Of a stretch of DNA of 64,000 nucleotides, positions 1 to 64,000 are shown piece by piece (within the stretch, counting starts at the first letter, position 1; every line of letters begins with the position of its first letter). Position numbers and translations under genes: made by a program. The DNA is from Oikopleura dioica (Eukaryota; Animalia; Chordata), in contig OU015566.1 of NCBI GenBank assembly GCA_907165135.1, positions 11,222,001 through 11,286,000 on the forward strand, written 5' to 3'. The notes beneath the pieces were generated by a model. That model saw only the letters and a program-made list of their open reading frames with translations, had not been told where the DNA came from and searched no databases.

Positions 1-760
1 CTCACATGTCCAATAATGTTAACGATCCCTGCTCATCAGATGTAATCAGAACGGAAAAATTGAGACTCTGGTAGAAATTATTATCTTACGTATTAACGGA
101 AAGATGATCTATGCTCCAAAAAAATGCCTTTCCAAATCTAAGATCTTTAGCTCTTTAAATAGGCAAATTAATAAGAGTTGATTTATAAGTGGATCAGAAA
201 GAAGGCTATCTCAGCTCTAAGAAGCTCTTAGATAGAAACTGGACATACAAATTATGGCTACTGCTCGCAATGCCTGTCTACTCACGAGAAGTTTTTAACT
301 CAAATATCACAAGCTATCTTTTCTCGTGATCAACTTGTTCTCCAATAATTGCACGTTGACGATTGAAAACGATACTTGCACATTGCTCACGCTAGAAATC
401 ATTAGCCAGTGCAACTGCTCAGAAGGTTTTTCGTCAATCATGGAAAGAGTCAGAACAATCACCTGCTCGTGTGATATACGCGTCTGATTACACCGCTCAA
501 AGAACTTCGTCGCTCGCTCATAAGGACAGAATATTCGCTCAATTACCCTTAGAAAAAGTCTTCATTTATCAAGTCGATTATGCACAAACTGATTGCAATT
601 AAATATCCATTCACGAAGAAAAATATCGGCGTCATATCAGTCTGATTCGACCGCTCAAACGAAAGACTGCCTTAAGAACAGAATTTATCAAGGAAGATGA
701 CGTGGCCGAATCACAAGGGAAAGTCCTAAAAGACGAAGTTAAGAACAAGTCTAAAGTTAA

Positions 761-1140
761 CTCTCATAAAGATCAACCGCTCCTTGTTGATAGAGATGAG
801 ATCATTCCTGCTCAGAAGAATGAAAAGTCAAAAATTAGCTCTCATAAAGATCAACCGCTCCTTGTTGATAGAGATGAGATCATTCCTGCTCAGAAGAATG
901 AAAAGTCAAAAATTAGCTCTCATAAAGATCAACTGCTCCTTGTTGATAGAGATGAGATCATTCCTGCTCAGAAGAATGAAAAGTCAAAAATTAGCTCTCA
1001 TAAAGATCAACCGCTCCTTGTTTATAGAGATGAGATCATTCCTGCTCAGAAGAATGAAAAGTCAAAAATTAGCTCTCATAAAGATCAATCGTTCCTTGTT
1101 GATAGAGATGAGATCATTCCTGCTCAGAAGAATGAAAAGA
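761..1140 (+). repeat. 78-bp coding tandem repeat, about 5 copies (26-aa unit SHKDQPLLVDRDEIIPAQKNEKSKIS)
   Basis: Unit CTCTCATAAAGATCAAC... starts at 761, 839, 917, 995 and 1073 with few substitutions. Confidence 0.95.
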
Positions 1141-1264
1141 AGTTAACGAGTCATAAAGATCATAAAGAGCCAAGTGATAGAGATGACTCAGCTCACGACA
1201 ACGTTTGGAAAGATCGTCTCCGCTCACGACGATAGTGTTGTCCTGTGATTAGCTGCTCGACTAA

Positions 1265-1771
1265 TCCTTTAATGGTCTAGAAGTTTTGCTCATAACTCGA
1301 CCTGATTCACAGATAGCTGCTCGACTATCTCGCTCTCAAATCGTCACATTTTCACGACGTGGTGGTGCTCAGATATGCGTTCCCATTATCTAGCCACCGT
1401 TTACTCATAACTGGATTGCTCGCTCTCTCTGTAGTCTAAAGCCCTGCTCACACGACATCGATGTCAATTGGTAAATTGGTTCCTCACAACTTCGGCGATT
1501 CAATGCACAACTGGAAATTGGCTCATAAGAAAAATTTAACTTCCCCGATCAAGCTCAAATGGGAATCCAGCTTACTGGTAATGCTCAACCAGATCGTTAT
1601 TACGAAGTTTTCATGCAGGCCTCTGTGGATTTTTGTTCTCATAACACAGGTAATGTGTTTATCAACTGCGCACACGATAAGTACCTCTTTCCTGAACCTT
1701 GGTCCAGCCTTCTGCAGATGTTTGGCAATGGGTGCAGTTGCCAAAATCACACACAGAAAGTCCTTTTATGA
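1265..1771 (+). pseudogene. Decayed accessory ORF of the retroelement (~170 codons, 3 in-frame stops)
   Basis: The frame of ORF 1559..1771 extends upstream to ~1265 through three stops with no frameshift. No recognisable family. Confidence 0.35.
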
Positions 1772-2563
1772 AAAATAAGGCATTCACGATCACAAGTTCC
1801 GCTCAAAGCTACGCTCAAACGCTTTAAATATTCTTAATAATAGGGTTCCAATGCTTAAATTCTCCGTTCACAAGCTTATTTTAATAATCGCCCTGCTCGT
1901 ACGCTAATTAATCCCTATTAAAATTTTCACGAACTTTATTTCACTAAAATACTTAATGATCGCAGCAATTTCGCTCAATTGCTATAAAATCAAAAGCTCA
2001 CATGCCTTAAAATTTAGTTTGAAGTTATTACGCTCGTTAGCTTCATAGTTTTCACAAGAGAGTAAAATAATTAACATCTGCTTCAAATATTCTAATCACA
2101 AGCAAATTATTTACAATCTCACAGCTCTGTTCACAGCTTTCTATCGCTCATCGTGTCACACTCTCTTCTAATTAGAACTCGCTCTTTGTTCTAAATGTTA
2201 TCTTTGCTCAAAGTTCTACTAGATAACTGCTCGAATCACAGGTACACATTTAAAGATCACCTGCTCGTGATGATCAAAAGCTCAATAATTGGCGCTCATT
2301 AACGATCTCCTGCTCATGAAGATCATCCGCTCAAAAATAAAAAGGGGAAAGAAGTAAACAGAAAAATACCCATCACGATAGGCCCAACTCACGACTTTGA
2401 CAACTTATCACTGGTCACGAATGTTCACAAGAAAAGACATCGGAATGACCTCACAACGTCCGGAAGATACACTCGATGGCGTATTCTAGCCTCAGAAAAC
2501 TACGGTTCTGAAAGAGTACTGGTTGGTCCAATACTCATTTTTAGAAGAGAAAAAAACGCGAAA

Positions 2564-3199
2564 ATGACCTCTCTTCAAAATGATTTCTTCCTGCTCAACG
2601 ACGCTCCTCCAAAGCCGCTCATTCAACGCTTTATCATTCCTGCTCTATTTGATGTCACCATTCCAATCCACTTCTTACCGAACTCAACTTCAAAAGAAAA
2701 CTTGCAATCGCTGCTCGACTTTTTGCAAGAATTGAAAAACGAAGCTTAGTCCCTTATAGATCACTTTCACTTTGATATCAACCACCTCCAGGAATTGCTT
2801 TTTGAAAATCATGACAGTTTGCTCAACTGGATAAGTGAGACAGCAATCCTCTATCAGCTTTTGGTCGATAAAAACACTCGCATCGAATTGATGAGACAAT
2901 TCCAAACGATCTATGAAAAACGATATTACACCTCAAGGATCGCTTTCAAATTTCTAGAAGCCGATTCAAAATCGTTTTCCGACCAGCTCGAATACGCGAG
3001 AACTCACATCAAAATTTTCACAAATGATCTTGCTCACAATTACTCGACTTACCGAATCAATCATGCAGAAACTTCACATTCGGAATCTCTACAAGTCGTA
3101 AACTCCATCCAGCACAATTCTCTACCAGAAAATGTTTGGGACTTCATCGAAGAAAACTCAAAATTTCTACGCTCAACGGACGCTTCGCTTCAAAAATAA
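2564..3199 (+). pseudogene. Accessory ORF of the retroelement (~211 codons) broken by one TAG
   Basis: ORFs 2564..2749 and 2795..3199 are in the same frame, separated only by TAG at 2747-2749. The final stop lies in the PPT. Confidence 0.5.
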
Positions 3200-3606
3200 A
3201 AAGGGGAAAATATGTAGTGGTTTTCCTACTGTTTTCGCTTCGAAATATGGGATTCTAGCGCGCGTGGTCAACGTAATTATGCCCAGTGAGCCGTGACGCG
3301 CCCAGCGCCAAGGCTACCATTCCATCATGCCTTGACAGCTCCCTTCTCTCTATTCCAGCGTTGGCGATATGGCCAACGCCGAGTTCGTACGACCAAGTCT
3401 AGGTCCGTGCCACCGATGGGTGGTGTCCTATACTATAAAAACGACTGTACCCCTATAATTTTATCATTCTTTTCCCTGACTTCACAGGTATAACATAAAA
3501 TATTATATATATATTTTATTATTTTCTGCTCACACCTATCAGGGTTAATAAACTTATTCGAGATTGATTCCCGTGTTCCAATTACTTTCAGTATAAAACC
3601 ACCATA
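3198..3606 (+). repeat. Polypurine tract and putative 3' LTR (starts 3213)
   Basis: PPT, a 2-nt spacer, then TGTAGTGG. An imperfect inverted copy CCACCATA at ~3599-3606 is the tentative end. Confidence 0.4.
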
Positions 3607-4124
3607 TCTCGTATGATTCTTCACGTTCTTTTTCCATACGGACATCTAGCATACATATGCGAACCTTGATCATCCTGACAACCTCGTGATTCTGAACCGT
3701 TTCCAGATAAAAGCCTGCTCTGCCTGATGGTGAAATAGAGAGTCGAAGAGAGTGAGCTGAGATATTTGTTTGATATAAATTTTATTGAACTGTCGACCTA
3801 GCTATTCCTTGGCTCGCACAATAAAATAGCCAATTGAGCCAGGTGGAGACAAAGAGCGTTTAACCCCGTGGCCGGCGTTAAATAATTACGGCAGATGTAT
3901 TTGAAGCTTTGAGATAAACTCACCTAAAGAAGTTCGGAAGGAAAATGATGCTCCACGCCTTAAAATCATTCTGAAAGTTTGCCGGGAACTATCTTCCGGC
4001 AACGTCGAGGGTCAACTTCCTTGAGATTAGCGCAAAATTTCCACCCGTTCATTTTTCCGGACTAACTTAGTCCGACTAAGTGAAGAAGTGTTCAAAATTG
4101 TCATGACATCATTTCAAAAAAGAA

Positions 4125-4775
4125 ATGAAGATTTTCGCCAACCAAGAGCATCAGTTTGAAATGAAAGAGATCTTCAGGAAGCTGAGCAGAAAGAGCGACA
4201 TAAAAGTCGTCGGAATCCCGAATGGATCAACCGATCCCCTACAAAAGATTCAGCGTGTGAAAGAGAGGGTAGAGAATGAGGGGTACTTGGACGTGGCTTT
4301 CGTCTACAATGGAACTCATGTGCGCCTAAGTTTCTTTCATTGTTTGGTTTAAACTTCTATGTCATTTTACTCTTAGAACAAAATTTGAAACTAGTGATAA
4401 AGGCTTGATGATTCTGAAATTTACTCGGATTTCTTTGACCTTGAAGGCTCAAGTTTGAACTTCTCAACGCCGATGATTTTCAATGGAGTTTGGTATTTCA
4501 TCTAAAAGCTGAAAGTTTCAGGCTAAAATACGCTTTATAGCGTCAAATGTGTTGGAACTATCAACATGCGAACTCTTGAAGGCCAAGCGAAGTTGGAATT
4601 TTACCCGGAATACGCGAAATACGAGCTAGAAATGACACCAAAAGCTGCGCCAGACGATCAGGACTCGATGGCCCCTCATTCTAGCGGAGACGTCAACCAA
4701 CAAATGGAACATATGCACACGGTACTATCCTTGATTTGCTCTGACAAGCTAAAACTCTACAATAGCCGACGGTGA
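4125..4775 (+). CDS. Hypothetical spliced protein with a weak glutamate-cysteine-ligase-like motif
   Basis: ORF pieces 4125..4352 and 4566..4775. FYPEYAKYELEMTP resembles GCLC WRPEYGSYMIEGTP. Exon structure unresolved. Confidence 0.3.
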
Positions 4776-4849
4776 AACATGAAAATCAACTTTCAAGTCC
4801 AGCTTCTTCGTTTTGAAAATGATTTTAATAAACAGTAAAAATGGTTCTT

Positions 4850-7800
4850 TCAATAAAAATTTTTATCATTTCCAGGCGGCGAAAAATCTCTCAGGGAACG
4901 TTTCTTGGCTTGATGAAAAGATGATCGAGATTGTTGCTCGTTTTGTTGTTGATTCCTTCCCCTTCCGTTTGAGAGTAAAGGAGCAACAGGATATTCAGCA
5001 TCGTTTTGTTGTTCATGCAACACATCTCTTAGAAAGTCAAGTCTATAACGGGTTCATTTAAAAAGAATCATTATTCAAGGTCAACAAGGTCTCAAAAAAA
5101 TGAAGCTAGAACCTTTCCTATTATCAAGAGAGTTGTCTTTGAAAACTTGCGTTGGAATGTCCATATGACAAGTAGTTGCTCTTTCTGATTTTCTGTCATC
5201 AAATTGTGAGGTACTTGTGTCCATTTCCGGGATTGCTGTTGAAGAAGTCGGCACTTGATGATAGTTTTCTTTGTTTTCAGTATTTCTTCGTTTTCTCAAA
5301 GGCTGTTTTACATCAAACTTTTGGTTCAATTTGTCCAGATCAGCCATCGAATTTGAATTCTGTCGTTTCATTTTGCAATTCTCTGCCTTTTTAAGCTCAA
5401 GAGTAGAAGATCGCTGTCGTATTTGACTTCTTGGTTGACTGTTGATAGATTCCCGCTTACTGAATGCAGTTTCCTGAGCTTCTAAAACTTCGTTTAGACG
5501 CTTGCTCCAAGAGTTGACTTTTCTCTCAAGGTTATTCTTCTTGTCCATTATTATTTGTTCTCGAGAACGCTTCTTTTTCGACGGGTCTCTGTTCAACGGA
5601 GTTTTATCCGTTGAACGCTCGACATTTTCCTTTTGGAACGACGATGAAAGCTGTGATTCTGCAGCTTCATTCTTAGTTTTCTTATGCACGATCGGGGGAT
5701 TCGATGAAGGTGTTGATTGAGTTTGATGATATTCAGTTGGCTTCGGAATGTTTGGCCTCGATTTGCATACCTTCAAGCCTGTTTAGGTTTTTTTAGAATT
5801 TTCTTTAGTGTTAGTTTTGATACGACTTATTCTATGAAGAAGCATAATTTTAAACCTTTTCCTTTTCTTTCAAATTTCTTTTGAAGAATCTTTTTAAAAG
5901 CATTGTGAATTTTGTCAAACTCTCCTTCATATCTAAATCGGAATCCAGCCTTCGACGTGTAGTTTTGCAGATAGAGCCAGCGAGTTATAGTCGTTGTAGT
6001 CTGGTCCGATCGTGAGATCCTCTTGAAGAAGCATTCATCATCTTGTTTGATCGTAAAATTTTCATTTTCTGCATAAGGTTGCAAAATGAATTCAATCCCG
6101 TTATCGTTGAAGCTCACTCCGACAGGCTTATTTTTCGGGGCTAAAACAAAGATTTTGAATTCAAGTTTACAAAAACTGATTACCTATTCTCTCCCAAACT
6201 CCTGTAAGACGATCTTGCTTCTCCTTGACTTTCTCAAGTTTGTAGAGATTTATCACGAAGAACTTTGGTTTTCTTACTGATGACGTTTGTGGCTCCTGGA
6301 TTGAATGTTTGGTTGGCTCCTAGAAATAATTTCAGAGATTTATCGTAGACATCGTCTTACCTCTTTAGAATATGGACGCTTTGGTGGAGAAGAGTTTTCA
6401 TTTGAAGGTTTTTCTTTTAAGCTGTTGTCTTTAGTGCGTGAAAGGATGAAAGATGAACCAAGATTGAAGAACCTTTTCATAGCATTTGGATCGTCATGAG
6501 TATCGAACTCGAATCGCAAGAATGACCTGTCCTCGGCACTGACAAGATAAATTGATCGACCGTAAAAGGCAGCCTGGATTTCTCCGTGTAAACCAGCGAA
6601 TATTTCAACTGTATCTTCCAAAAAGAACTGAACTCTTTTCACTTGTATTTGCATCTCCATCTTGATTCTTCGCCCAGGCTTGCTCAATGCCTTCCATTCT
6701 CTATCACCAGTCAATTCTTTTCGATAAAGGTTCAAGCCCCAGAATGTTCTATTTTTGATTCCATATTTTCCAAGTTGTATTTCTTCCATCTGTTTGTAGT
6801 CGATCATAAATTCCCGATACCCTTCCTTTTCCTCACTCCATTCTGTCGCGTTCAGCACGGTCTCTTCAAATTCTTGAAGAAGGACAGCTGTCGTTTCGTC
6901 AACTTTAAAATGTTCTTTTGGTGGCAACTCTCCTTCGTCTCTCTCATTCTTATTTTCTTCTTCATCCTGTTCTGCTTTCTTTTTCCTTTTTTGCGAACTC
7001 TTTCTTTCTTTTAGTTTCTTCTTGGATCGTTCCAATATCTCTTTCTGCTGTCCAATGTCGATTTGCATCGACAACATTGTAGTTTCGTTGGACTTTCTTT
7101 TCGGTCGACTAAGTATTGAGGCGATCGAGAAAGGATCCTCATCTACTTCAGGAGTTTTAGAGGGTTTTTCTTCTTGACTTGACGATTTCTTTTTCGGCTT
7201 TGTTTTTTTCTTTGTTTTCAGCGGCGGGGGTAGAGAAGAGGATGCAGGTCCTGCGTCGACGTCAATATCCAATTGCTGATCCGACAAATCAAAGCTATGT
7301 TCTTGACTTTTTACATGATTGTTGACTTCTCCTAGGGACGATTGCCGTTTCAAATCCGGACTTGATCTTTTTGGAGTCTCCAGCGTTGATGCTCTTGGTC
7401 GAATGGGCGAGTTATGTTCGTCAAAAGACATTTCAAGGCGCTCTTTTGAAATCTTCTCTTCCTCCTTTAGTTTCAGTATTCGTTCACGTCTATCTGCTGC
7501 GATCTTCCTGGCTGTAAGATCAGAATCATCAATCTTCAGAATATCTTCTTTCAGCTGCGTCAAGAAACCATAGGCATATTGTAAGAAAACACCCCTTGCG
7601 CCGAAGTCGATGAATTCGAATCGTAGGTATTTCTTTGTCGATTTTTGAACGATGTAAAGAAAATCTTCTTCGATGTAATAGTGGATCATGTCGTTCAGCT
7701 TGCAGACCAGGCACATCATCTCAGGAAGGTTCTCAAAGATGAGTAAGTAGCTTCCAGGCTTGATTCGAAGATTCACGACAAAATCTGCATCGGCTAGAAG

Positions 7801-8816
7801 GATATTTAAAAAATTTACACAAATCTGATCGTTTTTACCTAACGGCCACCACTGCCCTTTTCCATATTCTTTCTGGTATTGAAGATTCTTTACCGGAAAG
7901 TCAAAACCAGTCGGCGGTCGTTCGGGTCTTCCTTGAGAATTGCGCTTGCTTTTTGAAACCAACTCGTCGAATTTTTCATGAAGATTAACCTGTGGGTGAT
8001 GTCGAGGAGCAGTGACATGAACGTGAGGCTGCTGGGAGTGCTGCGGCTGATGATAATTAGGCGGCGGTTGATACTGACTTGGATTTGGCGCTCTGAAATC
8101 GAAATGAAGAAAAATAACGGAGAGAAATGGATTTACCTTTGATGGAAGCCGTTTTGGTTATGATAAGGGTTGGCATGCTGCGAATGAGAATGAAAATTGG
8201 CCGCAGGTTGATGATAATTGTGCTGAGGTTGCGAATGATGTTGGTCGTAAGGACTCTTCGATTGAAAAGGCGCTTGACTAGGACTAAATAGTCTTCTCTA
8301 GCTCTCGTAAATTCTTGAATTTCTTACATGTTATATGGAGCAGGTCTTTTCTGTTGAGGAAAACTGGCCGGAAATTGCGGCTTGTGCATCCGAGGTTGAT
8401 AAGCATTAGTGACATTTTGCATGGGTTGTCTTTGATTTTGAGACGGTCTAAGTTCAAAAAAATATAATAGTTATCAAACTTTCGTCTTACCCGTGAACTT
8501 GGCTGCCCGAAATTGTTGATGGATCGCTAAACTCCGAATACCCTTGTGAGTGAGGAGCTTGAGAGTTGAACCCAGGATGAGCTTGGAAGTCATTGATCTG
8601 CTGCGAACTTGGAGGATGATCGTAGCATTGTTGACTCCCATGGGCTCCTTCGTAATCAGCCCTTTGCGAGTTTTGAAAATTCATAGGTTGGCTTTGATAT
8701 TGAGGTGCCCTTTAAAATAATTGAAAAAAGAATTTTATATAATAAACTTACTCTTGTGAAGCGGAATAAAACTCGAAGTACTCTCTTTCGTAATTTTTCA
8801 TCTTTTCGCGTTCCAT
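4850..8816 (-). CDS. Uncharacterised protein: Q/P-rich N-terminus, three related PH-like beta domains, charged low-complexity linkers
   Basis: ATG at 8816 (MEREKMKNYER), GT-AG introns linking to 8487..8684, 6340..7962, 5827..6117, 5081..5776 and a last exon ending GNDKNFY* at 4850. Motif [LI]Y[IL]x(5-6)[LF]RFx[FY] occurs three times. Confidence 0.6.
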
Positions 8817-10111
8817 TCTCGCACTTTTTTTATCTGATCATGTGGCCTCTACTTTATCAGATAAATAACAATATTCTAGAAAATTTCTCGCTTAAAAAAT
8901 CGGACGATCAATTTTTGAGAAAACTGATTTTTTCTCTTTATGATTTTTTGACAAAAACGAGTCAAAAATTAACCATAAGAGTTGAGCAATAAACTGTTGG
9001 CTCGAAATTAAAAATAAATAGGTTTTAGTTGAGCCCGGAAACTTTTAAATGATTCAGGGTCAACAAAGAATCGACAATTTGCAAGTTCAGAAAGTATATT
9101 TAGATATTTATTCGCATTTTTGAAATTTGTGAAACAGAAAAGCACAAGATCTGGAATTCTTCAGGATAACATGTGTTCTTGGAAGTCAGCTCAGGATCCA
9201 ACTCAGCATAAGTATGCAGGAATAAAGTACCGCCAGCTAGAATTTTAATTATTAATCTTTACAATGTAACACTATTTTTTAAGGTAAGACGAGTTTAGTT
9301 TATTTTCCGGTATAAATTCGCTGGAGTAGCTTTTATAAAGGAAATTCTGTGAAAGAAAAAAAGAAAAATTATCAATTTTGATGGAAATTAGAGAATAAAA
9401 ATAAATTTAAATTTTAAATAACGAACCCAAACCATAGATTTTTGAAAGTAATCACCGACATTCGAACTCCTTCCCGTTGAAAGCATTTTTTTTTTCTCTC
9501 TTTTACTAAAACTTTAAGCTCGGCCGCAAAGGTCTGCACTCTTTTTATTGAATTTCGAAAATCCCTCTTATGCACCGCGTTTATAGAAGGCTCGCCTAGT
9601 GCGCCCTCACCCTTAGATGAGCCGTTTTTTCTGTCCTATCAGTCAATGATTAAAATTGATTGAAATGAAAAAGTAATAATCGCAATTAAGTATCCTGAAA
9701 GGCGACTCAAGGAGATCCCCTTTCATCGGAGGAAATAGATGAACTTTCGGAGTTAGACGAAAAGAGTTCCATTGCCGAACCGGGGATCATTATTGATTCA
9801 GACCCTTGCTTGATGAATTATAATTTATACCTTTGATTATATGTCTCTCAAGATTAAAAGAAGGATGGGGAATTATGAGATGTATATATTGAAATATAAA
9901 TCTTAAATTAATCTGGTCAATCACGCCTTCAGCAGTTTGTATTGAGACATCACTAAAGTGTCTCAAAGCAAGTGCCATTTTGTCTGATAGAAAATCATCA
10001 CTCTAGGAAAATCATAGTGCCAGTCGGGCGTCTTCAAGATCGTCCTAGGAAATTTCCCCACAAGACGGTCAAAATCCGTCTCTTGGAACGTAATTACTAT
10101 TTGAGCAAATA

Positions 10112-12350
10112 ATGGCGGCTCAGGACTTTATTCGGGTAACAGCCAGTTGTCTTAGAGCAAATTTCATAAGCTACAGGTAGAGCTGACCTTTTTTCGTACT
10201 TTTTCATATTTATTCAGAGCTTGGTCAAAAAAGTTCAAATGGTTGGTCAGGGAAAGAGTTAATTCAGCTTCATAGCTCATTTCTAACTGAAAATATTGAA
10301 AGTAGAGCTTTTAGAATCAACTCGAAAAAAAGGTACCGGACCACTTTTTCGAAGGTGCTGAGAAGTTACTGTCGATTTGGTTTACGACGGAAGAAGGAAA
10401 AGGCGAAGAGCACGGAGATCTGAAGAAGATTCCACGAGGGAAATGGGATGAGCTTGTCAGGGGAGTTGATGCGGAAATTTTGTCGGAGATTGAGGATGAA
10501 GATGTAAGGAACGGACTTAAATAAGATACATTTGTAGTCTTTCTTACGATAATGAGTTGTGGAGATAAATAAAACAGCTGTCTTTAATCTCAAGATCAAG
10601 CTATAAATATTCAGTATGCAATTTATCCTCTGACTTAAAATTAATTAGTTCTCTTATATCCACTCATGTATGATAGCATGTTAATTCTTTCCATATTGAT
10701 CTAGGTACTCTAAATTCATATCCTACTTTGAGTCTTAGTGGAAGATAAATACTGAGTTGGCAAAAAAATGTGATTTTCAAGTCTGACATCAGAGCGTTTA
10801 TTTTATCCGAATCATCCCTCTTTGTGTTTGAGAACCGCATTATTGTCAAAACATGCGGTACGACGCGTTGTCTCAAAGCACTAGAATATTCAATCACGCT
10901 TGCCGCGAAGATGTGCGGCCTCACGCGTCTTCAGGAAAGTGCGCTCAATAGAAATATGTCCGGATTCGGTGTTGGGGATTACGGGACAATGAATAATTGA
11001 GTAACTGCCAAACTCGAAATGAATAACAATTTGTGACCGCGGCGCGACCTCCAACTCAAGTTCGAGTTCTAATTGATCTGAAAGCTAATCGGATGACTTG
11101 CGATGTACAGATGGGGACTACAGTTGATAAGTGACTGGCATTACTGAAATAATCGACGCCATCAGTTTTCATTGTTCTCCTGAGGCCGCCATAAATCTGT
11201 AGGACTCAATCGCTGATATATTATTTAAAGATAATTGGCATCCATAGAACGAGGATCAGGCGGGTTTAGGGGATGAGTTTTTGATTCGCCTCATTCAGAT
11301 CAACTTGACTCTCGATTAACCTTGGCGCCGAAATTCAAATATTGTTGATTTATGACGATTTTCTTCATTAAAAAATATCGAACGCATAAAAGGATGTATT
11401 TTACTCCAGACGAAACTTTCTCCAGCCAAAAGCGCAGGTCGACATGCATAGTAGTTTTTCAGGAACGCGGTGAGGAGCTCATTAATTTAGATGAAAACAG
11501 TCTATAAAAATAGCAGAGTCATCATCACGAAATAGACGAAGTAGGGTACTTGGACAAATTCGTAGAAGGAGGCGCACCGTATGTTATGGGAAAAGTTAAT
11601 ATTGACTGTAAGTAGATGAGACAGTCTGTCCGATCGGATGACTGTCTTTAATATTCTCCTGTTGAAAGATGTCTATCAGGCTGGTTCTTTTACACAAAAG
11701 TTCAACGGAGCTCCACTGGGGTCAGTATTGGCCAGCCCGACCAGCGATTTGAACTTATTATGAGCGATCTTGACCCACAAGCGATGAAGCAATTCTACTA
11801 CAGGTTTGTCTCGAGCATGAACGGTAATAATACGGACAAAGCTCGAACATGCGAACATAATTATGCCTTTTTTGCGTCAAAATCAATAATTACTAGCTCC
11901 AACCAAACTGGACACGCGGCGACCCTTTCTTCTGGCATTTCCAAGCTCATACCTGGCGCTAGAATCGACTCGCACATGTTCCAGCCCTGTGGTTACTCCT
12001 GCAATGCGATCATTCCTGGTGGATTTTACTTTACGATTCATATCACGCCGGAAACCGACTTTTCCTTTGCAAGCTTCGAGACAAACCATCCAGATGGAAA
12101 TCACGCGGGATTTATGGAGAAGGTCTTGAACATTTTCAAGCCAGGGCATTTGATTGTCACGAAACTTGCGAACCAGGTAATAAAATTTTCAATACGAGTG
12201 CTTTACTTATATAAGCTGTCAAAAACAAATGTGATGTCCGACTTCCGCCTTGAAAACTACGACCTTCAAGATCTCCAAATCACGAAATACCCATGCTACG
12301 ACGTTCACTACTCTTCTTACGATGTCAGAAGCTTAGCCGACCATTGTTGA
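10112..12350 (+). CDS. AMD1: S-adenosylmethionine decarboxylase proenzyme
   Basis: Exons give HFFEGAEKLL, ILSESSLFV (processing site), KTCGTT, FYSRRNF, FQPCGYSCN and TIHITPETDFSFASFETN. First exon MAAQDFIR (10112-10135) joins in phase at 10315. Confidence 0.95.
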
Positions 12351-13427
12351 CGGGTTCGCTTCCAGCTTCAAGTGCTGGAAGATAGTTCAAGTGTAGATTA
12401 TATTAATTCTTTCAATAAATTAAATCTATTATCTTTGATCCTTGTCGGCATTTTAAAATTGATGCGATTCATCTTAGTGATGAATTTCAAGTGGTAGTTT
12501 AATAGAGTCTAGAAGCATGTTTGAACATCAAAATGACATGGGAAAGTTGCTGTAGAAAATGTCTGTCGTCTAATTCTAGCGCAAGTGCAGTCGTTGTGCT
12601 CATTTTTTTGCGACAGGTACTGATGTTTTTTACGATGACTGTACTGAAAAATCCATCACTGTCTCTGTTCTAGAGCACAGAAAACGCCAGACTCTTCTAG
12701 AGAAAAAAATAATGGTGCTATGATATTTATGAAAAACTTGAAAATATAGTAAGCCGGTGCATCTTTTTGGGGAAATTCCCCTGGTTCTGATTCGGTGAAA
12801 TACCTTTCGATTAGAGACTGACAGCGCGTATTTTTACGTCTAAAATAAAGCGATAGTCTTGATAGAGAGAGCATAAAAACGGAGGGTTTCAAGAATCTAG
12901 ATCACTCGAACAACTCTTCATCAATTTGAAACAGGTACTTTTTTCAGAGGTCTGGGAAAAAGGGCCTCAAGTACAAAAGTGATGATATTCGTAACGAACA
13001 ATTTATGAACCTTGCGTCATTTTATGCCTTTATTTGCTTATGGCCAGCCCGTTCGTATCTGAGATCAATGCATCGAGTGTTTGCGCAATACGTTCAGAGA
13101 AATTCAATAAAAAGTGACCTTTCCATGTTTGCTTTTTGAGGTCAAGTCACATGGGCTGATCGTAACGCAGAACTAGTTACTCGGGCGTAGCTTGATAAAG
13201 AATCATCTAGGAAAACATTGTTAGCGTAACTCGCCCTTCTGATCGAGGTTTCCCCGTGGGCGTGACCGATCTTACCTGAGGCGTTGGGGCAGAAGTGGGT
13301 GCGCACAAACTCGCCGGAATTCTCGTGCTTATCCGCTTGTTGATTCTGGATAAACAAGTTCCGACAGTCGAATCAAACTCGCCCGGTAACCATTTTTATC
13401 AGATAAAGAAACGAATCAACAGCAGTA

Positions 13428-14955
13428 ATGCCCTTCCAGAGAAACTCGCTGAAGGAAGAAGATAGATGCAAGCTCTATAAATGGCCAAAGGTAAGTGATT
13501 TCTTCGTGCTCTCTTCTATGTCTTCCTAGGTTGAGCTTCATGTCCATTTGGAAGGAGTAGTACGGCTAGAAACCATCGTCGATCTCCAACGAGAAGCTCG
13601 AGCAAAAGGCCCAGAGTAAGAAATCAATCCGTTTTTATACCCTAATCGATTTCAGAGACTTTGCGAAAATGATGGGGCCATTTTCTGAATCCTGGGAAAA
13701 TATGTCCGAGCTACGTAGCCTGGTAGTGATTGAGGAAGGAGACAAAGATCAGTCGCTGCTGCTCTTCTTGGAACGATTCAAGTTCTTCATGGGCTTGATT
13801 CAAGGTCGCAAAGATGCCATTTACAGAGTGACGTATGAGTTCATTGAGGACTTGTACCAACAACGCGTCGAATACGCCGAGCTTCGATTCTGTCCGATGC
13901 TTCTAGCGAGTTGCAAACTCGAGCCGCATTTTAAGTCATCGTATGGGTTGATATATCTGCAGATTTGAACCTTTGATTCAGTGGAAGTATGACTCCCGAC
14001 GATGTCATTGTTGTTGTCAAGCAAGCAATCAACGATGCGTACGAAGATTACGGCGTCAAATGCCGGCTGATTCTAGCGAATGTTGTGGGGCTGTGGGAAT
14101 ATGCCCTGCCAATAATTGATCTTGCGACAAGGCATCCCGACATTGTTGTCGGAATCGATGTTGCTGGCTACGAAAATGGCCACATCTACAAAACGAAAAA
14201 GGAGAAACTCTTCATAACCGCATTCAATAAAGCTAAAGAGCTTGGAATTCACCGAACCGCTCACGCTGGAGAGGCTGGTGGCCCATCGTCCGTCAAAAAC
14301 GTATGTACTCTTCCTTGATTTCCAAGGCCTGCCGTTCGTCTACGAGTCTTGAAAATTTCCTCTTTCGATAAATTTTTGATATTTCTTGGGAAATTCCACT
14401 CTCAAGGCTTCAAATATTTACATTCTCTGATGGCACCACTGGCCGTTATTGACACATTACTTAGGCATTACTGTATTTGAACGCGGAACGTATTGGACAT
14501 GGCTATCACATGATTGAAGACCCTGTTCTCCTGGATTACATAAAGGTAGTTTTATTTTCAATGCAACCTAAACGCGAAATTTGAAGGACAAAAACATTCA
14601 TGTTGAATGTTGCTTGACATCATGCTGTAAAATCGGCGGATTTTGGAATGAAAAATGGGACGAGCATCCGATCAAAAAGTAACGACTGATCTTTTTCTTA
14701 ATCCTCAACTTTTATTGTAGGTTTTTCGACAGCGACGTTAACTGTTCACTTTCTACGGATGATCCGACGATCTTCCAGAACAATCTACAAATGGAGTATC
14801 AAAAGTGTCAGAAACGCTTCAAAGTCAGCACCAACAAGCTAATAGAATCAAACCTCAACGCAGCTAAAGCATCCTTTTTGCCCGACGACGAAAAGGAAAA
14901 CTTAGTCAAGTCACTAGAGAAGCAGTACGCTCTCATTTCATTTGACTCTTTCTGA
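13428..14955 (+). CDS. ADA: Adenosine deaminase
   Basis: PK|VELHVHLEG, YAELRFCP, VVGIDVAG, HRTAHAGE, RIGHGYH and STDDP motifs; metal and catalytic residues present. Confidence 0.95.
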
Positions 14956-15450
14956 ATCCATCTGCTTAAAACCTGATTCAACTATATTTTAGCTTATTGA
15001 ATAAGCCGTTTGATTAAAATAGCTTACTGTATAGACATTTTAAAACTAAACGACGACGAATCTCGTAGAAAACTTAGACTGTGACTGCCTGTACATATTG
15101 TTTGATATTGATAATAAATCTTAAAAATTGACCTCAACACTGGCATAAGTCGCATATAAAATGTAAAGCAAAGTTGTCAGATGACTTAATCCGAGTTTTC
15201 TTTTGAAGATGACCTGATAGTTGGGCACACAGCCTTAGATCCAATCTCTTAAAGGTGGCGCTCTTTATCTTTAGGTCAGTTAGGGGTTACTCAACGGAGG
15301 AAAGTGCGGCGACGATTTTCGCCTCTCCATCAACTTTGCATCTTTTCCGCAGGTGGACAATATTTTTGACTTGGAAATTTTGAGAAATTAAAATGCTATG
15401 GCAGCCGCCGAAGTTTCGATAATATTCGGGCCTAAGAAGATATCGAGAAG

Positions 15451-18195
15451 ATGGGAAATACTATCGTTTTCGTCTCCAATTCGACGAACCCAGAGGAACT
15501 CCTAGATGTATGTCTTTTTAAACTATTGTAGAGAACGAAGAATAAATGAACTTTTAGATATATTATGACACGACAGAGATTATATTTCTATATCTATCGT
15601 CGCTTTTGCTAATTTTGATCATCGGTCTCAATGTGCTCGTTGGCATTTCAGGTAGCAATATGTTACATATTATATGTAGTAATCGGAATATATCTCAGGT
15701 CAAATGCCTCGATTTAATGATAAACTTGACTGAACCGTTTATATTCTGCTCAGTAGCCAATCTCTCAAATAACACTCCTTTTTCATCGTTGCATTTGACC
15801 TCTAATGCTGTGTGTTTGAAACAGCTAGACCAGTATTAATACGGTACTCGATTGTAGTGTCTATTATGCGGAGACGAAGAGATGTCCAAAACATGTGTTT
15901 TGCTTTTACCCAAAATCTTTGCTTGGCCGATACGATGGTTGGTTTTAGCATTATTTCTGTTGCAGTTCTTAGTCCTCCGATGAAAGTGAGTGATGAAAAT
16001 CTCGGCTTACAGGATAGGGTTTGAAAATACAAAGACATTCATGGCCGCACATGATTTTAATGACCCATCTGAAAGTTTCGATGCGCTGCGAGAGTCTTCG
16101 TTGTTGGCACTTGTTGTCAGGTAACGAAAATAGGTCAAAATTGAATTGAATAACTTATCCGTAGACTTCAATCTGCGCGCTTGGTACGATCGCGGCTGAT
16201 CGTTACTCCACGATCAGACGTCCTTTTGATAGAGATCAGAATTTTCTCCTGACATCGAAAGGTGCTTGGATGCTCAACACGATGATTTGGACTGTTTCAT
16301 TCGGTAATTTGAGTTTGCCAAGATCGGCATCTAGAAATAACTGTATAAATTAAAAATAAGACAGTCATGCACTTAGAGCAGTCTAAGATAACTGTCTTTT
16401 ATCAGTGACAAATCTACTGCCTATCGCTGGCTGGAGTCTGGACCCAGATATTGATGATTTGTGCTACGATAGGTACAAACTTCTGTACATCTCCGGGACA
16501 CAACTTTTTCTTAGTTTTCGGGAAAAAGCAACCTGCCGAGTTTCATGTCTCAATTTCATTCCCCGCGGTTTCGCCACGTGACTGGCTTGACATACACATT
16601 TCGATCACTTTAGATTAAAATGTTCAATCAAATTATTTTAATCAAAAATATCTGCTTTTCTTAATTAAAAAGAGTTATGTAATAAAACCATTATTTATTG
16701 GTTTGACCTTTGTTTCTCAAGCCAGGTGGAAGTGATCTTGCTATGTGGAGTTATTTTTATTCCGATGCTTTCTCTAATTGTAATTTTGTATACGAAGATT
16801 TTATTGATTTCTGTAAGTCTACAAAAATCAACAAAAATCTCAAGCTAAGCTAATTTCAGCGAGCTCATCTCAACTCAATATCAGAGTTCGATCCAAAGTC
16901 TTCTACTGTCACGAGGGCTCAGACGCCAAGGTAAAATGAGGGTCAACTGTGCCCGGCACTATTTTTAATTTAAAAATATTGGCCAAGCACATAGAAATTG
17001 ATAAGCATTAGAGCGAATTAAGACCACTAATGCGACTTTTGACCGCGCCTGTTTAGCGTACTGCATCAGAGCTTATCTCAGTCAACTGCCTCCCTCTCCG
17101 GCGGCCGTAGATACTCAATCTCAAACTACTTTTCCCAGTCTTCAAGGGTTGTATATTCCTTCTGAGGAACACATATTTATATTTTACTTAGTCTGGAAGG
17201 CATCAAAGCATCATCGCAAAGCTCACGACTCGTCGCAAAGCTTCCAAAAAAGCACTTCGAACTGTCGGATTACTCCTCGGCTGTTTCTTCTTGACTTGGT
17301 GCCCTTTCGTCGGCTTTTTCTTGTTTGAAAGCTGCGTTGAAAATCTGAAGAACACGACGAGAAACCAAACACTCGATTGGCTTTTGCTACTTGGCATGTC
17401 GAACTCGCTCATGAATCCGATTATCTACGGCAGGACGAATAAAGAGTTCAAACGGTTCCTCGTCGGATTGTATCGCCAGGCGAGAAGAGGAGATAATAAT
17501 GAAATGACAAGATCAAGAGCATCAAGGTATCTTTATTTTAACTGCTATTCAGAATCGTATATTCAGCGTTTCTATCGTCTGCGGGACACAACAGAGGGAG
17601 CTTATGATGAAAAACTACGAAGAAAAATGCGTCTGCCCGAGCTGCTTAGCAGAAGCTAATCGCTCCGGATTCCTTCACCCAAATTCTGACTTCAACGAAA
17701 AAGGTCCGCGAAATTATCAAAATCTCCGCGAATATATTCATCTTCCTAGACACGTCAATGTCGTGTAGTGCACTAGAACGAGCACCAGCACTTTTTATCC
17801 CTGCACGACGTGGCTCAACGATCTCACTGAACGTCGTCCGAAAATTTGCTTGGTACAAGACAAATGTCGCTACTACGCCGAGTTGCTCAGTAATGTGCAA
17901 GAAGAAAATCATTCATCCAGTTCGTAGAAAGAAGCGGAAGAATCAACGAACCTCCAAGGGCAGAAGTCGGGATAGAATTGACTCGATATCGGAATTTTCT
18001 TCGACGTCGAACAACGATGTTGAAACTGGAATCGGATCACCGTCAAGCGCTCTTGGAGGACTTGTTATGAGCCCGCCTAGGAAAGAAGAGATTACATCGG
18101 AGATAGAAGAGCGTGCCGAGGAAGCGCCCGTTGGAAATCAAGGACGAGATCTTAATTTCGACGAAAATACCATGCTCGTTTTGAAACGATTATGA
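15451..18195 (+). CDS. Class A GPCR, GPR119-like, with a long C-tail
   Basis: TM2 NLCLADTMVG, TM3 AADRYSTIRRPF, TM5 FIPMLSLIVILY, TM6 KALRTVGLLLGCFFLTWCPF, TM7 SNSLMNPIIY. The tail ends at 17659, or at 18195 if a GA-AG intron ending at ~17551 is used. Confidence 0.8.
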
Positions 18196-18355
18196 TCTAA
18201 TATCAGCCAGTAATGGAAAACAAGCCGAAACGAAAACCGCTGTTAGTCTTAAACTTTAAAAGTTCCTTATTCTAATTTATTTCATTTAATTATTATTTTA
18301 TTAAACGCTGAACATACAAAAATTCATATAATGTACAGTTTGTGCATGATAACGG

Positions 18356-18428
18356 GCCTGGTTAGCTCAGTCGGTAGAGCGTTGGACTCTTAATCCAACG
18401 GTCGCGGGTTCGAGCCCCGCATTAGGCT
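18356..18428 (+). tRNA. tRNA-Lys (CTT)
   Basis: 73-nt cloverleaf: GCCTGGT/ATTAGGC acceptor stem, TTGGA-CTCTTAA-TCCAA anticodon arm, TTCGA T-loop, followed by a T-rich terminator. Confidence 0.95.
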
Positions 18429-18509
18429 CACTTTTGTTTTTGGTGCTTGAAGAGGTTACCACTTCAGGCGTCGTTTTTGTCGTTTTAGTTCGTCCGATTC
18501 CTAAAAAAA

Positions 18510-20555
18510 TTAAGCAAGAGGATGAATTTGTTCGTATCACCATTTCGATGACTTGTCCAGCTTCGAACCACTGATTATTCGCAGAGAACTTTAGAGAGTT
18601 GTCCCAATCTGGATAGTTTTTCTCCTTTGACTTTGCTTGAGAATACCCGATCTAATAGCAAAACCTAAAAGAAGACTCTGAAGCGTTCCTTGAATCGGCA
18701 AACGGACACAGTGACGCTATCAAGCTGCCACTTTGAGACGTTGAAAAACCTGTCCTGCTTCACGACTCGTAGTTTGATCTTTGTTGGATAGCCGATATCT
18801 CTGAAGAGAATTTCAAACTCTTTTTTTTTCGAGTTTTCTAACTTGTCTCCAATAGTGAAAATATCAGCCTGGCCTCGTTTGAAAGGAGTCTTGTTCGTTT
18901 CCGAGTAGCCGAGCTTCCAGTAATTTGTTCGTTCTCCGTGGTCGCCAAAGACTTGGATCAACACTTCACTGTTCGTACCTGCACCCATTGAGTTGCCTGT
19001 TCTGATGCAAACTTGGTATCTAAAGAGAAAATATTTGGCAATATTTACAGTAACACTAACCGCACTCCAACGGGCAAATCTTGAAAAGTACAGTCACTCC
19101 CAAACCACTGACAACTTGGAAAGATCCAATTTGAGTTTTCCGTAGATAATGTGCAACAATCCAACATCCAAGTTTTACTCGCTTTGTTGGTCGATTTCAG
19201 CCAGACTTGGATTTTCTCAGGATCACCATGATCCGGTCCGTTGAATGTTGAAGTGCTCCAGTATTTGCCAGAGCGGGGGAATTCCAGCAGCTCGGAGCGT
19301 ATGCCGTTTTCGAAGGTGATTATGGCAGTCAGATTCGCATATTCAAGCACGTTATAGAAGTTGGAATGGGGCCAGATATCGACAGTGTACTTAAGAAAAG
19401 CAAAGCCGGTTTCGCTTTCCTCGCTCTTCAAAATAGCCTTGACGGCACGAGAGAGGCGACGCTGGGAGATGGGCACATCTGCATTTGATAACTTTTGACT
19501 CTTCGGGGTGTTGTAAACGGTTTTGGTGAATTCGGCAACACTTTGTTTTCTTCCGTAGAAATCTTTTCCGCGCTGGGAAGGGAGCTCGATTGCAGTTGGA
19601 AACAAGGATGCTTTTCGTTTGAACTGATCATCTAGGAAGGCATCGTTTCATTGGAGAGCACAAAAATTTAACAAACCTTTGCCAACAGCGTTAATCTGAT
19701 CGACGGACTTTGAAAATTTCTTGTGAATCTGTTTTTCAGGCGCTTTTGATGGATTTTTGGCAACTTCTTTCATTCCTTTCTTCAAAGCAGTTCTATAAGA
19801 AGCGGTAGAAATAAAAATGACGGAGAGTGTTAGTGAAAAATGCAAGTTAGGTTTGTGTGATGGATAATTTTAACCTAACAATGCGCCTAGCGTACTTCTG
19901 AAGAATACGATCATCAACAGCTGGTGCTTGAGTAAGTTTTTGCGATCTTCGATGGCTCAAATCGTCAATTTCGTTTACTGAAATTATCAGGGCTCGAGTC
20001 GGTGAGTTTCAATACCTGGGACGTAGCCATTTGGAACCTGATCCGTTATTGAAATTGTTGAGTCAATGGATTGGATGGAGTCCTTAAAACTTGAGTTTCA
20101 ATTACCGACAAGAAAGTCACCTTTGACAGTCTTGCTCGTGGGACCTCTTCGATAGTTTCATCAAAATTTACTTTGTGCTTCTGTTTGTGACTTTTTTGGC
20201 TCTTTGTTTGATAAATAGGCGTGGAATTATGAGGATGGGAGACTGCGTATTCATCTTCGCCTTGCTCAGAATCAGAGGAAAAGTTCTTCAGATTTGCGAT
20301 GACGGAGAACTTTCGGCGATTTTTCTCTGAGAATCCGTCAGCGCCAGGATATCCCGTGCCGCGCCGCTGAAGGAGCTTGTTTCTGGACTTGGAATCCGGC
20401 TCATCGGCGTTTTTCAGCGTTGACTTTTTAAAAAGAGGATTCTTCGAACTGTAATGACTGACTTCAGCGGGTGCAGCGGATATTTCATATGGTTTTATAT
20501 GAACTTTGGGTTTGAAAGTGACGTTTCTGTATGAAAAATCACTGCTATCCCCCAT
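18510..20555 (-). CDS. Protein with two PLAT/LH2 domains and a basic low-complexity N-terminus
   Basis: GAGTNSEVLIQVFGDHG...PFKRGQADIF...DIGYPTKIKL...WQLDSVTV is a PLAT signature; a second, degenerate PLAT lies in 19045..19605. Both ends approximate. Confidence 0.7.
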
Positions 20556-20765
20556 CTCTTTCTCTTATTAAAAATCTTATGCGAAAAGTTACTAAGCTCA
20601 AAATCATCTTTCCAGATCACTGAAGAGTGTAATCGTAGGGAGATCATAAAAACTCCTTTGCTCCAGATTTTCGCGCTCGATCATTATCCTGAATTTTGAA
20701 ACTCGTCATGAGAAGGAGTCACATGGCGCAAATTATGCTCGAGAATGAATCAATAAGAACATCAA

Positions 20766-21493
20766 ATGAGATTTTTACTTTTTGGAATTGCTCTTGCGGA
20801 GATTCCTAAGGGAGTCGTCAGGAATTACACTTATGATGACCTAGAGAAACTTGGATTCCGTCAAAAATACACGCAGCTGTTTTACGACTCGTACCTCATC
20901 AAAAAGATCACTGTAAATCTCAATGATCATTCAAACCATAACTCTTGAAAATAGCCCTTGGTTGAATCTTCATGGATGTTCCTTGGCTGCCGCGAAACCA
21001 ACTCGACAACCATCAAACTCGGTCATTTTTCACCAACAGAGACATTTTTTGAGTCTCAAGATCTCCCGTCACAAGAAACTTTTACTGGACGCCTCGTGAA
21101 TGGGGCCTTTACTTACTACAGCAAAGATCTTCCGTCAGAACCGCTTGGTTTTTCTGGTGCACCAGAGATTTACCTTTACAATATCGACACGTATGACTGC
21201 ACTATCCAGGAAAAGCTCTCATCTATTGACGGAAACTGCTGAAAACATATTTTTTGAGCGTTAAAAAGAATGATGACAAAAACTGTACTTATGAGAACAT
21301 GGACTGGCATCGAATGACCGTCCATTCAAGTAAGAACAAATAGTTGTCATCCGTCAGGGAATTATATTTAGACTACCCTTACGGAACCGGTTGGCGATGC
21401 GGAGAAGTAACACAACAAAACTACCAGTCTCCTGTTCCATTTTACGATTTTCTGTACGATTACTCGATTGAAGTCTGGTTTCTGCCTAAATAA
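20766..21493 (+). CDS. Hypothetical secreted Cys-containing protein
   Basis: Signal-like MRFLLFGIALA; a 43-nt phase-0 GT-AG intron (20912-20954) joins ORFs 20766 and 20958; last exon ends VWFLPK*. Confidence 0.55.
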
Positions 21494-21658
21494 ACGACCC
21501 GGGTTCACGACCGTTCAAAAATATTTTTTCGATGAAGCAAACTGATAATGTCTATTTTTGATCTGACAATTGAACAAAACCGTTTTTACGTCTCAGCGAT
21601 TGAGACATGTATAAAGAGCGATACTCAGAGATTTTAGCTGAGGAGAATAATAAAGAAA

Positions 21659-23445
21659 ATGAGCCGCTTCTACGAGATTCGTGCGTTGGTTCAGGTGAGG
21701 AGTCACGTAATATTGTGAAACTACAATTTACATCTAGTGTTTTCCAATTTGCTCGTTTTTCTTTGCTTTTGTCAGAATATTTCTGAGGTTATAAAAAAGT
21801 TTCAGAGAGGAAACACGAAAAGCCCTTGCGTTGGACCAAGGCCAAAGAGAGTCTTTCAGATCTTCGCCAGAAGATCTGGTATCCTTTCAGAAGAACGAGA
21901 GAGAAAATGAGCAAGAGACATGAACTGGCGCTTTTAGCCTGGCTGGGATTGATGCTGGTAAGAAAATTTGACATTGCCATCATTCTAAGAAATTGTAGAT
22001 CTTCATCAGCAAGCAAAATCTTTCCATAGCCGTTATTGGAATGAACTCAAATAATTCGACGGAAGTTGAAGATGAGACGAACCATTGCTCAGGGGAAACA
22101 AATTCGAATGCTACAGAATCACTACAGAGCCAAGAAACAGAGTTTCATTGGACAGAATCACAGGAAATGAAGCTCCTGGGGTGCTATTACTATGGATATG
22201 TCCTGTTTCATATGGTAGGAGGATGGATTGGATTCAAATACGGATTCAAGAAGCTACTCTTTTGGTCATCGCTTGTTGGCGCGATAATCAACCTTGCCTT
22301 TCCTTATGCAATCCGATTGAGTTACAGTCTTGGTGTAATCTTAAGAATTTTACTCGGAATTTCTCACAGTGGATCTTCAGCAGCTATGACTGAAGCATGG
22401 GCAAAATGGGCTCCGCAAAATGAAAAGTCTTTCTTGCTCAATTTGATCTTCTCGGGGATGACTTTCGGTCTCTTGCTGACAAATCTCGCGGGCGGCTGGA
22501 TCATTCAATCTTATGGTTGGCCCGTAATTTTCCATATTCCAGCAATCGCTACCTTTCTATGGGTTCTTGTTTGGCAATTTCGCGTGACAGAAACGCCCGA
22601 AGAGCACAAGACAATTTCAAAGGAAGAGTTAGAACTAATCGTATCGACTCGATCTGGCCAAAATAATATGGCAAAAACGGATATTCCTTTCATGAAACTC
22701 TTTACTTATCTTCCTGTTTGGGGATTCATAATCGGATGCATTGGTAAAGATTTTGCTGCTTTTACGGCAATGCAAATGTTTCCGATGTACATGAACAGGA
22801 AGGGTTGAAAAATACATCGATAGTTTTTTCAGGATGAAAGTGATTTCAACCTCATTAAGAATTCTTGGATTCGACATCAAAGCAAGCGGTCTTTACTCAG
22901 CTCTACCAATGCTTTGCTTAACAATATCGGAAATTCTCATTGGCTATTTATCTGATATTTCAATACGATCCATCGGAATAAGTAAAACAAGGAGAGGCTC
23001 AATCATGATCGGCGCCATCGGATGTGGTGGTAGCTTTCTAGCGATGAATTTTATCGGGTGCAATGTTTCTCTTGCCTTATTGCTGCTGAATTCATCCCTT
23101 TTATGGCTTGGCCTTTACGTAAATTTATATTTACTACCAGAGTAAGAATAGATTCAGTGTGTTAATATCCAATCTAACGTCCTTGACTTCGGCGCTGAAT
23201 ACGCTGGAAGAATAAACTCAATCTCTAACACCTTTTCCAATTCTGCAGGATTCGCTGCACCCCAACTGGCCGGGGCAATCTTGGAAACATTTGGAAACAC
23301 ACGAAAAGGATGGGGTTACAGTTTTGCTCTGACGACTGCCATCTGCCTTTCTTCAGCCATATTTGGAGTCTGTTCGATCGTTTTTGAAAATATCTTTGGA
23401 AACAAAGACGAAAACGTCGCCGGTGAAAAGGAGCCTTTAAAATAA
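21659..23445 (+). CDS. SLC17-family MFS anion transporter (sialin/VGLUT-like)
   Basis: RHELALLAWLGLMLVR, LLGCYYYGY, WAKWAPQNEK, GWPVIFHI, PVWGFIIG, NTFSNSAGF motifs and multiple TM segments. Confidence 0.9.
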
Positions 23446-23649
23446 GCCTTATGTCTTTGTAAATAAATCATTACATGGAATAAATGTTTATTCAAGTTTT
23501 GGTGGAGCAGGTGCAGGCATTCTAGATGAAAATATTTTTTCAAGCATTCTTCTCTAGACGTTTTCAAAAACAAAAATAACCGTCAATCTTCCTGGTTAAT
23601 AGCTGTCGAATTCGTATTACTGGAAAGATTAAAGATCAGGCGAATTAAT

Positions 23650-24638
23650 ATGAGAAACTCAAGATCAATGAGCCTAGATTCTGACTGCAAAAGAGGGAGA
23701 TCTCGCAGAAGCAACTCACGCTCAGGTAACTTGCTCAAATAACATGTATTCACATGAAATTTGTTAGTAAAACGAAGTCCCTACCGACGTAGATCTCGAT
23801 CCCGTAGTAGATCTCAACGTAGACGGGATTCCCGATCAAACTCAAGACGTCGTCTTAAAGACAGAGACGCTATGTACCGGGGTCGTCAGTCATTTCGAGA
23901 TCATCCACGAGCCTCAAGAACTTTAGGTAAAATCGAGTAAAAATTTAGGATCTATTTTCATTTTTGGTATCTTCAATCTCGGCCGAGATATCTCACGGAA
24001 TGAACTTCGAAAGGTGTTTGAACGATATGGCCGTATTTTGGTATGACACGGAATGTAATTTAAACCTAAGTAAAGCTTTATAGTCCTGTAACCTTGTTTA
24101 CGATCGAGAATACAAAGAATCGAGGGGTTTTGGATTTGTGACCTTTGAGAACATTGATGACGCTATTTATGCGAAAAAGGATGCAAATGAAATCTACATC
24201 GGTTCTGGAGAAAGGTAAAAATCAAATCTTACTGTCGCGTATTACATTTTCAGTAGAATCCGAATTGACTACAGTATCACGGAGCAATCTCGCGTTGACT
24301 GCTTTAAGCGCGACGACAGGCGTAGATTTGCTGGACACAATCCACGAGGATACAATGAAAGAAGACAATCTCGATCGAGAAGCCGACAACGCTATTCTAG
24401 CTCACGAAGTCGGAGACGGTATTCACGATCTAGAAGTCGCGGACGACGCTATCGATCCCGGAGTCATGAGCGATATTCTCGTAGAAATCGTTACTCTCGA
24501 TCGCGCAGTCGAGGCAGGAAAAATGGTCGAAGTCAATATTCACGAGATCGGTCAATAGCTCGTGGCCGCTCTCCATCTCCTTATCTTAGCAAACTTTCTA
24601 AAAGCGTCGAAAAAGAGGACGCATCAACTGGATGGTAG
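23650..24638 (+). CDS. TRA2: Transformer-2-like SR splicing factor (RS-RRM-RS)
   Basis: RRM with LGIFNL, ESRGFGFVTFE and IRIDYSIT, flanked by RS repeats. Confidence 0.85.
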
Positions 24639-24934
24639 CTAGGCGTTTTAAGTTCCTTTATCTAATGAAATTGTTAAGGGGCGCGAAAAAAGAAGGTTCC
24701 TCACCTCCTGGATGGTATCTCTATCATTTTTTCCTAGCGTGACAAAATATTTTAGGGGCACGAAGAAAGAGAGCTCTCCTGCACGATGGTAGTTCAATTT
24801 TGACTGCCTTACTTTATTTATTTTGTCATGTTGAGCATGCATCACTGCCACACTCAATATTGCAATACATTCATTTATTCGACACTTGTAGATAATTAAT
24901 GTGATATTAGGCAGTAAAGCAAGCGCAGATTTAT

Positions 24935-26316
24935 TCACCACTGTTTTGTCGGTTGTTGGGGGCGAATGTTCACTCCTCCTGGTCGTTGCTGGTTCACTGG
25001 AGGTTCTTAAATTCGTGAAGAAGGAGTTTACAATGAGACCTTACGATTTCGAGCGCCCGATGTGACATTTGTGAGCCCAATTCCGTAGTAATATGTGCCG
25101 ATGAGGCTATTTGTGTCGTCATCATCGTTGTATCGTCGGTTTTCAAGGTTGTGGCGTTTGTTATCGAGAGATGCTTCTATCTTGTCGACTAGTTTGTTGA
25201 CCAAATCGTTTACTTGCTTAATTTTGTCGGCATCGATCGTTGAGTCTAAATGAAACTTGCATCTGACGCTGCTACAGTGTGCACTTACTGTCTTTGTTCA
25301 GTTCCTTTTGAAGCGCATCTACCGCGGGATCAGGCTTGGTTCGAAGGTAATCAGGGACTACTTCGTGGTTTACAGATGGAACGCGTTCTTCGGTCAATCT
25401 AGCGACCACTTCGTCTCGGTGCGGGTTGAGGATTACGGGGAAGCAGCTCGTATTACTAGATCAGCGGATATTCTAGCTGTATTTTTAAAGATGGAGCTTA
25501 CACAAGTCGCGGAGCACTTTCACTTCTAAGATATCGCGTTAGTGTTTCAATTTGGCCTTATAAAGTGTCAAAAGCGCTCGACAATCTGTTCAGTAGTGCA
25601 CTTTTCTGACCTTTCCTGTAATAAGCGCGTAGCTATCTAACAGACTCGCCCAATTTGGCTCTCGTCCTTGCGCCAACTCAGAATCAAGCTTTCCCAAAAG
25701 TCCTGAATTTGTTAAATACAAAATAGAATCTTATTTTTTACCTTCGAGGGCGATTTTCAAGTCTTTCGAGCGGCAGGGATCTAAATTTTTTCGCGAAAAT
25801 CGCAATTTGCGAATATTTTGCGATTGCGATACGAAATTTCGCAGAAAATTCGCAATCGCAAATTATTTTTTGATCGAATCGCAATCGCATCGCAATCGCA
25901 ACTCAGTTTTCGTCAATAATTCGCAAATTGCGATTTTTTTGCGAACTTTGGTCTTGTCAAAATGCTCCTTCGTTATTCTGACATGGGTTTTCTTTGACTC
26001 AGAGCCTATTTTCTGTGTTCTAAAGGCTTAATTGTAAGCCTGACCTCAAAAAATAGTCTTAAATCCTTTGAAAAATTACTTTTTACGCTAAAATTTCGCA
26101 AATGGCGACAAAATCGCAATTCGCGAAAAATTCGCAATTTGCGAAAAAAATCGCAATCGCATCGCAATTTCCGGACTATTTTGCGTCGCAATCGCATCGC
26201 AATAGCAATTTATTTTCGGCAAAAATTTAGATCCCTGTCGAGCGGTGATAAACGGTGGAAATTCCATTATCCAGTTGTTTCTCAATAAGGTTCGTAGACG
26301 CCTGATTAAAACTCAT
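24935..26316 (-). CDS. MED8: Mediator subunit 8; first coding exon interrupted by a MITE
   Basis: MSFNQASTNLIEKQL...KDLKIALE, WASLLDSYALITGQI, TEERVPSVNHEVVPDYLRTKPDP and DTNSLIG match MED8 motifs. Confidence 0.9.
25774..26237. mobile_element. 464-bp MITE (hAT/P-type ends) inside the MED8 coding exon
   Basis: Perfect 17-bp TIR CAGGGATCTAAATTTTT; 8-bp TSD TCGAGCGG at 25766-25773 and 26238-26245; subterminal TCGCAA/TTGCGA microrepeats. Confidence 0.95.
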
Positions 26317-26588
26317 TCTAAAACAGGAATTTTTTTAATATTGCTAGAAGTACAGCTTTGAAACATCTGTAATCAGCAGGTTGAAAGAGCATGACAAATC
26401 GGATTAGCCTTGAGCTCTAATCGGTATTAGCGCACTACGATCAGATTAAAAAAAGTCAAACTATATCCCGGTATCCGCGGGTCCTCTTCGAGCTCTGGCT
26501 CCGAGCCCCTCCGCGGGATTAGCAACATAAACCGACCCCAAATCTTTTGGCCTCTAATTTTTGCCGCTGTCTACGGATTGTTGACATT

Positions 26589-27937
26589 ATGGCACGTCAA
26601 AATAATATTCTTCTTTTTATATCGATTCTTGGTTTTATCTCAATATTCGACTTTTTTGAGAAATGGGCATTTGAAGAGAAAAATGAAGATTTACTCTCGT
26701 GTCCGGACTTTGGCGGGGATTTCATGTTCTCAAATGAGCCTAAATATTCATGAAGGGCTCGAAATGCGATTTTTATTCAGTCATTTTGGAAAATATTGAG
26801 CCTTAAAAAGTTAACGACAATAAATTCATGGGACATTGGCTCACTCACGGTCCGAATAATCAAATAAAAGACTTCAGAAGCGGAATATACGCTTCTATCG
26901 CAATGAAGCGAGCTGTTTTCCCGCCACTATTCTATTTCGGGATAGAAAAGAAACTTCTTTTATTAACCATCATCAATATTTATCCCGGCTCAGTTCTCAT
27001 TCAAACTCTGGGTCTCACAGTAAACTTGAAATATTTCATGTTTTGGACCTAGAAGAACTATCGAAACTGATAACAATTAGCGCCCCTTCGCAAATCGCGG
27101 AGAAATGTTTCGAACTTGGTGATTCCGGGGGAACAATACCAACTGGATTCAAGCAAAATATTCCAGCCGAACGAATTGATGATTTGATAGCCTATTACGG
27201 CTTCAATCGGAAGAACTCGAATTATTTTTCAAAAAGTCTTGAAATGGATGTTCGCAAGAAAGAACATCTAAATTTCAGCTCTATCGCAACAAGATTCAAC
27301 TATCCGGAATCGTGCATCCTTCAAGAACATCCCTGGAGAAACATCGATTACGACCAAAATTTGTGGAATGAGATAGTTCGAGCAACCCCAAGGCCGAAAT
27401 ATATCCGAAACGCGGCTGGCTGGATTAGGGATTTACTCTTTGGGGAAGATGAATATGCGGCGATGCACTGGCGATACAATAAAAACGTAAGATATCTACA
27501 ACTATCGAGTCAAATAAATGTTTTAGGACTGGGGAAAACACTGTGGCTCGGCTGGAGAATGGCGATCATGTCCAATCTACGAGCTTGGAACGAAAAATCC
27601 CGCTCTCTTTGCGCAGAAACTGACCAAACTCCTCAAAGAAAAGAATATCTATAAATTATACATCGCCGCTCCTCCAGATCAGTCCCGCCTTGTTGAAACA
27701 TTCAAGGACGAGATCTTGAAGATCGATGGAAAATTTGATGTTCTCGTTGGATTAGACGCGGTGAAGTTATTGCAAATACGGTACCCGAGATGCAAGTTCA
27801 TGAAAGAACACATGAACAATGTATTTTCGATAACAGAGCAAGAAGTGTGCTTTCAGTCTAAATTGTTTATTAGAGCAGGTTTGTTAGTATTGAAGAAGGG
27901 GATAACGGAATTCAGATCAATCAACTTGGTCGAGTAA
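26589..27937 (+). CDS. O-fucosyltransferase-family (POFUT-like, GT-B) type II membrane protein
   Basis: N-terminal TM, then GPNNQ, YAAMHWRY, LYIA and SITEQEVCFQSKLFI motifs. 3' end approximate. Confidence 0.7.
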
Positions 27938-30900
27938 TATTCGCGAAGAAAGAGATGCTGTCGCATCGAAGAAAAACTTATCTGAAACAATTCCTCTATC
28001 AGAAATTCTAGAGCTCGAATTGAGTTCAACTCGCTGGGCATGAAGGGATAAACTGTACAAGGTGAACAAATATTTAGACTTATTTATTATTAAACTCTGT
28101 AAGGAAACTGACAATAGTACAGTTGATTTTCGGCTTCTTCAGTAGGGCATGTCTGCAAGTTTGTATAAGCCAGCATGTTGACTGTATTTTTGAAATCGCT
28201 GACGACAGGTTTGAAGAGTTCCAATTTAGAGAATGTCAAGGACTGAAAAATTTTTATCAATTTTGAATATTTATGCGAGTTTCTTACGTTATTATTGGCA
28301 CCAAGTTGTAGCCTCTTTTCAGTGCACTTTTTCTTACAGCGACTTGCACCCTCTTTATCTTTTCTCGTTTCCTTCGGGCATGATTCCGTGAATGGCTTCT
28401 CGAGTCCAGAAGAGGAGAAAATCATGGCCTCATCATACTGATATTCTTCTAATATTTCTTTATATTCTCCTTCTTTTCGGTAATAAATCAACAGGTCATT
28501 TTCTTCGCCGAGTTTGAGCGGGAATCTATGCTGGTGGCAATGTAGCTTTATGACAACACTTTTACAATCTTCGATCATGATCTTTTTAGTGTTAGAAAAA
28601 AGATTCTAGTTGAATAAAGAGCCTTCAAGAGGGCTAACATGTTTTCAACACTTTCCTGGACAGTTTCTGGTCTCTCTTCCACTATTTGATCAAAATCAGT
28701 AAAGGAATCCATTCGGTACACCTTGTCGAATTCCTGATCTTCGTCGAAAAATTTCACCACGTACTGGAGAATGTTCTGGTACTTAGGGGATTTAGCACAT
28801 TCATGCACTGTGAATTGAGTCCTAAAAAGCCATAAGCCTTTGATTAAGATGATTCACTGTACCTAACACCAAGAGCTCTTGCTTTCAGGTCATTTAAGCT
28901 GTAATTAAAATGTGTGTGTCCCATCAGACCAAATCTATCTAACTCGGGCTTGAAGATTTCAGTTAGATTATCTTCTTTGTCCGGCTTGAGTTGATAGAAG
29001 ACAGAGGATTCGTCGAGGTGAAGATCTAGACTTGGGATCTGCTCACAAGTGCTCGTAACATTGGAGATTCCTGCAATCAGGGCTGGATATTTTGAAATCA
29101 GCAAAAATTTCAAATCAATTTTTGTGTGAAATCTCATTTCTATCTCAAAATTTTGCACCATCTCAACAAATCTCAAATTTCAATATTATCGCAACTCCCT
29201 CGTCATAATTTTTCCATTCTTGAGATTGCTGAGATCTCGAGATCTCAAATCTCAAAATTTTGCAAACCGCGCAAGGGCCGCGGACAAACGTCGCGGGCTT
29301 AGAGCAAGACTTGTGATTGGTTCAGATGGACCTGAAATGCTTGAGATCTCAGAATTTCAAATTTCATTTCATTGCAACGCGCGTATCCAACTCACGCAGT
29401 TTTCTGAAATGCTTGAGATCTCAGCATTTCAAATATCATTTTTTTGCAAAATCGAAAATTGAGATCTCAGACAGAAAATTTTCTGAGATTGCATTTTTGA
29501 AATGGATGAGATGATGATTCATGTTTTTTTCGGGGTTTGAAATTTTTGTTGATTTCAAAATATCCAGCCCTGCCTGCAATAGTGTTGAGCGGACTGTTTA
29601 GTGTTTCAGATTTGTAATGACTAACAAACATATACACAAGCTTAATTGAAACATTTCCTGAATGGAGTGACATCAAACGTAGTGCAGTCTGCACATTCAC
29701 CATTGATGATCTCGTTGATATCGCTTCTGAAGTTAAAGTTGTCGTTGGCGACAATTTTATGCTTGACAACATGTCCTTCTTGTCCATAAAACGTAAGCGC
29801 ATTGCCAGCAGTTTCGATCCAGAACTGACTAGAGTCCTCTGTGAGCGGTAAACTTTTGAAGAAGCTACCGATAAGATTCTGTCCTTTGTTGTCGTTGATG
29901 AATATTCGTCCATACGCCTTGTTGCTTCCCTTTTTGCCATGATTTATTCCTCCAAAAGTGATTCCCATTTTGATATCGCAGTGCTTTCCTCGGCAAGATT
30001 CTAGGTTCTTCAGTGATTTTGCTTCTCGTTCGCCATCGCTTTTGTTGAGCACTATTTCTCCATTAGAAATCGCGAGGGTTCCGGCGGTAAAAGTAAAGAT
30101 GTTGAAGTCTTTAGAAACATCGACATCGTACATTTCAGAAACAAATACGACAGCAGCGGAGTCCTCACTCTCACAGACATCGTCGTTTATGCATTTTTGA
30201 GTATCCGCAAGCGCCTTGTCGAATGAGTCGGTGAAAATGTTCAGTTGCTTTCCAAGAGCAGCAGAATCGATGGAGATTTTTCCTTCCGCGTTGTAGCGTG
30301 TACATTCTCGAGCATCACTATCTTTGTATTCTTCGGGGACGATGAAGTCGTTCTTGACGATGAAGTTGAATTTAGTATCAGCTGTTGGTTCGTACGAAGG
30401 ATGAAGAGCTTCGTTATGATTGATTTTAAGTCCAACAAAGCCAACCGCACGACCTGCCAAATTTGCAGGAGGATGCAAGTAAGAAAGACCCGGAGGAGAG
30501 ACTATTTTTCGCAGTTCATTTTCTTCGATGTAATCCTGACGCTCTTCGAGTTCCGGTAATTGATCGATCAGACACCAGAATATCTTTTTACAGTTCTCAA
30601 GCTCTAAGCAATCACTTTCTTTCTTGGCGTTGGTTCTGAGACGCTTCGGTCGCTCAGACATGATCATTTTTGGCTTTTGGTCGCTGAACAAAACTCTTGG
30701 ACTATTTTCGCCAAGTTCCAAGGATTTAAAATCTCTGGAGCATGATTGATCCTCAGCACCATCTTCATCTCTGCATTGAACCAGCTTGTTCGTGCTCATT
30801 TCAGAATCTTTTGCAATGTTGGTACTTCGGACAAGGAGTTCGAATCTGTTCAATCGCTGGAGTAGGCGAACATTGATGAATCGACCTCCATCTTGGTCGT

Positions 30901-33900
30901 CCTTGATCACAGCGTTCAAAGTTAAATGATCCCCTTCTTTTGTGAATATATCGACTTTAAGCATCCAAGCATCACTGTCCTGGGCGCATTCGTCATCGTT
31001 GTGGCCTTCAAGACTGACAAAGATTCCATCACCTTTTATTTTATTCTCACGCTTTCTACGTTTTCGTCGTTTCGTGGGATCTAAGAAATTTTCTTATTTA
31101 CAAAGATTAACGCGATTACCTTTTTTGAAGTCTTCTTCGTTTCCAAGGTAAAAAAGATTAGCATAATGAGGCTCAGTCTGCATTGAAAAGTGAATGTCCA
31201 ACCCAATGGACGAGTCTTTGAAGGACTCAGTCACAACATTTGGCAGTTCCATGATCTTGGAAACTCCGTTTTTGACTTCTTCTGGATGAACAATTTGAGC
31301 TGGAAGACCGCTTCTTGAAAGTGATTTCAAAATTTCTTCCGCATTCGAGCTGAAGCTCTTGATTTCACTCAGAAGCTCGTCGATTTCTTCGAGCTCATCT
31401 TTGATCTTGTCAGAGACTTTTTTCTGGGACTGGATTTGATCTTCGATCTCTTTGTCAAAGTTCGTCAGGCTGCACTCGTAGTCGTCTTTATTGTCGACGA
31501 AATCAGCGAGTGTGAGGTTTTGAGGGCAAAGATCAATTTCTCTACGACCTCTTTTCTTTCCGTGAAGATGTTGACTCAGCGTGCTGATTTCTTGCTCTGC
31601 ATAAGTATCGACAACATTTTCTGCTTCATTTTTGAGCTCGTCGAAGACGGATTCTTCTGGTGGAGTTTCGACATCGATGCTCATAATTGCTTCAATGATT
31701 TCTTCCTCTTTCGATTTTGGATTTTCGCCCCCATTCTCTGGCTCCAATTCTTCTTCGTTTTCTCTTTCAAGTTCAGCTTCAAGCTCCAAAAGAAAATCTT
31801 CATATTGCCGGTAAATTGTGTCGTTTTGCTCTTGGCATTCTTGAATCACATCCTGATCAGAAACACCTAATTCTCTAAGGTCATCCATCAGTTTTTTGTT
31901 CTCTGGCGGCTTGCACCACTCTCGCAGATTGTTTTGATAATCTTCCTTGAGTTCTTTTAGCTCATCATCCAGCAATGAATCCCTTTCGTTCAAAAGATTT
32001 GATTTATCGTGCACTTCTTCGAGTTCTTTACATAATTCCTCTTCTACGAAGCCCATAGAATCGCACCCAAGGGGCTCTACTCTTTCATCGAGTACTTCAT
32101 CTTCTTTGTCTCCGTAGTCGTCCTCATCATCATAGTCGGAATCGCCTGATGCTTCGAAGTCAACTTCAACTTCCGTCCAGTCTACCTGTCGTCGTCTACG
32201 ACCAAGGATTTCAGTAGAAATCTTCTCGTTGCATTTTTCAAGATCTGCATCACCTGTAAGATTCGCGCAAATTTCTTCAAAGACAGAAACATTCTTGTAA
32301 ATAAAATAAGCGTTTTCGATAAACTCTAGACTTCGGATTCCATCGTGAACTCTTCGCTGGAATTTTGTCTTGTAGTTTTTGTAAACCTCCGATCCAGCTA
32401 CATTCTTCCAGACGGGAGTTTTCCAGTTGCCATCAGTAAGCAGCGCGTCGAGGCGTTTTTCTTGAGCGAACTTTTTGATGTTCTCGCCATTCTCTGTCAG
32501 GATTTGGACACTCTTAGCGACGGCGTCTTCGTATTCTTGAAGCTTTTGGTCGAATTCTTCGAACATTTCAAAAACGCTCTTCATCGCATCGGAGTTTTCA
32601 CATTGTATGTCAGCAGGGTATTTTGTCTGACAATCATTGGTGCTGTTTGAGCAGAATTCGTGAATGATTGCGCGTGGCATCTTTTTATCAGAGCGTAGCC
32701 ATTGACCGGAAAAGTCGGTGATTTGCGTTTGAACTTCTGAATGATTGCAGTGAAGTTGCATGGCTCGCTCGTCAAGATTGTTGAAGTCATGCTCGAAATA
32801 CTGCTCCAAGAAACGATCAATCTTATCCATTTTGTAAATGTTCTTCTTCGTCATCTTCGACACATCTCCTTCGTAAGTATCAATGCCGTTCAGGATCTCA
32901 CGATCTTCCTCAAATGCTTTTAGAGCTACATCAAGCTCGTCAGCGTTGGAACAATTGAAATTCTCTGGAAGGATTTTGCTGTAGTCGGTTTTGAGGATAT
33001 CGGCAAATTCAGTTTCATTGTAGAAAAAATTGACCACGTCTTCAATTTCGTAAATTCGTTTCGACCTGCAGATGATGTCGTGGCCTTGGTCCATGATCAA
33101 GCCGTAGATGGACTCGAATCGGACGATCGACAGTTCATAGAGGTCCACTAGATCTTCGTAAGTTTGATTGCTCAAGAGTAAATCGTCCTTTCGAAGCACA
33201 TCCTCGAGCTGTCTCTTCAACTCTTTGAAATCAGCAATATCTTCCGATCTGGAATTGGTGTTGGAAGCGTGTATCTGGAGCTTTTCAATCTCCGGTTCAA
33301 AGTAAGTCCAAGTCTTGACCTTCTGGCACATGTTCTTATCGACGTCATCCACCATCTTTTCCAACTCGTGAAGCGTTTGGTTGAAGACTGGAACCATACC
33401 TTCTTCGTCCATCAAAAACTGACTCAAATATCTTGTCTTTTCTGCGACATGATGCTGGAGATCATCCCACATGTAAATAAGCTCAGTATGTTTGGTTTCA
33501 AGATCGGTGAGTCGTTGATCAAGGTCGTAATAATTCGGTCGGCTGCCGCGATAGCCGTAGTATTGTCGGTTTCCTCGCTTGAGATTTCTTGTGGATCGTT
33601 GAAGCACGATTTGTCCATTAGAATCTTTCTCCAAGTCTGAATTTCGAAGAGGACTGTCCTCGAACTCGCACTGCGGGAAGTTAACTCGTCCAGGAGCGCA
33701 TTCGTTACAATATCTTCCTCCGTATTTTGTCGATTTACAGTGGCATCTACCATGATCTCGGCTTGGGCAAACCGACCAAGCGGTCATTGGGTGACAGAGA
33801 CATTCCATGTTCTTGTTGACTGGCGTACATTTTGGAAAGTGTTCGAATCCGTCGGCGCACTTGTTGCACGTCCGCCCGGCGAAGCGTGGGAGACAGCGGC

Positions 33901-34188
33901 ATCGCCCCCGCCGTGTACATCCGCTGAATGACGTTTCTGCTTGACATTTGCATTTGACGCACTTTTTGTTTTGACGGAAGTAGCCGTTCAAGCACATTTG
34001 ACAGCTTGACCCTTTAAGAAAATTTATAAAAGATATTATACACCTACAGTACCTGTTGCTCCATCAGGACATTCAGCACACTTCATTAAGCCTAACTTAT
34101 CAATCTCTTTTTTAAAACCGAGATCGCTCGTTTTCTTTTTACATTTGGCCGCATTTGCCGCGGCCAGGAGCAAAAATATGCTCCGCAT
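27917..34188 (-). CDS. Laminin-alpha-like secreted protein (signal peptide, LE repeats, coiled coil, LG-like domains)
   Basis: ATG 34188 MRSIFLLLAAANA; LE repeats (CRCLPRFAGRTCNKCADGF, CHCKSTKYGGRYCNECAPG); long helical region; LG-like beta segments. ORFs 31094..33997, 29642..30964, 28844.., 28575.. and 28090.. join through in-phase introns. 3' end approximate. Confidence 0.75.
29078..29572. mobile_element. 495-bp MITE (hAT/P-type ends) inside a laminin-like coding exon
   Basis: TIR CAGGGCTGGATATTTTGAAATCA; 8-bp TSD CCTGCAAT at 29070-29077 and 29573-29580; internal GAGATCTC/AAATCTC repeats. Confidence 0.95.
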
Positions 34189-34878
34189 TTTCGATCACTC
34201 TCTTTCGGGCGAGGTTAGTCTGCCCTTAGGCCTCTGGAATTTCAAAAGAGTATACTCTGGCGCTATCTTTTTTGAGGTTAGAGCGGCAGAATTTTTCGTA
34301 AAATGTTAATTTTTAACCGGATCGTGTTCGTTTTGGCGGCTCTACCACTTGGCAAATACTTCTCCTGACCAAATTATACACGAAAAGCACACATAAGGAC
34401 AATGCAATCAAAGGACGCATTCCAAATTTAATGACTGATTTTGACATTGTGCTCAAGGATTTGTGCAAAGAACTGAGCCACAGAGAGAAGGAGCATGGGA
34501 TAATCAAATATTGATTTCCGGTGCCCAAAACGCAACATCGGTACATTCAAGGATGTTTCAATTTTCATAGGAAGAAAAATACAGTTACTTTAACAAAAAT
34601 AAAATGCTTTTCATATCAATCCAGAAGCTAATGGTATTAAATTGGTTATTAACAGATGTAAAAGATAGTAATAGTTTAAAAAAAAAAGATCAAAATAAAA
34701 AAGAATAGGGTCTTCTTTTACTAAAACTCTTTATCAACAAATATCTAAAACGATGATCAAGTGCAGAGGGCTAAAAAAAGTCATTCGCCCGTTGTAAAAA
34801 ATATCATTGATTGGGCGCAGTTTCAGTCGATAAAATCAGGCCAAGATACTGTTGACAAATATTCAGTGCGCCACCAGC

Positions 34879-34950
34879 GGTCCTATGGTGTAATGGCTAT
34901 CACTGTGGACTTTGAATCCACCAATCCGAGTTCGAATCTCGGTAGGACCT
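34879..34950 (+). tRNA. tRNA-Gln (TTG)
   Basis: 72-nt cloverleaf: GGTCCTA/TAGGACC acceptor stem, GTGGA-CTTTGAA-TCCAC anticodon arm, CCGAG-TTCGAAT-CTCGG T arm. Confidence 0.95.
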
Positions 34951-35190
34951 CACTTTTAGAAAATTATACTGATAAGAAAAAGGGGATGAAATTAGATTTT
35001 TCTCTCTTTTAATGCAAGAATATTCGATATGGACATAAAAAATAAAATCTCAATTTTTCGTATTTTTCTCTAAATTGCTGAGTCAGAGGAAATGTGAAAA
35101 AAGGATGATAAGGTTGCAAATCAAATTACTGCGAGGAAGAAGGATAGAAAGAGAGGAAGCCTAAAAAAGGAGAGAAATTCCCGGAGGCCA

Positions 35191-35212
35191 GGATTGGCTG
35201 GCGCGGGCGCAC
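35191..35212 (+). promoter_or_regulatory. CCAAT box (ATTGG) next to an E2F-like TGGCGCGG site upstream of the UCHL5 gene run
   Basis: GC-rich island GGATTGGCTGGCGCGGGCGCAC about 250 nt before the UCHL5 ATG, in AT-rich surroundings. Confidence 0.4.
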
Positions 35213-35451
35213 GGTTCATTTTTTTCTCTTGAACTTTTTGGGCTTCTTTCTTGAAGAGAAAATTTCACGAATCGCCGACTGAAAGAAGCTCGAATCGAGC
35301 TGCTCGATTTGATAAGCATTTTTTGGAAACCATAAAAATTCACAAATTTAATTTTTGTACATATAATTCTAGAACAACACTTCATCCCTGTTTTCTTACA
35401 TAATCTTGGCGGCGTGATAACGATTTTTATCAATTTCAGAATTTGAAAAAA

Positions 35452-37314
35452 ATGGACGCCGGTGAATGGTGTCTGCTCGAATCCGACCCTGGCGTTTTCT
35501 CGGCTTTGATCCGCGAGTTCGGATGCACTGGTGCTCAGGTGGACGAACTCTGGTCTTTGGACGCTGAAAATTTTGAACCGTTGGGCGAGGTCTTTGGCTT
35601 GATCTTCCTTTTCAAATGGGATGGAAAGAAAGAAACCGCCTCAAAAGTAAGTAAATAGGTATTTTATTATTCAAACAGTTATTTTTTTTCACTCGCGGTC
35701 GATAAGTTTCGTTACAGTGCCACAAACAGTATGAAGGTGCTGGAAAACGGGCTTTTTCGGAACTCGGTCGTCTTTCAGCGTCGCGTTCATTTTCTTTCGG
35801 TATTCGGAATAGCAGCCTGGTTTTTTGGCGAAAGTAGGCATCACCAAAGACGAACCTATTTTTGGAAGCTTGACTGGTTTGTCAGCACTGTGCGAGTGAG
35901 GAGGAATCGTGATAAAATTGCGACCTTGAGAATGATTTTTTGAATTATGATAAGATTCATGAATCTTGTCTTACCTAGTTTTCTAGCGATGGCGTTTTGC
36001 GCTCGCTCTTCTTTGTTCGGACAGCTTCCTACTCGGCCAGGGTAGTCGAGTCTTCGGCCTTTTTCAGCGCCAGTATAGGGGATTCCTTCCTGGACGCCGT
36101 GAGTTTTGTGACGCGCTTTCCACGAATCTCGAATCGTACCTTTTTATGAATTCAAAAGCTACCCTTTTATATGATAAACAACGTCGACATTCCTTTTATA
36201 ATGGGACCTGAAACTTTCAGGCTGAAAGGGATGAACTTTTTTGAACTCATTCCTTCAGTTTTGATAGACCTGGCCCAAAAGTTGTGCCAGTAAACGTTCA
36301 TGTTGATATCCCGCGCCATTTTTACGAATATCACCCTTTTTTACAACAAAATCAAAACTGACCTTCTCCCGCGTCTTTTCCTCTTACAAACAGAACCGTT
36401 CTAGAAACACATTTTTCTAGGGCAAGGTCGTCAACGACATGGAGCACGAGAACCTCTTCTGGGCGCAGCAAGTGATCAACAACGCGTGCGGCACACAAGC
36501 TTTGATCTCGATTTTGCTCAACATTCACGGCAATAAAATCACTCTCGGCGAGGAGTTGGAGAATTTCCAAAATTTTACGATTGGAATCGACGGCGAGTCC
36601 AAAGGCTTTGCCCTTTCCAACGCCGAGGGCATCAGAAAAGTGCACAACTCCTTCTCCAAACAGCAGCTTTTTGAACTTGAAGAGCCAAAGAATCAGGTAC
36701 TTCATCAACAAATACGAGGATTTGACTGAAAACCGTTTCTAGGAGAAAGAACTTCCTTATCATTTCGTATCATTCGTGCCCGTCAACGGACGATTATGGG
36801 AGCTCGACGGCCTCCAAAAAGGCCCAATTGATCATGGAGAGATCTCATGCGAGAACTGGATTGACGCTGCTAGACCCGTTCTCCAAACAAGAATGGCGCA
36901 ATACCAAGAAGGAGAGGTCCATTTCAACTTGATGGCCTGTTGTGAGGATAGACTAGTTAGATTGGAGAAGAAGCTTGCTGCGGAGACAATGGACTTTCCA
37001 AAAAGGTAAGATGCAAATTGTTAGATGAATCGCTAACACATGAGTCTCTTCCAGCCAAATTCAAATGGAAATCGAAACCGAGAAAGAAAAGAGACTGACT
37101 TGGGACAAGGACAACGCCAGAAGAAAGCATAATTTTATGCCTATGGTTGTTGAGATCCTAAAGCAAATGGCTGAAAAGGGAAATCTCGTTTCTCAGGTCG
37201 AAAAGGTAAACCATTATTTCTCTAGCTCATCGTTTGACTACCAGTTTGAAGGCTGAAGAACGTACTAAAGAAGCCATCGAAAGAAGGAAAAAGCTCAAGG
37301 CCGCGAAGCAATAA
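35452..37314 (+). CDS. UCHL5: Ubiquitin C-terminal hydrolase L5 (UCH37)
   Basis: WCLLESDPGVF, GLIFLFKW, AQQVINNACGTQA (catalytic Cys), LWELDGL and NARRKHNFMP. Confidence 0.95.
35689..36319 (-). CDS. Nested 3-exon antisense gene (170 aa, basic) inside UCHL5 intron 1
   Basis: Exons 36319-36208 (112 nt), 36139-35975 (165 nt) and 35924-35689 (236 nt) with GT-AG introns of 68 and 50 nt, all phases consistent, 513 nt ending in TGA and followed by AATAAA. Confidence 0.75.
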
Positions 37315-37544
37315 AAGAAAATCGCGCCATCTAAAATTTCTTCAACCTCTTTTTTTCAACCAACAAAACATGTATCGCCCCACATTTTAAGTATTATTTC
37401 GAAAAGTTCAACTCATCTTCTCTATCACTTCTTTTTGGAGAAATCTTGATCTGCCAGTTTTGACGAAAAACAAGAAAAAATGTTACAAAGTTACTCAAAG
37501 TTTTGGAAATATTCTTCTTCAAAAGAAGGAGAGAGTGAAAGAAA

Positions 37545-39067
37545 ATGTTGTCGGTAGAGCAGTTGAGCAAGCAAATCGCGGACATTTGCCCAGAAGATCA
37601 TCTGAAATCGTTTCTGCAGCGTGATGTAAGGCCAGATGGTCGAAGTCTTGACGAGCTTCGCCCTCTTGTGTTGGCTAAAAATGTCGCTCCGACTGCGGAC
37701 AGCTCCGCGATGATCAGACTTGGCAATACAAAGGTCATCTGTGGAATTACAGCAGAAACGATCAAGCCTGCAGCGGCTACACCAACTGATGGATCGTTTA
37801 GTGTGAATTTTGAATTTTCACCAGGTAGGCTTGAAAATTTCGACCCCTTTTCAAAACCGTATTTCAAGTTTGTTCGCCTAATGCGAAAGCAGGACCGCCG
37901 AATGAAGTAGCACAGACGATGTCGATCTTTTTGGACGGAATTTTGAAACAAGTTTTCGACAACAACCAGTTGTGCATTGAGCCGGATGTGTTAGCTTGGA
38001 CGCTTTTTATTGATGTGTACTGCCTTGAAGGTAGTTTCGTTGATTTTTTCTGTAAGCCTTTGATGAGTTACCATAAGAATTTTTCGGCCAAAAAAAATTT
38101 TTTTGAGATAGTGGCATATTCTTAAAGCCCATAAAAAACTAGCCAGAATCACAAAATTCTAGGGCAAGGTGACGTCATTATGACGTCATCCAGCTCATTT
38201 GAAAATTTTATCTTTGGAACGCTTTTTAGAGCCAAAAACGTTTTTGAATTCTTATTTTCTCAGCGGATTCGGATTCCTCATGAAAAACTACGTGGGGACC
38301 CGGGCTCAAACCATCATTACCAACCGGTTCTAGTGTCAGGTAATTTTCGAAACCGGTCGGTTAGAAAAATAAACCTCGGGTCCCCACGTAATTTTTTCTG
38401 CCTAACAACATGCTATAAGCAGAAAATTATATTTCTGACGATAACCGCCTCAAAAAGCGTTCCAAAGTTTCATGAATTTGGACCCTTTTCGGACATTTAT
38501 TAATCATAAATGACGTCATAATGACGTCATTGAGCCCTAGAAAATTGGGGATCGACGTATTTTGACATGGGCTTTCAGAACATGCCATTATCTCAAAAAA
38601 TTGTTTTCGGCCGAAAAATTCTTATGGTAATTCATCCTTTATTAATTTTTAAGACGATGGAAACGTAACGGACGCTGCCATGATGTCCGTTATATCCTCC
38701 CTCCGAGATCTGAAGCTACCAGAAATCACGATAGACGAAGAAACGGCGAAGCCAGTCGTAAATGTAGAGAAAAGCACTCCAGTCTCATTGAAAATGATTC
38801 CCGTTTCGACTACGTATGGAGAATTCAGTGGAATATTACTCCTCGATCCTACTGCTCGAGAAACGGAACTCGGAAGCTCGCCAATTACAGTCGTTTGCTC
38901 GGAAAAGGGCGCTCTGTTGTGCTTCAACAGATCTGGTGGTTCTCCACTTTCGCAAGAACAGGTCGCGGCGGCCATTGAGAATTCAAAAAGGTTTTAGCCT
39001 TCGTGATGACTGGAATTAATAGTGTTTTAGGAGGTCTTCGACGATCTATGATCAGTACTTTGCTTGA
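37545..39067 (+). CDS. EXOSC8: Exosome complex component RRP43
   Basis: RPDGRSLDELR, SAMIRLGNTKVICGI, AWTLFIDVYCLE|DDGNVTDA and LLLDPTARE (RNase PH fold). Confidence 0.9.
38062..38636. mobile_element. 575-bp palindromic MITE in an EXOSC8 intron
   Basis: Long imperfect inverted arms (GATGAGTTACCATAAGAATTTTTCGGCC...); CTTT on both sides; removing it restores a 44-nt intron (38031-38653). Confidence 0.85.
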
Positions 39068-39245
39068 AATTGCGTCGCGTCAGATTCATTAAATCAGATT
39101 TTGGCCCCCACGATTTGGTCGGGTCCAAGAATGTTTGATCATCCCTCACAGATGATCTTTATCATCTCAAAAAGGATACAGTCTGTTACAAAACCAGCTG
39201 AAATTATGATTTTCAGAATGATTACATCCTAACCGAAAATCGAAG

Positions 39246-41397
39246 ATGTCGAAAACGTTTTCTGCCTTGCTCGCACTCTCCAAGCAACTGGAGGAGAAGA
39301 GCGCCGGGCTAGCTCTTGAATGTCTTCACGCTGCTACTCTTCTTGAGAACACATCTGCCGAGGAAAAGGCATGCTCGAATTATTTGCTCGGCGAGCTGTT
39401 GCTCAAAACCGCTCAAGAGCCACTGGACTCGAAGCAGTTTTTCTTGGCTTCTATTGAGGCTTCTCAGGAAGGGTTCACCTCAAGGTCTTTCTTCTTAGCG
39501 TTTTTCGAATTTAAACCCTCAAAAAGACAATAATAAAAACAGACCTCTCCAGCCGCCAGTATCTTCTCCGCTCGCTCGAGAAATTATCCGGACTTTTACC
39601 TATTTCCGAATCGACCATCATTTTATCCGATATCCTTTCAAAACACAACGAGGACGACACATTCCTGGCGAAGCTATTTTTCAGCTTTCTCGAAATATTC
39701 GCGAATTGCGGAGCTGACAGATTGCTCCAAGTGATGACACTGTTCAAATGCGAGCCGATTGCAACTTTGCGGAGGAAATCAGAGTACATCGACATTTTGA
39801 TTAATTTATCCAACGCCTTGGTAATCATCCACAAACAAGTTAAAACGAACCGTTTTTAGCTTATTTTGAAAAACTACTGCCGTGCTCATGAAAATTTATT
39901 CCACGATATTCTCGACGAAGCTGAGAATAAACTCCACTCAACAACGATTGATCAAGCGAGAAAAGCTTCTTTGAAAATTTATCTTCACTGTCTAAGAGTA
40001 AGAATCATCCTTCCTCTCCTTATTTGAGCTAAAAAATCAGATTATGAACGTCCTGACATGGGGAATTCCCGAACGCGGGGATAGAAAAACTGGCAAGAGT
40101 TTGAAGCAGTTTCACCAGGAAATCATCGCATACAGTCAGCTACAAGAAGAACCAACAACTGAATCAGATCTTAACTCGTAAGTTTCAGCCATCTTCCCAG
40201 AGATAAACTAACTCCGTTAGATTTTTCTGGCTAAAGAAAGAAGAACTAACTGCCCTTGGTTATCTCATCACTGTAATTCATTCCGTCAGATTTGGAAATA
40301 TCGACAAAGCGATCAAATACAGTGAAAGAACGCTCAATCAAGTTTCCACTAATCAGAGGTAGCAATTTTTTAAGACTCTATTAATCATTTCAAGTTTCTT
40401 CAATGACAACCTGCGGATCCTGACCCTCGAGTACCTTGCACAGTGTAAATTGATAATTGGCGAGCCCCTTGAATGCGTAAAAATCATTTCTGAACTCTCG
40501 AATCTTGCTCAAAGCGGGTCGCATCCATCGAAAATTAGCCAGGTTTGTTCCTTTTGAATACTCCATCTCAAAGAGGATTTTAGATGCATTCTTTGATCGC
40601 TTTCCTTGCAATGAGTTCGAATCAGAAAGAAACTGCGCTCAAGCATTTCCAACTGGCCTTGGAAGCTAAACCTGAGAACGAATCCTTCGTCAAACTATGC
40701 ATCAGCTTCGCGAAGGGCGCTCCGCTCGATCCTAGTTTTCGAATGAAGAAAGTGTTCCTTTGAATGCGATCACTCACTTGATTTCTGGATATGCGCAGTT
40801 CAGTCAAAAAGACCACGATTCTGCAAAGTATGGAGAAATCATTGACACATGTTTTCAATACTTGTTTTTAGGAGAACATTTCGAGATGGAGTGAAAGTAT
40901 CCAACGCACAGGACATCAAGAGTTTGACGGCAATGTACCTCCTTCTTCTTGGAGAAATTTTCATATCGACTTCAAGTGATGTAAGTTTTTGGGTTTTTGT
41001 ACGATGATCGATGTAGACAGACGAGATTGAAGTTACCGCCCATCAGGGTTGGGCCGAGGCCCATCATCAGTGAATTTGGGTCGACTGTAGATCCGGTGCC
41101 CAAAACGTAACAGGAGCGTCGGAGCAATAGCCACCGTGATGTTTTTGTGATAACGTTTAGTGGGTCAAAATAATTTTGTGTAGACATATTCAACGTGAAT
41201 CTTATGGTGTCCTTCAGAGTTAGTTCAATGCCCACCCGCATTATTCCAGTAATTACGAACGAGGTTCCATTTTCAGTAATTTTGCGAAGACGCTGCCACG
41301 GTTTTATAAATAGGCAGATGAGAATTTCTATGAGATCAGTGGGATAGATTCCTCTTTCACGATGCGTTCAGAGGTTCATTTGATGTGCTTTGGGTAG
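39246..41397 (+). CDS. MAU2: Cohesin loader subunit MAU2/SCC4
   Basis: N-terminus ALLALSKQL...LALECLHAA...NYLLGELLLK resembles MAU2, followed by TPR-like helical exons. 3' exons approximate. Confidence 0.75.
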
Positions 41398-41504
41398 TCG
41401 TCCTATCTCCACTGCCGACAGATCATGAAAAATACCACATGATCCTTAGGGTTTGCTAATTATGGTTTCAGGGCTACATGACAACTGTAAAACAGGCGCG
41501 GCAA

Positions 41505-44500
41505 ATGGCTGCGAAAATTCAACATGAATCGTTATTAGTCTGGGCAAATCGGTTGAGCTTGTCGTCTGGGAATTCAGCCGACCCGGATTTTCAGGTTTTT
41601 CACACCATAATCCTAAATTTTCATCTAAATCATATTTAGAAAATCCAAGAGGAATTAGCCAAGCTTGAATCAAAAAGAGCATCAGATGAAGCTGCAATTA
41701 GAGAATCAGCACTCGCGAAAACTCTTTTCAACGTAAGATTTTCCCGATGATTTATCTATTATCTATCGTTCAGTGGACTTCTATCACGGAACTTCCGAAA
41801 ATCCAAGTTGATGCACAAGTCAAGGAGGAAGCGAAACCAGAAATATCTCAACAAATTTCTAACGGCTCAAGTTCTGATTTGCAGCCTCAAAATGTTAAGC
41901 AAAACCATGCTCTTGTCGACCAAGAAATCGACAACATGATTTCAAAGATGGAAGGAGGGACCTCAATGATGGGCCCTCCCAGCGAGCGGCCTCCTCCGTC
42001 TCCGGCAGCGCAGTCGCCTCGTCCAGTTGCTTCTCCTCGCCCGCCTCCAGTAGTTTCCCCGAATGTTTACCAGAATCAGCCCGTCAACTCTCCCGTTCAA
42101 TACAACACGCAGACACCCTCGCCGATGAGCCAACCCACCACGCCTCACTCGCCGTTCCAGCCAGTTCACTCTCCACTGAATCCAACATCACCGCATCAAT
42201 CCCAGCAAGCTCAAATGGGTGCAATGATGCAACAGGGCCAGTTCAATAACCAAAACCACTCGCCGAGTATCTCACCACATCACCCTTCCCCGTCTATTTC
42301 TCCCAAAATTCCTATCAACCAACAGAATATGATGGGCCAGCAGAAATTGATGCCTCAAAATGTTGCTCCAACTCAAAGTCTCAATACAGGATTCTCCGTA
42401 AGATAGATCTTTCAACGTGTTTTTTTTAAGGGTATAGTAATCGCTCAGGCCTACTTTGAGCTCGTACTCTTCAGCACCTGTAAGTAGTAAAAATTGCCTA
42501 AATGGCTAGAAATAAAGATCTATCTAAGATCTTACTATTGACAAGAGCTTTTTTTGAAATTCCATCATTTTTACCACGTGACAACCCCTTAAAGTTGGCA
42601 TCTCGGCCAAAATAGGCTATATAAACGGCCGAACTCCTCGGAAGTTTTCAATAAGGTCCAGAATCTTTTTTAGTGGATTATGTAGATCAGACCCTTATCT
42701 TAAAACTGACAAGAGCTTTTTTCGATTACTTAATTTTTTCTTACAAAATTTTTTCGAAAATCGATAGTATCCATTTTTGACCTAAACAACCACCTTAATT
42801 GCCCTGAGGGCACTGCCCAAACTCCACCGTTTTTATATCAGATTGAAGCCCTGAACATAAGCTTTCTAAAAATGTGTCATATGAAGCCCCTCGGAAGCTT
42901 CTAAAAATGGTCAAAAATTTGCTTATGGGCAAAATGCATTAAATTTCGCCAATTTCAGTCACAATTTCCAGGAAACCGGTTGAAATAGAGATACAGCTCA
43001 TAAGGACCTTTTCGTTCAGAATTTCATGAGGATTCTAAAAATCGACTCAGACAAAAAATTTGAGACTTGGCAAAGAGCGATGACTATACCCTTAAGTTTA
43101 TTTTCAGGGAATTAGTCCAAACCAAAACAACTTCGGGAACGGCCATTTCCAGCCCCAGCCAAACCCGATCCAGCAGCAAGTTCCGATGACACAGCATAAC
43201 TACAATCCATTTTCCCACACAAATATAATCGGCAATCAACAAGCGCCGATGGCCAATGCTCAGCCGCTTGCTCCTCAACAAATGAATACAGGCAACGGTC
43301 ATCTGCCGGGGCATGGTTTCCAAATGCAGCCGCAAGGAGCCCCGATGCAGCCTGGTTTTTATCCTAATATGTTCCCTAAGAATCAACCCAACGCACAAAC
43401 TAACCATCCCTTCCCCAACCATTTCCAGTAAAGTTTTATTCCCTGATTTTCCTTCTTTCCATACTTCTGTTTTTGAATACTGATCTACTGCCGATCTCAA
43501 ATAATCCTGATGTTATCAATTTTAGAATGCTACTACCTGTCAAAGATTATGTTGCAATACCGATAAGATATCGACAGGAAGCAGAGACAAGAGGAATTCC
43601 GGACAGAGACACAATACTAGAAGCAAAGGGATATACAGAATGCCGCATCTGCAAAGACTGTGACGAATCGGCGCCTAACGTTAGAATAGACGAGTACAAC
43701 CTGCATATATTCAAACATCACCAAGTTCTTGCTAATTTATTATACTATTCGAAGTATACCCACTGGATCAACACGCCTCAGCTCAAGATTCACTGGCAGA
43801 AGGAAAACAATCAAACTTTGAAGAAGCTGAAAAGATGGTACACTCAAGTGCGAAGACCCGAATGTGGCCGAGCCCTCGACGAGATGATGCTGGAGTACGA
43901 AAAGGTCCTCAAAGAGCCGTTCATCAAGGAGAAAGAAAATCAGTACGTAGCGAGAAATGCCTTCACGAGAATGCTGATACGGGAAGAGTTTCAAATAAAG
44001 GAGGAGATTGGAGATCCTCCCGCTGTTGCCCCTGGACCACTTTCTGATAGAAACGCCAGAAGAGCGAAACTGATAGAATATTACAAGAACAAAGCGAAGA
44101 AAGCAAATGAACCAATCATTATTGATAGTAAAGAGAGCACAGATCCTGTCATCATTGTCGATGAAAAACCAGCAAAGCCGAAGAAGAGACCGAAGAAAGT
44201 TTCAGCTCCTACGGAGCCAGTTGTAATCCTTGATGACAGCGATGAAGAGCAACCTCCGTCGACAGAAATGGACACGATGGATGATGATATTCCGATTACA
44301 AAGCTGCTTGAGAAAGGAGCAAAGATGGTCAACAAGATTGAAGAGAAACTCTCAGAAGAGACCCCGAAATCAAACGGCCCGAAGATTGTTCTAAAAGATG
44401 TCAATGACAACAAAGACTTCTTTGCAGTTCAAAATAGACCACCTCTTAATTGTCCGAGCGAGTCTTCTGACTCATCATCGGAATCAGAAGTAGAAGTGGC

Positions 44501-45424
44501 TCCAGTTGTCCCGAAGGTACAGGAAGTCAAATATTTGAATTATAACAACTCCTTAGTTTGTATCAGCATATCCAGATAAGGCCTCACAAAGTGAAGCGCC
44601 GAAAAGAAAGCGTTTGTTCGAAGAGCCATCTCCAGTTGTTAGTAATGGTGTCTTTGATGTCAATAAACCTGGAACATCAAAACTTACTCTTCCTGTGCAC
44701 GTAAATTCCGGAAGCAATAATCCAGTGAAGAAACCAGCAAAAGCCTCAAAATTGTCTCAACGATTTGCTTCGCTAAAAGAGGATTCTAATAAGAAATTCG
44801 CTGATAGAGGGCTAGACATGTCGAAGTCAAGGCTAAACGAGCTGAACCCAGAGAAGAAAATTCCATCGTTGAAGGTTTATTCAGAAACAAATCCAAGCTC
44901 AAAAGACAATTCCACAGAAAATTCTTCATACAAGCCAATGTCAATAAGTGCCGTCAAAAATCAAAAGATGAAGGAGAAACAAGGCAAAATAAGGGCAAAG
45001 AGAGAAGACGGCTTGATTAAGGTTTACTCCGAGCCGCTTGGAAAGGACCCACGTTCCATGAAAAAAGTAATGCAGCATCTGAATAATGGACACAACCTTT
45101 GGTTTCTCTGCCCTCTGTCAAACAAGAAGATAGTCACTCCAGTAAGGGGCGCAAAGTGCAAACATGGGTCGACATTCTGTTACCAACAATTCAAAAGAAA
45201 AGAACTGAACAGACCAACATGTCCACTCTGCAGTATGAAATTCGAGTAAGCTTCTTTTTCTCCTTAGCTTCTTATAAGCTTATTTTAGTAAGAATAATCC
45301 GCTGAAAATCTGTTCATTCACAATGTCGCTGATGAAGGACTATCCAAACTTTCTCCAAGTTCGCCAGATCAATGATGGAGGGTTGAAAACAAAAATCGTT
45401 GGGGCTAAACTAGCGGACTCTTAA
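41505..45424 (+). CDS. SP-RING (MIZ) zinc-finger protein, PIAS/ZMIZ-like, with a Q/P-rich region
   Basis: LCPLSNKKIVTPVRGAKCKH...CPLC SP-RING at 45100-45235; C2H2-like CRIC...HIFKHH; P/Q/S-rich exons. Both ends are manual predictions. Confidence 0.7.
42430..43091. mobile_element. 662-bp MITE with TTAA TSD and GG...CC termini (Kolobok-like) in an intron
   Basis: TTAA|GGGTATAGTAATCGCTC ... GAGCGATGACTATACCC|TTAA; removal restores a 44-nt intron (42398-43107). Confidence 0.9.
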
Positions 45425-45568
45425 TATTGCTTCTATCAATCTTTTGTATATACTCGCAATTTTTTTCAAATAAAATGCAAAAACTGGAAAACTTATATTT
45501 GTCATTTTATTTACGATATGACAAATCGTTGTGTCTCGATCGTAAAGGGCATCTTTTCAGAGAAATAG

Positions 45569-47528
45569 ATGTGGAATCAAGCCAGGCTTTCTATCGCATT
45601 AGACTGAGATAATGAAACATTGTTGAAAAAGCATTCGTTAGTGAAAATTATTGATGGAGGCATGGGCACGGAACTTGTGCGTTGTGGCGTTGAAGATGTT
45701 GACAAGCACAAGCTGTGGTCGGCATTGGCCAATGTTGAGTTCCCTGATTCTGTAGTGCAAGGCAAGATTCACCAAATTATGAAAACATCTATCTTTTTCT
45801 AATTTTTAACCACTATAATTAGCCCACAAGAATTTTATCAACGCTGGAGCCGATATCATCATCACAAATACTTATCAATCGAACCAGCCACTGCTCATGA
45901 GTGAGCTGAAGATATCAAGAGAGGAAGCAGACAACCTGCTTCTAAAAACTCTTGATCTTGCTCGTGAAGCAGCAGGGCCGGGCACAATCGTTGCGGGATC
46001 AATTGGACCCTATCCGGACTGCCCAGCTTCCGAATACAACCCGGAGTATTTGAAAAGGATTAGTTTCGAGGAGCTTTACGAGTGGCATCGCCCGAGATTC
46101 GAGATCTTGGCAAAGGAGAGTTTTATATTGCAGAATTCAGATCTTCTTGACCCTGAATAAAACCTTACAGAGTTCAAAAGTCGACATTCTCGCGTGTGAA
46201 ACAATGCCTGGAATAAAAGCAGGGTGGCTATTTTGGACAAAATTTTGGGGTCTAGCCATCCAATTTCCATCCAATAAATTTTGAGTCGGAACTATCCATC
46301 CAAAATCCAACCCAATCCAATTATTACCCAATTCCCCAAGAATCCCCAATTCCAATAAGATCCAATTGGATTTCCAATTTTTCCAAGGCTTTTAGTACTT
46401 TGAAAAGAAGCGAAACAGTTAGTTTCTATCCGAAAGGAGGATCAACATAGCCAAAAGAATGATTTTTTATCCGAAATTTTTCATTTTTATCATGAAAATG
46501 ACCCTTCTTTGCATAGTTAAGCGATACAGTGAAAACTCAAAATTTGCCCACTCGAAATTTGGCCGGTTTTGGTCGAAATTGACTGATTTAAGAATCTGAA
46601 AAAGACTCAAAAATTGGCCGCTTTTTCAATAATAGAAAATTTTGGATCAAAATTGCGCCTAAATTATGCTATTCCTGGGCATTTTTAGCTTTTTTAGACT
46701 GTTAAAATTATTTAAAATGACTAATTTCTAAAATAAATGTCTTCAAACAAGCAAAAATTTGAATTAAATTGTTCAAAAACGTGAAAATCATGCCCATTTT
46801 CGAAAATTTGGAAAATTTGCTTCTTAGAAGTGGACTCTTGGCTATCCGGTAAAAAACTCAAAATTTGGCCGCTTTTTTCTTGAATAAGGATCTAAAAACC
46901 GGCCAATTTTTGAGTTTTAACTGTATATATTTTATTGGATCCAATTCCCCAATTTCCCCCAATTGCCCAATTTTTCCCAACAAAATCCGGTACCCTGGCC
47001 ATCCAAATTCCATCCAAACCTTATTGGATTGGATCAATCCAATTCCAACTAACCCCCAAATCCAAAATAGCCACCCTGATAAAAGAAGCTCAAGTTTTTC
47101 TCAAACTCCTGTCTGAAGTCAAAAAAGAAGCTTACATATCGTTTACTTGTCAGAAGGGCACAACAAATGCTGGAGAATCCTTTTCTGATATTGTGAATAT
47201 GCTCAAATCTGAGAAGCCGGACAATTTGAGAGGAATTGGAATCAATTGCTCTGAGCCTGATGTTGTCGACGAATTCGGTACTGTCATGAAGGCAAACTTT
47301 CCAGAACTGACCTTGATTTGCTATCCAAATACGGGAGAGACCTGGACGAACAACGCTGGTGAATGGGAAGTTGAATCAAGCCAGTGGGGTGGAACTAGAG
47401 CTGACCTTGCCTCTTACGTACCAAAGTGGCTTGAAGTCGGATTCAAATGGATCGGTGGCTGCTGCAGAGTTGAACCTAAGGACATTTCAAAAATTGCAAA
47501 CATTGTCAAGAACAACACTGAACAATAA
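45569..47528 (+). CDS. Homocysteine S-methyltransferase family protein, possibly a disrupted allele
   Basis: IIDGGMGTEL, LWSA, GADIIITNTYQ, VAGSIGPY, DILACET, GIGINCS, CYPNTG and WIGGCCR (Zn-binding Cys). In-frame TGA at 45605 and a MITE in an exon. Confidence 0.9.
46220..47078. mobile_element. MITE (460 bp plus a nested element) inside the HMT coding exon
   Basis: 18-bp TIR CAGGGTGGCTATTTTGGA; 7-bp TSD ATAAAAG at 46213-46219 and 47079-47085; CCAAT/TCCAA microrepeats. Confidence 0.9.
46527..46923. mobile_element. Nested Tc1/mariner-type MITE (TA TSD)
   Basis: TA|CAGTGAAAACTCAAAATTTG ... CAATTTTTGAGTTTTAACTG|TA. Confidence 0.8.
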
Positions 47529-47817
47529 ACTAATCAAACGAACTTTTTGAATCCAATGCAAGAAATATTATAACTCGCATTTTCTTACAATGAGTAGACT
47601 CGCTCAAGCAAGCCACGTGCGAAGATCTGCGCGGGGAGTCAGTTAGTTTGACAATTTTGAAGCAATTAGCTTTAGCGACCTGTGATCTCGCCACGATGCT
47701 CTGATTCAAAACGCGCGCGTTTTACAGTTGAGCATCCAAGGTCAACGCCTTTCTTGAGCTCTTTTACGACTCTGATGCATCCAAAAACTTGATAAGAAGG
47801 AAAGAGAAAGGAAGGAA

Positions 47818-49144
47818 ATGAGCAATCTCGTTCGAAGGAGAGGTTTTAATTGAGAATTGATGAGGATTTAAAATTTGGAACATTGAATAAAAAACCTTTT
47901 AAGCCCATCAGTCGCCAGTTTAGACATTGAATGCCCAGTAAGCTCTCGAATTGAAATCACGATGCTCAATAAGATTTTAAGATATGTACAGATACATACG
48001 ACCGTCCACGATTTCTTCAATGCTATCATTCATTCTGCACAAATTGTTTAGTTCAAATGGTCGAAGCCCAGCACAACCGAAATTTAATCACGTGTCCTCT
48101 TCGCTGCGATCAACGGACCATCCTTCGAGAAGGTTTTCGTTGGTCTTTTCTTGGATTAAAATGATTGTTTAGGAGGAATATTTACACTGCCACTTGACAG
48201 ATTTAAAATGAGCATAATTGAGACGCTATCCGAGGTAACTTTCAAAATCCTCGATCGAAATAAAAATATTCAAGCCGTCCATTGACGAAAATGTATGCAG
48301 AAATCACGACGAAAGAATCAAGCATTTTTGCCGCGATTGCAACGAGCTCATTTGCTCAGAGTGCGTTTTGGACAGTCATTTGGGACACAAGAGCTCGAAG
48401 TTGGAGAAAACCTTAGCAACGGATTTGGGAAGAAAGCTAAGGAAGATTGTCGAAAGTGTTTCGGACGACGATGCTGCGAATAGAATGCTTGAGGTTTGTG
48501 TCGCTGATCGTTTCTAGTTCATATCGCTCTTAGGGAGTTATATCAAGAAAGACAACAAACGTGATCAGAAAAAGTAAACTTGAGGAAGAAGGAAGGATAC
48601 TGGAAGAAAAGCTTGATGCGCTTAATGAAGAGTTAGAAATTGTAGAAAATGAGCTCGAGAGAGACGAAAATTTGACGGAAACGTTATCGACGAATTTGAA
48701 AGAGTTTGTCAGGTCATCAGAAAAAGCACTGAAAGGTTAAGAACGATAATTATTCATTCTATGGAGATTTGTAGATCTTGACGAAGAAAGACTCAAAGTC
48801 GACCAATTCGTTGGGAAATATTGCAATGCTCTGAAGTCATATCAGATGTTTGAGGTACCGGAACAGTTGTGAATTCCTTATAATTATATTTGTAGGAGTT
48901 TCAACCTATTCTTAACCCTAATTCTCGAGTGAAGGGGCTTGGAAAATCAAGATCAAATTTTATTTTCACCCTTTCAAGCGTGATACTTCTGATATCGATT
49001 GCTTTATTTTATCTTTTGGAAGATAAGATATATTCCTTCTTCGACGACACTAGCGAAGACATAGAAGAAATTCCGGACGAAGAAGCAACCGAAGAAATTA
49101 GCTTTTTAAGAAAAAGGGTTTACACGGAGCTCCTACAATTCTAA
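47818..49144 (+). CDS. TRIM13/TRIM59-like RING-B-box-coiled-coil-TM protein
   Basis: RING CP|ICTDTYDRPRFLQCYHSFCTNC...CPLRC; B-box2 CRNH...CRDCNELICSECVLDSHLGH; coiled coil; C-terminal TM FTLSSVILLISIALFYLL. Start exon is a manual prediction. Confidence 0.8.
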
Positions 49145-49260
49145 TTTCTATTGCATGTGGCTAACCCTAAACGTAGTTATGTCCTGCTACACTACCGTAG
49201 AATGTGGTAATGAATAAATAGACGAAATGATCGTATGCGTTTATTTGTGGAGATTAAGTG

Positions 49261-50263
49261 TTAGATTCTGTACTCTTTCTTCAAAATGTCGACAATATCA
49301 CTCTCACTGGTCGTTTTGTCTGGCCAAATTTTCTTCGGGTGGTCTTTTACATCGCCAAATTGCATATTGTCGAGGCCGGGGTCCTCAATAAGGGATTGGT
49401 TAACATCGTTGTGGAGTTTCCAGAGCCAGATAATGAAATCATTATTGGTTTTTATACGAGTTGGATCACGTCTAGGCAAGTCGCTCTTTGTCAACCCGAT
49501 TCTTTCCATAAAGTCCTTACGGCAGCCCACACACGGAAAATGAACAGTAATAAAATCTGACATCATTGACGCATACTCAGCAGGTTTTGAAAAGTCTTTT
49601 GATCGGCCAGGCCCATAAATAGTCATGACGTGCAGGAGTTTCCACATGCCACAAGGACCTCTTCGCTTAGCTCGATTTTCGCTAGAAAATGTTTGAACGA
49701 ATATAGCATGAAAAAACTTACGAGTGGCAATCAACCCAGTTCACCCAGCGATTCAGCCCAGAATTTCGATAATTGAAATAGTCCTCCTCAAACCAGTCAT
49801 CTGTAAATTTACTGACATCATTTGGAGACGAAAGCTCGCTGAAATCTTTAACTATTCGAAGTAGATCCGTAGAAGCAACCTCCCTCAAAACGAGCAAAGC
49901 TTCATTGAAAAACGTTTGAGCAATCTGTAAGTCTTCTTTCGATCTTGTAGTATTCGCTATTTTACTTTAAATTGTAACGTCTTTTCACTTACAGAAATAA
50001 GGTACTCACTCAAACAGCCAAAATATTGCAGAGCTTACATCTTCTACGCTTACCATTTTCTCTTTATAACCCGGAAAGGTGGGCTTTAAATGAGTTCTGA
50101 GTGTGCCAACTGAATTTTTATGAGCTTCTCATCATCATCACCAATAATTCTGAATGCCAAGTTTCTCCAAAAGTACCCAATCTATCAAACTTTCGAGCTG
50201 TTAGAACCCATAGGAATTTCCTGAAAACTTTATCTCACGTCTTAATATTTGTTGTTTATCCAT
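49261..50263 (-). CDS. QSOX-derived Erv/ALR sulfhydryl oxidase without thioredoxin domains
   Basis: EDVSSAIFWLF (helix-rich-region-like), PCGMWKLLH, FPCVGC (redox CxxC), WLWKLHNDVN and PKKIWP. Confidence 0.75.
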
Positions 50264-50346
50264 TGTCACCTTGAAGCTCAGCGCTGACGTGGATTAGGCA
50301 CAATCTACGGGCACAAAAAACCATAGGATACTTTTTGAAAGAGAGC

Positions 50347-51127
50347 ATGAAGATTTCAAGCTTTCTTTTGTTCTCAAGCTCCTCTGCATCTCTCTTCGGC
50401 TGGTTTGGCGGAAAGAAGAAAGATGTGGTCATTCAAACCGAAGTTTTGAGAGAAAAAGATTGTAAGCGAAAGACGAAAAATGGCGACCAGCTTTTTGTTC
50501 ATTTCTGGGGCATGAAGACTGTCGGCGGAGATGTTTTTCATACAACCTGGACAGATCGTTTCAAAGACGACAAAATAGCAGTTTACAACAAGCCATACAG
50601 ATTTCAACTTGGCCTCGGCGAGGTGATCGACGGGTGGGAAATGGGGCTGAAGAATATGTGCCCGGGTGAACGTAGAAGGCTTTTTATTCCCGCTGACTTG
50701 GCTTATGGAGAGAAAGGAGGCGGTACTCCTGAAATGCCGGGAGGAGATGTCATTTACGATGTGGAGCTGGTTCATGCTGAACAGGGGCCAAGACATCCAG
50801 GAAATCGGCTCGTTATACACACAATTTTTAATCATAAGTAAGTCTATTTCAAGCCAATTGATAGAAGTGTTTGATCTAATGGACCTTGACAAAAATGGCT
50901 ACCTCACTCACAAGGTAACGTAAATTGTGTCTCTTCAATTTCGAACTTTCCAAAAGGAAATATCAAAATTCATCCACGAAGAGCTCAAGAAACAAGGGGA
51001 GCTGAATCAAGTCCCTCATCACGAAGAACTGGCTATGGTGAAAGATATACTTTCGCAAGAAGACAAAGACCGAGACGGTCGAATCTCACGAGTGGAGTTT
51101 TCCGGAGAAGCTCACCGAGAGTTTTAG
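50347..51127 (+). CDS. ER FKBP-type PPIase with two EF hands (FKBP14/FKBP7-like)
   Basis: Signal peptide; LGEVIDGWEMGLKNMCPGERRRLFIPADLAYG; EF loops DLDKNGYLT and DKDRDGRIS; C-terminus HREF. Confidence 0.92.
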
Positions 51128-51334
51128 TCACATCATTTTTACTTGAATAAAAATAAACATGTAATAATCTTCGTATTTGAGAATTTTCTTTCATTTTCTT
51201 TCACTGAGCAATTCTAATATGCATGACGTGATGCTGCTTCTCACACATATCCAAGTTATAATTATTCCGCTAAAATATGCTACTGATGGAAAGGGGGTAT
51301 AAAGTCGGCAAAAAACTTTATTTTCTCATAAAAT

Positions 51335-52164
51335 ATGATGTTGAGAGATCTTGTTAAAAACGTCAGTAGCGTCCTCTTATTTGGCCGTAAGCATATATTC
51401 ATTTAATCAGATGGTTGCATAGAAATTCTAGAGGCTGCTTCATATGCCTTTGGCCCTCCACCATCAGCGCTCGACCCCTACCAACCATCAGAATACGTTG
51501 AATATGGTCCCGCTGGGCTAGAGAGTAGGTCTGCTAAGGTAATGCAAGATATGAAAATGAATGATAAGCTCGATCCGACCCAAATGACCGCGTTTTCATC
51601 CCTTATATATTCAAACGATCGTATCATGCTGATGAGGACGATAATTTGGTAATTTGGTTTGCACGAACTTTGAGTATTATTTTTAGGGCATCGACGATCC
51701 TGCAGACCTTCACGACTCTTCTGCCGATCCTCCTTCTATGGTTAGTAATAATATATTAGAAATTCTACTAGAAAATTAATTCAGTGGTCTGAGCTATTCA
51801 ACCATTTCTCCTCAATGAAATCCAAGCGCGGAGCTTCACAGGTAAATTTACAGCTATCATTCCTTGTCCTTTCGGATCTTTACAGATTAACTTTTTCTCA
51901 ACCTTTGCGTAGTATTATTTGCTCCACTTTGGCATGCCCGGCGTAAGCTCCCGCAGGTACAATCGCATTAGAGTTTGAACAGTAAACGCGAAGTTACTAC
52001 TAAAAATTTCTAACCAAATTTAGCATCGGAAAGCCACAGCAGCGAAATTTTGACTTTGCCGTAAGTCCGGACCAAGTGTGGTCCGAAATGGTCAAGGGGC
52101 GGTTAATGCCTTCCTAAAATCAACTTTTCCTTCCTAGAAGTCTCGTCGCTTCTTCGAGTAATCG
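51335..52164 (+). CDS. Small multi-exon gene, candidate neuropeptide precursor
   Basis: Series of short GT-AG exons. One consistent path gives R-VFIPYIF-KR and KR-GASQYYFAPLWHA-RRK. Splicing is ambiguous. Confidence 0.4.
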
Positions 52165-52430
52165 CACGATTACGAAACTTCTTCAGTTTTATTCTTTCTG
52201 ATTTCTTCTTCTTTTTTTATCTCCTCTCTTCTTTTATTTTCCTGCAACTGCTCAGACTTGAATCACAGAAAAATATCATCGCGTTCGTCAAAACTTTTTG
52301 CAACGTTTTTAATGACTTTTATTCATAATTTTTTTGGTGAGGGAAGACTTTTGGATGTTTTTGGCCTTGCACGAAATGATCCAGCCGGGCTGCTAAAGCT
52401 ATTTCATCTGGAAAGAGTTGTTGAAGTCGG

Positions 52431-54353
52431 TTACCTTGAGCATTCGGATTCAGTTAGATGCGAGCCTGGTAGATAGTTCTCGTTGTCTGCGGTCCTTGGT
52501 TCTTCATTGATTCTCACCTCTGTTGTCGAGACATAGCTTTGCTGGACATTCGAACTAGCAACAACGTATCCATCATCATCAAGAGTTATCTTGCTTATGC
52601 TGTGCCCAGAGCTGGTAGTCTCGGATGCATCTTGTTTAAATAATGTATACACGTTTATATTTTTATAACCAAACCTTGAGGATGATAAGATGCACTTATT
52701 TCAGACGGCTCGTAGTTGCTATTAGTTGCTGTTTGAAAGCGTTCTTCTTCCGGAGCGGGATTAATGTAATTGCCATTGTTGATTCCATAAACGAGATGAG
52801 GAGCCTGGCTTTCGGAGAAAAACCTCTGTCTACCATTTTCCATTCGAGTGCCAGAAAACGGATCATTTTCTTCATTAGGTTCACCACCATCGTAATTTTG
52901 ATTCTCTTTTGATGTGATAGTAAAATCTTAGTCATAATTCTGCCAAGGACGGATAAAATTAGTATCGTCCTATTACATTCCTAGAGAGTCAATGAGCATT
53001 TGATTGTGGATTGACCTGGCTGAATGGCCACTGCCACTGCCACTGGAAGAGTATGAACGTCTTTCAGGGGAACTCGTACTTGGCCGGGGCCATGCTTAAT
53101 AATGTCATTTAATTTGAATATTGATGTCAAAGCATTAACTAACCATATGTGCTTCCTGGCCCAATATAAATATTACCTGGTCTTTGAGAGATCGTAGGTA
53201 AAGTGGCTCTACGAGGTCCAAAAATATTAACTAGTTTCTCAATTTCTTCCTTGATTTCGCGGACTTGCTTTGTTTCAAAAATATAGAGCGTTCGGTTTGT
53301 TAGTCCCCATGATTTCAGACCAGCTTTGTATGTTGGCAGTTTGGACGGATTTCTAGCGATGAAGGAGAAGTAGTTTTCTTTTTGAATGGTCATAGATTTA
53401 TTTGTACTTGTATAATTGAATTGCTTACCTTGATAATTGTATTGCCCAGTATGATTGCTTTCAACGCATAATTCGCGGCCTGTTTTTGTCTCGATGAATT
53501 TCATGCACCAGCAGCGCTGTTCTCTTGATAAAATTAAATTCGTCTTCACTTCGACGCAGAACATTTGTCCGAAGCCATCTGTCGACACATCTTCGTCATT
53601 TAGTATCTTCTCTACTTCTGTTGACAGTTCATATTCTTGGGAAGACTTCAATGCTTCCACATAGTATCTGAGCGTTGCTTTAATTTTTTTATTCACCATC
53701 GATGCTCATTCTTAAGAACTCCAATCTAAGAAAAATATTTGCGATTGAAATTTTAATGAAAAACTCTTTGGATTGCTTCGAAAAGTGCAGCGCTTCTTGG
53801 AGCTCCAAAAGCATAAATTGCTCGTGTTTCACAGGCGAAATTCGGGGGTGATATTTCTTCTGGGACTTTAGTTATTATGAGAAGAGTTGTTCCAACAATT
53901 TGTGCTTTTGAAGTATTTCGGACGAGGAAGGTTACTCGGTCATTTCTGGCAGTTTCTATACGAATTCTTGCTCGTTCAATACTGATTGAACACAGTGTTC
54001 TTTGTTGTCTTCTTACTGTCGTTCCGAAAATATCTCGAAAGTCATACCTTCGCTGCATTAATTCATGAGCTAAACAATGCAAAATAAAGGCGCATTTGAA
54101 AATGTGCTTACGAAGATCAGCTGGATTTCTTAGAAGACCAGAAGCGACTTCAAACAAATCATTGTGGTAAGGCTGGGCTATCTCACGCGTGCTGCGTCTT
54201 TCGGAGGATAGACTCTTTCACATGAATTTTTGAGGCGCTCAATAGCGATTCATGATCAGAAACAAGTGAATCTTATCCGCACCTGAGTTTAATAAAGCCA
54301 TAGTAAACTACATCCTGAAATCTTCTATGAAAGTAATCTCTGTCCAAGCTCAT
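52431..54353 (-). CDS. Dok/IRS-like docking protein with two PTB/PH-like domains and a Tyr-motif tail
   Basis: ATG 54353 MSLDRDYF; two beta-rich modules ending YAFGAPRSAALFEAIQ and LYIFETKQVREIKEEI; tail has NYINP, NYEPS, GYVVA and NYLPG. Confidence 0.55.
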
Positions 54354-55300
54354 TTGGGTCCACTAAGTCATACTACGATGTAGCTTCAGGACGTTTATTT
54401 GCCTGAAAAAAGGCAATTACGACTTCATGAAGGTGGGCGGAAGACAATAGACTCTATTTATCGTCAGACTTATGGTATTTTTTCTCTCAGTCACAATAGG
54501 ATTATAGCAGAAGTGTAAAGGTCTCAATTCTGACTCAAAAGAAACTTCATAAAAAAGGGAAAGATCGTTAATACCGTAATTTAAGCCGTAGACTTTAGTT
54601 TATCATTGATAAATCATCAATTAGACTGCAGTACAGTTTGCTCTTGTTAGAAACTCATGATAATACTTTATTTTGTATGGAGGCTGTATCATACAGCACA
54701 GTCTCTTGGTAGCTTGGTCGAAAGGATGAACTTCATCATGAAGGCTGTATGAAGAAAGGTAGAAGACGCGGCGAAAACAGGGTTCCAGGTCGGGGAAAAC
54801 GCGGTGGCACAATCGAAAGTCCATGCGATTGTCCGTTAGATCGCAAAATCTTCGATTGAAACTCGCCGAATATGGGCATGAACTCAACTGAACGGTGTTT
54901 CGATTTATCATAAAATCTAACTAGAGGGCGCAGACCGGTAGGTCGAAACACAAAATTGTCGAAAACAATTCAGTTTAGAGATTCAGTTCTCAGGTAAGCA
55001 CGAGAATATTTTTTTATGAAATTACCGTAAAGCTAAGAAGGTTATTTCTAAAATATTCTTCCTCGATAAATGATGATTAGAAACAAGTTTTAAATACTCA
55101 GTGTTCAAGAAGTCAAGCTATTTTGAAGAAGTAAAGGTTTTTTTGGTCCACGAACTATTTTTATAATCAGTTTTCAACATCAGCATTAATTTCACACGAT
55201 TGATCCACTCATGTTCACTTTTCAAAGCGATACTTTTATTCTGCTGAGAAAGGTCGGCAACAGTCGAGGACAAACGATTTTTCGCTCGAAAAAGGCAGGT

Positions 55301-55402
55301 GCGCGCTCATTGGTTGCATCGATGTGGTGCGCGCTCGCCCATTGGTTCGCGCCCTTTTCGCCATGCCACCGCGCCGCGCAATTACTTGATTTTCGCTCCA
55401 AT
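55301..55402 (+). promoter_or_regulatory. Cell-cycle-type promoter: two ATTGG boxes 32 bp apart plus E2F-like GC motifs
   Basis: ATTGG at 55309 and 55341, each preceded by GCGCGCTC; a third CCAAT at 55398; about 200 nt before the KIF11 ATG. Confidence 0.55.
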
Positions 55403-55559
55403 TTATTTTTCGCGATTATTACACCTTCAATAGAGAACATAACCTTGGATCAGAGAAAAAACCGTACATTACTTTTCATTTTTATAAATAAGAAATCTCT
55501 TGAATAAGTATTTTTTTCTAGACTCCTTTCGAAAATCGGAAAAGTTTTGGCGATAATTG

Positions 55560-58500
55560 ATGAAAAAGCCGCTCAAAGAATTCGCGCAGTCTTCTGAGGA
55601 GTACTGTCTCTCGCCTGCTTCCAAAAAGAAAATGACTAAAAATGACAAGGAGCAGCGAATGGAGAAAATCAAGGTAAAATATTCTTTCTTACATTTTCAT
55701 AAATTTCAACTTCTAGGTCTGCGTACGATGCAGGCCGATGAACAAAAAGAGACCACGGAAAAGGCGCGAAGATGCGTCGATGTCTCGGAGAAAACTGGCG
55801 AAGTTAGGATCAATAAGAAAAGCTACACTTTCGACAAAGGTATTCCTCGATTATCTTCCTTGATTTCAACATGTTTTTTAGTATTCGGTCCTAACTCAAG
55901 CCAAGTCGCTGTCTACAAAGAGGTCGTTGTACCAATCGTCAAGGAAGTCCTCGGCGGTTATTCCTGTACCATCTTCGCTTACGGCCAGACTGGAACAGGA
56001 AAAACGTACACGATGGAGGGAGAGAAAAGCTCCGGGAGCGAGTTTTCGTGGGAAAACGATCCTCATTCTGGCATCATTCCGAGAACGATGAACCACATTT
56101 TTGACGAGCTGAACTCTGGCGACTTCTCGGAATACGCCGTTCATGTGAGGTAAGAATGAGCAGCCAAAGGAACCTTCAAAATTTATGATTCATTTTTAGT
56201 CTCATCGAAATCTACAACGAGGAAATCTTCGATCTTCTCTCTGTCCGCCAAGACATCGAGAAGCTCAAGATGTTCGACGACCCAGATACGAAAGGAGCTG
56301 TGAAGATCAAGGGCGTCGAAGAAGTTGCGGTTTCCAACAAAGATGAGATCTACGCTATCATGGAGCGCGGATCGCAGAAGAGGAAAGTCGCAGCGACGAT
56401 GATGAACGCACACTCATCGCGATCACACTGCGTCTTTCAGATTCAAATGAGCATGAAGGTGAAAGGCGAGGAATCGGATGGCATCGGCGAGGAGTACATT
56501 CGACAGGGAAAACTCTACCTGGTCGACTTGGCCGGAAGCGAGAATGTTGGGCGATCAGGAGCGCAGAATCAGCGAGCCAGAGAAGCGGGTAACATCAACC
56601 AGAGCTTGCTTGCCCTTGGGCGAGTTATTACTGGCCTGGTTGAGAGATCACCGCACATCCCTTACAGGTAAATCTCTTCCACTCTCCATCGCCTCATCCT
56701 TTCTTTTAGAGAGTCGAAGCTAACTCGACTTCTGCAAGACTCGCTCGGTGGATCAACCAAAACCTGCATCATTTCTACTATCTCGCCGGCCAGCACTTCT
56801 CAGGAAGAAACCCTCTCAACCCTCGATTACTCCGCTAGGTAAACAATCCCTTCAATAGTTCCGAATCAAACTCTTTCTTCAGAGCAAAGAAGATCTCCAA
56901 CAAGCCACAGATCAACCAAGTGATCACAAAGCGAGCTTTGATTGAAAAGTATGTCAATCAAATCGAAGCGCTCAAGGCAGATCTTGCCGCTTCTCAGCAG
57001 AAAAATGGCGTTTACATGGACCCATCTGAGTATGAGAAAATGAAGGAGGAGTTGGAAGCGCTGAATCTTGAGAAAGAACAGAGGCTTGTCAAAGACGCGC
57101 AAATTGAGGAAGAGATGCAAAAGTTGAGAAACGAGATCGACGAACGAATTCAGAAAAACGAAGGTGAATATTGTCTATATTTTCCAAATCATGAACGTAT
57201 TTTCTAGAGCTGAAAACGAAGTACAAGTCCGTGAAGGCCGATCTGCACAAAACCGATTTCCTGAAAGGCGAGCAGCTCAAAGCCAATCTCAAGCAGTATC
57301 ACCGAACAAAAGACCTCTGTACCGATCTCGACAAAAATGAGGGCGATATCGTCGAGCTCCAGCGCGCGCTTGGTTCTTCCAAACAAGTGATCGAGAAAAA
57401 CGCGTCATCGATCGCGAGATTTAGAGAGGACGAGCTTCCAGAATGCAGAAAGCGATCGGATCTCGTCCAGAAGAGCAACGATGCGACTGAGTCTCTAGTG
57501 GAGAAAGTCACGGCGAATGTCGATCGAGTGCGAAATTGCGGAGCGACATTGAAGGAAGAGTTGGACACGCATGCCAGCGTTTCGCGAAAAGGATTCGAAG
57601 ACCTCACCGCAGGTGTGAACGAACTCCTTGTCAGCTTCAAGTCAAATACAGAAGAACGCGTTGGCGAAGTCGAAAGCACCTCCGAGCGTCTTCTGAAAAA
57701 ACTTGTCGAGAGTCTTGAGGATTTCAAGCAATCGCATGACAAGTCGATCCAAAAGGTGCAGACGCTTACGACCTCTGTCCGCAGTTCTGTTGAGTCACTA
57801 AACGGCGAGGTTCTCGAGTCACTCTCTTCCATCCAGCCAGAGATGGAAAATGCGATTTCTGCGAGCGAAGAATCAACGAAGATCCTTCGCGAAACAGAGA
57901 AAAAGATGAAGGAGACATTTGAAGCGATGATGAGCCAGATGTCCCAGTGCCTTTCTTCGAAGAGCTCTGCCGACGAAAAGCTCCAGAACGCGGCAAATTC
58001 CGTCTCCAAATCTGTCGAAAGCGCGAAAGCGACACTCGAGAGCAAGACTGGGGACATAAAGAACTCACTTTCGGAATCAAAGAAGACTTTGATCGATGTC
58101 AACCGACAAACGAGTGCTTGCGTTGAGACTTACAGCGACAAAACGCAAGAATACTCGGAATCGCTCAAGGGCACTCTTGACAAGATTACTCGAGATGCGA
58201 CTTGCCACGAGAAGAATTTGAATTCGCGAGTGACAACAGCGACCGCGACATGGACCAGCAAATTGGAGAAACACCAACAAGGGCAGAAAGAAAAGCTCTC
58301 AGAAATCGACGACGAAGTTGGAAATCTCTTGTCCGAAGGAAAGTCGTTCGCGACTGCTCAAAACTCTCTTCTGGAGGTAAGCTCTTTCCCCTTTTCATCC
58401 TTAAAAAAACTTACTTTAGGAAATCGACGCTTCAAACAAATCCACTGAAGGCGCCCTCACTTCCCTCTCATTGGTAGAATACAACGAGAGCGGAGAAACT

Positions 58501-59015
58501 CCAGCAAAACGCGATCGACGATCTCTTCAGAAGCCTCTGACCATCATGAACGAATCGCAGATTCTTAGCGAGTACGAGCAGCCGTCCTTCAACACAACAA
58601 TCGACGAAGAAGATCTTCCGGTAGCTGACTTGATCATAAAACTGATTTTTATAATTGATTTCAGCAGGAGGAAAGTCTTCAGACAGAACCAGAAGAAGAG
58701 CTTGACTCCGAAAACATCTTCGAGGACTCAATGGCCTTCGAATGCCGACAGGACGTAAATTCTGCTCCTATGTTTGGGGTAAGTCATTTTTTACCTTTTT
58801 GCATCTAAATCGAATTCAAAGGAATCGAAAAAGACGCGTTCCAAAAAGCGCAAGGTTCCCAACTCTCCTCTCGTCGAGCCTGCTGGAAAACGAGTGTCTG
58901 ATGAACACATCCAGGCAAAGAAAGTCGGCCCCTCTAAGCTTCCAAGGGTAAAATAAGTCTTAATGAATACTGTAATTATCTTTCATTGTAGCCAGCGCTC
59001 AACGAGAAGAATTGA
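55560..59015 (+). CDS. KIF11: Kinesin-5 (Eg5/BimC)
   Basis: [46 protein letters not shown]...[29 protein letters not shown] and a BimC-box-like SGETPAKR. Confidence 0.96.
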
Positions 59016-59159
59016 GTAACTATAGACTGCTCAACTTCCTCACATTCCTCACCAAAAATCACAGCCCAACACTTTCACATTCCCTGTATATTTCACACTA
59101 TTCTAAACAAAGCTATGACTTCACCATTTCCAAATCTTACCAATGTTAAACATTTAAGA

Positions 59160-59692
59160 ATGGCAACAACGGAGTCTATCGCTAATAAAGACTATTTCAT
59201 GAAAAAGTGCCGAGTACATGCGGCGATCAAAAAAAAGCTTTCCGAAAAACACCCCGAGGTAAATCGTCAATGAAAACATAAACGATTAACTTGCCGTTCT
59301 AGTTCAATACCGATGAGATGTTCACCGACGAATCAATCGCAAAAGTAACCGAAAAGATGACCGGCGAAAACTTGAAACTCCTCGAAGCGCACAACTTTGA
59401 GGAAGAGCTTCAGAAAATTCAAGAGATCAAGCAGAACGCACCTAGTGGCTCTGGTTCTGATTGGAAGCCTTCTTTCGTCCCTGCGATCGACAACGAAGCA
59501 AAGATTGTTATTTCCAAGCAAAGCTTGTTGGAAAAGATCACAGCGGAGGTAGAGAACATTTCTACGAAGCAAGAATTAATCTTCCTCTTTTAGTACGAAG
59601 CAGTCAAGAACAAAAATAGCATCAACGAGACTCTGCTCGCGAACAAGAAGACCTCCCTCGATGCGAAAGTGAAGAAGCTCAACTCACTTTGA
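59160..59692 (+). CDS. PMF1: PMF1/Nnf1-like MIS12 kinetochore complex subunit
   Basis: Helical protein with EELQKIQEI...WKPSFVPAID matching the PMF1 WRPSGIPEKD motif, then a C-terminal coiled coil. Confidence 0.7.
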
Positions 59693-59888
59693 CAGCATAA
59701 GTCACTGCCATTTATCACAGTTATCACATGTAAAATAAAATATTTAAAAAAATATACACACAAGTAGGACTTTTCGATAACGTCAGCTTTATCTAAAAGG
59801 GAAAACTAAAGTCGAAGTAGCAGGGATTTTACGACTCGTTAATTTCTCGGATAAACTCAATTTTAGCAGGTCATTCACAAGCCATCGC

Positions 59889-62671
59889 ATGACCATGAAG
59901 TATTTTTTCCTCGGTTTCGCCATTTTGAAGATTTCGTTTTCCTCCGACAATGCTCTCTTTGACTCGTTGTTTCCTGAGAACTTTTATAATGACAATTTTC
60001 ACTTGGCAACGACTGTGAAAGCAGAAAGGCTGGAAATCATTGACAAGATTGCAGAGAGCATCAGAGAAAAAATGAATAAATCTATTGACTCGAGTTCAAA
60101 ATGAGCCATTTTAAAATGACTATTGAAGACGTTGGCATATTAAAAAATTTGGAACTCCTGTAAGAGGCGGTAGAGGACATAAAAGCTGCTTATATTCTTG
60201 ATCATGAAGAGTACTCAAAAGCGAAAGAGAGTGAGAAGCCAAATTATGTTAAATGGATAAGCTCCTGCATCCACTCTGGCGATCAGAAAAGGTCCGAATT
60301 CGAGATAGAGTTTCCAAGAGAGTCGGATTGTGAGAACTTGGACGAAGAGTAAGTTGAATCGTTTGAGAGCAATTGTTATTACAATTAAGGGACGTGAAAA
60401 AACTCTCGAATATATTTGTCCGAGTATCGAAGGATGCTACTCGTCCTTTTGAGTACTCGACCCAATATCTGCCGGTTATCTGTCGAAATGGAAAAGTTCA
60501 CTCTCATTTTTTAAACGCGCTTGAAGAATATCAGATTAAACTTGGGGATGATATAACTGCCATGTACTTTGGCCATTTAGGGACGTTGATACTGTTGAAT
60601 TTTCGACCAACTTGTTGTTGGTTTTTCTATTTTAGTATCGATTTAAAAGACGGATTTCATTTCAGCTTTCCGGCTCGGACTTTTGCCGGCCCATGTGACA
60701 GCTACGACTCAAGAAAACGCCCATGGTTTAACAACGCGCAAATTTCTTTGTCTTCTAATGATCCGTATTACATACGATTTCCCGATAATTTCAGCGGCCA
60801 TTCATTTTACGGGTACCGTGGATCGAAGATAATGAGCTTCTTTACTGACAGTTTTTCCCTTTATCGAAAGAATGTAAAATTGGCCGATGAAAAAGACAAG
60901 GCGAATGCGTCCTTTGAAATCGACGGAGGTAACCTTTTCCTAGCCAGTAACGAAGAGCTGGATTGGGATTTTTATAGCAGAATCGAAGAGCTACACACTC
61001 TTGGTGCAGTTGCTTTCCACTTAGCGAATTCACTTGTCTTTGATATTGGTTCAACATCGAAACCACGACTGTCTACTCAATATGTTGATGCTTCAGCATG
61101 GGGCGAACTTGTTACAGTGTCTTCTGTTGTAGAAGGAAACGGTAGGAAATATGGAGTGCTTGGAATTGATCTTACCTTTTTGACACCAATGACCAAATTG
61201 AACAATCCGCTATTTGAAAATATCTTTGGAGGCGCATTCAAATCAGAAGTCTTTTTCCTTGACCAGCTGGGACAAGTTATTTATCATCCTAGAATTGGAG
61301 GCCCGGAATTTCCTAGAACTTGGAATCGAGAAAAAGTTTCTTATAAAGAAATCCATTCAAAGTTTTACAGCGATTTATATGAAACAGAATTTATTGACGA
61401 CATCGAAGAGATTCTTCTGAACTTTGAAAATAAGCCTGAAAAGACTGTGAGGAGAAAAGAAAGCTATGAAATTCATGTGCTCCTAGACAAATCACCTGGA
61501 CTCATTATGATTGTTCAGTTTCTAAACGACGAGAAAGAAGAGATTCGAAATCTTACCGCTGACATCGAAGATGGATTCATAGGGGTTGAGACGGTCAAGA
61601 AACCGACTGATTGTACAATATTCCTTGGCTACGCTGTATGCTACGAAAATGTCGATTTCCCAATTATTCTTCTCGATGCCGTGAACGAAACAATCAGATT
61701 TGGTAGTAATCCGGACTTCTCTCAAAATAGGAATTCTGCAGACAGCGGCAATTTCAATATTTTAAGTGGCGGGAAAGATGCATACAATAAAAATTTGAAA
61801 ACGCCTAGTTTTGCTATCGAAGATTCAAGAGAACTTCTTCTGCAGCCAACAAGGCTCACGAAGAATGCAAAGCGAGATCTGTCAATATTCAAGGACCTTC
61901 CTAGTATAATGAAAACAAAGTTTGGTAATTATTCTGAGAAAGAAAATATCCTCCGTATCTTCGCGTCGACGGCCACTGGTCTTTTCTATTCATACCCTCA
62001 CTGGAACATCAACCCTGATTACTATGCTGGTGGCGAGGATTGGGTGAAGAATGCGACACTTGATTCTGTATTTACAGAAGAACTCTTCAATCGCTCCGTA
62101 AGAAGAATGTCTCGAGCGTTTTCTGGCAAAGATTCGAAAGGCGTCCGAATCGTTATTGGGATAGACGTGGTTCTTTCAATCGAGAATATTTATAAATTGT
62201 CTGAATCTGAATATGCTTCAACGACATATTTGAACAGCACCCAACAGCTTTGCTTGGGACAAACTTGCGACTGTCTAAATTACCAAAACCTTGAATTGCC
62301 ACCTTTTATAACAAAATGTGGCAAAATTCAAGATCAAAATGAATGCGAGAAAAATATCTTTTGCGATTTTGCAGGAAAATGTCAAATAAAGAAGAGATTT
62401 GTTAAAAATCGTGATTTCTTCAATTCCCGATGTGAAACGGTAAGTTACGATTCCATTTAATAAGCTGAAGACTTTTTAGAGTTCATATGGAACCTGGATG
62501 GCTGGTCTTATTCCTTTGGCGATTTCAATTCTTCTTATTTGTTCAGCGAGTTTTCTGATAACCCGACATCATAAAAATGAGCGGATAAAGATGAAGCAAA
62601 TGAAGGACTTGCCTATTCCTGAGAAACAACCTTTCACTGAGAGAATCAGCAAATTATTTCAAATAAAGTGA
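59889..62671 (+). CDS. alpha2delta/CACHD1-like Cache-domain membrane protein lacking a recognisable VWA domain
   Basis: Signal peptide; YDSRKRPWF; QYVDASAWGELVTVS...GVLGIDL; FFLDQLGQVIYHP; IFASTATGLFYSYP; Cys-rich region; TM GLIPLAISILLICSASFLI. Confidence 0.75.
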
Positions 62672-62743
62672 ATTTCACCACTGAAAAATTAACAGAAGAA
62701 TATCTTGGTATCGTATCATGTGACCAAAACTTACGGAATTATT

Positions 62744-63259
62744 ATGTTGAATAAATTATCGTCTCTGCTCGTAAACATGATCATTAAAATGACAGATTTC
62801 TTCGTTAGAATTGTGGGAAGATCATTATTATTTTTTAAGCAAAGAAATCCCTTCTGAAAACCGCACGATTCCAAAAGATCCAACTAGAGATAAAAAATTC
62901 TGTTCCTCAAGGTCACCGATAGTTCATCTCGAGTTTTACGCTCCATTTCTGGGAATGGATTGCGATCTGACAAGATATAAAAGCTTTCTCGTTGCGAAAT
63001 CGAGGCATAACTGTATTTTTAGGTTCCAAAAATGGATATTCAGCGACCTTTTCAAGATTCAACCAAGAGAATATTTTTTAGCGAAAAGATTCATAAACAA
63101 AAATTGCTCGCGCTGCCAAAAGAATACTTTTCAGATTCTTTTCGCAGTAGAGCTCGTTCTGGATTGTTTTTATATTAGAATTTTGATTTAACAGAGAACT
63201 CACTTATAGCAACTACAACGACGACTACGACAACAACTACCACAACGACAACTTCCACT

Positions 63260-63293
<34 letters not shown>

Positions 63294-64000
63294 CGACGAC
63301 GACGACGACGACGACCACTACCACCACCACTACCACCACGACTACCACCACCACCACGACTACCACGACCACCACGACCAGGACAACGACGACCACAACG
63401 ACGACCTCTTCGAGAACCTCCACCACAACAACTTCAGTAACATCACCAACTCCATCTTGCCTAACATCAACTGATTTCAACGATGTGTCAGTTTGGGAAA
63501 TCTCAAACGATTTTGACATTCAAGTTCCAGAATCTGTCTACCAATTCGACCATTCTGGCTTTTCCGGTAATGCAGAAGACTGTCAGAGAATGTGTGCAAA
63601 TACAGCTGGCTGCTACAAGGCAAGGGGAAAATTTCAACATAATTCTTGAAAAAAGAGATAAATGTTTCCCCAAAAAAGCTAAACTTTGATTCATCGAGCA
63701 CAACATGCACCCTTCTTGGCAATGCTGCTACGGGATACCTTTCTTCTTCAGCTTTCGCATTGAATGGGATTGACTGCAGTGGGTCATCTTACTCTTGGAC
63801 CGACTACAAAGTCTCTATCGGCGTAAGCGTTCTTTTTGGAACATCAGACTCTCCCGCCGACTTACTTGCGCGCTTGAAACAAAACAACAACTTCTCCTGG
63901 ACTTCCAAGAACGGGGTCACAGATGTTCCCGATTTGATTTACTCGATGTCAGTTTTCTTCGAGCCAGTCATCACTCAGAATACAGCCGGTCTTACAACTC
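62744..64000 (+). CDS. Mucin-like protein with a poly-Thr stalk and PAN/apple domain (3' partial)
   Basis: After acceptor TTTAACAG (63193) the + frame reads a long Thr tract, then CQRMCANTAGC...TTCTLL, and stays open to the window end. 5' exons uncertain. Confidence 0.6.
63212..63435 (+). repeat. (ACN)n trinucleotide tract encoding about 75 mostly Thr codons
   Basis: Blocks of ACA, ACG and ACC/ACT triplets; third-position variation indicates a coding tract. Confidence 0.9.

Follow-up and report, generated by a model that had tools for sequence, protein, structure and literature searches.

Results

Three CAGGG-ended MITEs in the window

The window, a 64-kb stretch of contig OU015566.1, comes from the O. 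dioica assembly OKI2018_I69 and represents the Okinawa lineage. It contains three MITEs, here E1, E2 and E3, which were found at the genes for MED8, a laminin-EGF protein and a homocysteine S-methyltransferase (HMT), respectively (Table 1). The original prediction had described them as three CAGGG-ended, internally unrelated elements of 464, 495 and 460 bp net; their sizes and ends check out, as do all structural statements made on them. Each begins with CAGGG and ends with CCCTG, and no internal similarity was detected among the three. E1 is flanked by the 8-bp TSD TCGAGCGG at 25766-73 and 26238-45 and carries a TIR of about 20 nt (CAGGGATCTAAATTTTT). E2 has an 8-bp TSD, with CCTGCAAT on both its left and right flanks (ATTGCAGG on the gene strand), and TIRs of 37–43 nt that match at 93–97%. 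The TIR of E3 is 18 nt long and perfect, and its TSD, ATAAAAG, measures only 7 bp, one base short of eight unless one was lost.

An 8-bp TSD, perfect in E1 and E2 and 7 bp in E3, and a short TIR starting YARNG, here CAGGG in all three, identify the elements as hAT-type. These hallmarks, taken with the perfect TSDs, argue for recent insertion. Neither an autonomous hAT element nor a further copy of any of the three families was found within the 64-kb window; genome-wide, read depth suggests some 10–20 copies for these families. A scan with the pattern [CT]AGGG...CCCT[GA] and a TSD identity of at least 7/8 returned E1 and E2 only, and 20 shuffles returned 0. The other MITE types sit in introns or nested inside a MITE, as had been claimed: two are intronic, one of them in a region that the published 278-aa model also treats as intron, and a third lies inside E3.

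Could the long-read assembly have misplaced these MITEs into exons? Nothing specific speaks in favour of such an artefact. Exact TSDs surround each element, and in a second individual short-read contigs end precisely at the E2 boundaries, in a bubble with an empty path; we consider an artefact highly improbable.

Table 1. Features of the window discussed in the text.
Feature	Position	Strand	Remarks
MED8 exon 1	25742..26316	-	Start ATG 26316; donor GT 25741; interrupted by E1
E1	25774-26237; with TSDs 25766..26245	-	hAT-type MITE, 464 bp
GT-AG intron, laminin-EGF gene	28821..28861	-	41 nt; metatranscriptome contig
E2	29078-29572; with TSDs 29070..29580	-	hAT-type MITE, 495 bp
Unrelated comparison MITE	38062-38636	.	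Within GT-AG intron 38031-38653 of RNase_PH (exosome) gene
Comparison MITE, TTAA-flanked (piggyBac-like)	42430-43091	.	Within GT-AG intron 42398-43107
HMT intron 1	45762..45822	+	61-nt GC-AG; used by published model
HMT intron 2	46116..46172	+	55 nt, non-canonical: GG-AG 46116-46170 or GA-AG 46118-46172
E3	46220-47078; with TSDs 46213..47085	+	hAT-type MITE, 859 bp (460 bp net of nested MITE)
Tc1/mariner-like MITE nested in E3	46527-46923	.	TA TSD, CAGTG...CACTG-type TIR
HMT last exon	47086..47528	+	Separate published 109-aa model begins at ATG 47199

Insertion sites in the host genes

E1 certainly lies within a coding exon of MED8, where it is inserted after codon 26 and 32 nt from the natural donor. 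Read through the element, MED8 terminates after ...HRSTGI*; with E1 taken out, the empty-site reading continues as ...STVYHRS|KDLKIALEG. The gene is otherwise intact, with a Med8 Pfam match on exon 3 (25275-25409).

E3 is likewise within a coding exon, and this too is certain. It splits the HMT domain between PGIK and EAQVF, close to position 150 in a profile of 283. The empty-site reading ETMPGIK|EAQVF fits the MPG[IL]KEA[QR]V of proteins and one contig from other lineages, whose HMT orthologues (three proteins and one contig) are uninterrupted, and HMT is otherwise an intact host gene. The prediction that the host makes relaxed use of non-GT donors is borne out at this locus: both HMT introns are non-GT (GC-AG, and GG- or GA-AG), so that G-N donors are routine here. 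Intron 1 is backed by the arithmetic of the published model (499-nt range, 145-aa product). For intron 2 there is no frame-keeping GT-AG placement, and the orthologous intron in the other-lineage contig is GG-AG.

In the published annotation HMT appears as two truncated models and E3 is not spliced out. These RNA-seq-guided models halt at E3, which is weak evidence against splicing, since the same models also miss intron 2. No Okinawa HMT product across E3 was found in the protein library, and the HMT junction with a gap of 0–30 nt had no match in the JGI metagenomes.

Do all three CAGGG MITEs reside in coding exons, as originally proposed? For E1 and E3 they do. E2 would be exonic if the 20 nt read as SPLNTIA(G) belong to the coding sequence; it may equally sit within a GG-AG intron, the TSD having copied the acceptor of that intron. 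Its TSD copies an acceptor-like site, ATTGCAG|G, that is consequently present on either side of the element, and an exonic and an intronic location are therefore both possible. The label 'laminin-like' derives solely from one EGF_laminin match, in the 967-aa exon upstream of E2; no Pfam match was found in the exons flanking the element. The 41-nt GT-AG intron is the only splice junction of the region seen in RNA, and it sets the coding frame downstream of E2. In protein-library searches, partly length-limited, no annotated product was found to include the 440-aa exon beside E2: one search gave no homologue of this exon, the representative protein library yielded nothing beyond a fragment of 109 aa that comes from another lineage, and a search with the 967-aa exon returned the Bergen partial model only. 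The scaffold at the Bergen locus is palindromic, and for this reason the E2 region is missing there. In metagenome contigs the E2 TIR gave 57 single matches, all of them chance and none extendable.

The supposed preference of CAGGG MITEs for coding sequence is rejected: with a coding proxy of about 54% of the window and n = 3, three out of three is unremarkable where roughly half of the window is coding.

Frame, splice geometry and RNA folding

Does the reading frame betray splicing? The retained lengths given in the original prediction (+18 in MED8, +18 in HMT, 0 or +12 in the laminin-like gene) are arithmetically correct, but their being in frame carries no signal: roughly one in three G...AG pairs keeps the frame, as chance alone would give. 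The shared sum of 18 is no better as a coincidence: a fixed geometry, with position +3 as donor and the opposite TIR's first AG as acceptor, fits two of the three elements (p = 7/27, ~0.26). For E2, exact removal is possible on paper via ATTGCAG|G (GC-AG, net 0). No pair giving exact G-N...AG excision was found for E1 or E3; options for E1 include +18, +9, −9 or the next natural acceptor (−21), and those for E3 include retained lengths of +3, 0 and +18 nt. Translated, the +18 scar in MED8 would read ...HRS-TDPCRS-KDL, and in HMT the scars would read PGIK-A-EAQ (+3) or PGIK-AATLIK-EAQ (+18). Several junctions are thus candidates, and the data give the CAG|GG...TAG| pair no privilege over the others.

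Two further geometries were discarded. The AG/AY geometry of Fritillaria borealis, with an AG start in C|AGGG, gives no exact removal, because the base after the second TSD copy differs from the first base of the element. In a '2+6' register (last 2 nt of the first TSD copy, element, first 6 nt of the second) the ends are GA...TC for E1, GG...CA for E2 and AG...AA for E3, none of them G-N...AG.

In MFE folds the termini of E1, E2 and E3 pair from the first and last nucleotide, and the proposed donor and acceptor positions lie in perfect terminal RNA stems of 18–23 bp. Stems of this kind are what SOS splicing acts on. In that alternative, paired TIRs trigger the spliceosome-independent AKAP17A-CAAP1-RTCB route, which cuts the mRNA at several positions within or close to the repeats and rejoins it; the outcome is a mixture of small indels, only some of them in frame. 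In C. elegans, SOS splicing has been described for exonic copies of Tc1, Tc3 and Tc4, and in human cells for HSMAR2; excision reaches 90–100%, and the trigger is ITR pairing alone, so that non-autonomous elements are included (PMC12779559). E1 and E3 are exonic DNA transposons with pairable terminal repeats for which an exact spliceosomal solution is lacking, and hybrid SOS-spliceosome events are reported in contexts such as that of E1, close to a natural donor (PMC12779559). However, SOS splicing is not known from tunicates, the perfect TIR stems fall short of the 54-nt Tc1 ITR, and the non-canonical introns known from O. dioica, nearly all of the G-N...AG type, point to the spliceosome where elements persist. 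We regard SOS splicing as an unlikely account of the three elements.

Empty alleles and RNA reads

The comparison with empty sites, proposed with the original prediction, found E1 and E2 empty in another individual (X26), alongside the uninterrupted HMT of other lineages. For E1 the empty site is exact, joining 25767 to 26240 with 472 skipped; for E2, 29069 is joined to 29573 with 503 skipped, and the empty junction is covered at nearly full depth (56, vs 59–67 in the flanks). E1 and E2 are insertion polymorphisms. In X26, ten SNPs at 25656-25737 set the two haplotypes apart. Two RNA read sets labelled O. dioica place 4 and 3 reads on the window, 90–95% alike; these sparse matches are probably reads from another cryptic lineage. 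One metatranscriptome of the same lineage as the window covers neither element junction. Across these RNA sets no read or contig showed an element spliced out.

Are the elements simply insertion mutations? They would then be removed inefficiently or not at all, and would mark recent loss-of-function or hypomorphic alleles, of low frequency or heterozygous, that were caught in the assembly of a single individual. The empty alleles and the uninterrupted orthologues agree with this, as do the perfect TSDs, which indicate very young insertions, the HMT annotation broken at E3, an in-frame geometry no better than chance, and a genome about half coding, in which half of new insertions land in CDS regardless. 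Taken together, the empty alleles and the published models broken at E3 lean against efficient splicing. On the other hand, two or three exon insertions within a stretch of 64 kb, including one in MED8, a Mediator subunit that is essential, would mean a heavy null load, and two known routes might clear such elements from RNA in the host. Plain insertion mutation is plausible too, though less likely than not.

Discussion

How, then, might carriers tolerate E1, E2 and E3? Our preferred reading, to which we assign a probability of roughly 0.37, is that three young, polymorphic hAT MITEs are tolerated because they are removed from pre-mRNA as newborn introns. The element would be cut out by the U2 spliceosome of O. 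dioica, which would accept its G-N donor, while the paired TIRs would draw both exon ends together. E2 would be removed exactly, as a GC-AG intron or within a resident intron; with E1 and E3, small scars that keep the frame would stay behind, as is expected of elements that have no exact G-N...AG solution. Removal at the RNA level is plausible, whether through a spliceosome that tolerates G-N donors or through SOS splicing set off by the hairpin. In favour of the preferred reading we count the signs of recent insertion, the intact hosts, the G-N introns of HMT, the E2 TSD that recreates ATTGCAG|G and the terminal stems, as well as the larvacean precedent and the non-canonical introns of O. dioica taken up below; against it, the absence of spliced RNA in the sets covered, the chance in-frame rate, splice sites buried in 18–23 bp of dsRNA and the lack of exact excision for E1 and E3, together with the empty alleles, the models halted at E3 and the lack of an annotated product with the 440-aa exon.

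The nearest precedent comes from another larvacean. In Fritillaria borealis, non-canonical introns derived from MITEs are well established (Henriet et al. 2019, via PMC11282704 and PMC13326754). As in the present case, the elements concerned are TIR-bearing miniature DNA transposons, and ends other than GT are tolerated by the U2 spliceosome. The F. borealis introns occupy species-specific positions, have AG/AC and AG/AT ends in most cases, carry YAY triplets, and have been shown to be spliced. In O. dioica, by contrast, the non-canonical introns of the host belong to the G-N...AG class, the MITEs are of hAT type and have an 8-bp TSD, no exact AG/AY excision exists and splicing is predicted.

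Introners are DNA transposons that make introns on insertion, with one splice site provided by the element and the other by the TSD (Huff 2016; Gozashti 2022, PMC9860276). On paper the geometry of E2 is of this type: its TSD places AG|G at either end, and a GC donor is completed by the element's first base. Unlike introners, E1 and E3 have no exact removal; introner families moreover comprise hundreds to thousands of precisely spliced intronic copies, compared with ~10–20 copies here by read depth. Maize Ac/Ds, with the TIR CAGGGATGAAA, belongs to hAT and is removed from RNA by way of sites at its ends, with small scars left behind. It shares with the present elements the superfamily, the CAGGG terminus and exonic insertion, and its splicing from exon RNA was reportedly found by Wessler and colleagues in 1987 (cited in PMC12779559). 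That is a plant system in which removal was demonstrated experimentally, whereas removal of E1, E2 and E3 is a possibility read from the sequence. SOS splicing (Zhao et al. 2025, PMC12779559) resembles our case in acting on exonic DNA transposons with pairing terminal repeats, and it predicts imprecise junctions, only partly in frame; it differs in being spliceosome-independent and is not known from tunicates.

Within O. dioica itself, non-canonical introns make up 11% in this assembly (PMC8008620). These introns are enriched among new introns of the species (PMC4122922, citing Denoeud 2010), and G[ACG]-AG introns, the same donor class in the same species as considered here, are described with rapid gain (Denoeud 2010 via PMC4122922, PMC3443670; PMC8008620). 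Transposon insertion is already among the inferred sources of Oikopleura intron gain (PMC4122922, PMC3443670; PMC8008620). In this published work no link was found from such introns to particular hAT MITE families that are active, or to exonic insertions that are polymorphic.

Do E1, E2 and E3 reveal intron birth in progress? In the broadest version of our reading, several active hAT MITE families would now be creating introns in a chordate, with the three elements newborn and still segregating, G-N donors supplied by CAG|G at the transposon end or in its target duplication, and both the G[ACG]-AG class and the record intron turnover of O. dioica fed by this process; we judge this rather unlikely. 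Intron turnover in O. dioica is among the fastest known. Some 11% of its introns have GA, GC or GG as their first two bases, and the three elements may bear on the origin of both features. If they are not removed, they are young deleterious insertions, and a published annotation is broken by one. In an animal that can be cultured, and in which one individual can carry both a filled and an empty allele, exonic MITEs that are polymorphic would make the question directly testable.

Two of the three CAGGG-ended MITEs lie in conserved exons

Where do the three CAGGG-ended MITEs, E1, E2 and E3, sit within their hosts, the genes for MED8, a laminin-EGF protein and homocysteine S-methyltransferase (HMT), respectively? 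The element sizes and coordinates of the original prediction proved correct upon inverted-repeat scanning and direct reading. In BLAST searches within the window, none of the elements had a second copy, and the three resembled one another only at their ends. Elements with a YARNG terminus and an 8-bp TSD bear the hallmark of hAT transposons. A pattern scan of the window for [CT]AGGG...CCCT[GA] with matching 8-mers found only E1 and E2, and nothing in 20 shuffles. The interior of E1 (25796-26180) is made up of many copies of a TCGCAAT/ATTGCGA motif in both orientations, while GAGATCTCA motifs recur in E2 and CCAAT(T) motifs in E3; judged by sequence, these may be subterminal transposase-binding repeats.

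Features of the three elements and of the resident HMT introns. L001 is an HMT contig of another Oikopleura lineage.
Feature	Position in window	Ends or splice sites	Flanks or context	Counterpart in L001	Method
E1	25774-26237, 464 bp	CAGGG...CCCTG	perfect 8-bp duplication TCGAGCGG on both sides		inverted-repeat scan, direct reading
E2	29078-29572, 495 bp	CAGGG...CCCTG	flanking duplication CCTGCAAT		inverted-repeat scan, direct reading
E3	46220-47078, 859 bp (460 bp net)	CAGGG...CCCTG	7-bp flanking ATAAAAG		inverted-repeat scan, reading
Tc1/mariner-like MITE	46527-46923		TA-flanked, nested in E3		
HMT intron 1	45762-45822	GC-AG		~2070-2158	
HMT intron 2	46116-46172	GG- or GA-AG		~2451-2509, GG-AG	

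Read on the minus strand, the empty E1 site encodes MSFNQASTNLIEKQLDNGISTVYHRS|KDLKIALEG, followed by a GT donor. With E1 present the reading frame ends after HRSTGI, and the Med8 Pfam domain lies on the exons after the split one. The empty E3 site reads ILACETMPGIK|EAQVFLKLL, the Pfam S-methyl_trans domain extends over both sides of the element, and MPG[IL]KEA[QR]V is unbroken in proteins and one contig of other Oikopleura lineages. By reading frame and domain content, we assign E1 to an exon of MED8 and E3 to an exon of HMT. The prediction that all three elements interrupt open reading frames thus stands for these two, but E2 is uncertain. It may be exonic, if an upstream GA-AG intron precedes 20 coding nucleotides (SPLNTIA-G), or intronic and placed on the acceptor, if a GG-AG intron ends at ATTGCAG|G. 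An RNA-confirmed 41-nt GT-AG intron (28821-28861) sets the frame downstream of E2 (GISNVTSTCEQ...); protein-library searches and the Bergen locus L063 yielded no orthologue covering the E2 spot.

The other MITE types do lie in introns, as had been proposed: the 38-kb MITE and the TTAA MITE both fall within GT-AG introns, and the published RNase_PH model treats the former as part of an intron. The TTAA MITE sits in an intron of a published 1452-aa product (39246-45424) that combines Cohesin_load with a faint MIZ/SP-RING zinc finger; this model may be a fusion of two adjacent genes.

Empty alleles and a broken gene model

Comparison with empty-site alleles, suggested along with the original prediction, was possible in DNA contigs of another individual (X26), which carries exact empty sites at E1 and E2. 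At E1 the joint runs from 25767 to 26240 (472 nt skipped) at a depth of 29 of ~57, on a haplotype with ten SNPs close by. At E2 it runs from 29069 to 29573 (503 nt skipped) at a depth of 56, versus 59-67 in the flanks. E1 and E2 are thus polymorphic insertions, and the E2-carrying allele is rare or absent in this sample. Could E1-E3 be young harmful alleles, unspliced or poorly spliced? We consider this somewhat unlikely; the empty alleles agree with it, as does the broken annotation of HMT. The published OKI2018_I69 models (45662-47528) divide HMT into two truncated products. The first (145 aa, 45662-46160) uses the 61-nt intron 1 and runs on into intron 2, and the second (109 aa, ORF 47199-47525) begins at the first ATG past E3. 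E3 is not spliced out in this annotation; because the non-canonical intron 2 is missed as well, that carries little weight, hardly beyond thin RNA support.

In-frame splicing occurs at the chance rate

In-frame splicing at all three elements had been put forward as a signal. We paired every G-start located between -15 and +40 relative to the 5' junction, as donor, with every AG located between -40 and +15 relative to the 3' junction, as acceptor. Pairs that keep the frame and contain no stop made up 3/20 for E1, 6/18 for E2 and 21/64 for E3, about one third and equal to the chance expectation, with which the harmful-allele reading also agrees. The same CAG|GG donor of E3 gives +18, +3, 0 or -6 nt by choice of acceptor, and alternatives at E1 give +9, -9, and, via the natural acceptor of intron 1, -21. 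The fixed rule originally applied, which puts the donor behind CAG and takes the first AG of the opposite TIR as acceptor, leaves two of three elements in frame, where chance gives p = 7/27 for at least two. Statistically, the in-frame argument carries no weight, and a demonstration of this is one thing the window adds. Nor is the presence of all three elements in coding sequence an enrichment, since ORFs of 100 aa or more cover ~54% of the window (7% after shuffling). On paper, exact G-N...AG removal is possible for E2 only; E1 and E3 contain no such pair, and match neither the '2+6' register (an intron of the last 2 nt of TSD1, the element and the first 6 nt of TSD2) nor the F. borealis AG/AY type.

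Possible routes of removal from RNA

The idea is known in kind, from introners, F. borealis MITE introns, Ds splicing and SOS splicing. What the window contributes is a pair of clear-cut exonic insertions in conserved genes, with empty alleles documented, and a TSD that copies an acceptor (E2). The host context favours removal of the elements at the RNA level. We count here HMT's own introns, both non-GT and identical in position in the other lineage. Intron 2 is bordered by a 5-nt direct repeat, AGAGT. Non-canonical introns make up 11% in this assembly (PMC8008620). They are threefold enriched among new introns, and Oikopleura is one of the species for which intron gains from transposons have been inferred (PMC4122922, PMC3443670); in the sister larvacean F. 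borealis, MITE-derived non-canonical introns are excised by the U2 spliceosome (PMC11282704, PMC13326754). E1-E3 might be newborn introns taken out by the spliceosome, our tentative main reading, with a probability of roughly 0.37.

In predicted folds of each element with 20-nt flanks, the termini pair right from the first and last nucleotide (stems of ~19 bp in E1, 23+13 bp in E2 and 18+7 bp in E3). Such stems are predicted to draw the exon ends together, and in these models the originally proposed donor and acceptor sit buried in double-stranded RNA. Another route, described for C. elegans and human mRNAs, is SOS splicing, which cuts out exonic DNA transposons without the spliceosome; its trigger is terminal-repeat pairing only, its junctions are heterogeneous and rarely GU-AG, and the frame is restored only partly (PMC12779559). 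E1 and E3 resemble textbook substrates. We judge SOS-type excision of E1-E3 from mRNA to be unlikely.

RNA and cross-lineage data

Cryptic-species divergence within 'O. dioica' is known. X5 and X6, two oligo-dT raw-read runs filed as this species, yielded only 4 and 3 reads matching positions 25100-30900 of the window, all 90-95% alike, in agreement with such divergence; they probably stem from another cryptic lineage. The species label is therefore insufficient for choosing RNA for this assembly. One marine metatranscriptome with this lineage (X1) covers a downstream exon pair and MITE copies of other loci, but none of the junctions across the elements. Its contigs include an E1-family copy (25774-25963), which continues into unrelated flank and so comes from another locus, and an E2-family copy (29209-29397); MITE copies thus occur either in the poly(A)-selected RNA itself or in DNA carried over with it. 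Junction pattern and TIR searches of metagenome contigs returned no genuine match.

The nearest named homologue of the laminin-EGF gene's upstream exon is a Bergen 'unnamed protein product [Oikopleura dioica]' (66% identity). Locus L063 (FN653082.1, 95219-117133) carries two copies of the first ~500 laminin-EGF codons, inverted relative to each other, and the UCHL5 and RNase_PH genes are likewise mirrored on either side; this is probably a palindromic haplotype misassembly. The gene order UCHL5 - RNase_PH - Cohesin_load is common to this locus and the Okinawa window.

What the first reader, a model, noticed from the sequence alone, without database searches (positions are those of the whole stretch)
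25766..26245. MITE inserted in the first coding exon of MED8 with its own splice sites
Removing the element and one TSD gives an uninterrupted EKQLDNGISTVYHRSKDLKIALE matching the MED8 N-terminus; unspliced, the frame stops within 4 codons. On the coding strand the left TIR reads CAG|GGATCT and the right TIR reads TTTAG|ATCCCTG, preceded by about 120 nt with no AG. A GG-AG intron (26234-25781, 454 nt) leaves an 18-nt in-frame insert (YHRS-TDPCRS-KDLK). A GC donor in the TSD (26243) would give +9 nt, also in frame. MED8 is a core Mediator head subunit and essential in yeast, so a null allele would be costly.
Basis: partly seen in the sequence, partly recalled or inferred. Interest (0 to 1): 0.88.

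Follow-up and report, generated by a model that had tools for sequence, protein, structure and literature searches.

The report
Young transposon splitting MED8's first exon
A 464-base mobile element recently landed in the first coding exon of the conserved MED8 gene of the sea animal Oikopleura dioica; some animals carry it and others do not, it could be spliced out in frame, but no RNA could be read to show that it is.

Summary
Window 25774-26237 is a 464-bp non-autonomous hAT/Ds-like element. It has perfect 17-bp terminal inverted repeats, an exact 8-bp target duplication, and 20 subterminal TCGCAA/TTGCGA hexamers. It lies between codons 26 and 27 of MED8, on the minus strand, in Oikopleura dioica OKI2018_I69 chr1.

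These are the stop after 3 codons, the GG-AG 454-nt intron giving +18 nt (STDPCRSK), the GC donor giving +9 nt, and the 121-nt AG-free tract.

New findings:
- The insertion is polymorphic. DNA run X26 holds the empty site. Run X25 shows only the filled site and no second haplotype over 5 kb.
- MED8 is under strong constraint (dN/dS 0.024).
- MED8's own intron 2 is GA-AG here and GC-AG in Bergen. A metatranscriptome contig confirms that exon junction.
- A second in-frame solution exists: the GG donor with the AG at 25764-25763 removes 472 nt and changes only K27T.
- The public gene model is broken by the element.

Splicing itself is unproven. The two RNA runs laid came from a diverged lineage, and no RNA-derived Okinawa MED8 was found.

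Best reading (about 0.6): the element is removed as a new non-canonical intron, as maize Ds1 and introners are. Main rival: a segregating null allele.

The scan has noted similar exonic hAT insertions elsewhere in this genome.

The parts
25774..26237 (.). 464-bp non-autonomous hAT/Ds-like element (MITE)
   Evidence: Perfect 17-bp TIRs. 20 TCGCAA/TTGCGA hexamers in the subterminal ~150 bp of both ends, 43/kb against 0.5/kb in the rest of the window. No long ORF. Its RNA folds to -178 kcal/mol, z = -9.2, with the TIRs paired. Word depth in X25 is about 5-45 times that of the flanks, and at least 7 other flanks join its end, so it is multi-copy.
25774..25790 (+). TIR CAGGGATCTAAATTTTT (3' end of the element on the coding strand; reads AAAAATTTAG|ATCCCTG there)
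26221..26237 (-). TIR CAGGGATCTAAATTTTT (5' end of the element on the coding strand; reads CAG|GGATCT...)
25766..25773 (.). target-site duplication, copy 1 (+ strand TCGAGCGG; coding strand CCGCTCGA)
26238..26245 (.). target-site duplication, copy 2
   Evidence: The empty allele in X26 joins 25767 to 26240, skipping 472 nt = 464 + 8.
26238..26316 (-). MED8 exon 1, part before the element (ATG at 26316; codons 1-26)
   Evidence: The same N-terminus is seen in Bergen, JGI and ENA proteins P0158, P0159 and P0162.
25742..25773 (-). MED8 exon 1, part after the element (RSKDLKIALE + G; GT donor of intron 1 at 25741)
26233..26234 (-). candidate non-canonical 5' splice site ACAG|GGATCT (exon ends at 26235)
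   Evidence: It is the only in-frame donor near the element with the AG|G..A context. That context is reported for O. dioica GA-AG sites (PMC7072748). Not shown at RNA level.
25781..25782 (-). candidate 3' splice site 1, TTTAG|ATCCCTG inside the TIR (454-nt intron, +18 nt, STDPCRSK)
   Evidence: The same acceptor is used by the public gene model g3057.t1 (P0157).
25763..25764 (-). candidate 3' splice site 2, CTCGAAAG|ACTTG in the exon just past the TSD (472-nt intron, same length as wild type, K27T only)
26242..26243 (-). alternative GC donor in the TSD (CACC|GCTCGA), giving +9 nt with acceptor 1
   Evidence: It lacks the upstream AG context.
24935..25702 (-). MED8 exons 2-6 (25702-25616, 25556-25502, 25455-25289, 25245-25045, 25005-24935 including the stop)
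   Evidence: Gene model. Pfam Med8 on exon 4. From PCRSKDLK onward it is identical to the annotated OKI2018_I69 protein P0157.
25557..25615 (-). MED8 intron 2, a GA-AG intron (ACAG|GAAAGG...TATAAG|GC)
   Evidence: It is the only splice that keeps the frame and the homology. In Bergen the same position is GC-AG, and the mRNA contig L007 shows the junction ACAG|GTCAAATTG.
26695..26725 (-). spurious first exon of the public model g3057.t1 (MKSPPKSGHE + one base of the N codon; GT donor at 26694)
   Evidence: It is joined over 914 nt to the TIR acceptor, and the true exon 1 start is skipped.

Best explanation
A very young, still polymorphic hAT/Ds-like MITE has inserted between codons 26 and 27 of the single, strongly constrained MED8 gene of Okinawan Oikopleura dioica. 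The most likely outcome is that the permissive U2-type spliceosome of this species, which routinely uses G[A/C/G]-AG introns, removes the element from the pre-mRNA as a newborn intron. The donor would be formed by the first bases of the TIR together with the last base of the TSD (ACAG|GGATCT). The acceptor would be either the AG built into the other TIR (TTTAG|ATCCCTG) or the next AG 18 nt downstream (GAAAG|AC). The first choice leaves 18 nt, a six-residue insert TDPCRS, in the long N-terminal helix of MED8. The second choice restores the wild-type length with a single K27T change. Either product keeps the frame, so the allele would stay at least partly functional. Shown: the element, its position, its youth and polymorphism, the in-frame splice solutions, non-GT splicing in this very gene, and the constraint on the gene. 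Also shown, with the limits of contig data: one DNA sample in which only the inserted allele was seen. Inferred: the splicing itself, which junction is used, and that the product works.
For: Element anatomy and exact position. Frame-preserving, stop-free donor/acceptor pairs are few, and the only one with the AG|G..A donor context is 26234 (context rule from PMC7072748). There is a 121-nt AG-free tract before the TIR acceptor. MED8 intron 2 is GA-AG here and GC-AG in Bergen, and the exon junction is confirmed by a metatranscriptome mRNA contig. 11% of OKI2018_I69 introns are non-GT/AG (PMC8008620). dN/dS is 0.024 against a sister lineage at dS 1.5, so loss of MED8 should be costly. Only one MED8 gene model from this assembly appears in the protein collection. 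DNA run X25 crosses both element borders in long contigs with no mismatch, shows no empty-site joint and no second haplotype over 5.1 kb, and its flank contig does not break at the insertion point. This argues that only the inserted allele was present in that sample. The in-frame stretch upstream of exon 1b inside the element holds no ATG, so no alternative start could rescue the protein. Precedents exist: exonic Ds1 supplies donors and acceptors within 35 bp of its ends (PMC5432752), and MITE-derived introns are described in Fritillaria and Micromonas (PMC11282704).
Against: There is no RNA evidence. RNA runs X7 and X8 gave only 9 and 12 partial reads at 90-95% likeness, so they come from another lineage. 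No spliced-junction sequence was found in JGI metagenome contigs. No RNA-derived Okinawa MED8 protein is in the collection. The GG donor is weak: it matches 6 of the 9 positions of CAG|GTAAGT by my own count, and +5 is not G. No CTRAY-like branch site lies in the last 135 nt. Both candidate splice sites sit in an approximately 18-bp TIR stem in the predicted RNA fold, which could hide them. A six-residue insert with a proline in the middle of helix 5-45 (pLDDT about 90) may not be tolerated. The insertion is polymorphic (empty allele in X26), as expected for a deleterious allele too. Contigs show presence, not absence, so homozygosity in X25 is likely but not proven. The merged-haplotype assembly (HaploMerger2, PMC8008620) could be enriched for insertion alleles; that is my inference.
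Confidence: 0.6

Rival explanations
1. The insertion is simply a recent loss-of-function allele. The element is not spliced out, or only rarely; translation stops 3 codons into it and the mRNA is degraded. The allele persists because it is young and mostly heterozygous, and the assembly happened to keep this haplotype.
For: Unspliced read-through gives ...YHRSTGI-stop. The insertion is polymorphic and is absent from X26's contig and from every other lineage. The donor is weak, there is no clear branch site, and the splice sites lie in a TIR stem. No spliced product was found anywhere. The reference individual has about 3.6% heterozygosity and its haplotypes were merged. Other notes of this scan describe several private exonic hAT insertions in this assembly; these are unchecked leads.
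Against: X25 shows only the filled allele, in long contigs with no mismatch that are unbroken at the insertion point, and no second haplotype over 5.1 kb. With dN/dS 0.024 a homozygous null of the only annotated MED8 should be severely harmful. A second exonic MITE 3 kb away on the same haplotype also has a precise GC-AG solution.
Confidence: 0.28
2. The allele is broken, but a second MED8 copy or the public model's alternative first exon (26725-26695 joined to the TIR acceptor) supplies a working protein.
For: The public model g3057.t1 encodes MKSPPKSGHEN-PCRSKDLK....
Against: That model lacks the conserved first 26 residues of helix 1. Its first exon is 31 nt in the intergenic stretch upstream of MED8, and its intron would be 914 nt in a genome whose median intron is 49 nt. 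I infer that it reflects a GT/GC-AG restriction in the predictor. Only one OKI2018_I69 MED8 protein was found, and X25 holds no empty-site copy.
Confidence: 0.05
3. The element is an assembly artefact, a mis-joined repeat in the Nanopore assembly.
For: The assembly shows a 1-nt homopolymer difference from X25 at 26330, so small errors do exist.
Against: Independent short-read contigs of X25 cross both borders exactly (24700-25802 and 26208-29104, no mismatch). The TSD is exact. X26 shows the matching empty site, skipping exactly 472 nt.
Confidence: 0.01

Closest known systems
Maize Ds1 (Ac/Ds, hAT) spliced from exon sequences (Wessler 1991, as described in PMC5432752)
   Same: A non-autonomous hAT element of about 400-500 bp with an 8-bp TSD. 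Its TIR begins CAGGGAT, where the Ac/Ds TIR is (C/T)AGGGATGAAA (PMC3260210). It has subterminal hexamer repeats and sits in a coding exon. Donor and acceptor candidates lie within a few bases of its ends, and removal would be imprecise, leaving element bases plus the TSD.
   Different: This is an animal (a chordate) host, and the donor would be non-canonical GG rather than GT. For Ds1 the splicing was shown at RNA level; here it is not. I did not test relatedness beyond the shared terminal bases, and there is no evidence of common descent.
Introners of Micromonas and Aureococcus (Huff, Zilberman and Roy 2016; reviewed in PMC11282704)
   Same: A MITE-like DNA transposon with TIRs and a TSD lands in coding sequence and carries splice signals at its ends. 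It is multi-copy and recent.
   Different: Introners use one site in the element and one made by the TSD, so removal is exact. Here the TSD (CCGCTCGA) offers no AG, so exact removal is impossible (my enumeration), and a scar of 18 nt or a K27T change would remain. Genome-wide intron creation by this family is not shown.
MITE-derived non-canonical introns of Fritillaria borealis (Henriet et al. 2019; PMC13326754, PMC11282704)
   Same: A larvacean tunicate without a U12 spliceosome, in which a U2-type spliceosome tolerates non-GT ends. MITE insertions in genes are the proposed source of lineage-specific introns.
   Different: F. borealis introns are mostly AG-AC or AG-AT and depend on duplicated U2AF paralogues. 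O. dioica keeps the AG acceptor and varies only the second donor base. No paper in the library searched describes MITE-born introns in O. dioica.

Membership tests
hAT-superfamily non-autonomous element (MITE / Ds-like) | 8-bp target-site duplication | tested here: met
   Exact TCGAGCGG on both sides. The empty allele skips 464 + 8 nt.
hAT-superfamily non-autonomous element (MITE / Ds-like) | Short terminal inverted repeats beginning (C/T)AG | tested here: met
   Perfect 17-bp CAGGGATCTAAATTTTT. The Ac/Ds TIR is TAGGGATGAAA (PMC3260210).
hAT-superfamily non-autonomous element (MITE / Ds-like) | Small size, no transposase gene, subterminal short repeats, many copies | tested here: met
   464 bp. 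20 TCGCAA/TTGCGA hexamers, all subterminal. Depth about 5-45 times that of the flanks, and at least 7 other flanks in X25.
hAT-superfamily non-autonomous element (MITE / Ds-like) | Mobilised by a hAT transposase | not testable with these tools
   No whole-genome search was possible. No autonomous partner was found in the window, though the window was not searched for a transposase.
Introner / transposon-born spliceosomal intron | Transposon inside coding sequence at a site that is uninterrupted in relatives | tested here: met
   Empty site in X26, in L006, in Bergen L008 and in mRNA contig L007.
Introner / transposon-born spliceosomal intron | Removed from the mRNA by the spliceosome | tested here: inconclusive
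   The RNA runs laid came from a diverged lineage. Junction pattern scan found 0 hits. No RNA-derived product in the protein collection.
Introner / transposon-born spliceosomal intron | Splice sites supplied by the element ends and/or TSD that keep the reading frame | tested here: met
   At sequence level only: ACAG|GG with TTTAG|AT gives +18 nt, and with GAAAG|AC gives +0 nt and K27T.
Introner / transposon-born spliceosomal intron | Many copies of one family forming introns in unrelated genes | not tested
   Only this copy lies in the window. Two other exonic MITEs in the window belong to other families. Other notes of the scan are unchecked leads.
MED8 (Mediator head subunit, Pfam PF10232) | Significant match to the Med8 profile and to solved MED8 chains | tested here: met
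   Exon 4: E=3.9e-16, 59.8 bits against a cut-off of 28.3. The Bergen orthologue against human MED8 7emf_H: E=9e-35.
MED8 (Mediator head subunit, Pfam PF10232) | Single-copy orthologue under purifying selection | tested here: met
   One OKI2018_I69 model in the 90% cluster. dN/dS 0.024. Single copy was not checked on the whole genome.

The most novel reading that the evidence does not exclude
The hAT MITE families of Oikopleura dioica would be true introners. Their CAGGG...CCCTG ends give a CAG|GG donor in either orientation, and in this family also a TTTAG|ATCCCTG acceptor. Every exonic insertion would then be removed leaving 3 + 7 + 8 = 18 nt, always in frame. Such events would be the source of the species' GG-AG and GC-AG introns and of its fast intron gain. 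The MED8 allele would be an intron birth caught while still polymorphic in a core transcription gene.
Probability: 0.25. Interest if true: 0.8.

Novelty: new member of a known kind. Interest (0 to 1): 0.5.

Why it matters
Oikopleura dioica is known for rapid intron turnover and for about 11-12% non-GT/AG introns, and the source of its new introns is still open. A transposon that is still present in some animals and absent in others, inside a strongly constrained single-copy gene, is a natural experiment with both alleles at hand. If only the inserted allele was present in the animal or animals behind X25, the test needs just one RT-PCR or one correctly matched RNA-seq mapping. That would show whether a transposon end can act directly as a GG donor in a chordate and what scar it leaves. 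A practical point: the public OKI2018_I69 model for MED8 (g3057.t1) is wrong at its N-terminus because of this element.

Tried and rejected
1. Read laying with RNA runs X7 and X8, which carry the same species label. Only 9 and 12 partial reads at 90-95% likeness were laid, so they come from a diverged cryptic lineage and say nothing about splicing.
2. A scan of JGI metagenome contigs for any spliced junction between GTTTATCACC and ATCCCTGCCGCTCGAAAG found 0 hits.
3. A scan of the same collection for the TIR gave 4 loci, all chance matches of 17-26 nt in unrelated DNA.
4. Protein searches for an RNA-derived Okinawa MED8 carrying STDPCRSK, HHPCRSK or RSTDLK found only empty-site proteins of other lineages and the broken public model.
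5. A search with an ORF internal to the element, to find other copies, returned no candidates.
6. An alternative start codon inside the element, in frame with exon 1b, does not exist.
7. Exact excision using the TSD is rejected: none of the nine registers ends in AG (read).
8. The canonical GT donor at 26253 in exon 1 is out of frame with both acceptors.
9. The papers of Denoeud 2010 and Wessler 1991 are not held, so their content is cited only through other papers or marked as my own knowledge.

Full report
WHAT IS THERE

On the minus strand the window reads ATG AGT TTT ... TAT CAC CGC TCG A | CAGGGATCTAAATTTTT ... AAAAATTTAGATCCCTG | CCGCTCGA AAG ACT TGA AAA TCG CCC TCG AAG | GTAAAA.
- The 17-nt end sequence occurs exactly twice in the 64-kb window, as an inverted pair at 25774-25790 and 26221-26237. 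By chance 0.02 matches are expected.
- The pair is flanked by an exact 8-bp direct repeat at 25766-25773 and 26238-26245.
- The 464-bp element has no long ORF. It carries 20 copies of the hexamer TCGCAA/TTGCGA, confined to the subterminal ~150 bp at both ends. That is 43 per kb against 0.5 per kb in the rest of the window.
- Its RNA folds into a long hairpin closed by the paired TIRs: -178 kcal/mol, z = -9.2 against shuffles.
- An 8-bp TSD, a TIR beginning CAGGGAT and subterminal hexamers are the anatomy of Ac/Ds-type hAT elements. The Ac/Ds TIR is TAGGGATGAAA, also with an 8-bp TSD (PMC3260210).
- In DNA run X25 the word depth over the element ends is about 12-45 times that of the flanks. At least seven contigs leave the element's end into other flanks, and shorter deletion derivatives appear. 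So it is one copy of a multi-copy family.

THE GENE AND THE GENOME

Upstream of the element the frame reads MSFNQASTNLIEKQLDNGISTVYHRS. Downstream it reads RSKDLKIALE, followed by a GT donor. With five short introns of 39-59 nt the gene encodes a 227-aa protein once the element and one TSD copy are removed.
- Exon 4 matches Pfam Med8 (E = 3.9e-16).
- The Bergen orthologue matches human MED8 in solved Mediator structures (E = 9e-35).
- Named relatives identify the organism as Oikopleura dioica.
- Window 21935-29725 is identical to OU015566.1 (chr1 of OKI2018_I69) 11243935-11251725.

Intron 2 can keep frame and homology only as a GA-AG intron (ACAG|GAAAGG...TATAAG|GC). In the Bergen genome the same intron is GC-AG. 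A 978-nt JGI metatranscriptome contig (L007) shows the spliced junction ACAG|GTCAAATTG. So non-GT donors preceded by CAG are used in this very gene. This fits the published figure of 11% non-GT/AG introns in this assembly (PMC8008620). It also fits the AG|GA..A context reported for O. dioica GA-AG sites (PMC7072748).

All of them hold.
- Unspliced, the frame stops after T-G-I.
- A GG-AG intron 26234..25781 is 454 nt and gives YHRS-TDPCRS-KDLK, which is +18 nt.
- A GC donor at 26243 gives YH-HPCRS-KDLK, which is +9 nt.
- The last AG before the TIR acceptor lies 121 nt upstream. Only 6 of 2000 mononucleotide shuffles of the element have an AG-free run that long. The tract is made of AG-free hexamer repeats, however, so this reflects composition rather than design.

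1. Listing every G-start donor and AG acceptor that keeps exon 1 open gives only eight pairs, made from four donors and two acceptors. The only donor with an upstream AG is 26234. Besides the TIR acceptor it can pair with the next AG, at 25764-25763 (CTCGAAAG|ACTTG). That intron is 472 nt, exactly element plus TSD shifted by three bases. The mRNA then has the wild-type length with ACA in place of AAA, a K27T change.

2. The insertion point lies in the middle of the long N-terminal helix of MED8 (residues 5-45, pLDDT about 82-91; AlphaFold model of the Bergen orthologue). It aligns to human V19|A20. A six-residue insert containing a proline is therefore not obviously harmless, whereas K27T probably is. 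This is inference.

3. The public gene model g3057.t1 (P0157) begins MKSPPKSGHEN-PCRSKDLK. It joins a 31-nt 'exon' at 26725-26695 (GT donor) over 914 nt to the TIR acceptor at 25781|25780 and skips the true start. I read this as a predictor restricted to GT/GC-AG introns working around the element. It shows that the trained model accepts this AG as an acceptor. It may or may not reflect RNA hints (methods in PMC8008620).

POPULATION STATE

Read laying on 24700-29800 gave two kinds of DNA result.
- Run X25 matches the assembly without a mismatch. One contig runs from 24700 through the insertion point to 25802, and another runs from 26208 to 29104. No contig joins the flanks, and no alternative letters appear in unique sequence over the 5.1 kb.
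- Run X26 (same study, another sample) has many SNPs, some at intermediate depth. It holds one contig that joins 25767 to 26240, skipping 472 nt. That is the empty site.
- An ENA metagenome contig of a related lineage (L006, 90-92% identical) also has the empty site and encodes DNGISTVYHRSKDLK. So do all Bergen-type sequences.

The insertion is therefore very young (perfect TIRs and TSD) and polymorphic. In X25 only the inserted allele is seen. A heterozygous empty allele at similar depth should have broken the flank contig at 25773 and produced a junction contig like the one in X26. Contigs cannot prove absence, so I put roughly 80% on X25 carrying only the inserted allele.

CONSTRAINT

Against the sister-lineage mRNA L007, MED8 has dN 0.037 and dS 1.52, giving dN/dS 0.024. 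Only one MED8 model from this assembly appears in the protein collection. The in-frame stretch inside the element upstream of exon 1b has no ATG, so no alternative start could rescue the protein.

RNA

This is the gap.
- The two 2026 RNA runs laid (X7, X8) gave 9 and 12 partial reads at 90-95% likeness, so they come from another cryptic lineage.
- A pattern covering every junction between GTTTATCACC and ATCCCTGCCGCTCGAAAG found nothing in JGI contigs.
- The protein collection holds no RNA-derived Okinawa MED8.

INTERPRETATION

The facts fit two readings.

(a) The element is removed as a newborn non-canonical intron, and the allele works. For this reading:
- only the inserted allele is seen in X25;
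- the gene is strongly constrained;
- G[A/C]-AG splicing occurs in this very gene;
- the donor has the right context;
- the in-frame solutions are built into the element's ends;
- a second exonic MITE lies 3 kb away on the same haplotype (29078-29572, TSD CCTGCAAT). It can be removed exactly as a GC-AG intron and is also absent from X26.

(b) It is a young null allele. For this reading:
- the insertion is polymorphic;
- the donor is weak, matching 6 of the 9 positions of CAG|GTAAGT by my own count;
- no branch-site match was found;
- both candidate sites are buried in the TIR stem;
- no spliced product was found;
- other notes of this scan report many private exonic hAT insertions in this merged-haplotype assembly. 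These are unchecked leads, not support.

I put 0.6 on (a). Within it the split is roughly 2:1 for the TIR acceptor (+18 nt) over the downstream AG (K27T), because the first AG after the branch is normally used. I put about 0.28 on (b) and the rest on compensation by another copy or transcript. An assembly artefact is excluded.

COMPARISON WITH WHAT IS KNOWN

The closest precedent is maize Ds1, a ~400-bp hAT element that is alternatively spliced from exons using donors and acceptors within 35 bp of its ends (Wessler 1991, as described in PMC5432752).

Introners of Micromonas and Aureococcus, and the MITE-derived non-canonical introns of the larvacean Fritillaria borealis, are the genome-scale versions (PMC11282704; PMC13326754). 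Unlike F. borealis, the acceptor stays AG.

I found no paper in the library searched that describes MITE-born introns in O. dioica. The finding is thus a new, unproven member of a known kind. The same theme has already been noted by this scan at other places in this genome.

Noticed in passing
window 29070-29580: A second hAT-like MITE (29078-29572, 495 bp, TIR CAGGGCTGGATATTTTGAAATC, exact 8-bp TSD CCTGCAAT) lies in a minus-strand coding exon (...NTIAG|ISNVTS...) of the laminin-like gene. On the coding strand, ATTGCAG|GCAGGG...CCCTGATTGCAG|G allows exact removal as a GC-AG intron. It is filled in X25 and empty in X26 (joint 29069->29573, skips 503).
   Followed up: partly
window 46221-47078: A third MITE with perfect 17-bp TIRs CAGGGTGGCTATTTTGG. 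The flanks share ATAAAAG, which is 7 bp, or 8 bp with one mismatch.
   Followed up: no
window 24935-26725 (OU015566.1 11,246,935-11,248,725): The public OKI2018_I69 model g3057.t1 (CAG5106913.1) for MED8 has a spurious N-terminus, MKSPPKSGHEN. It comes from a 31-nt upstream 'exon' joined to the AG inside the MITE's TIR, and the true first 26 codons are skipped.
   Followed up: yes
window 25557-25615; L008 2729-2788: MED8 intron 2 has a GA donor in the Okinawa genome and a GC donor in the Bergen genome at the same position. The exon junction is confirmed by a JGI metatranscriptome contig (L007). This is a donor dinucleotide swap between cryptic lineages.
   Followed up: yes
window 26330: In the A-run just upstream of the MED8 ATG, the assembly has one more base than the X25 short-read contig. 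X26 agrees with the assembly. This is either a residual homopolymer error or a polymorphism.
   Followed up: no
window 26317-26330: The MED8 ATG is preceded directly by CCTGTTTTAG|A. This looks like a 3' splice or trans-splice acceptor one base before the start codon, which would fit SL trans-splicing as known in this species (my own knowledge; not tested).
   Followed up: no
window 25798-26197 (X25 contigs): X25 holds contigs that join 25798->26126 and 25808->26197 within the element. These are shorter deletion derivatives of the same MITE family elsewhere in the genome.
   Followed up: no
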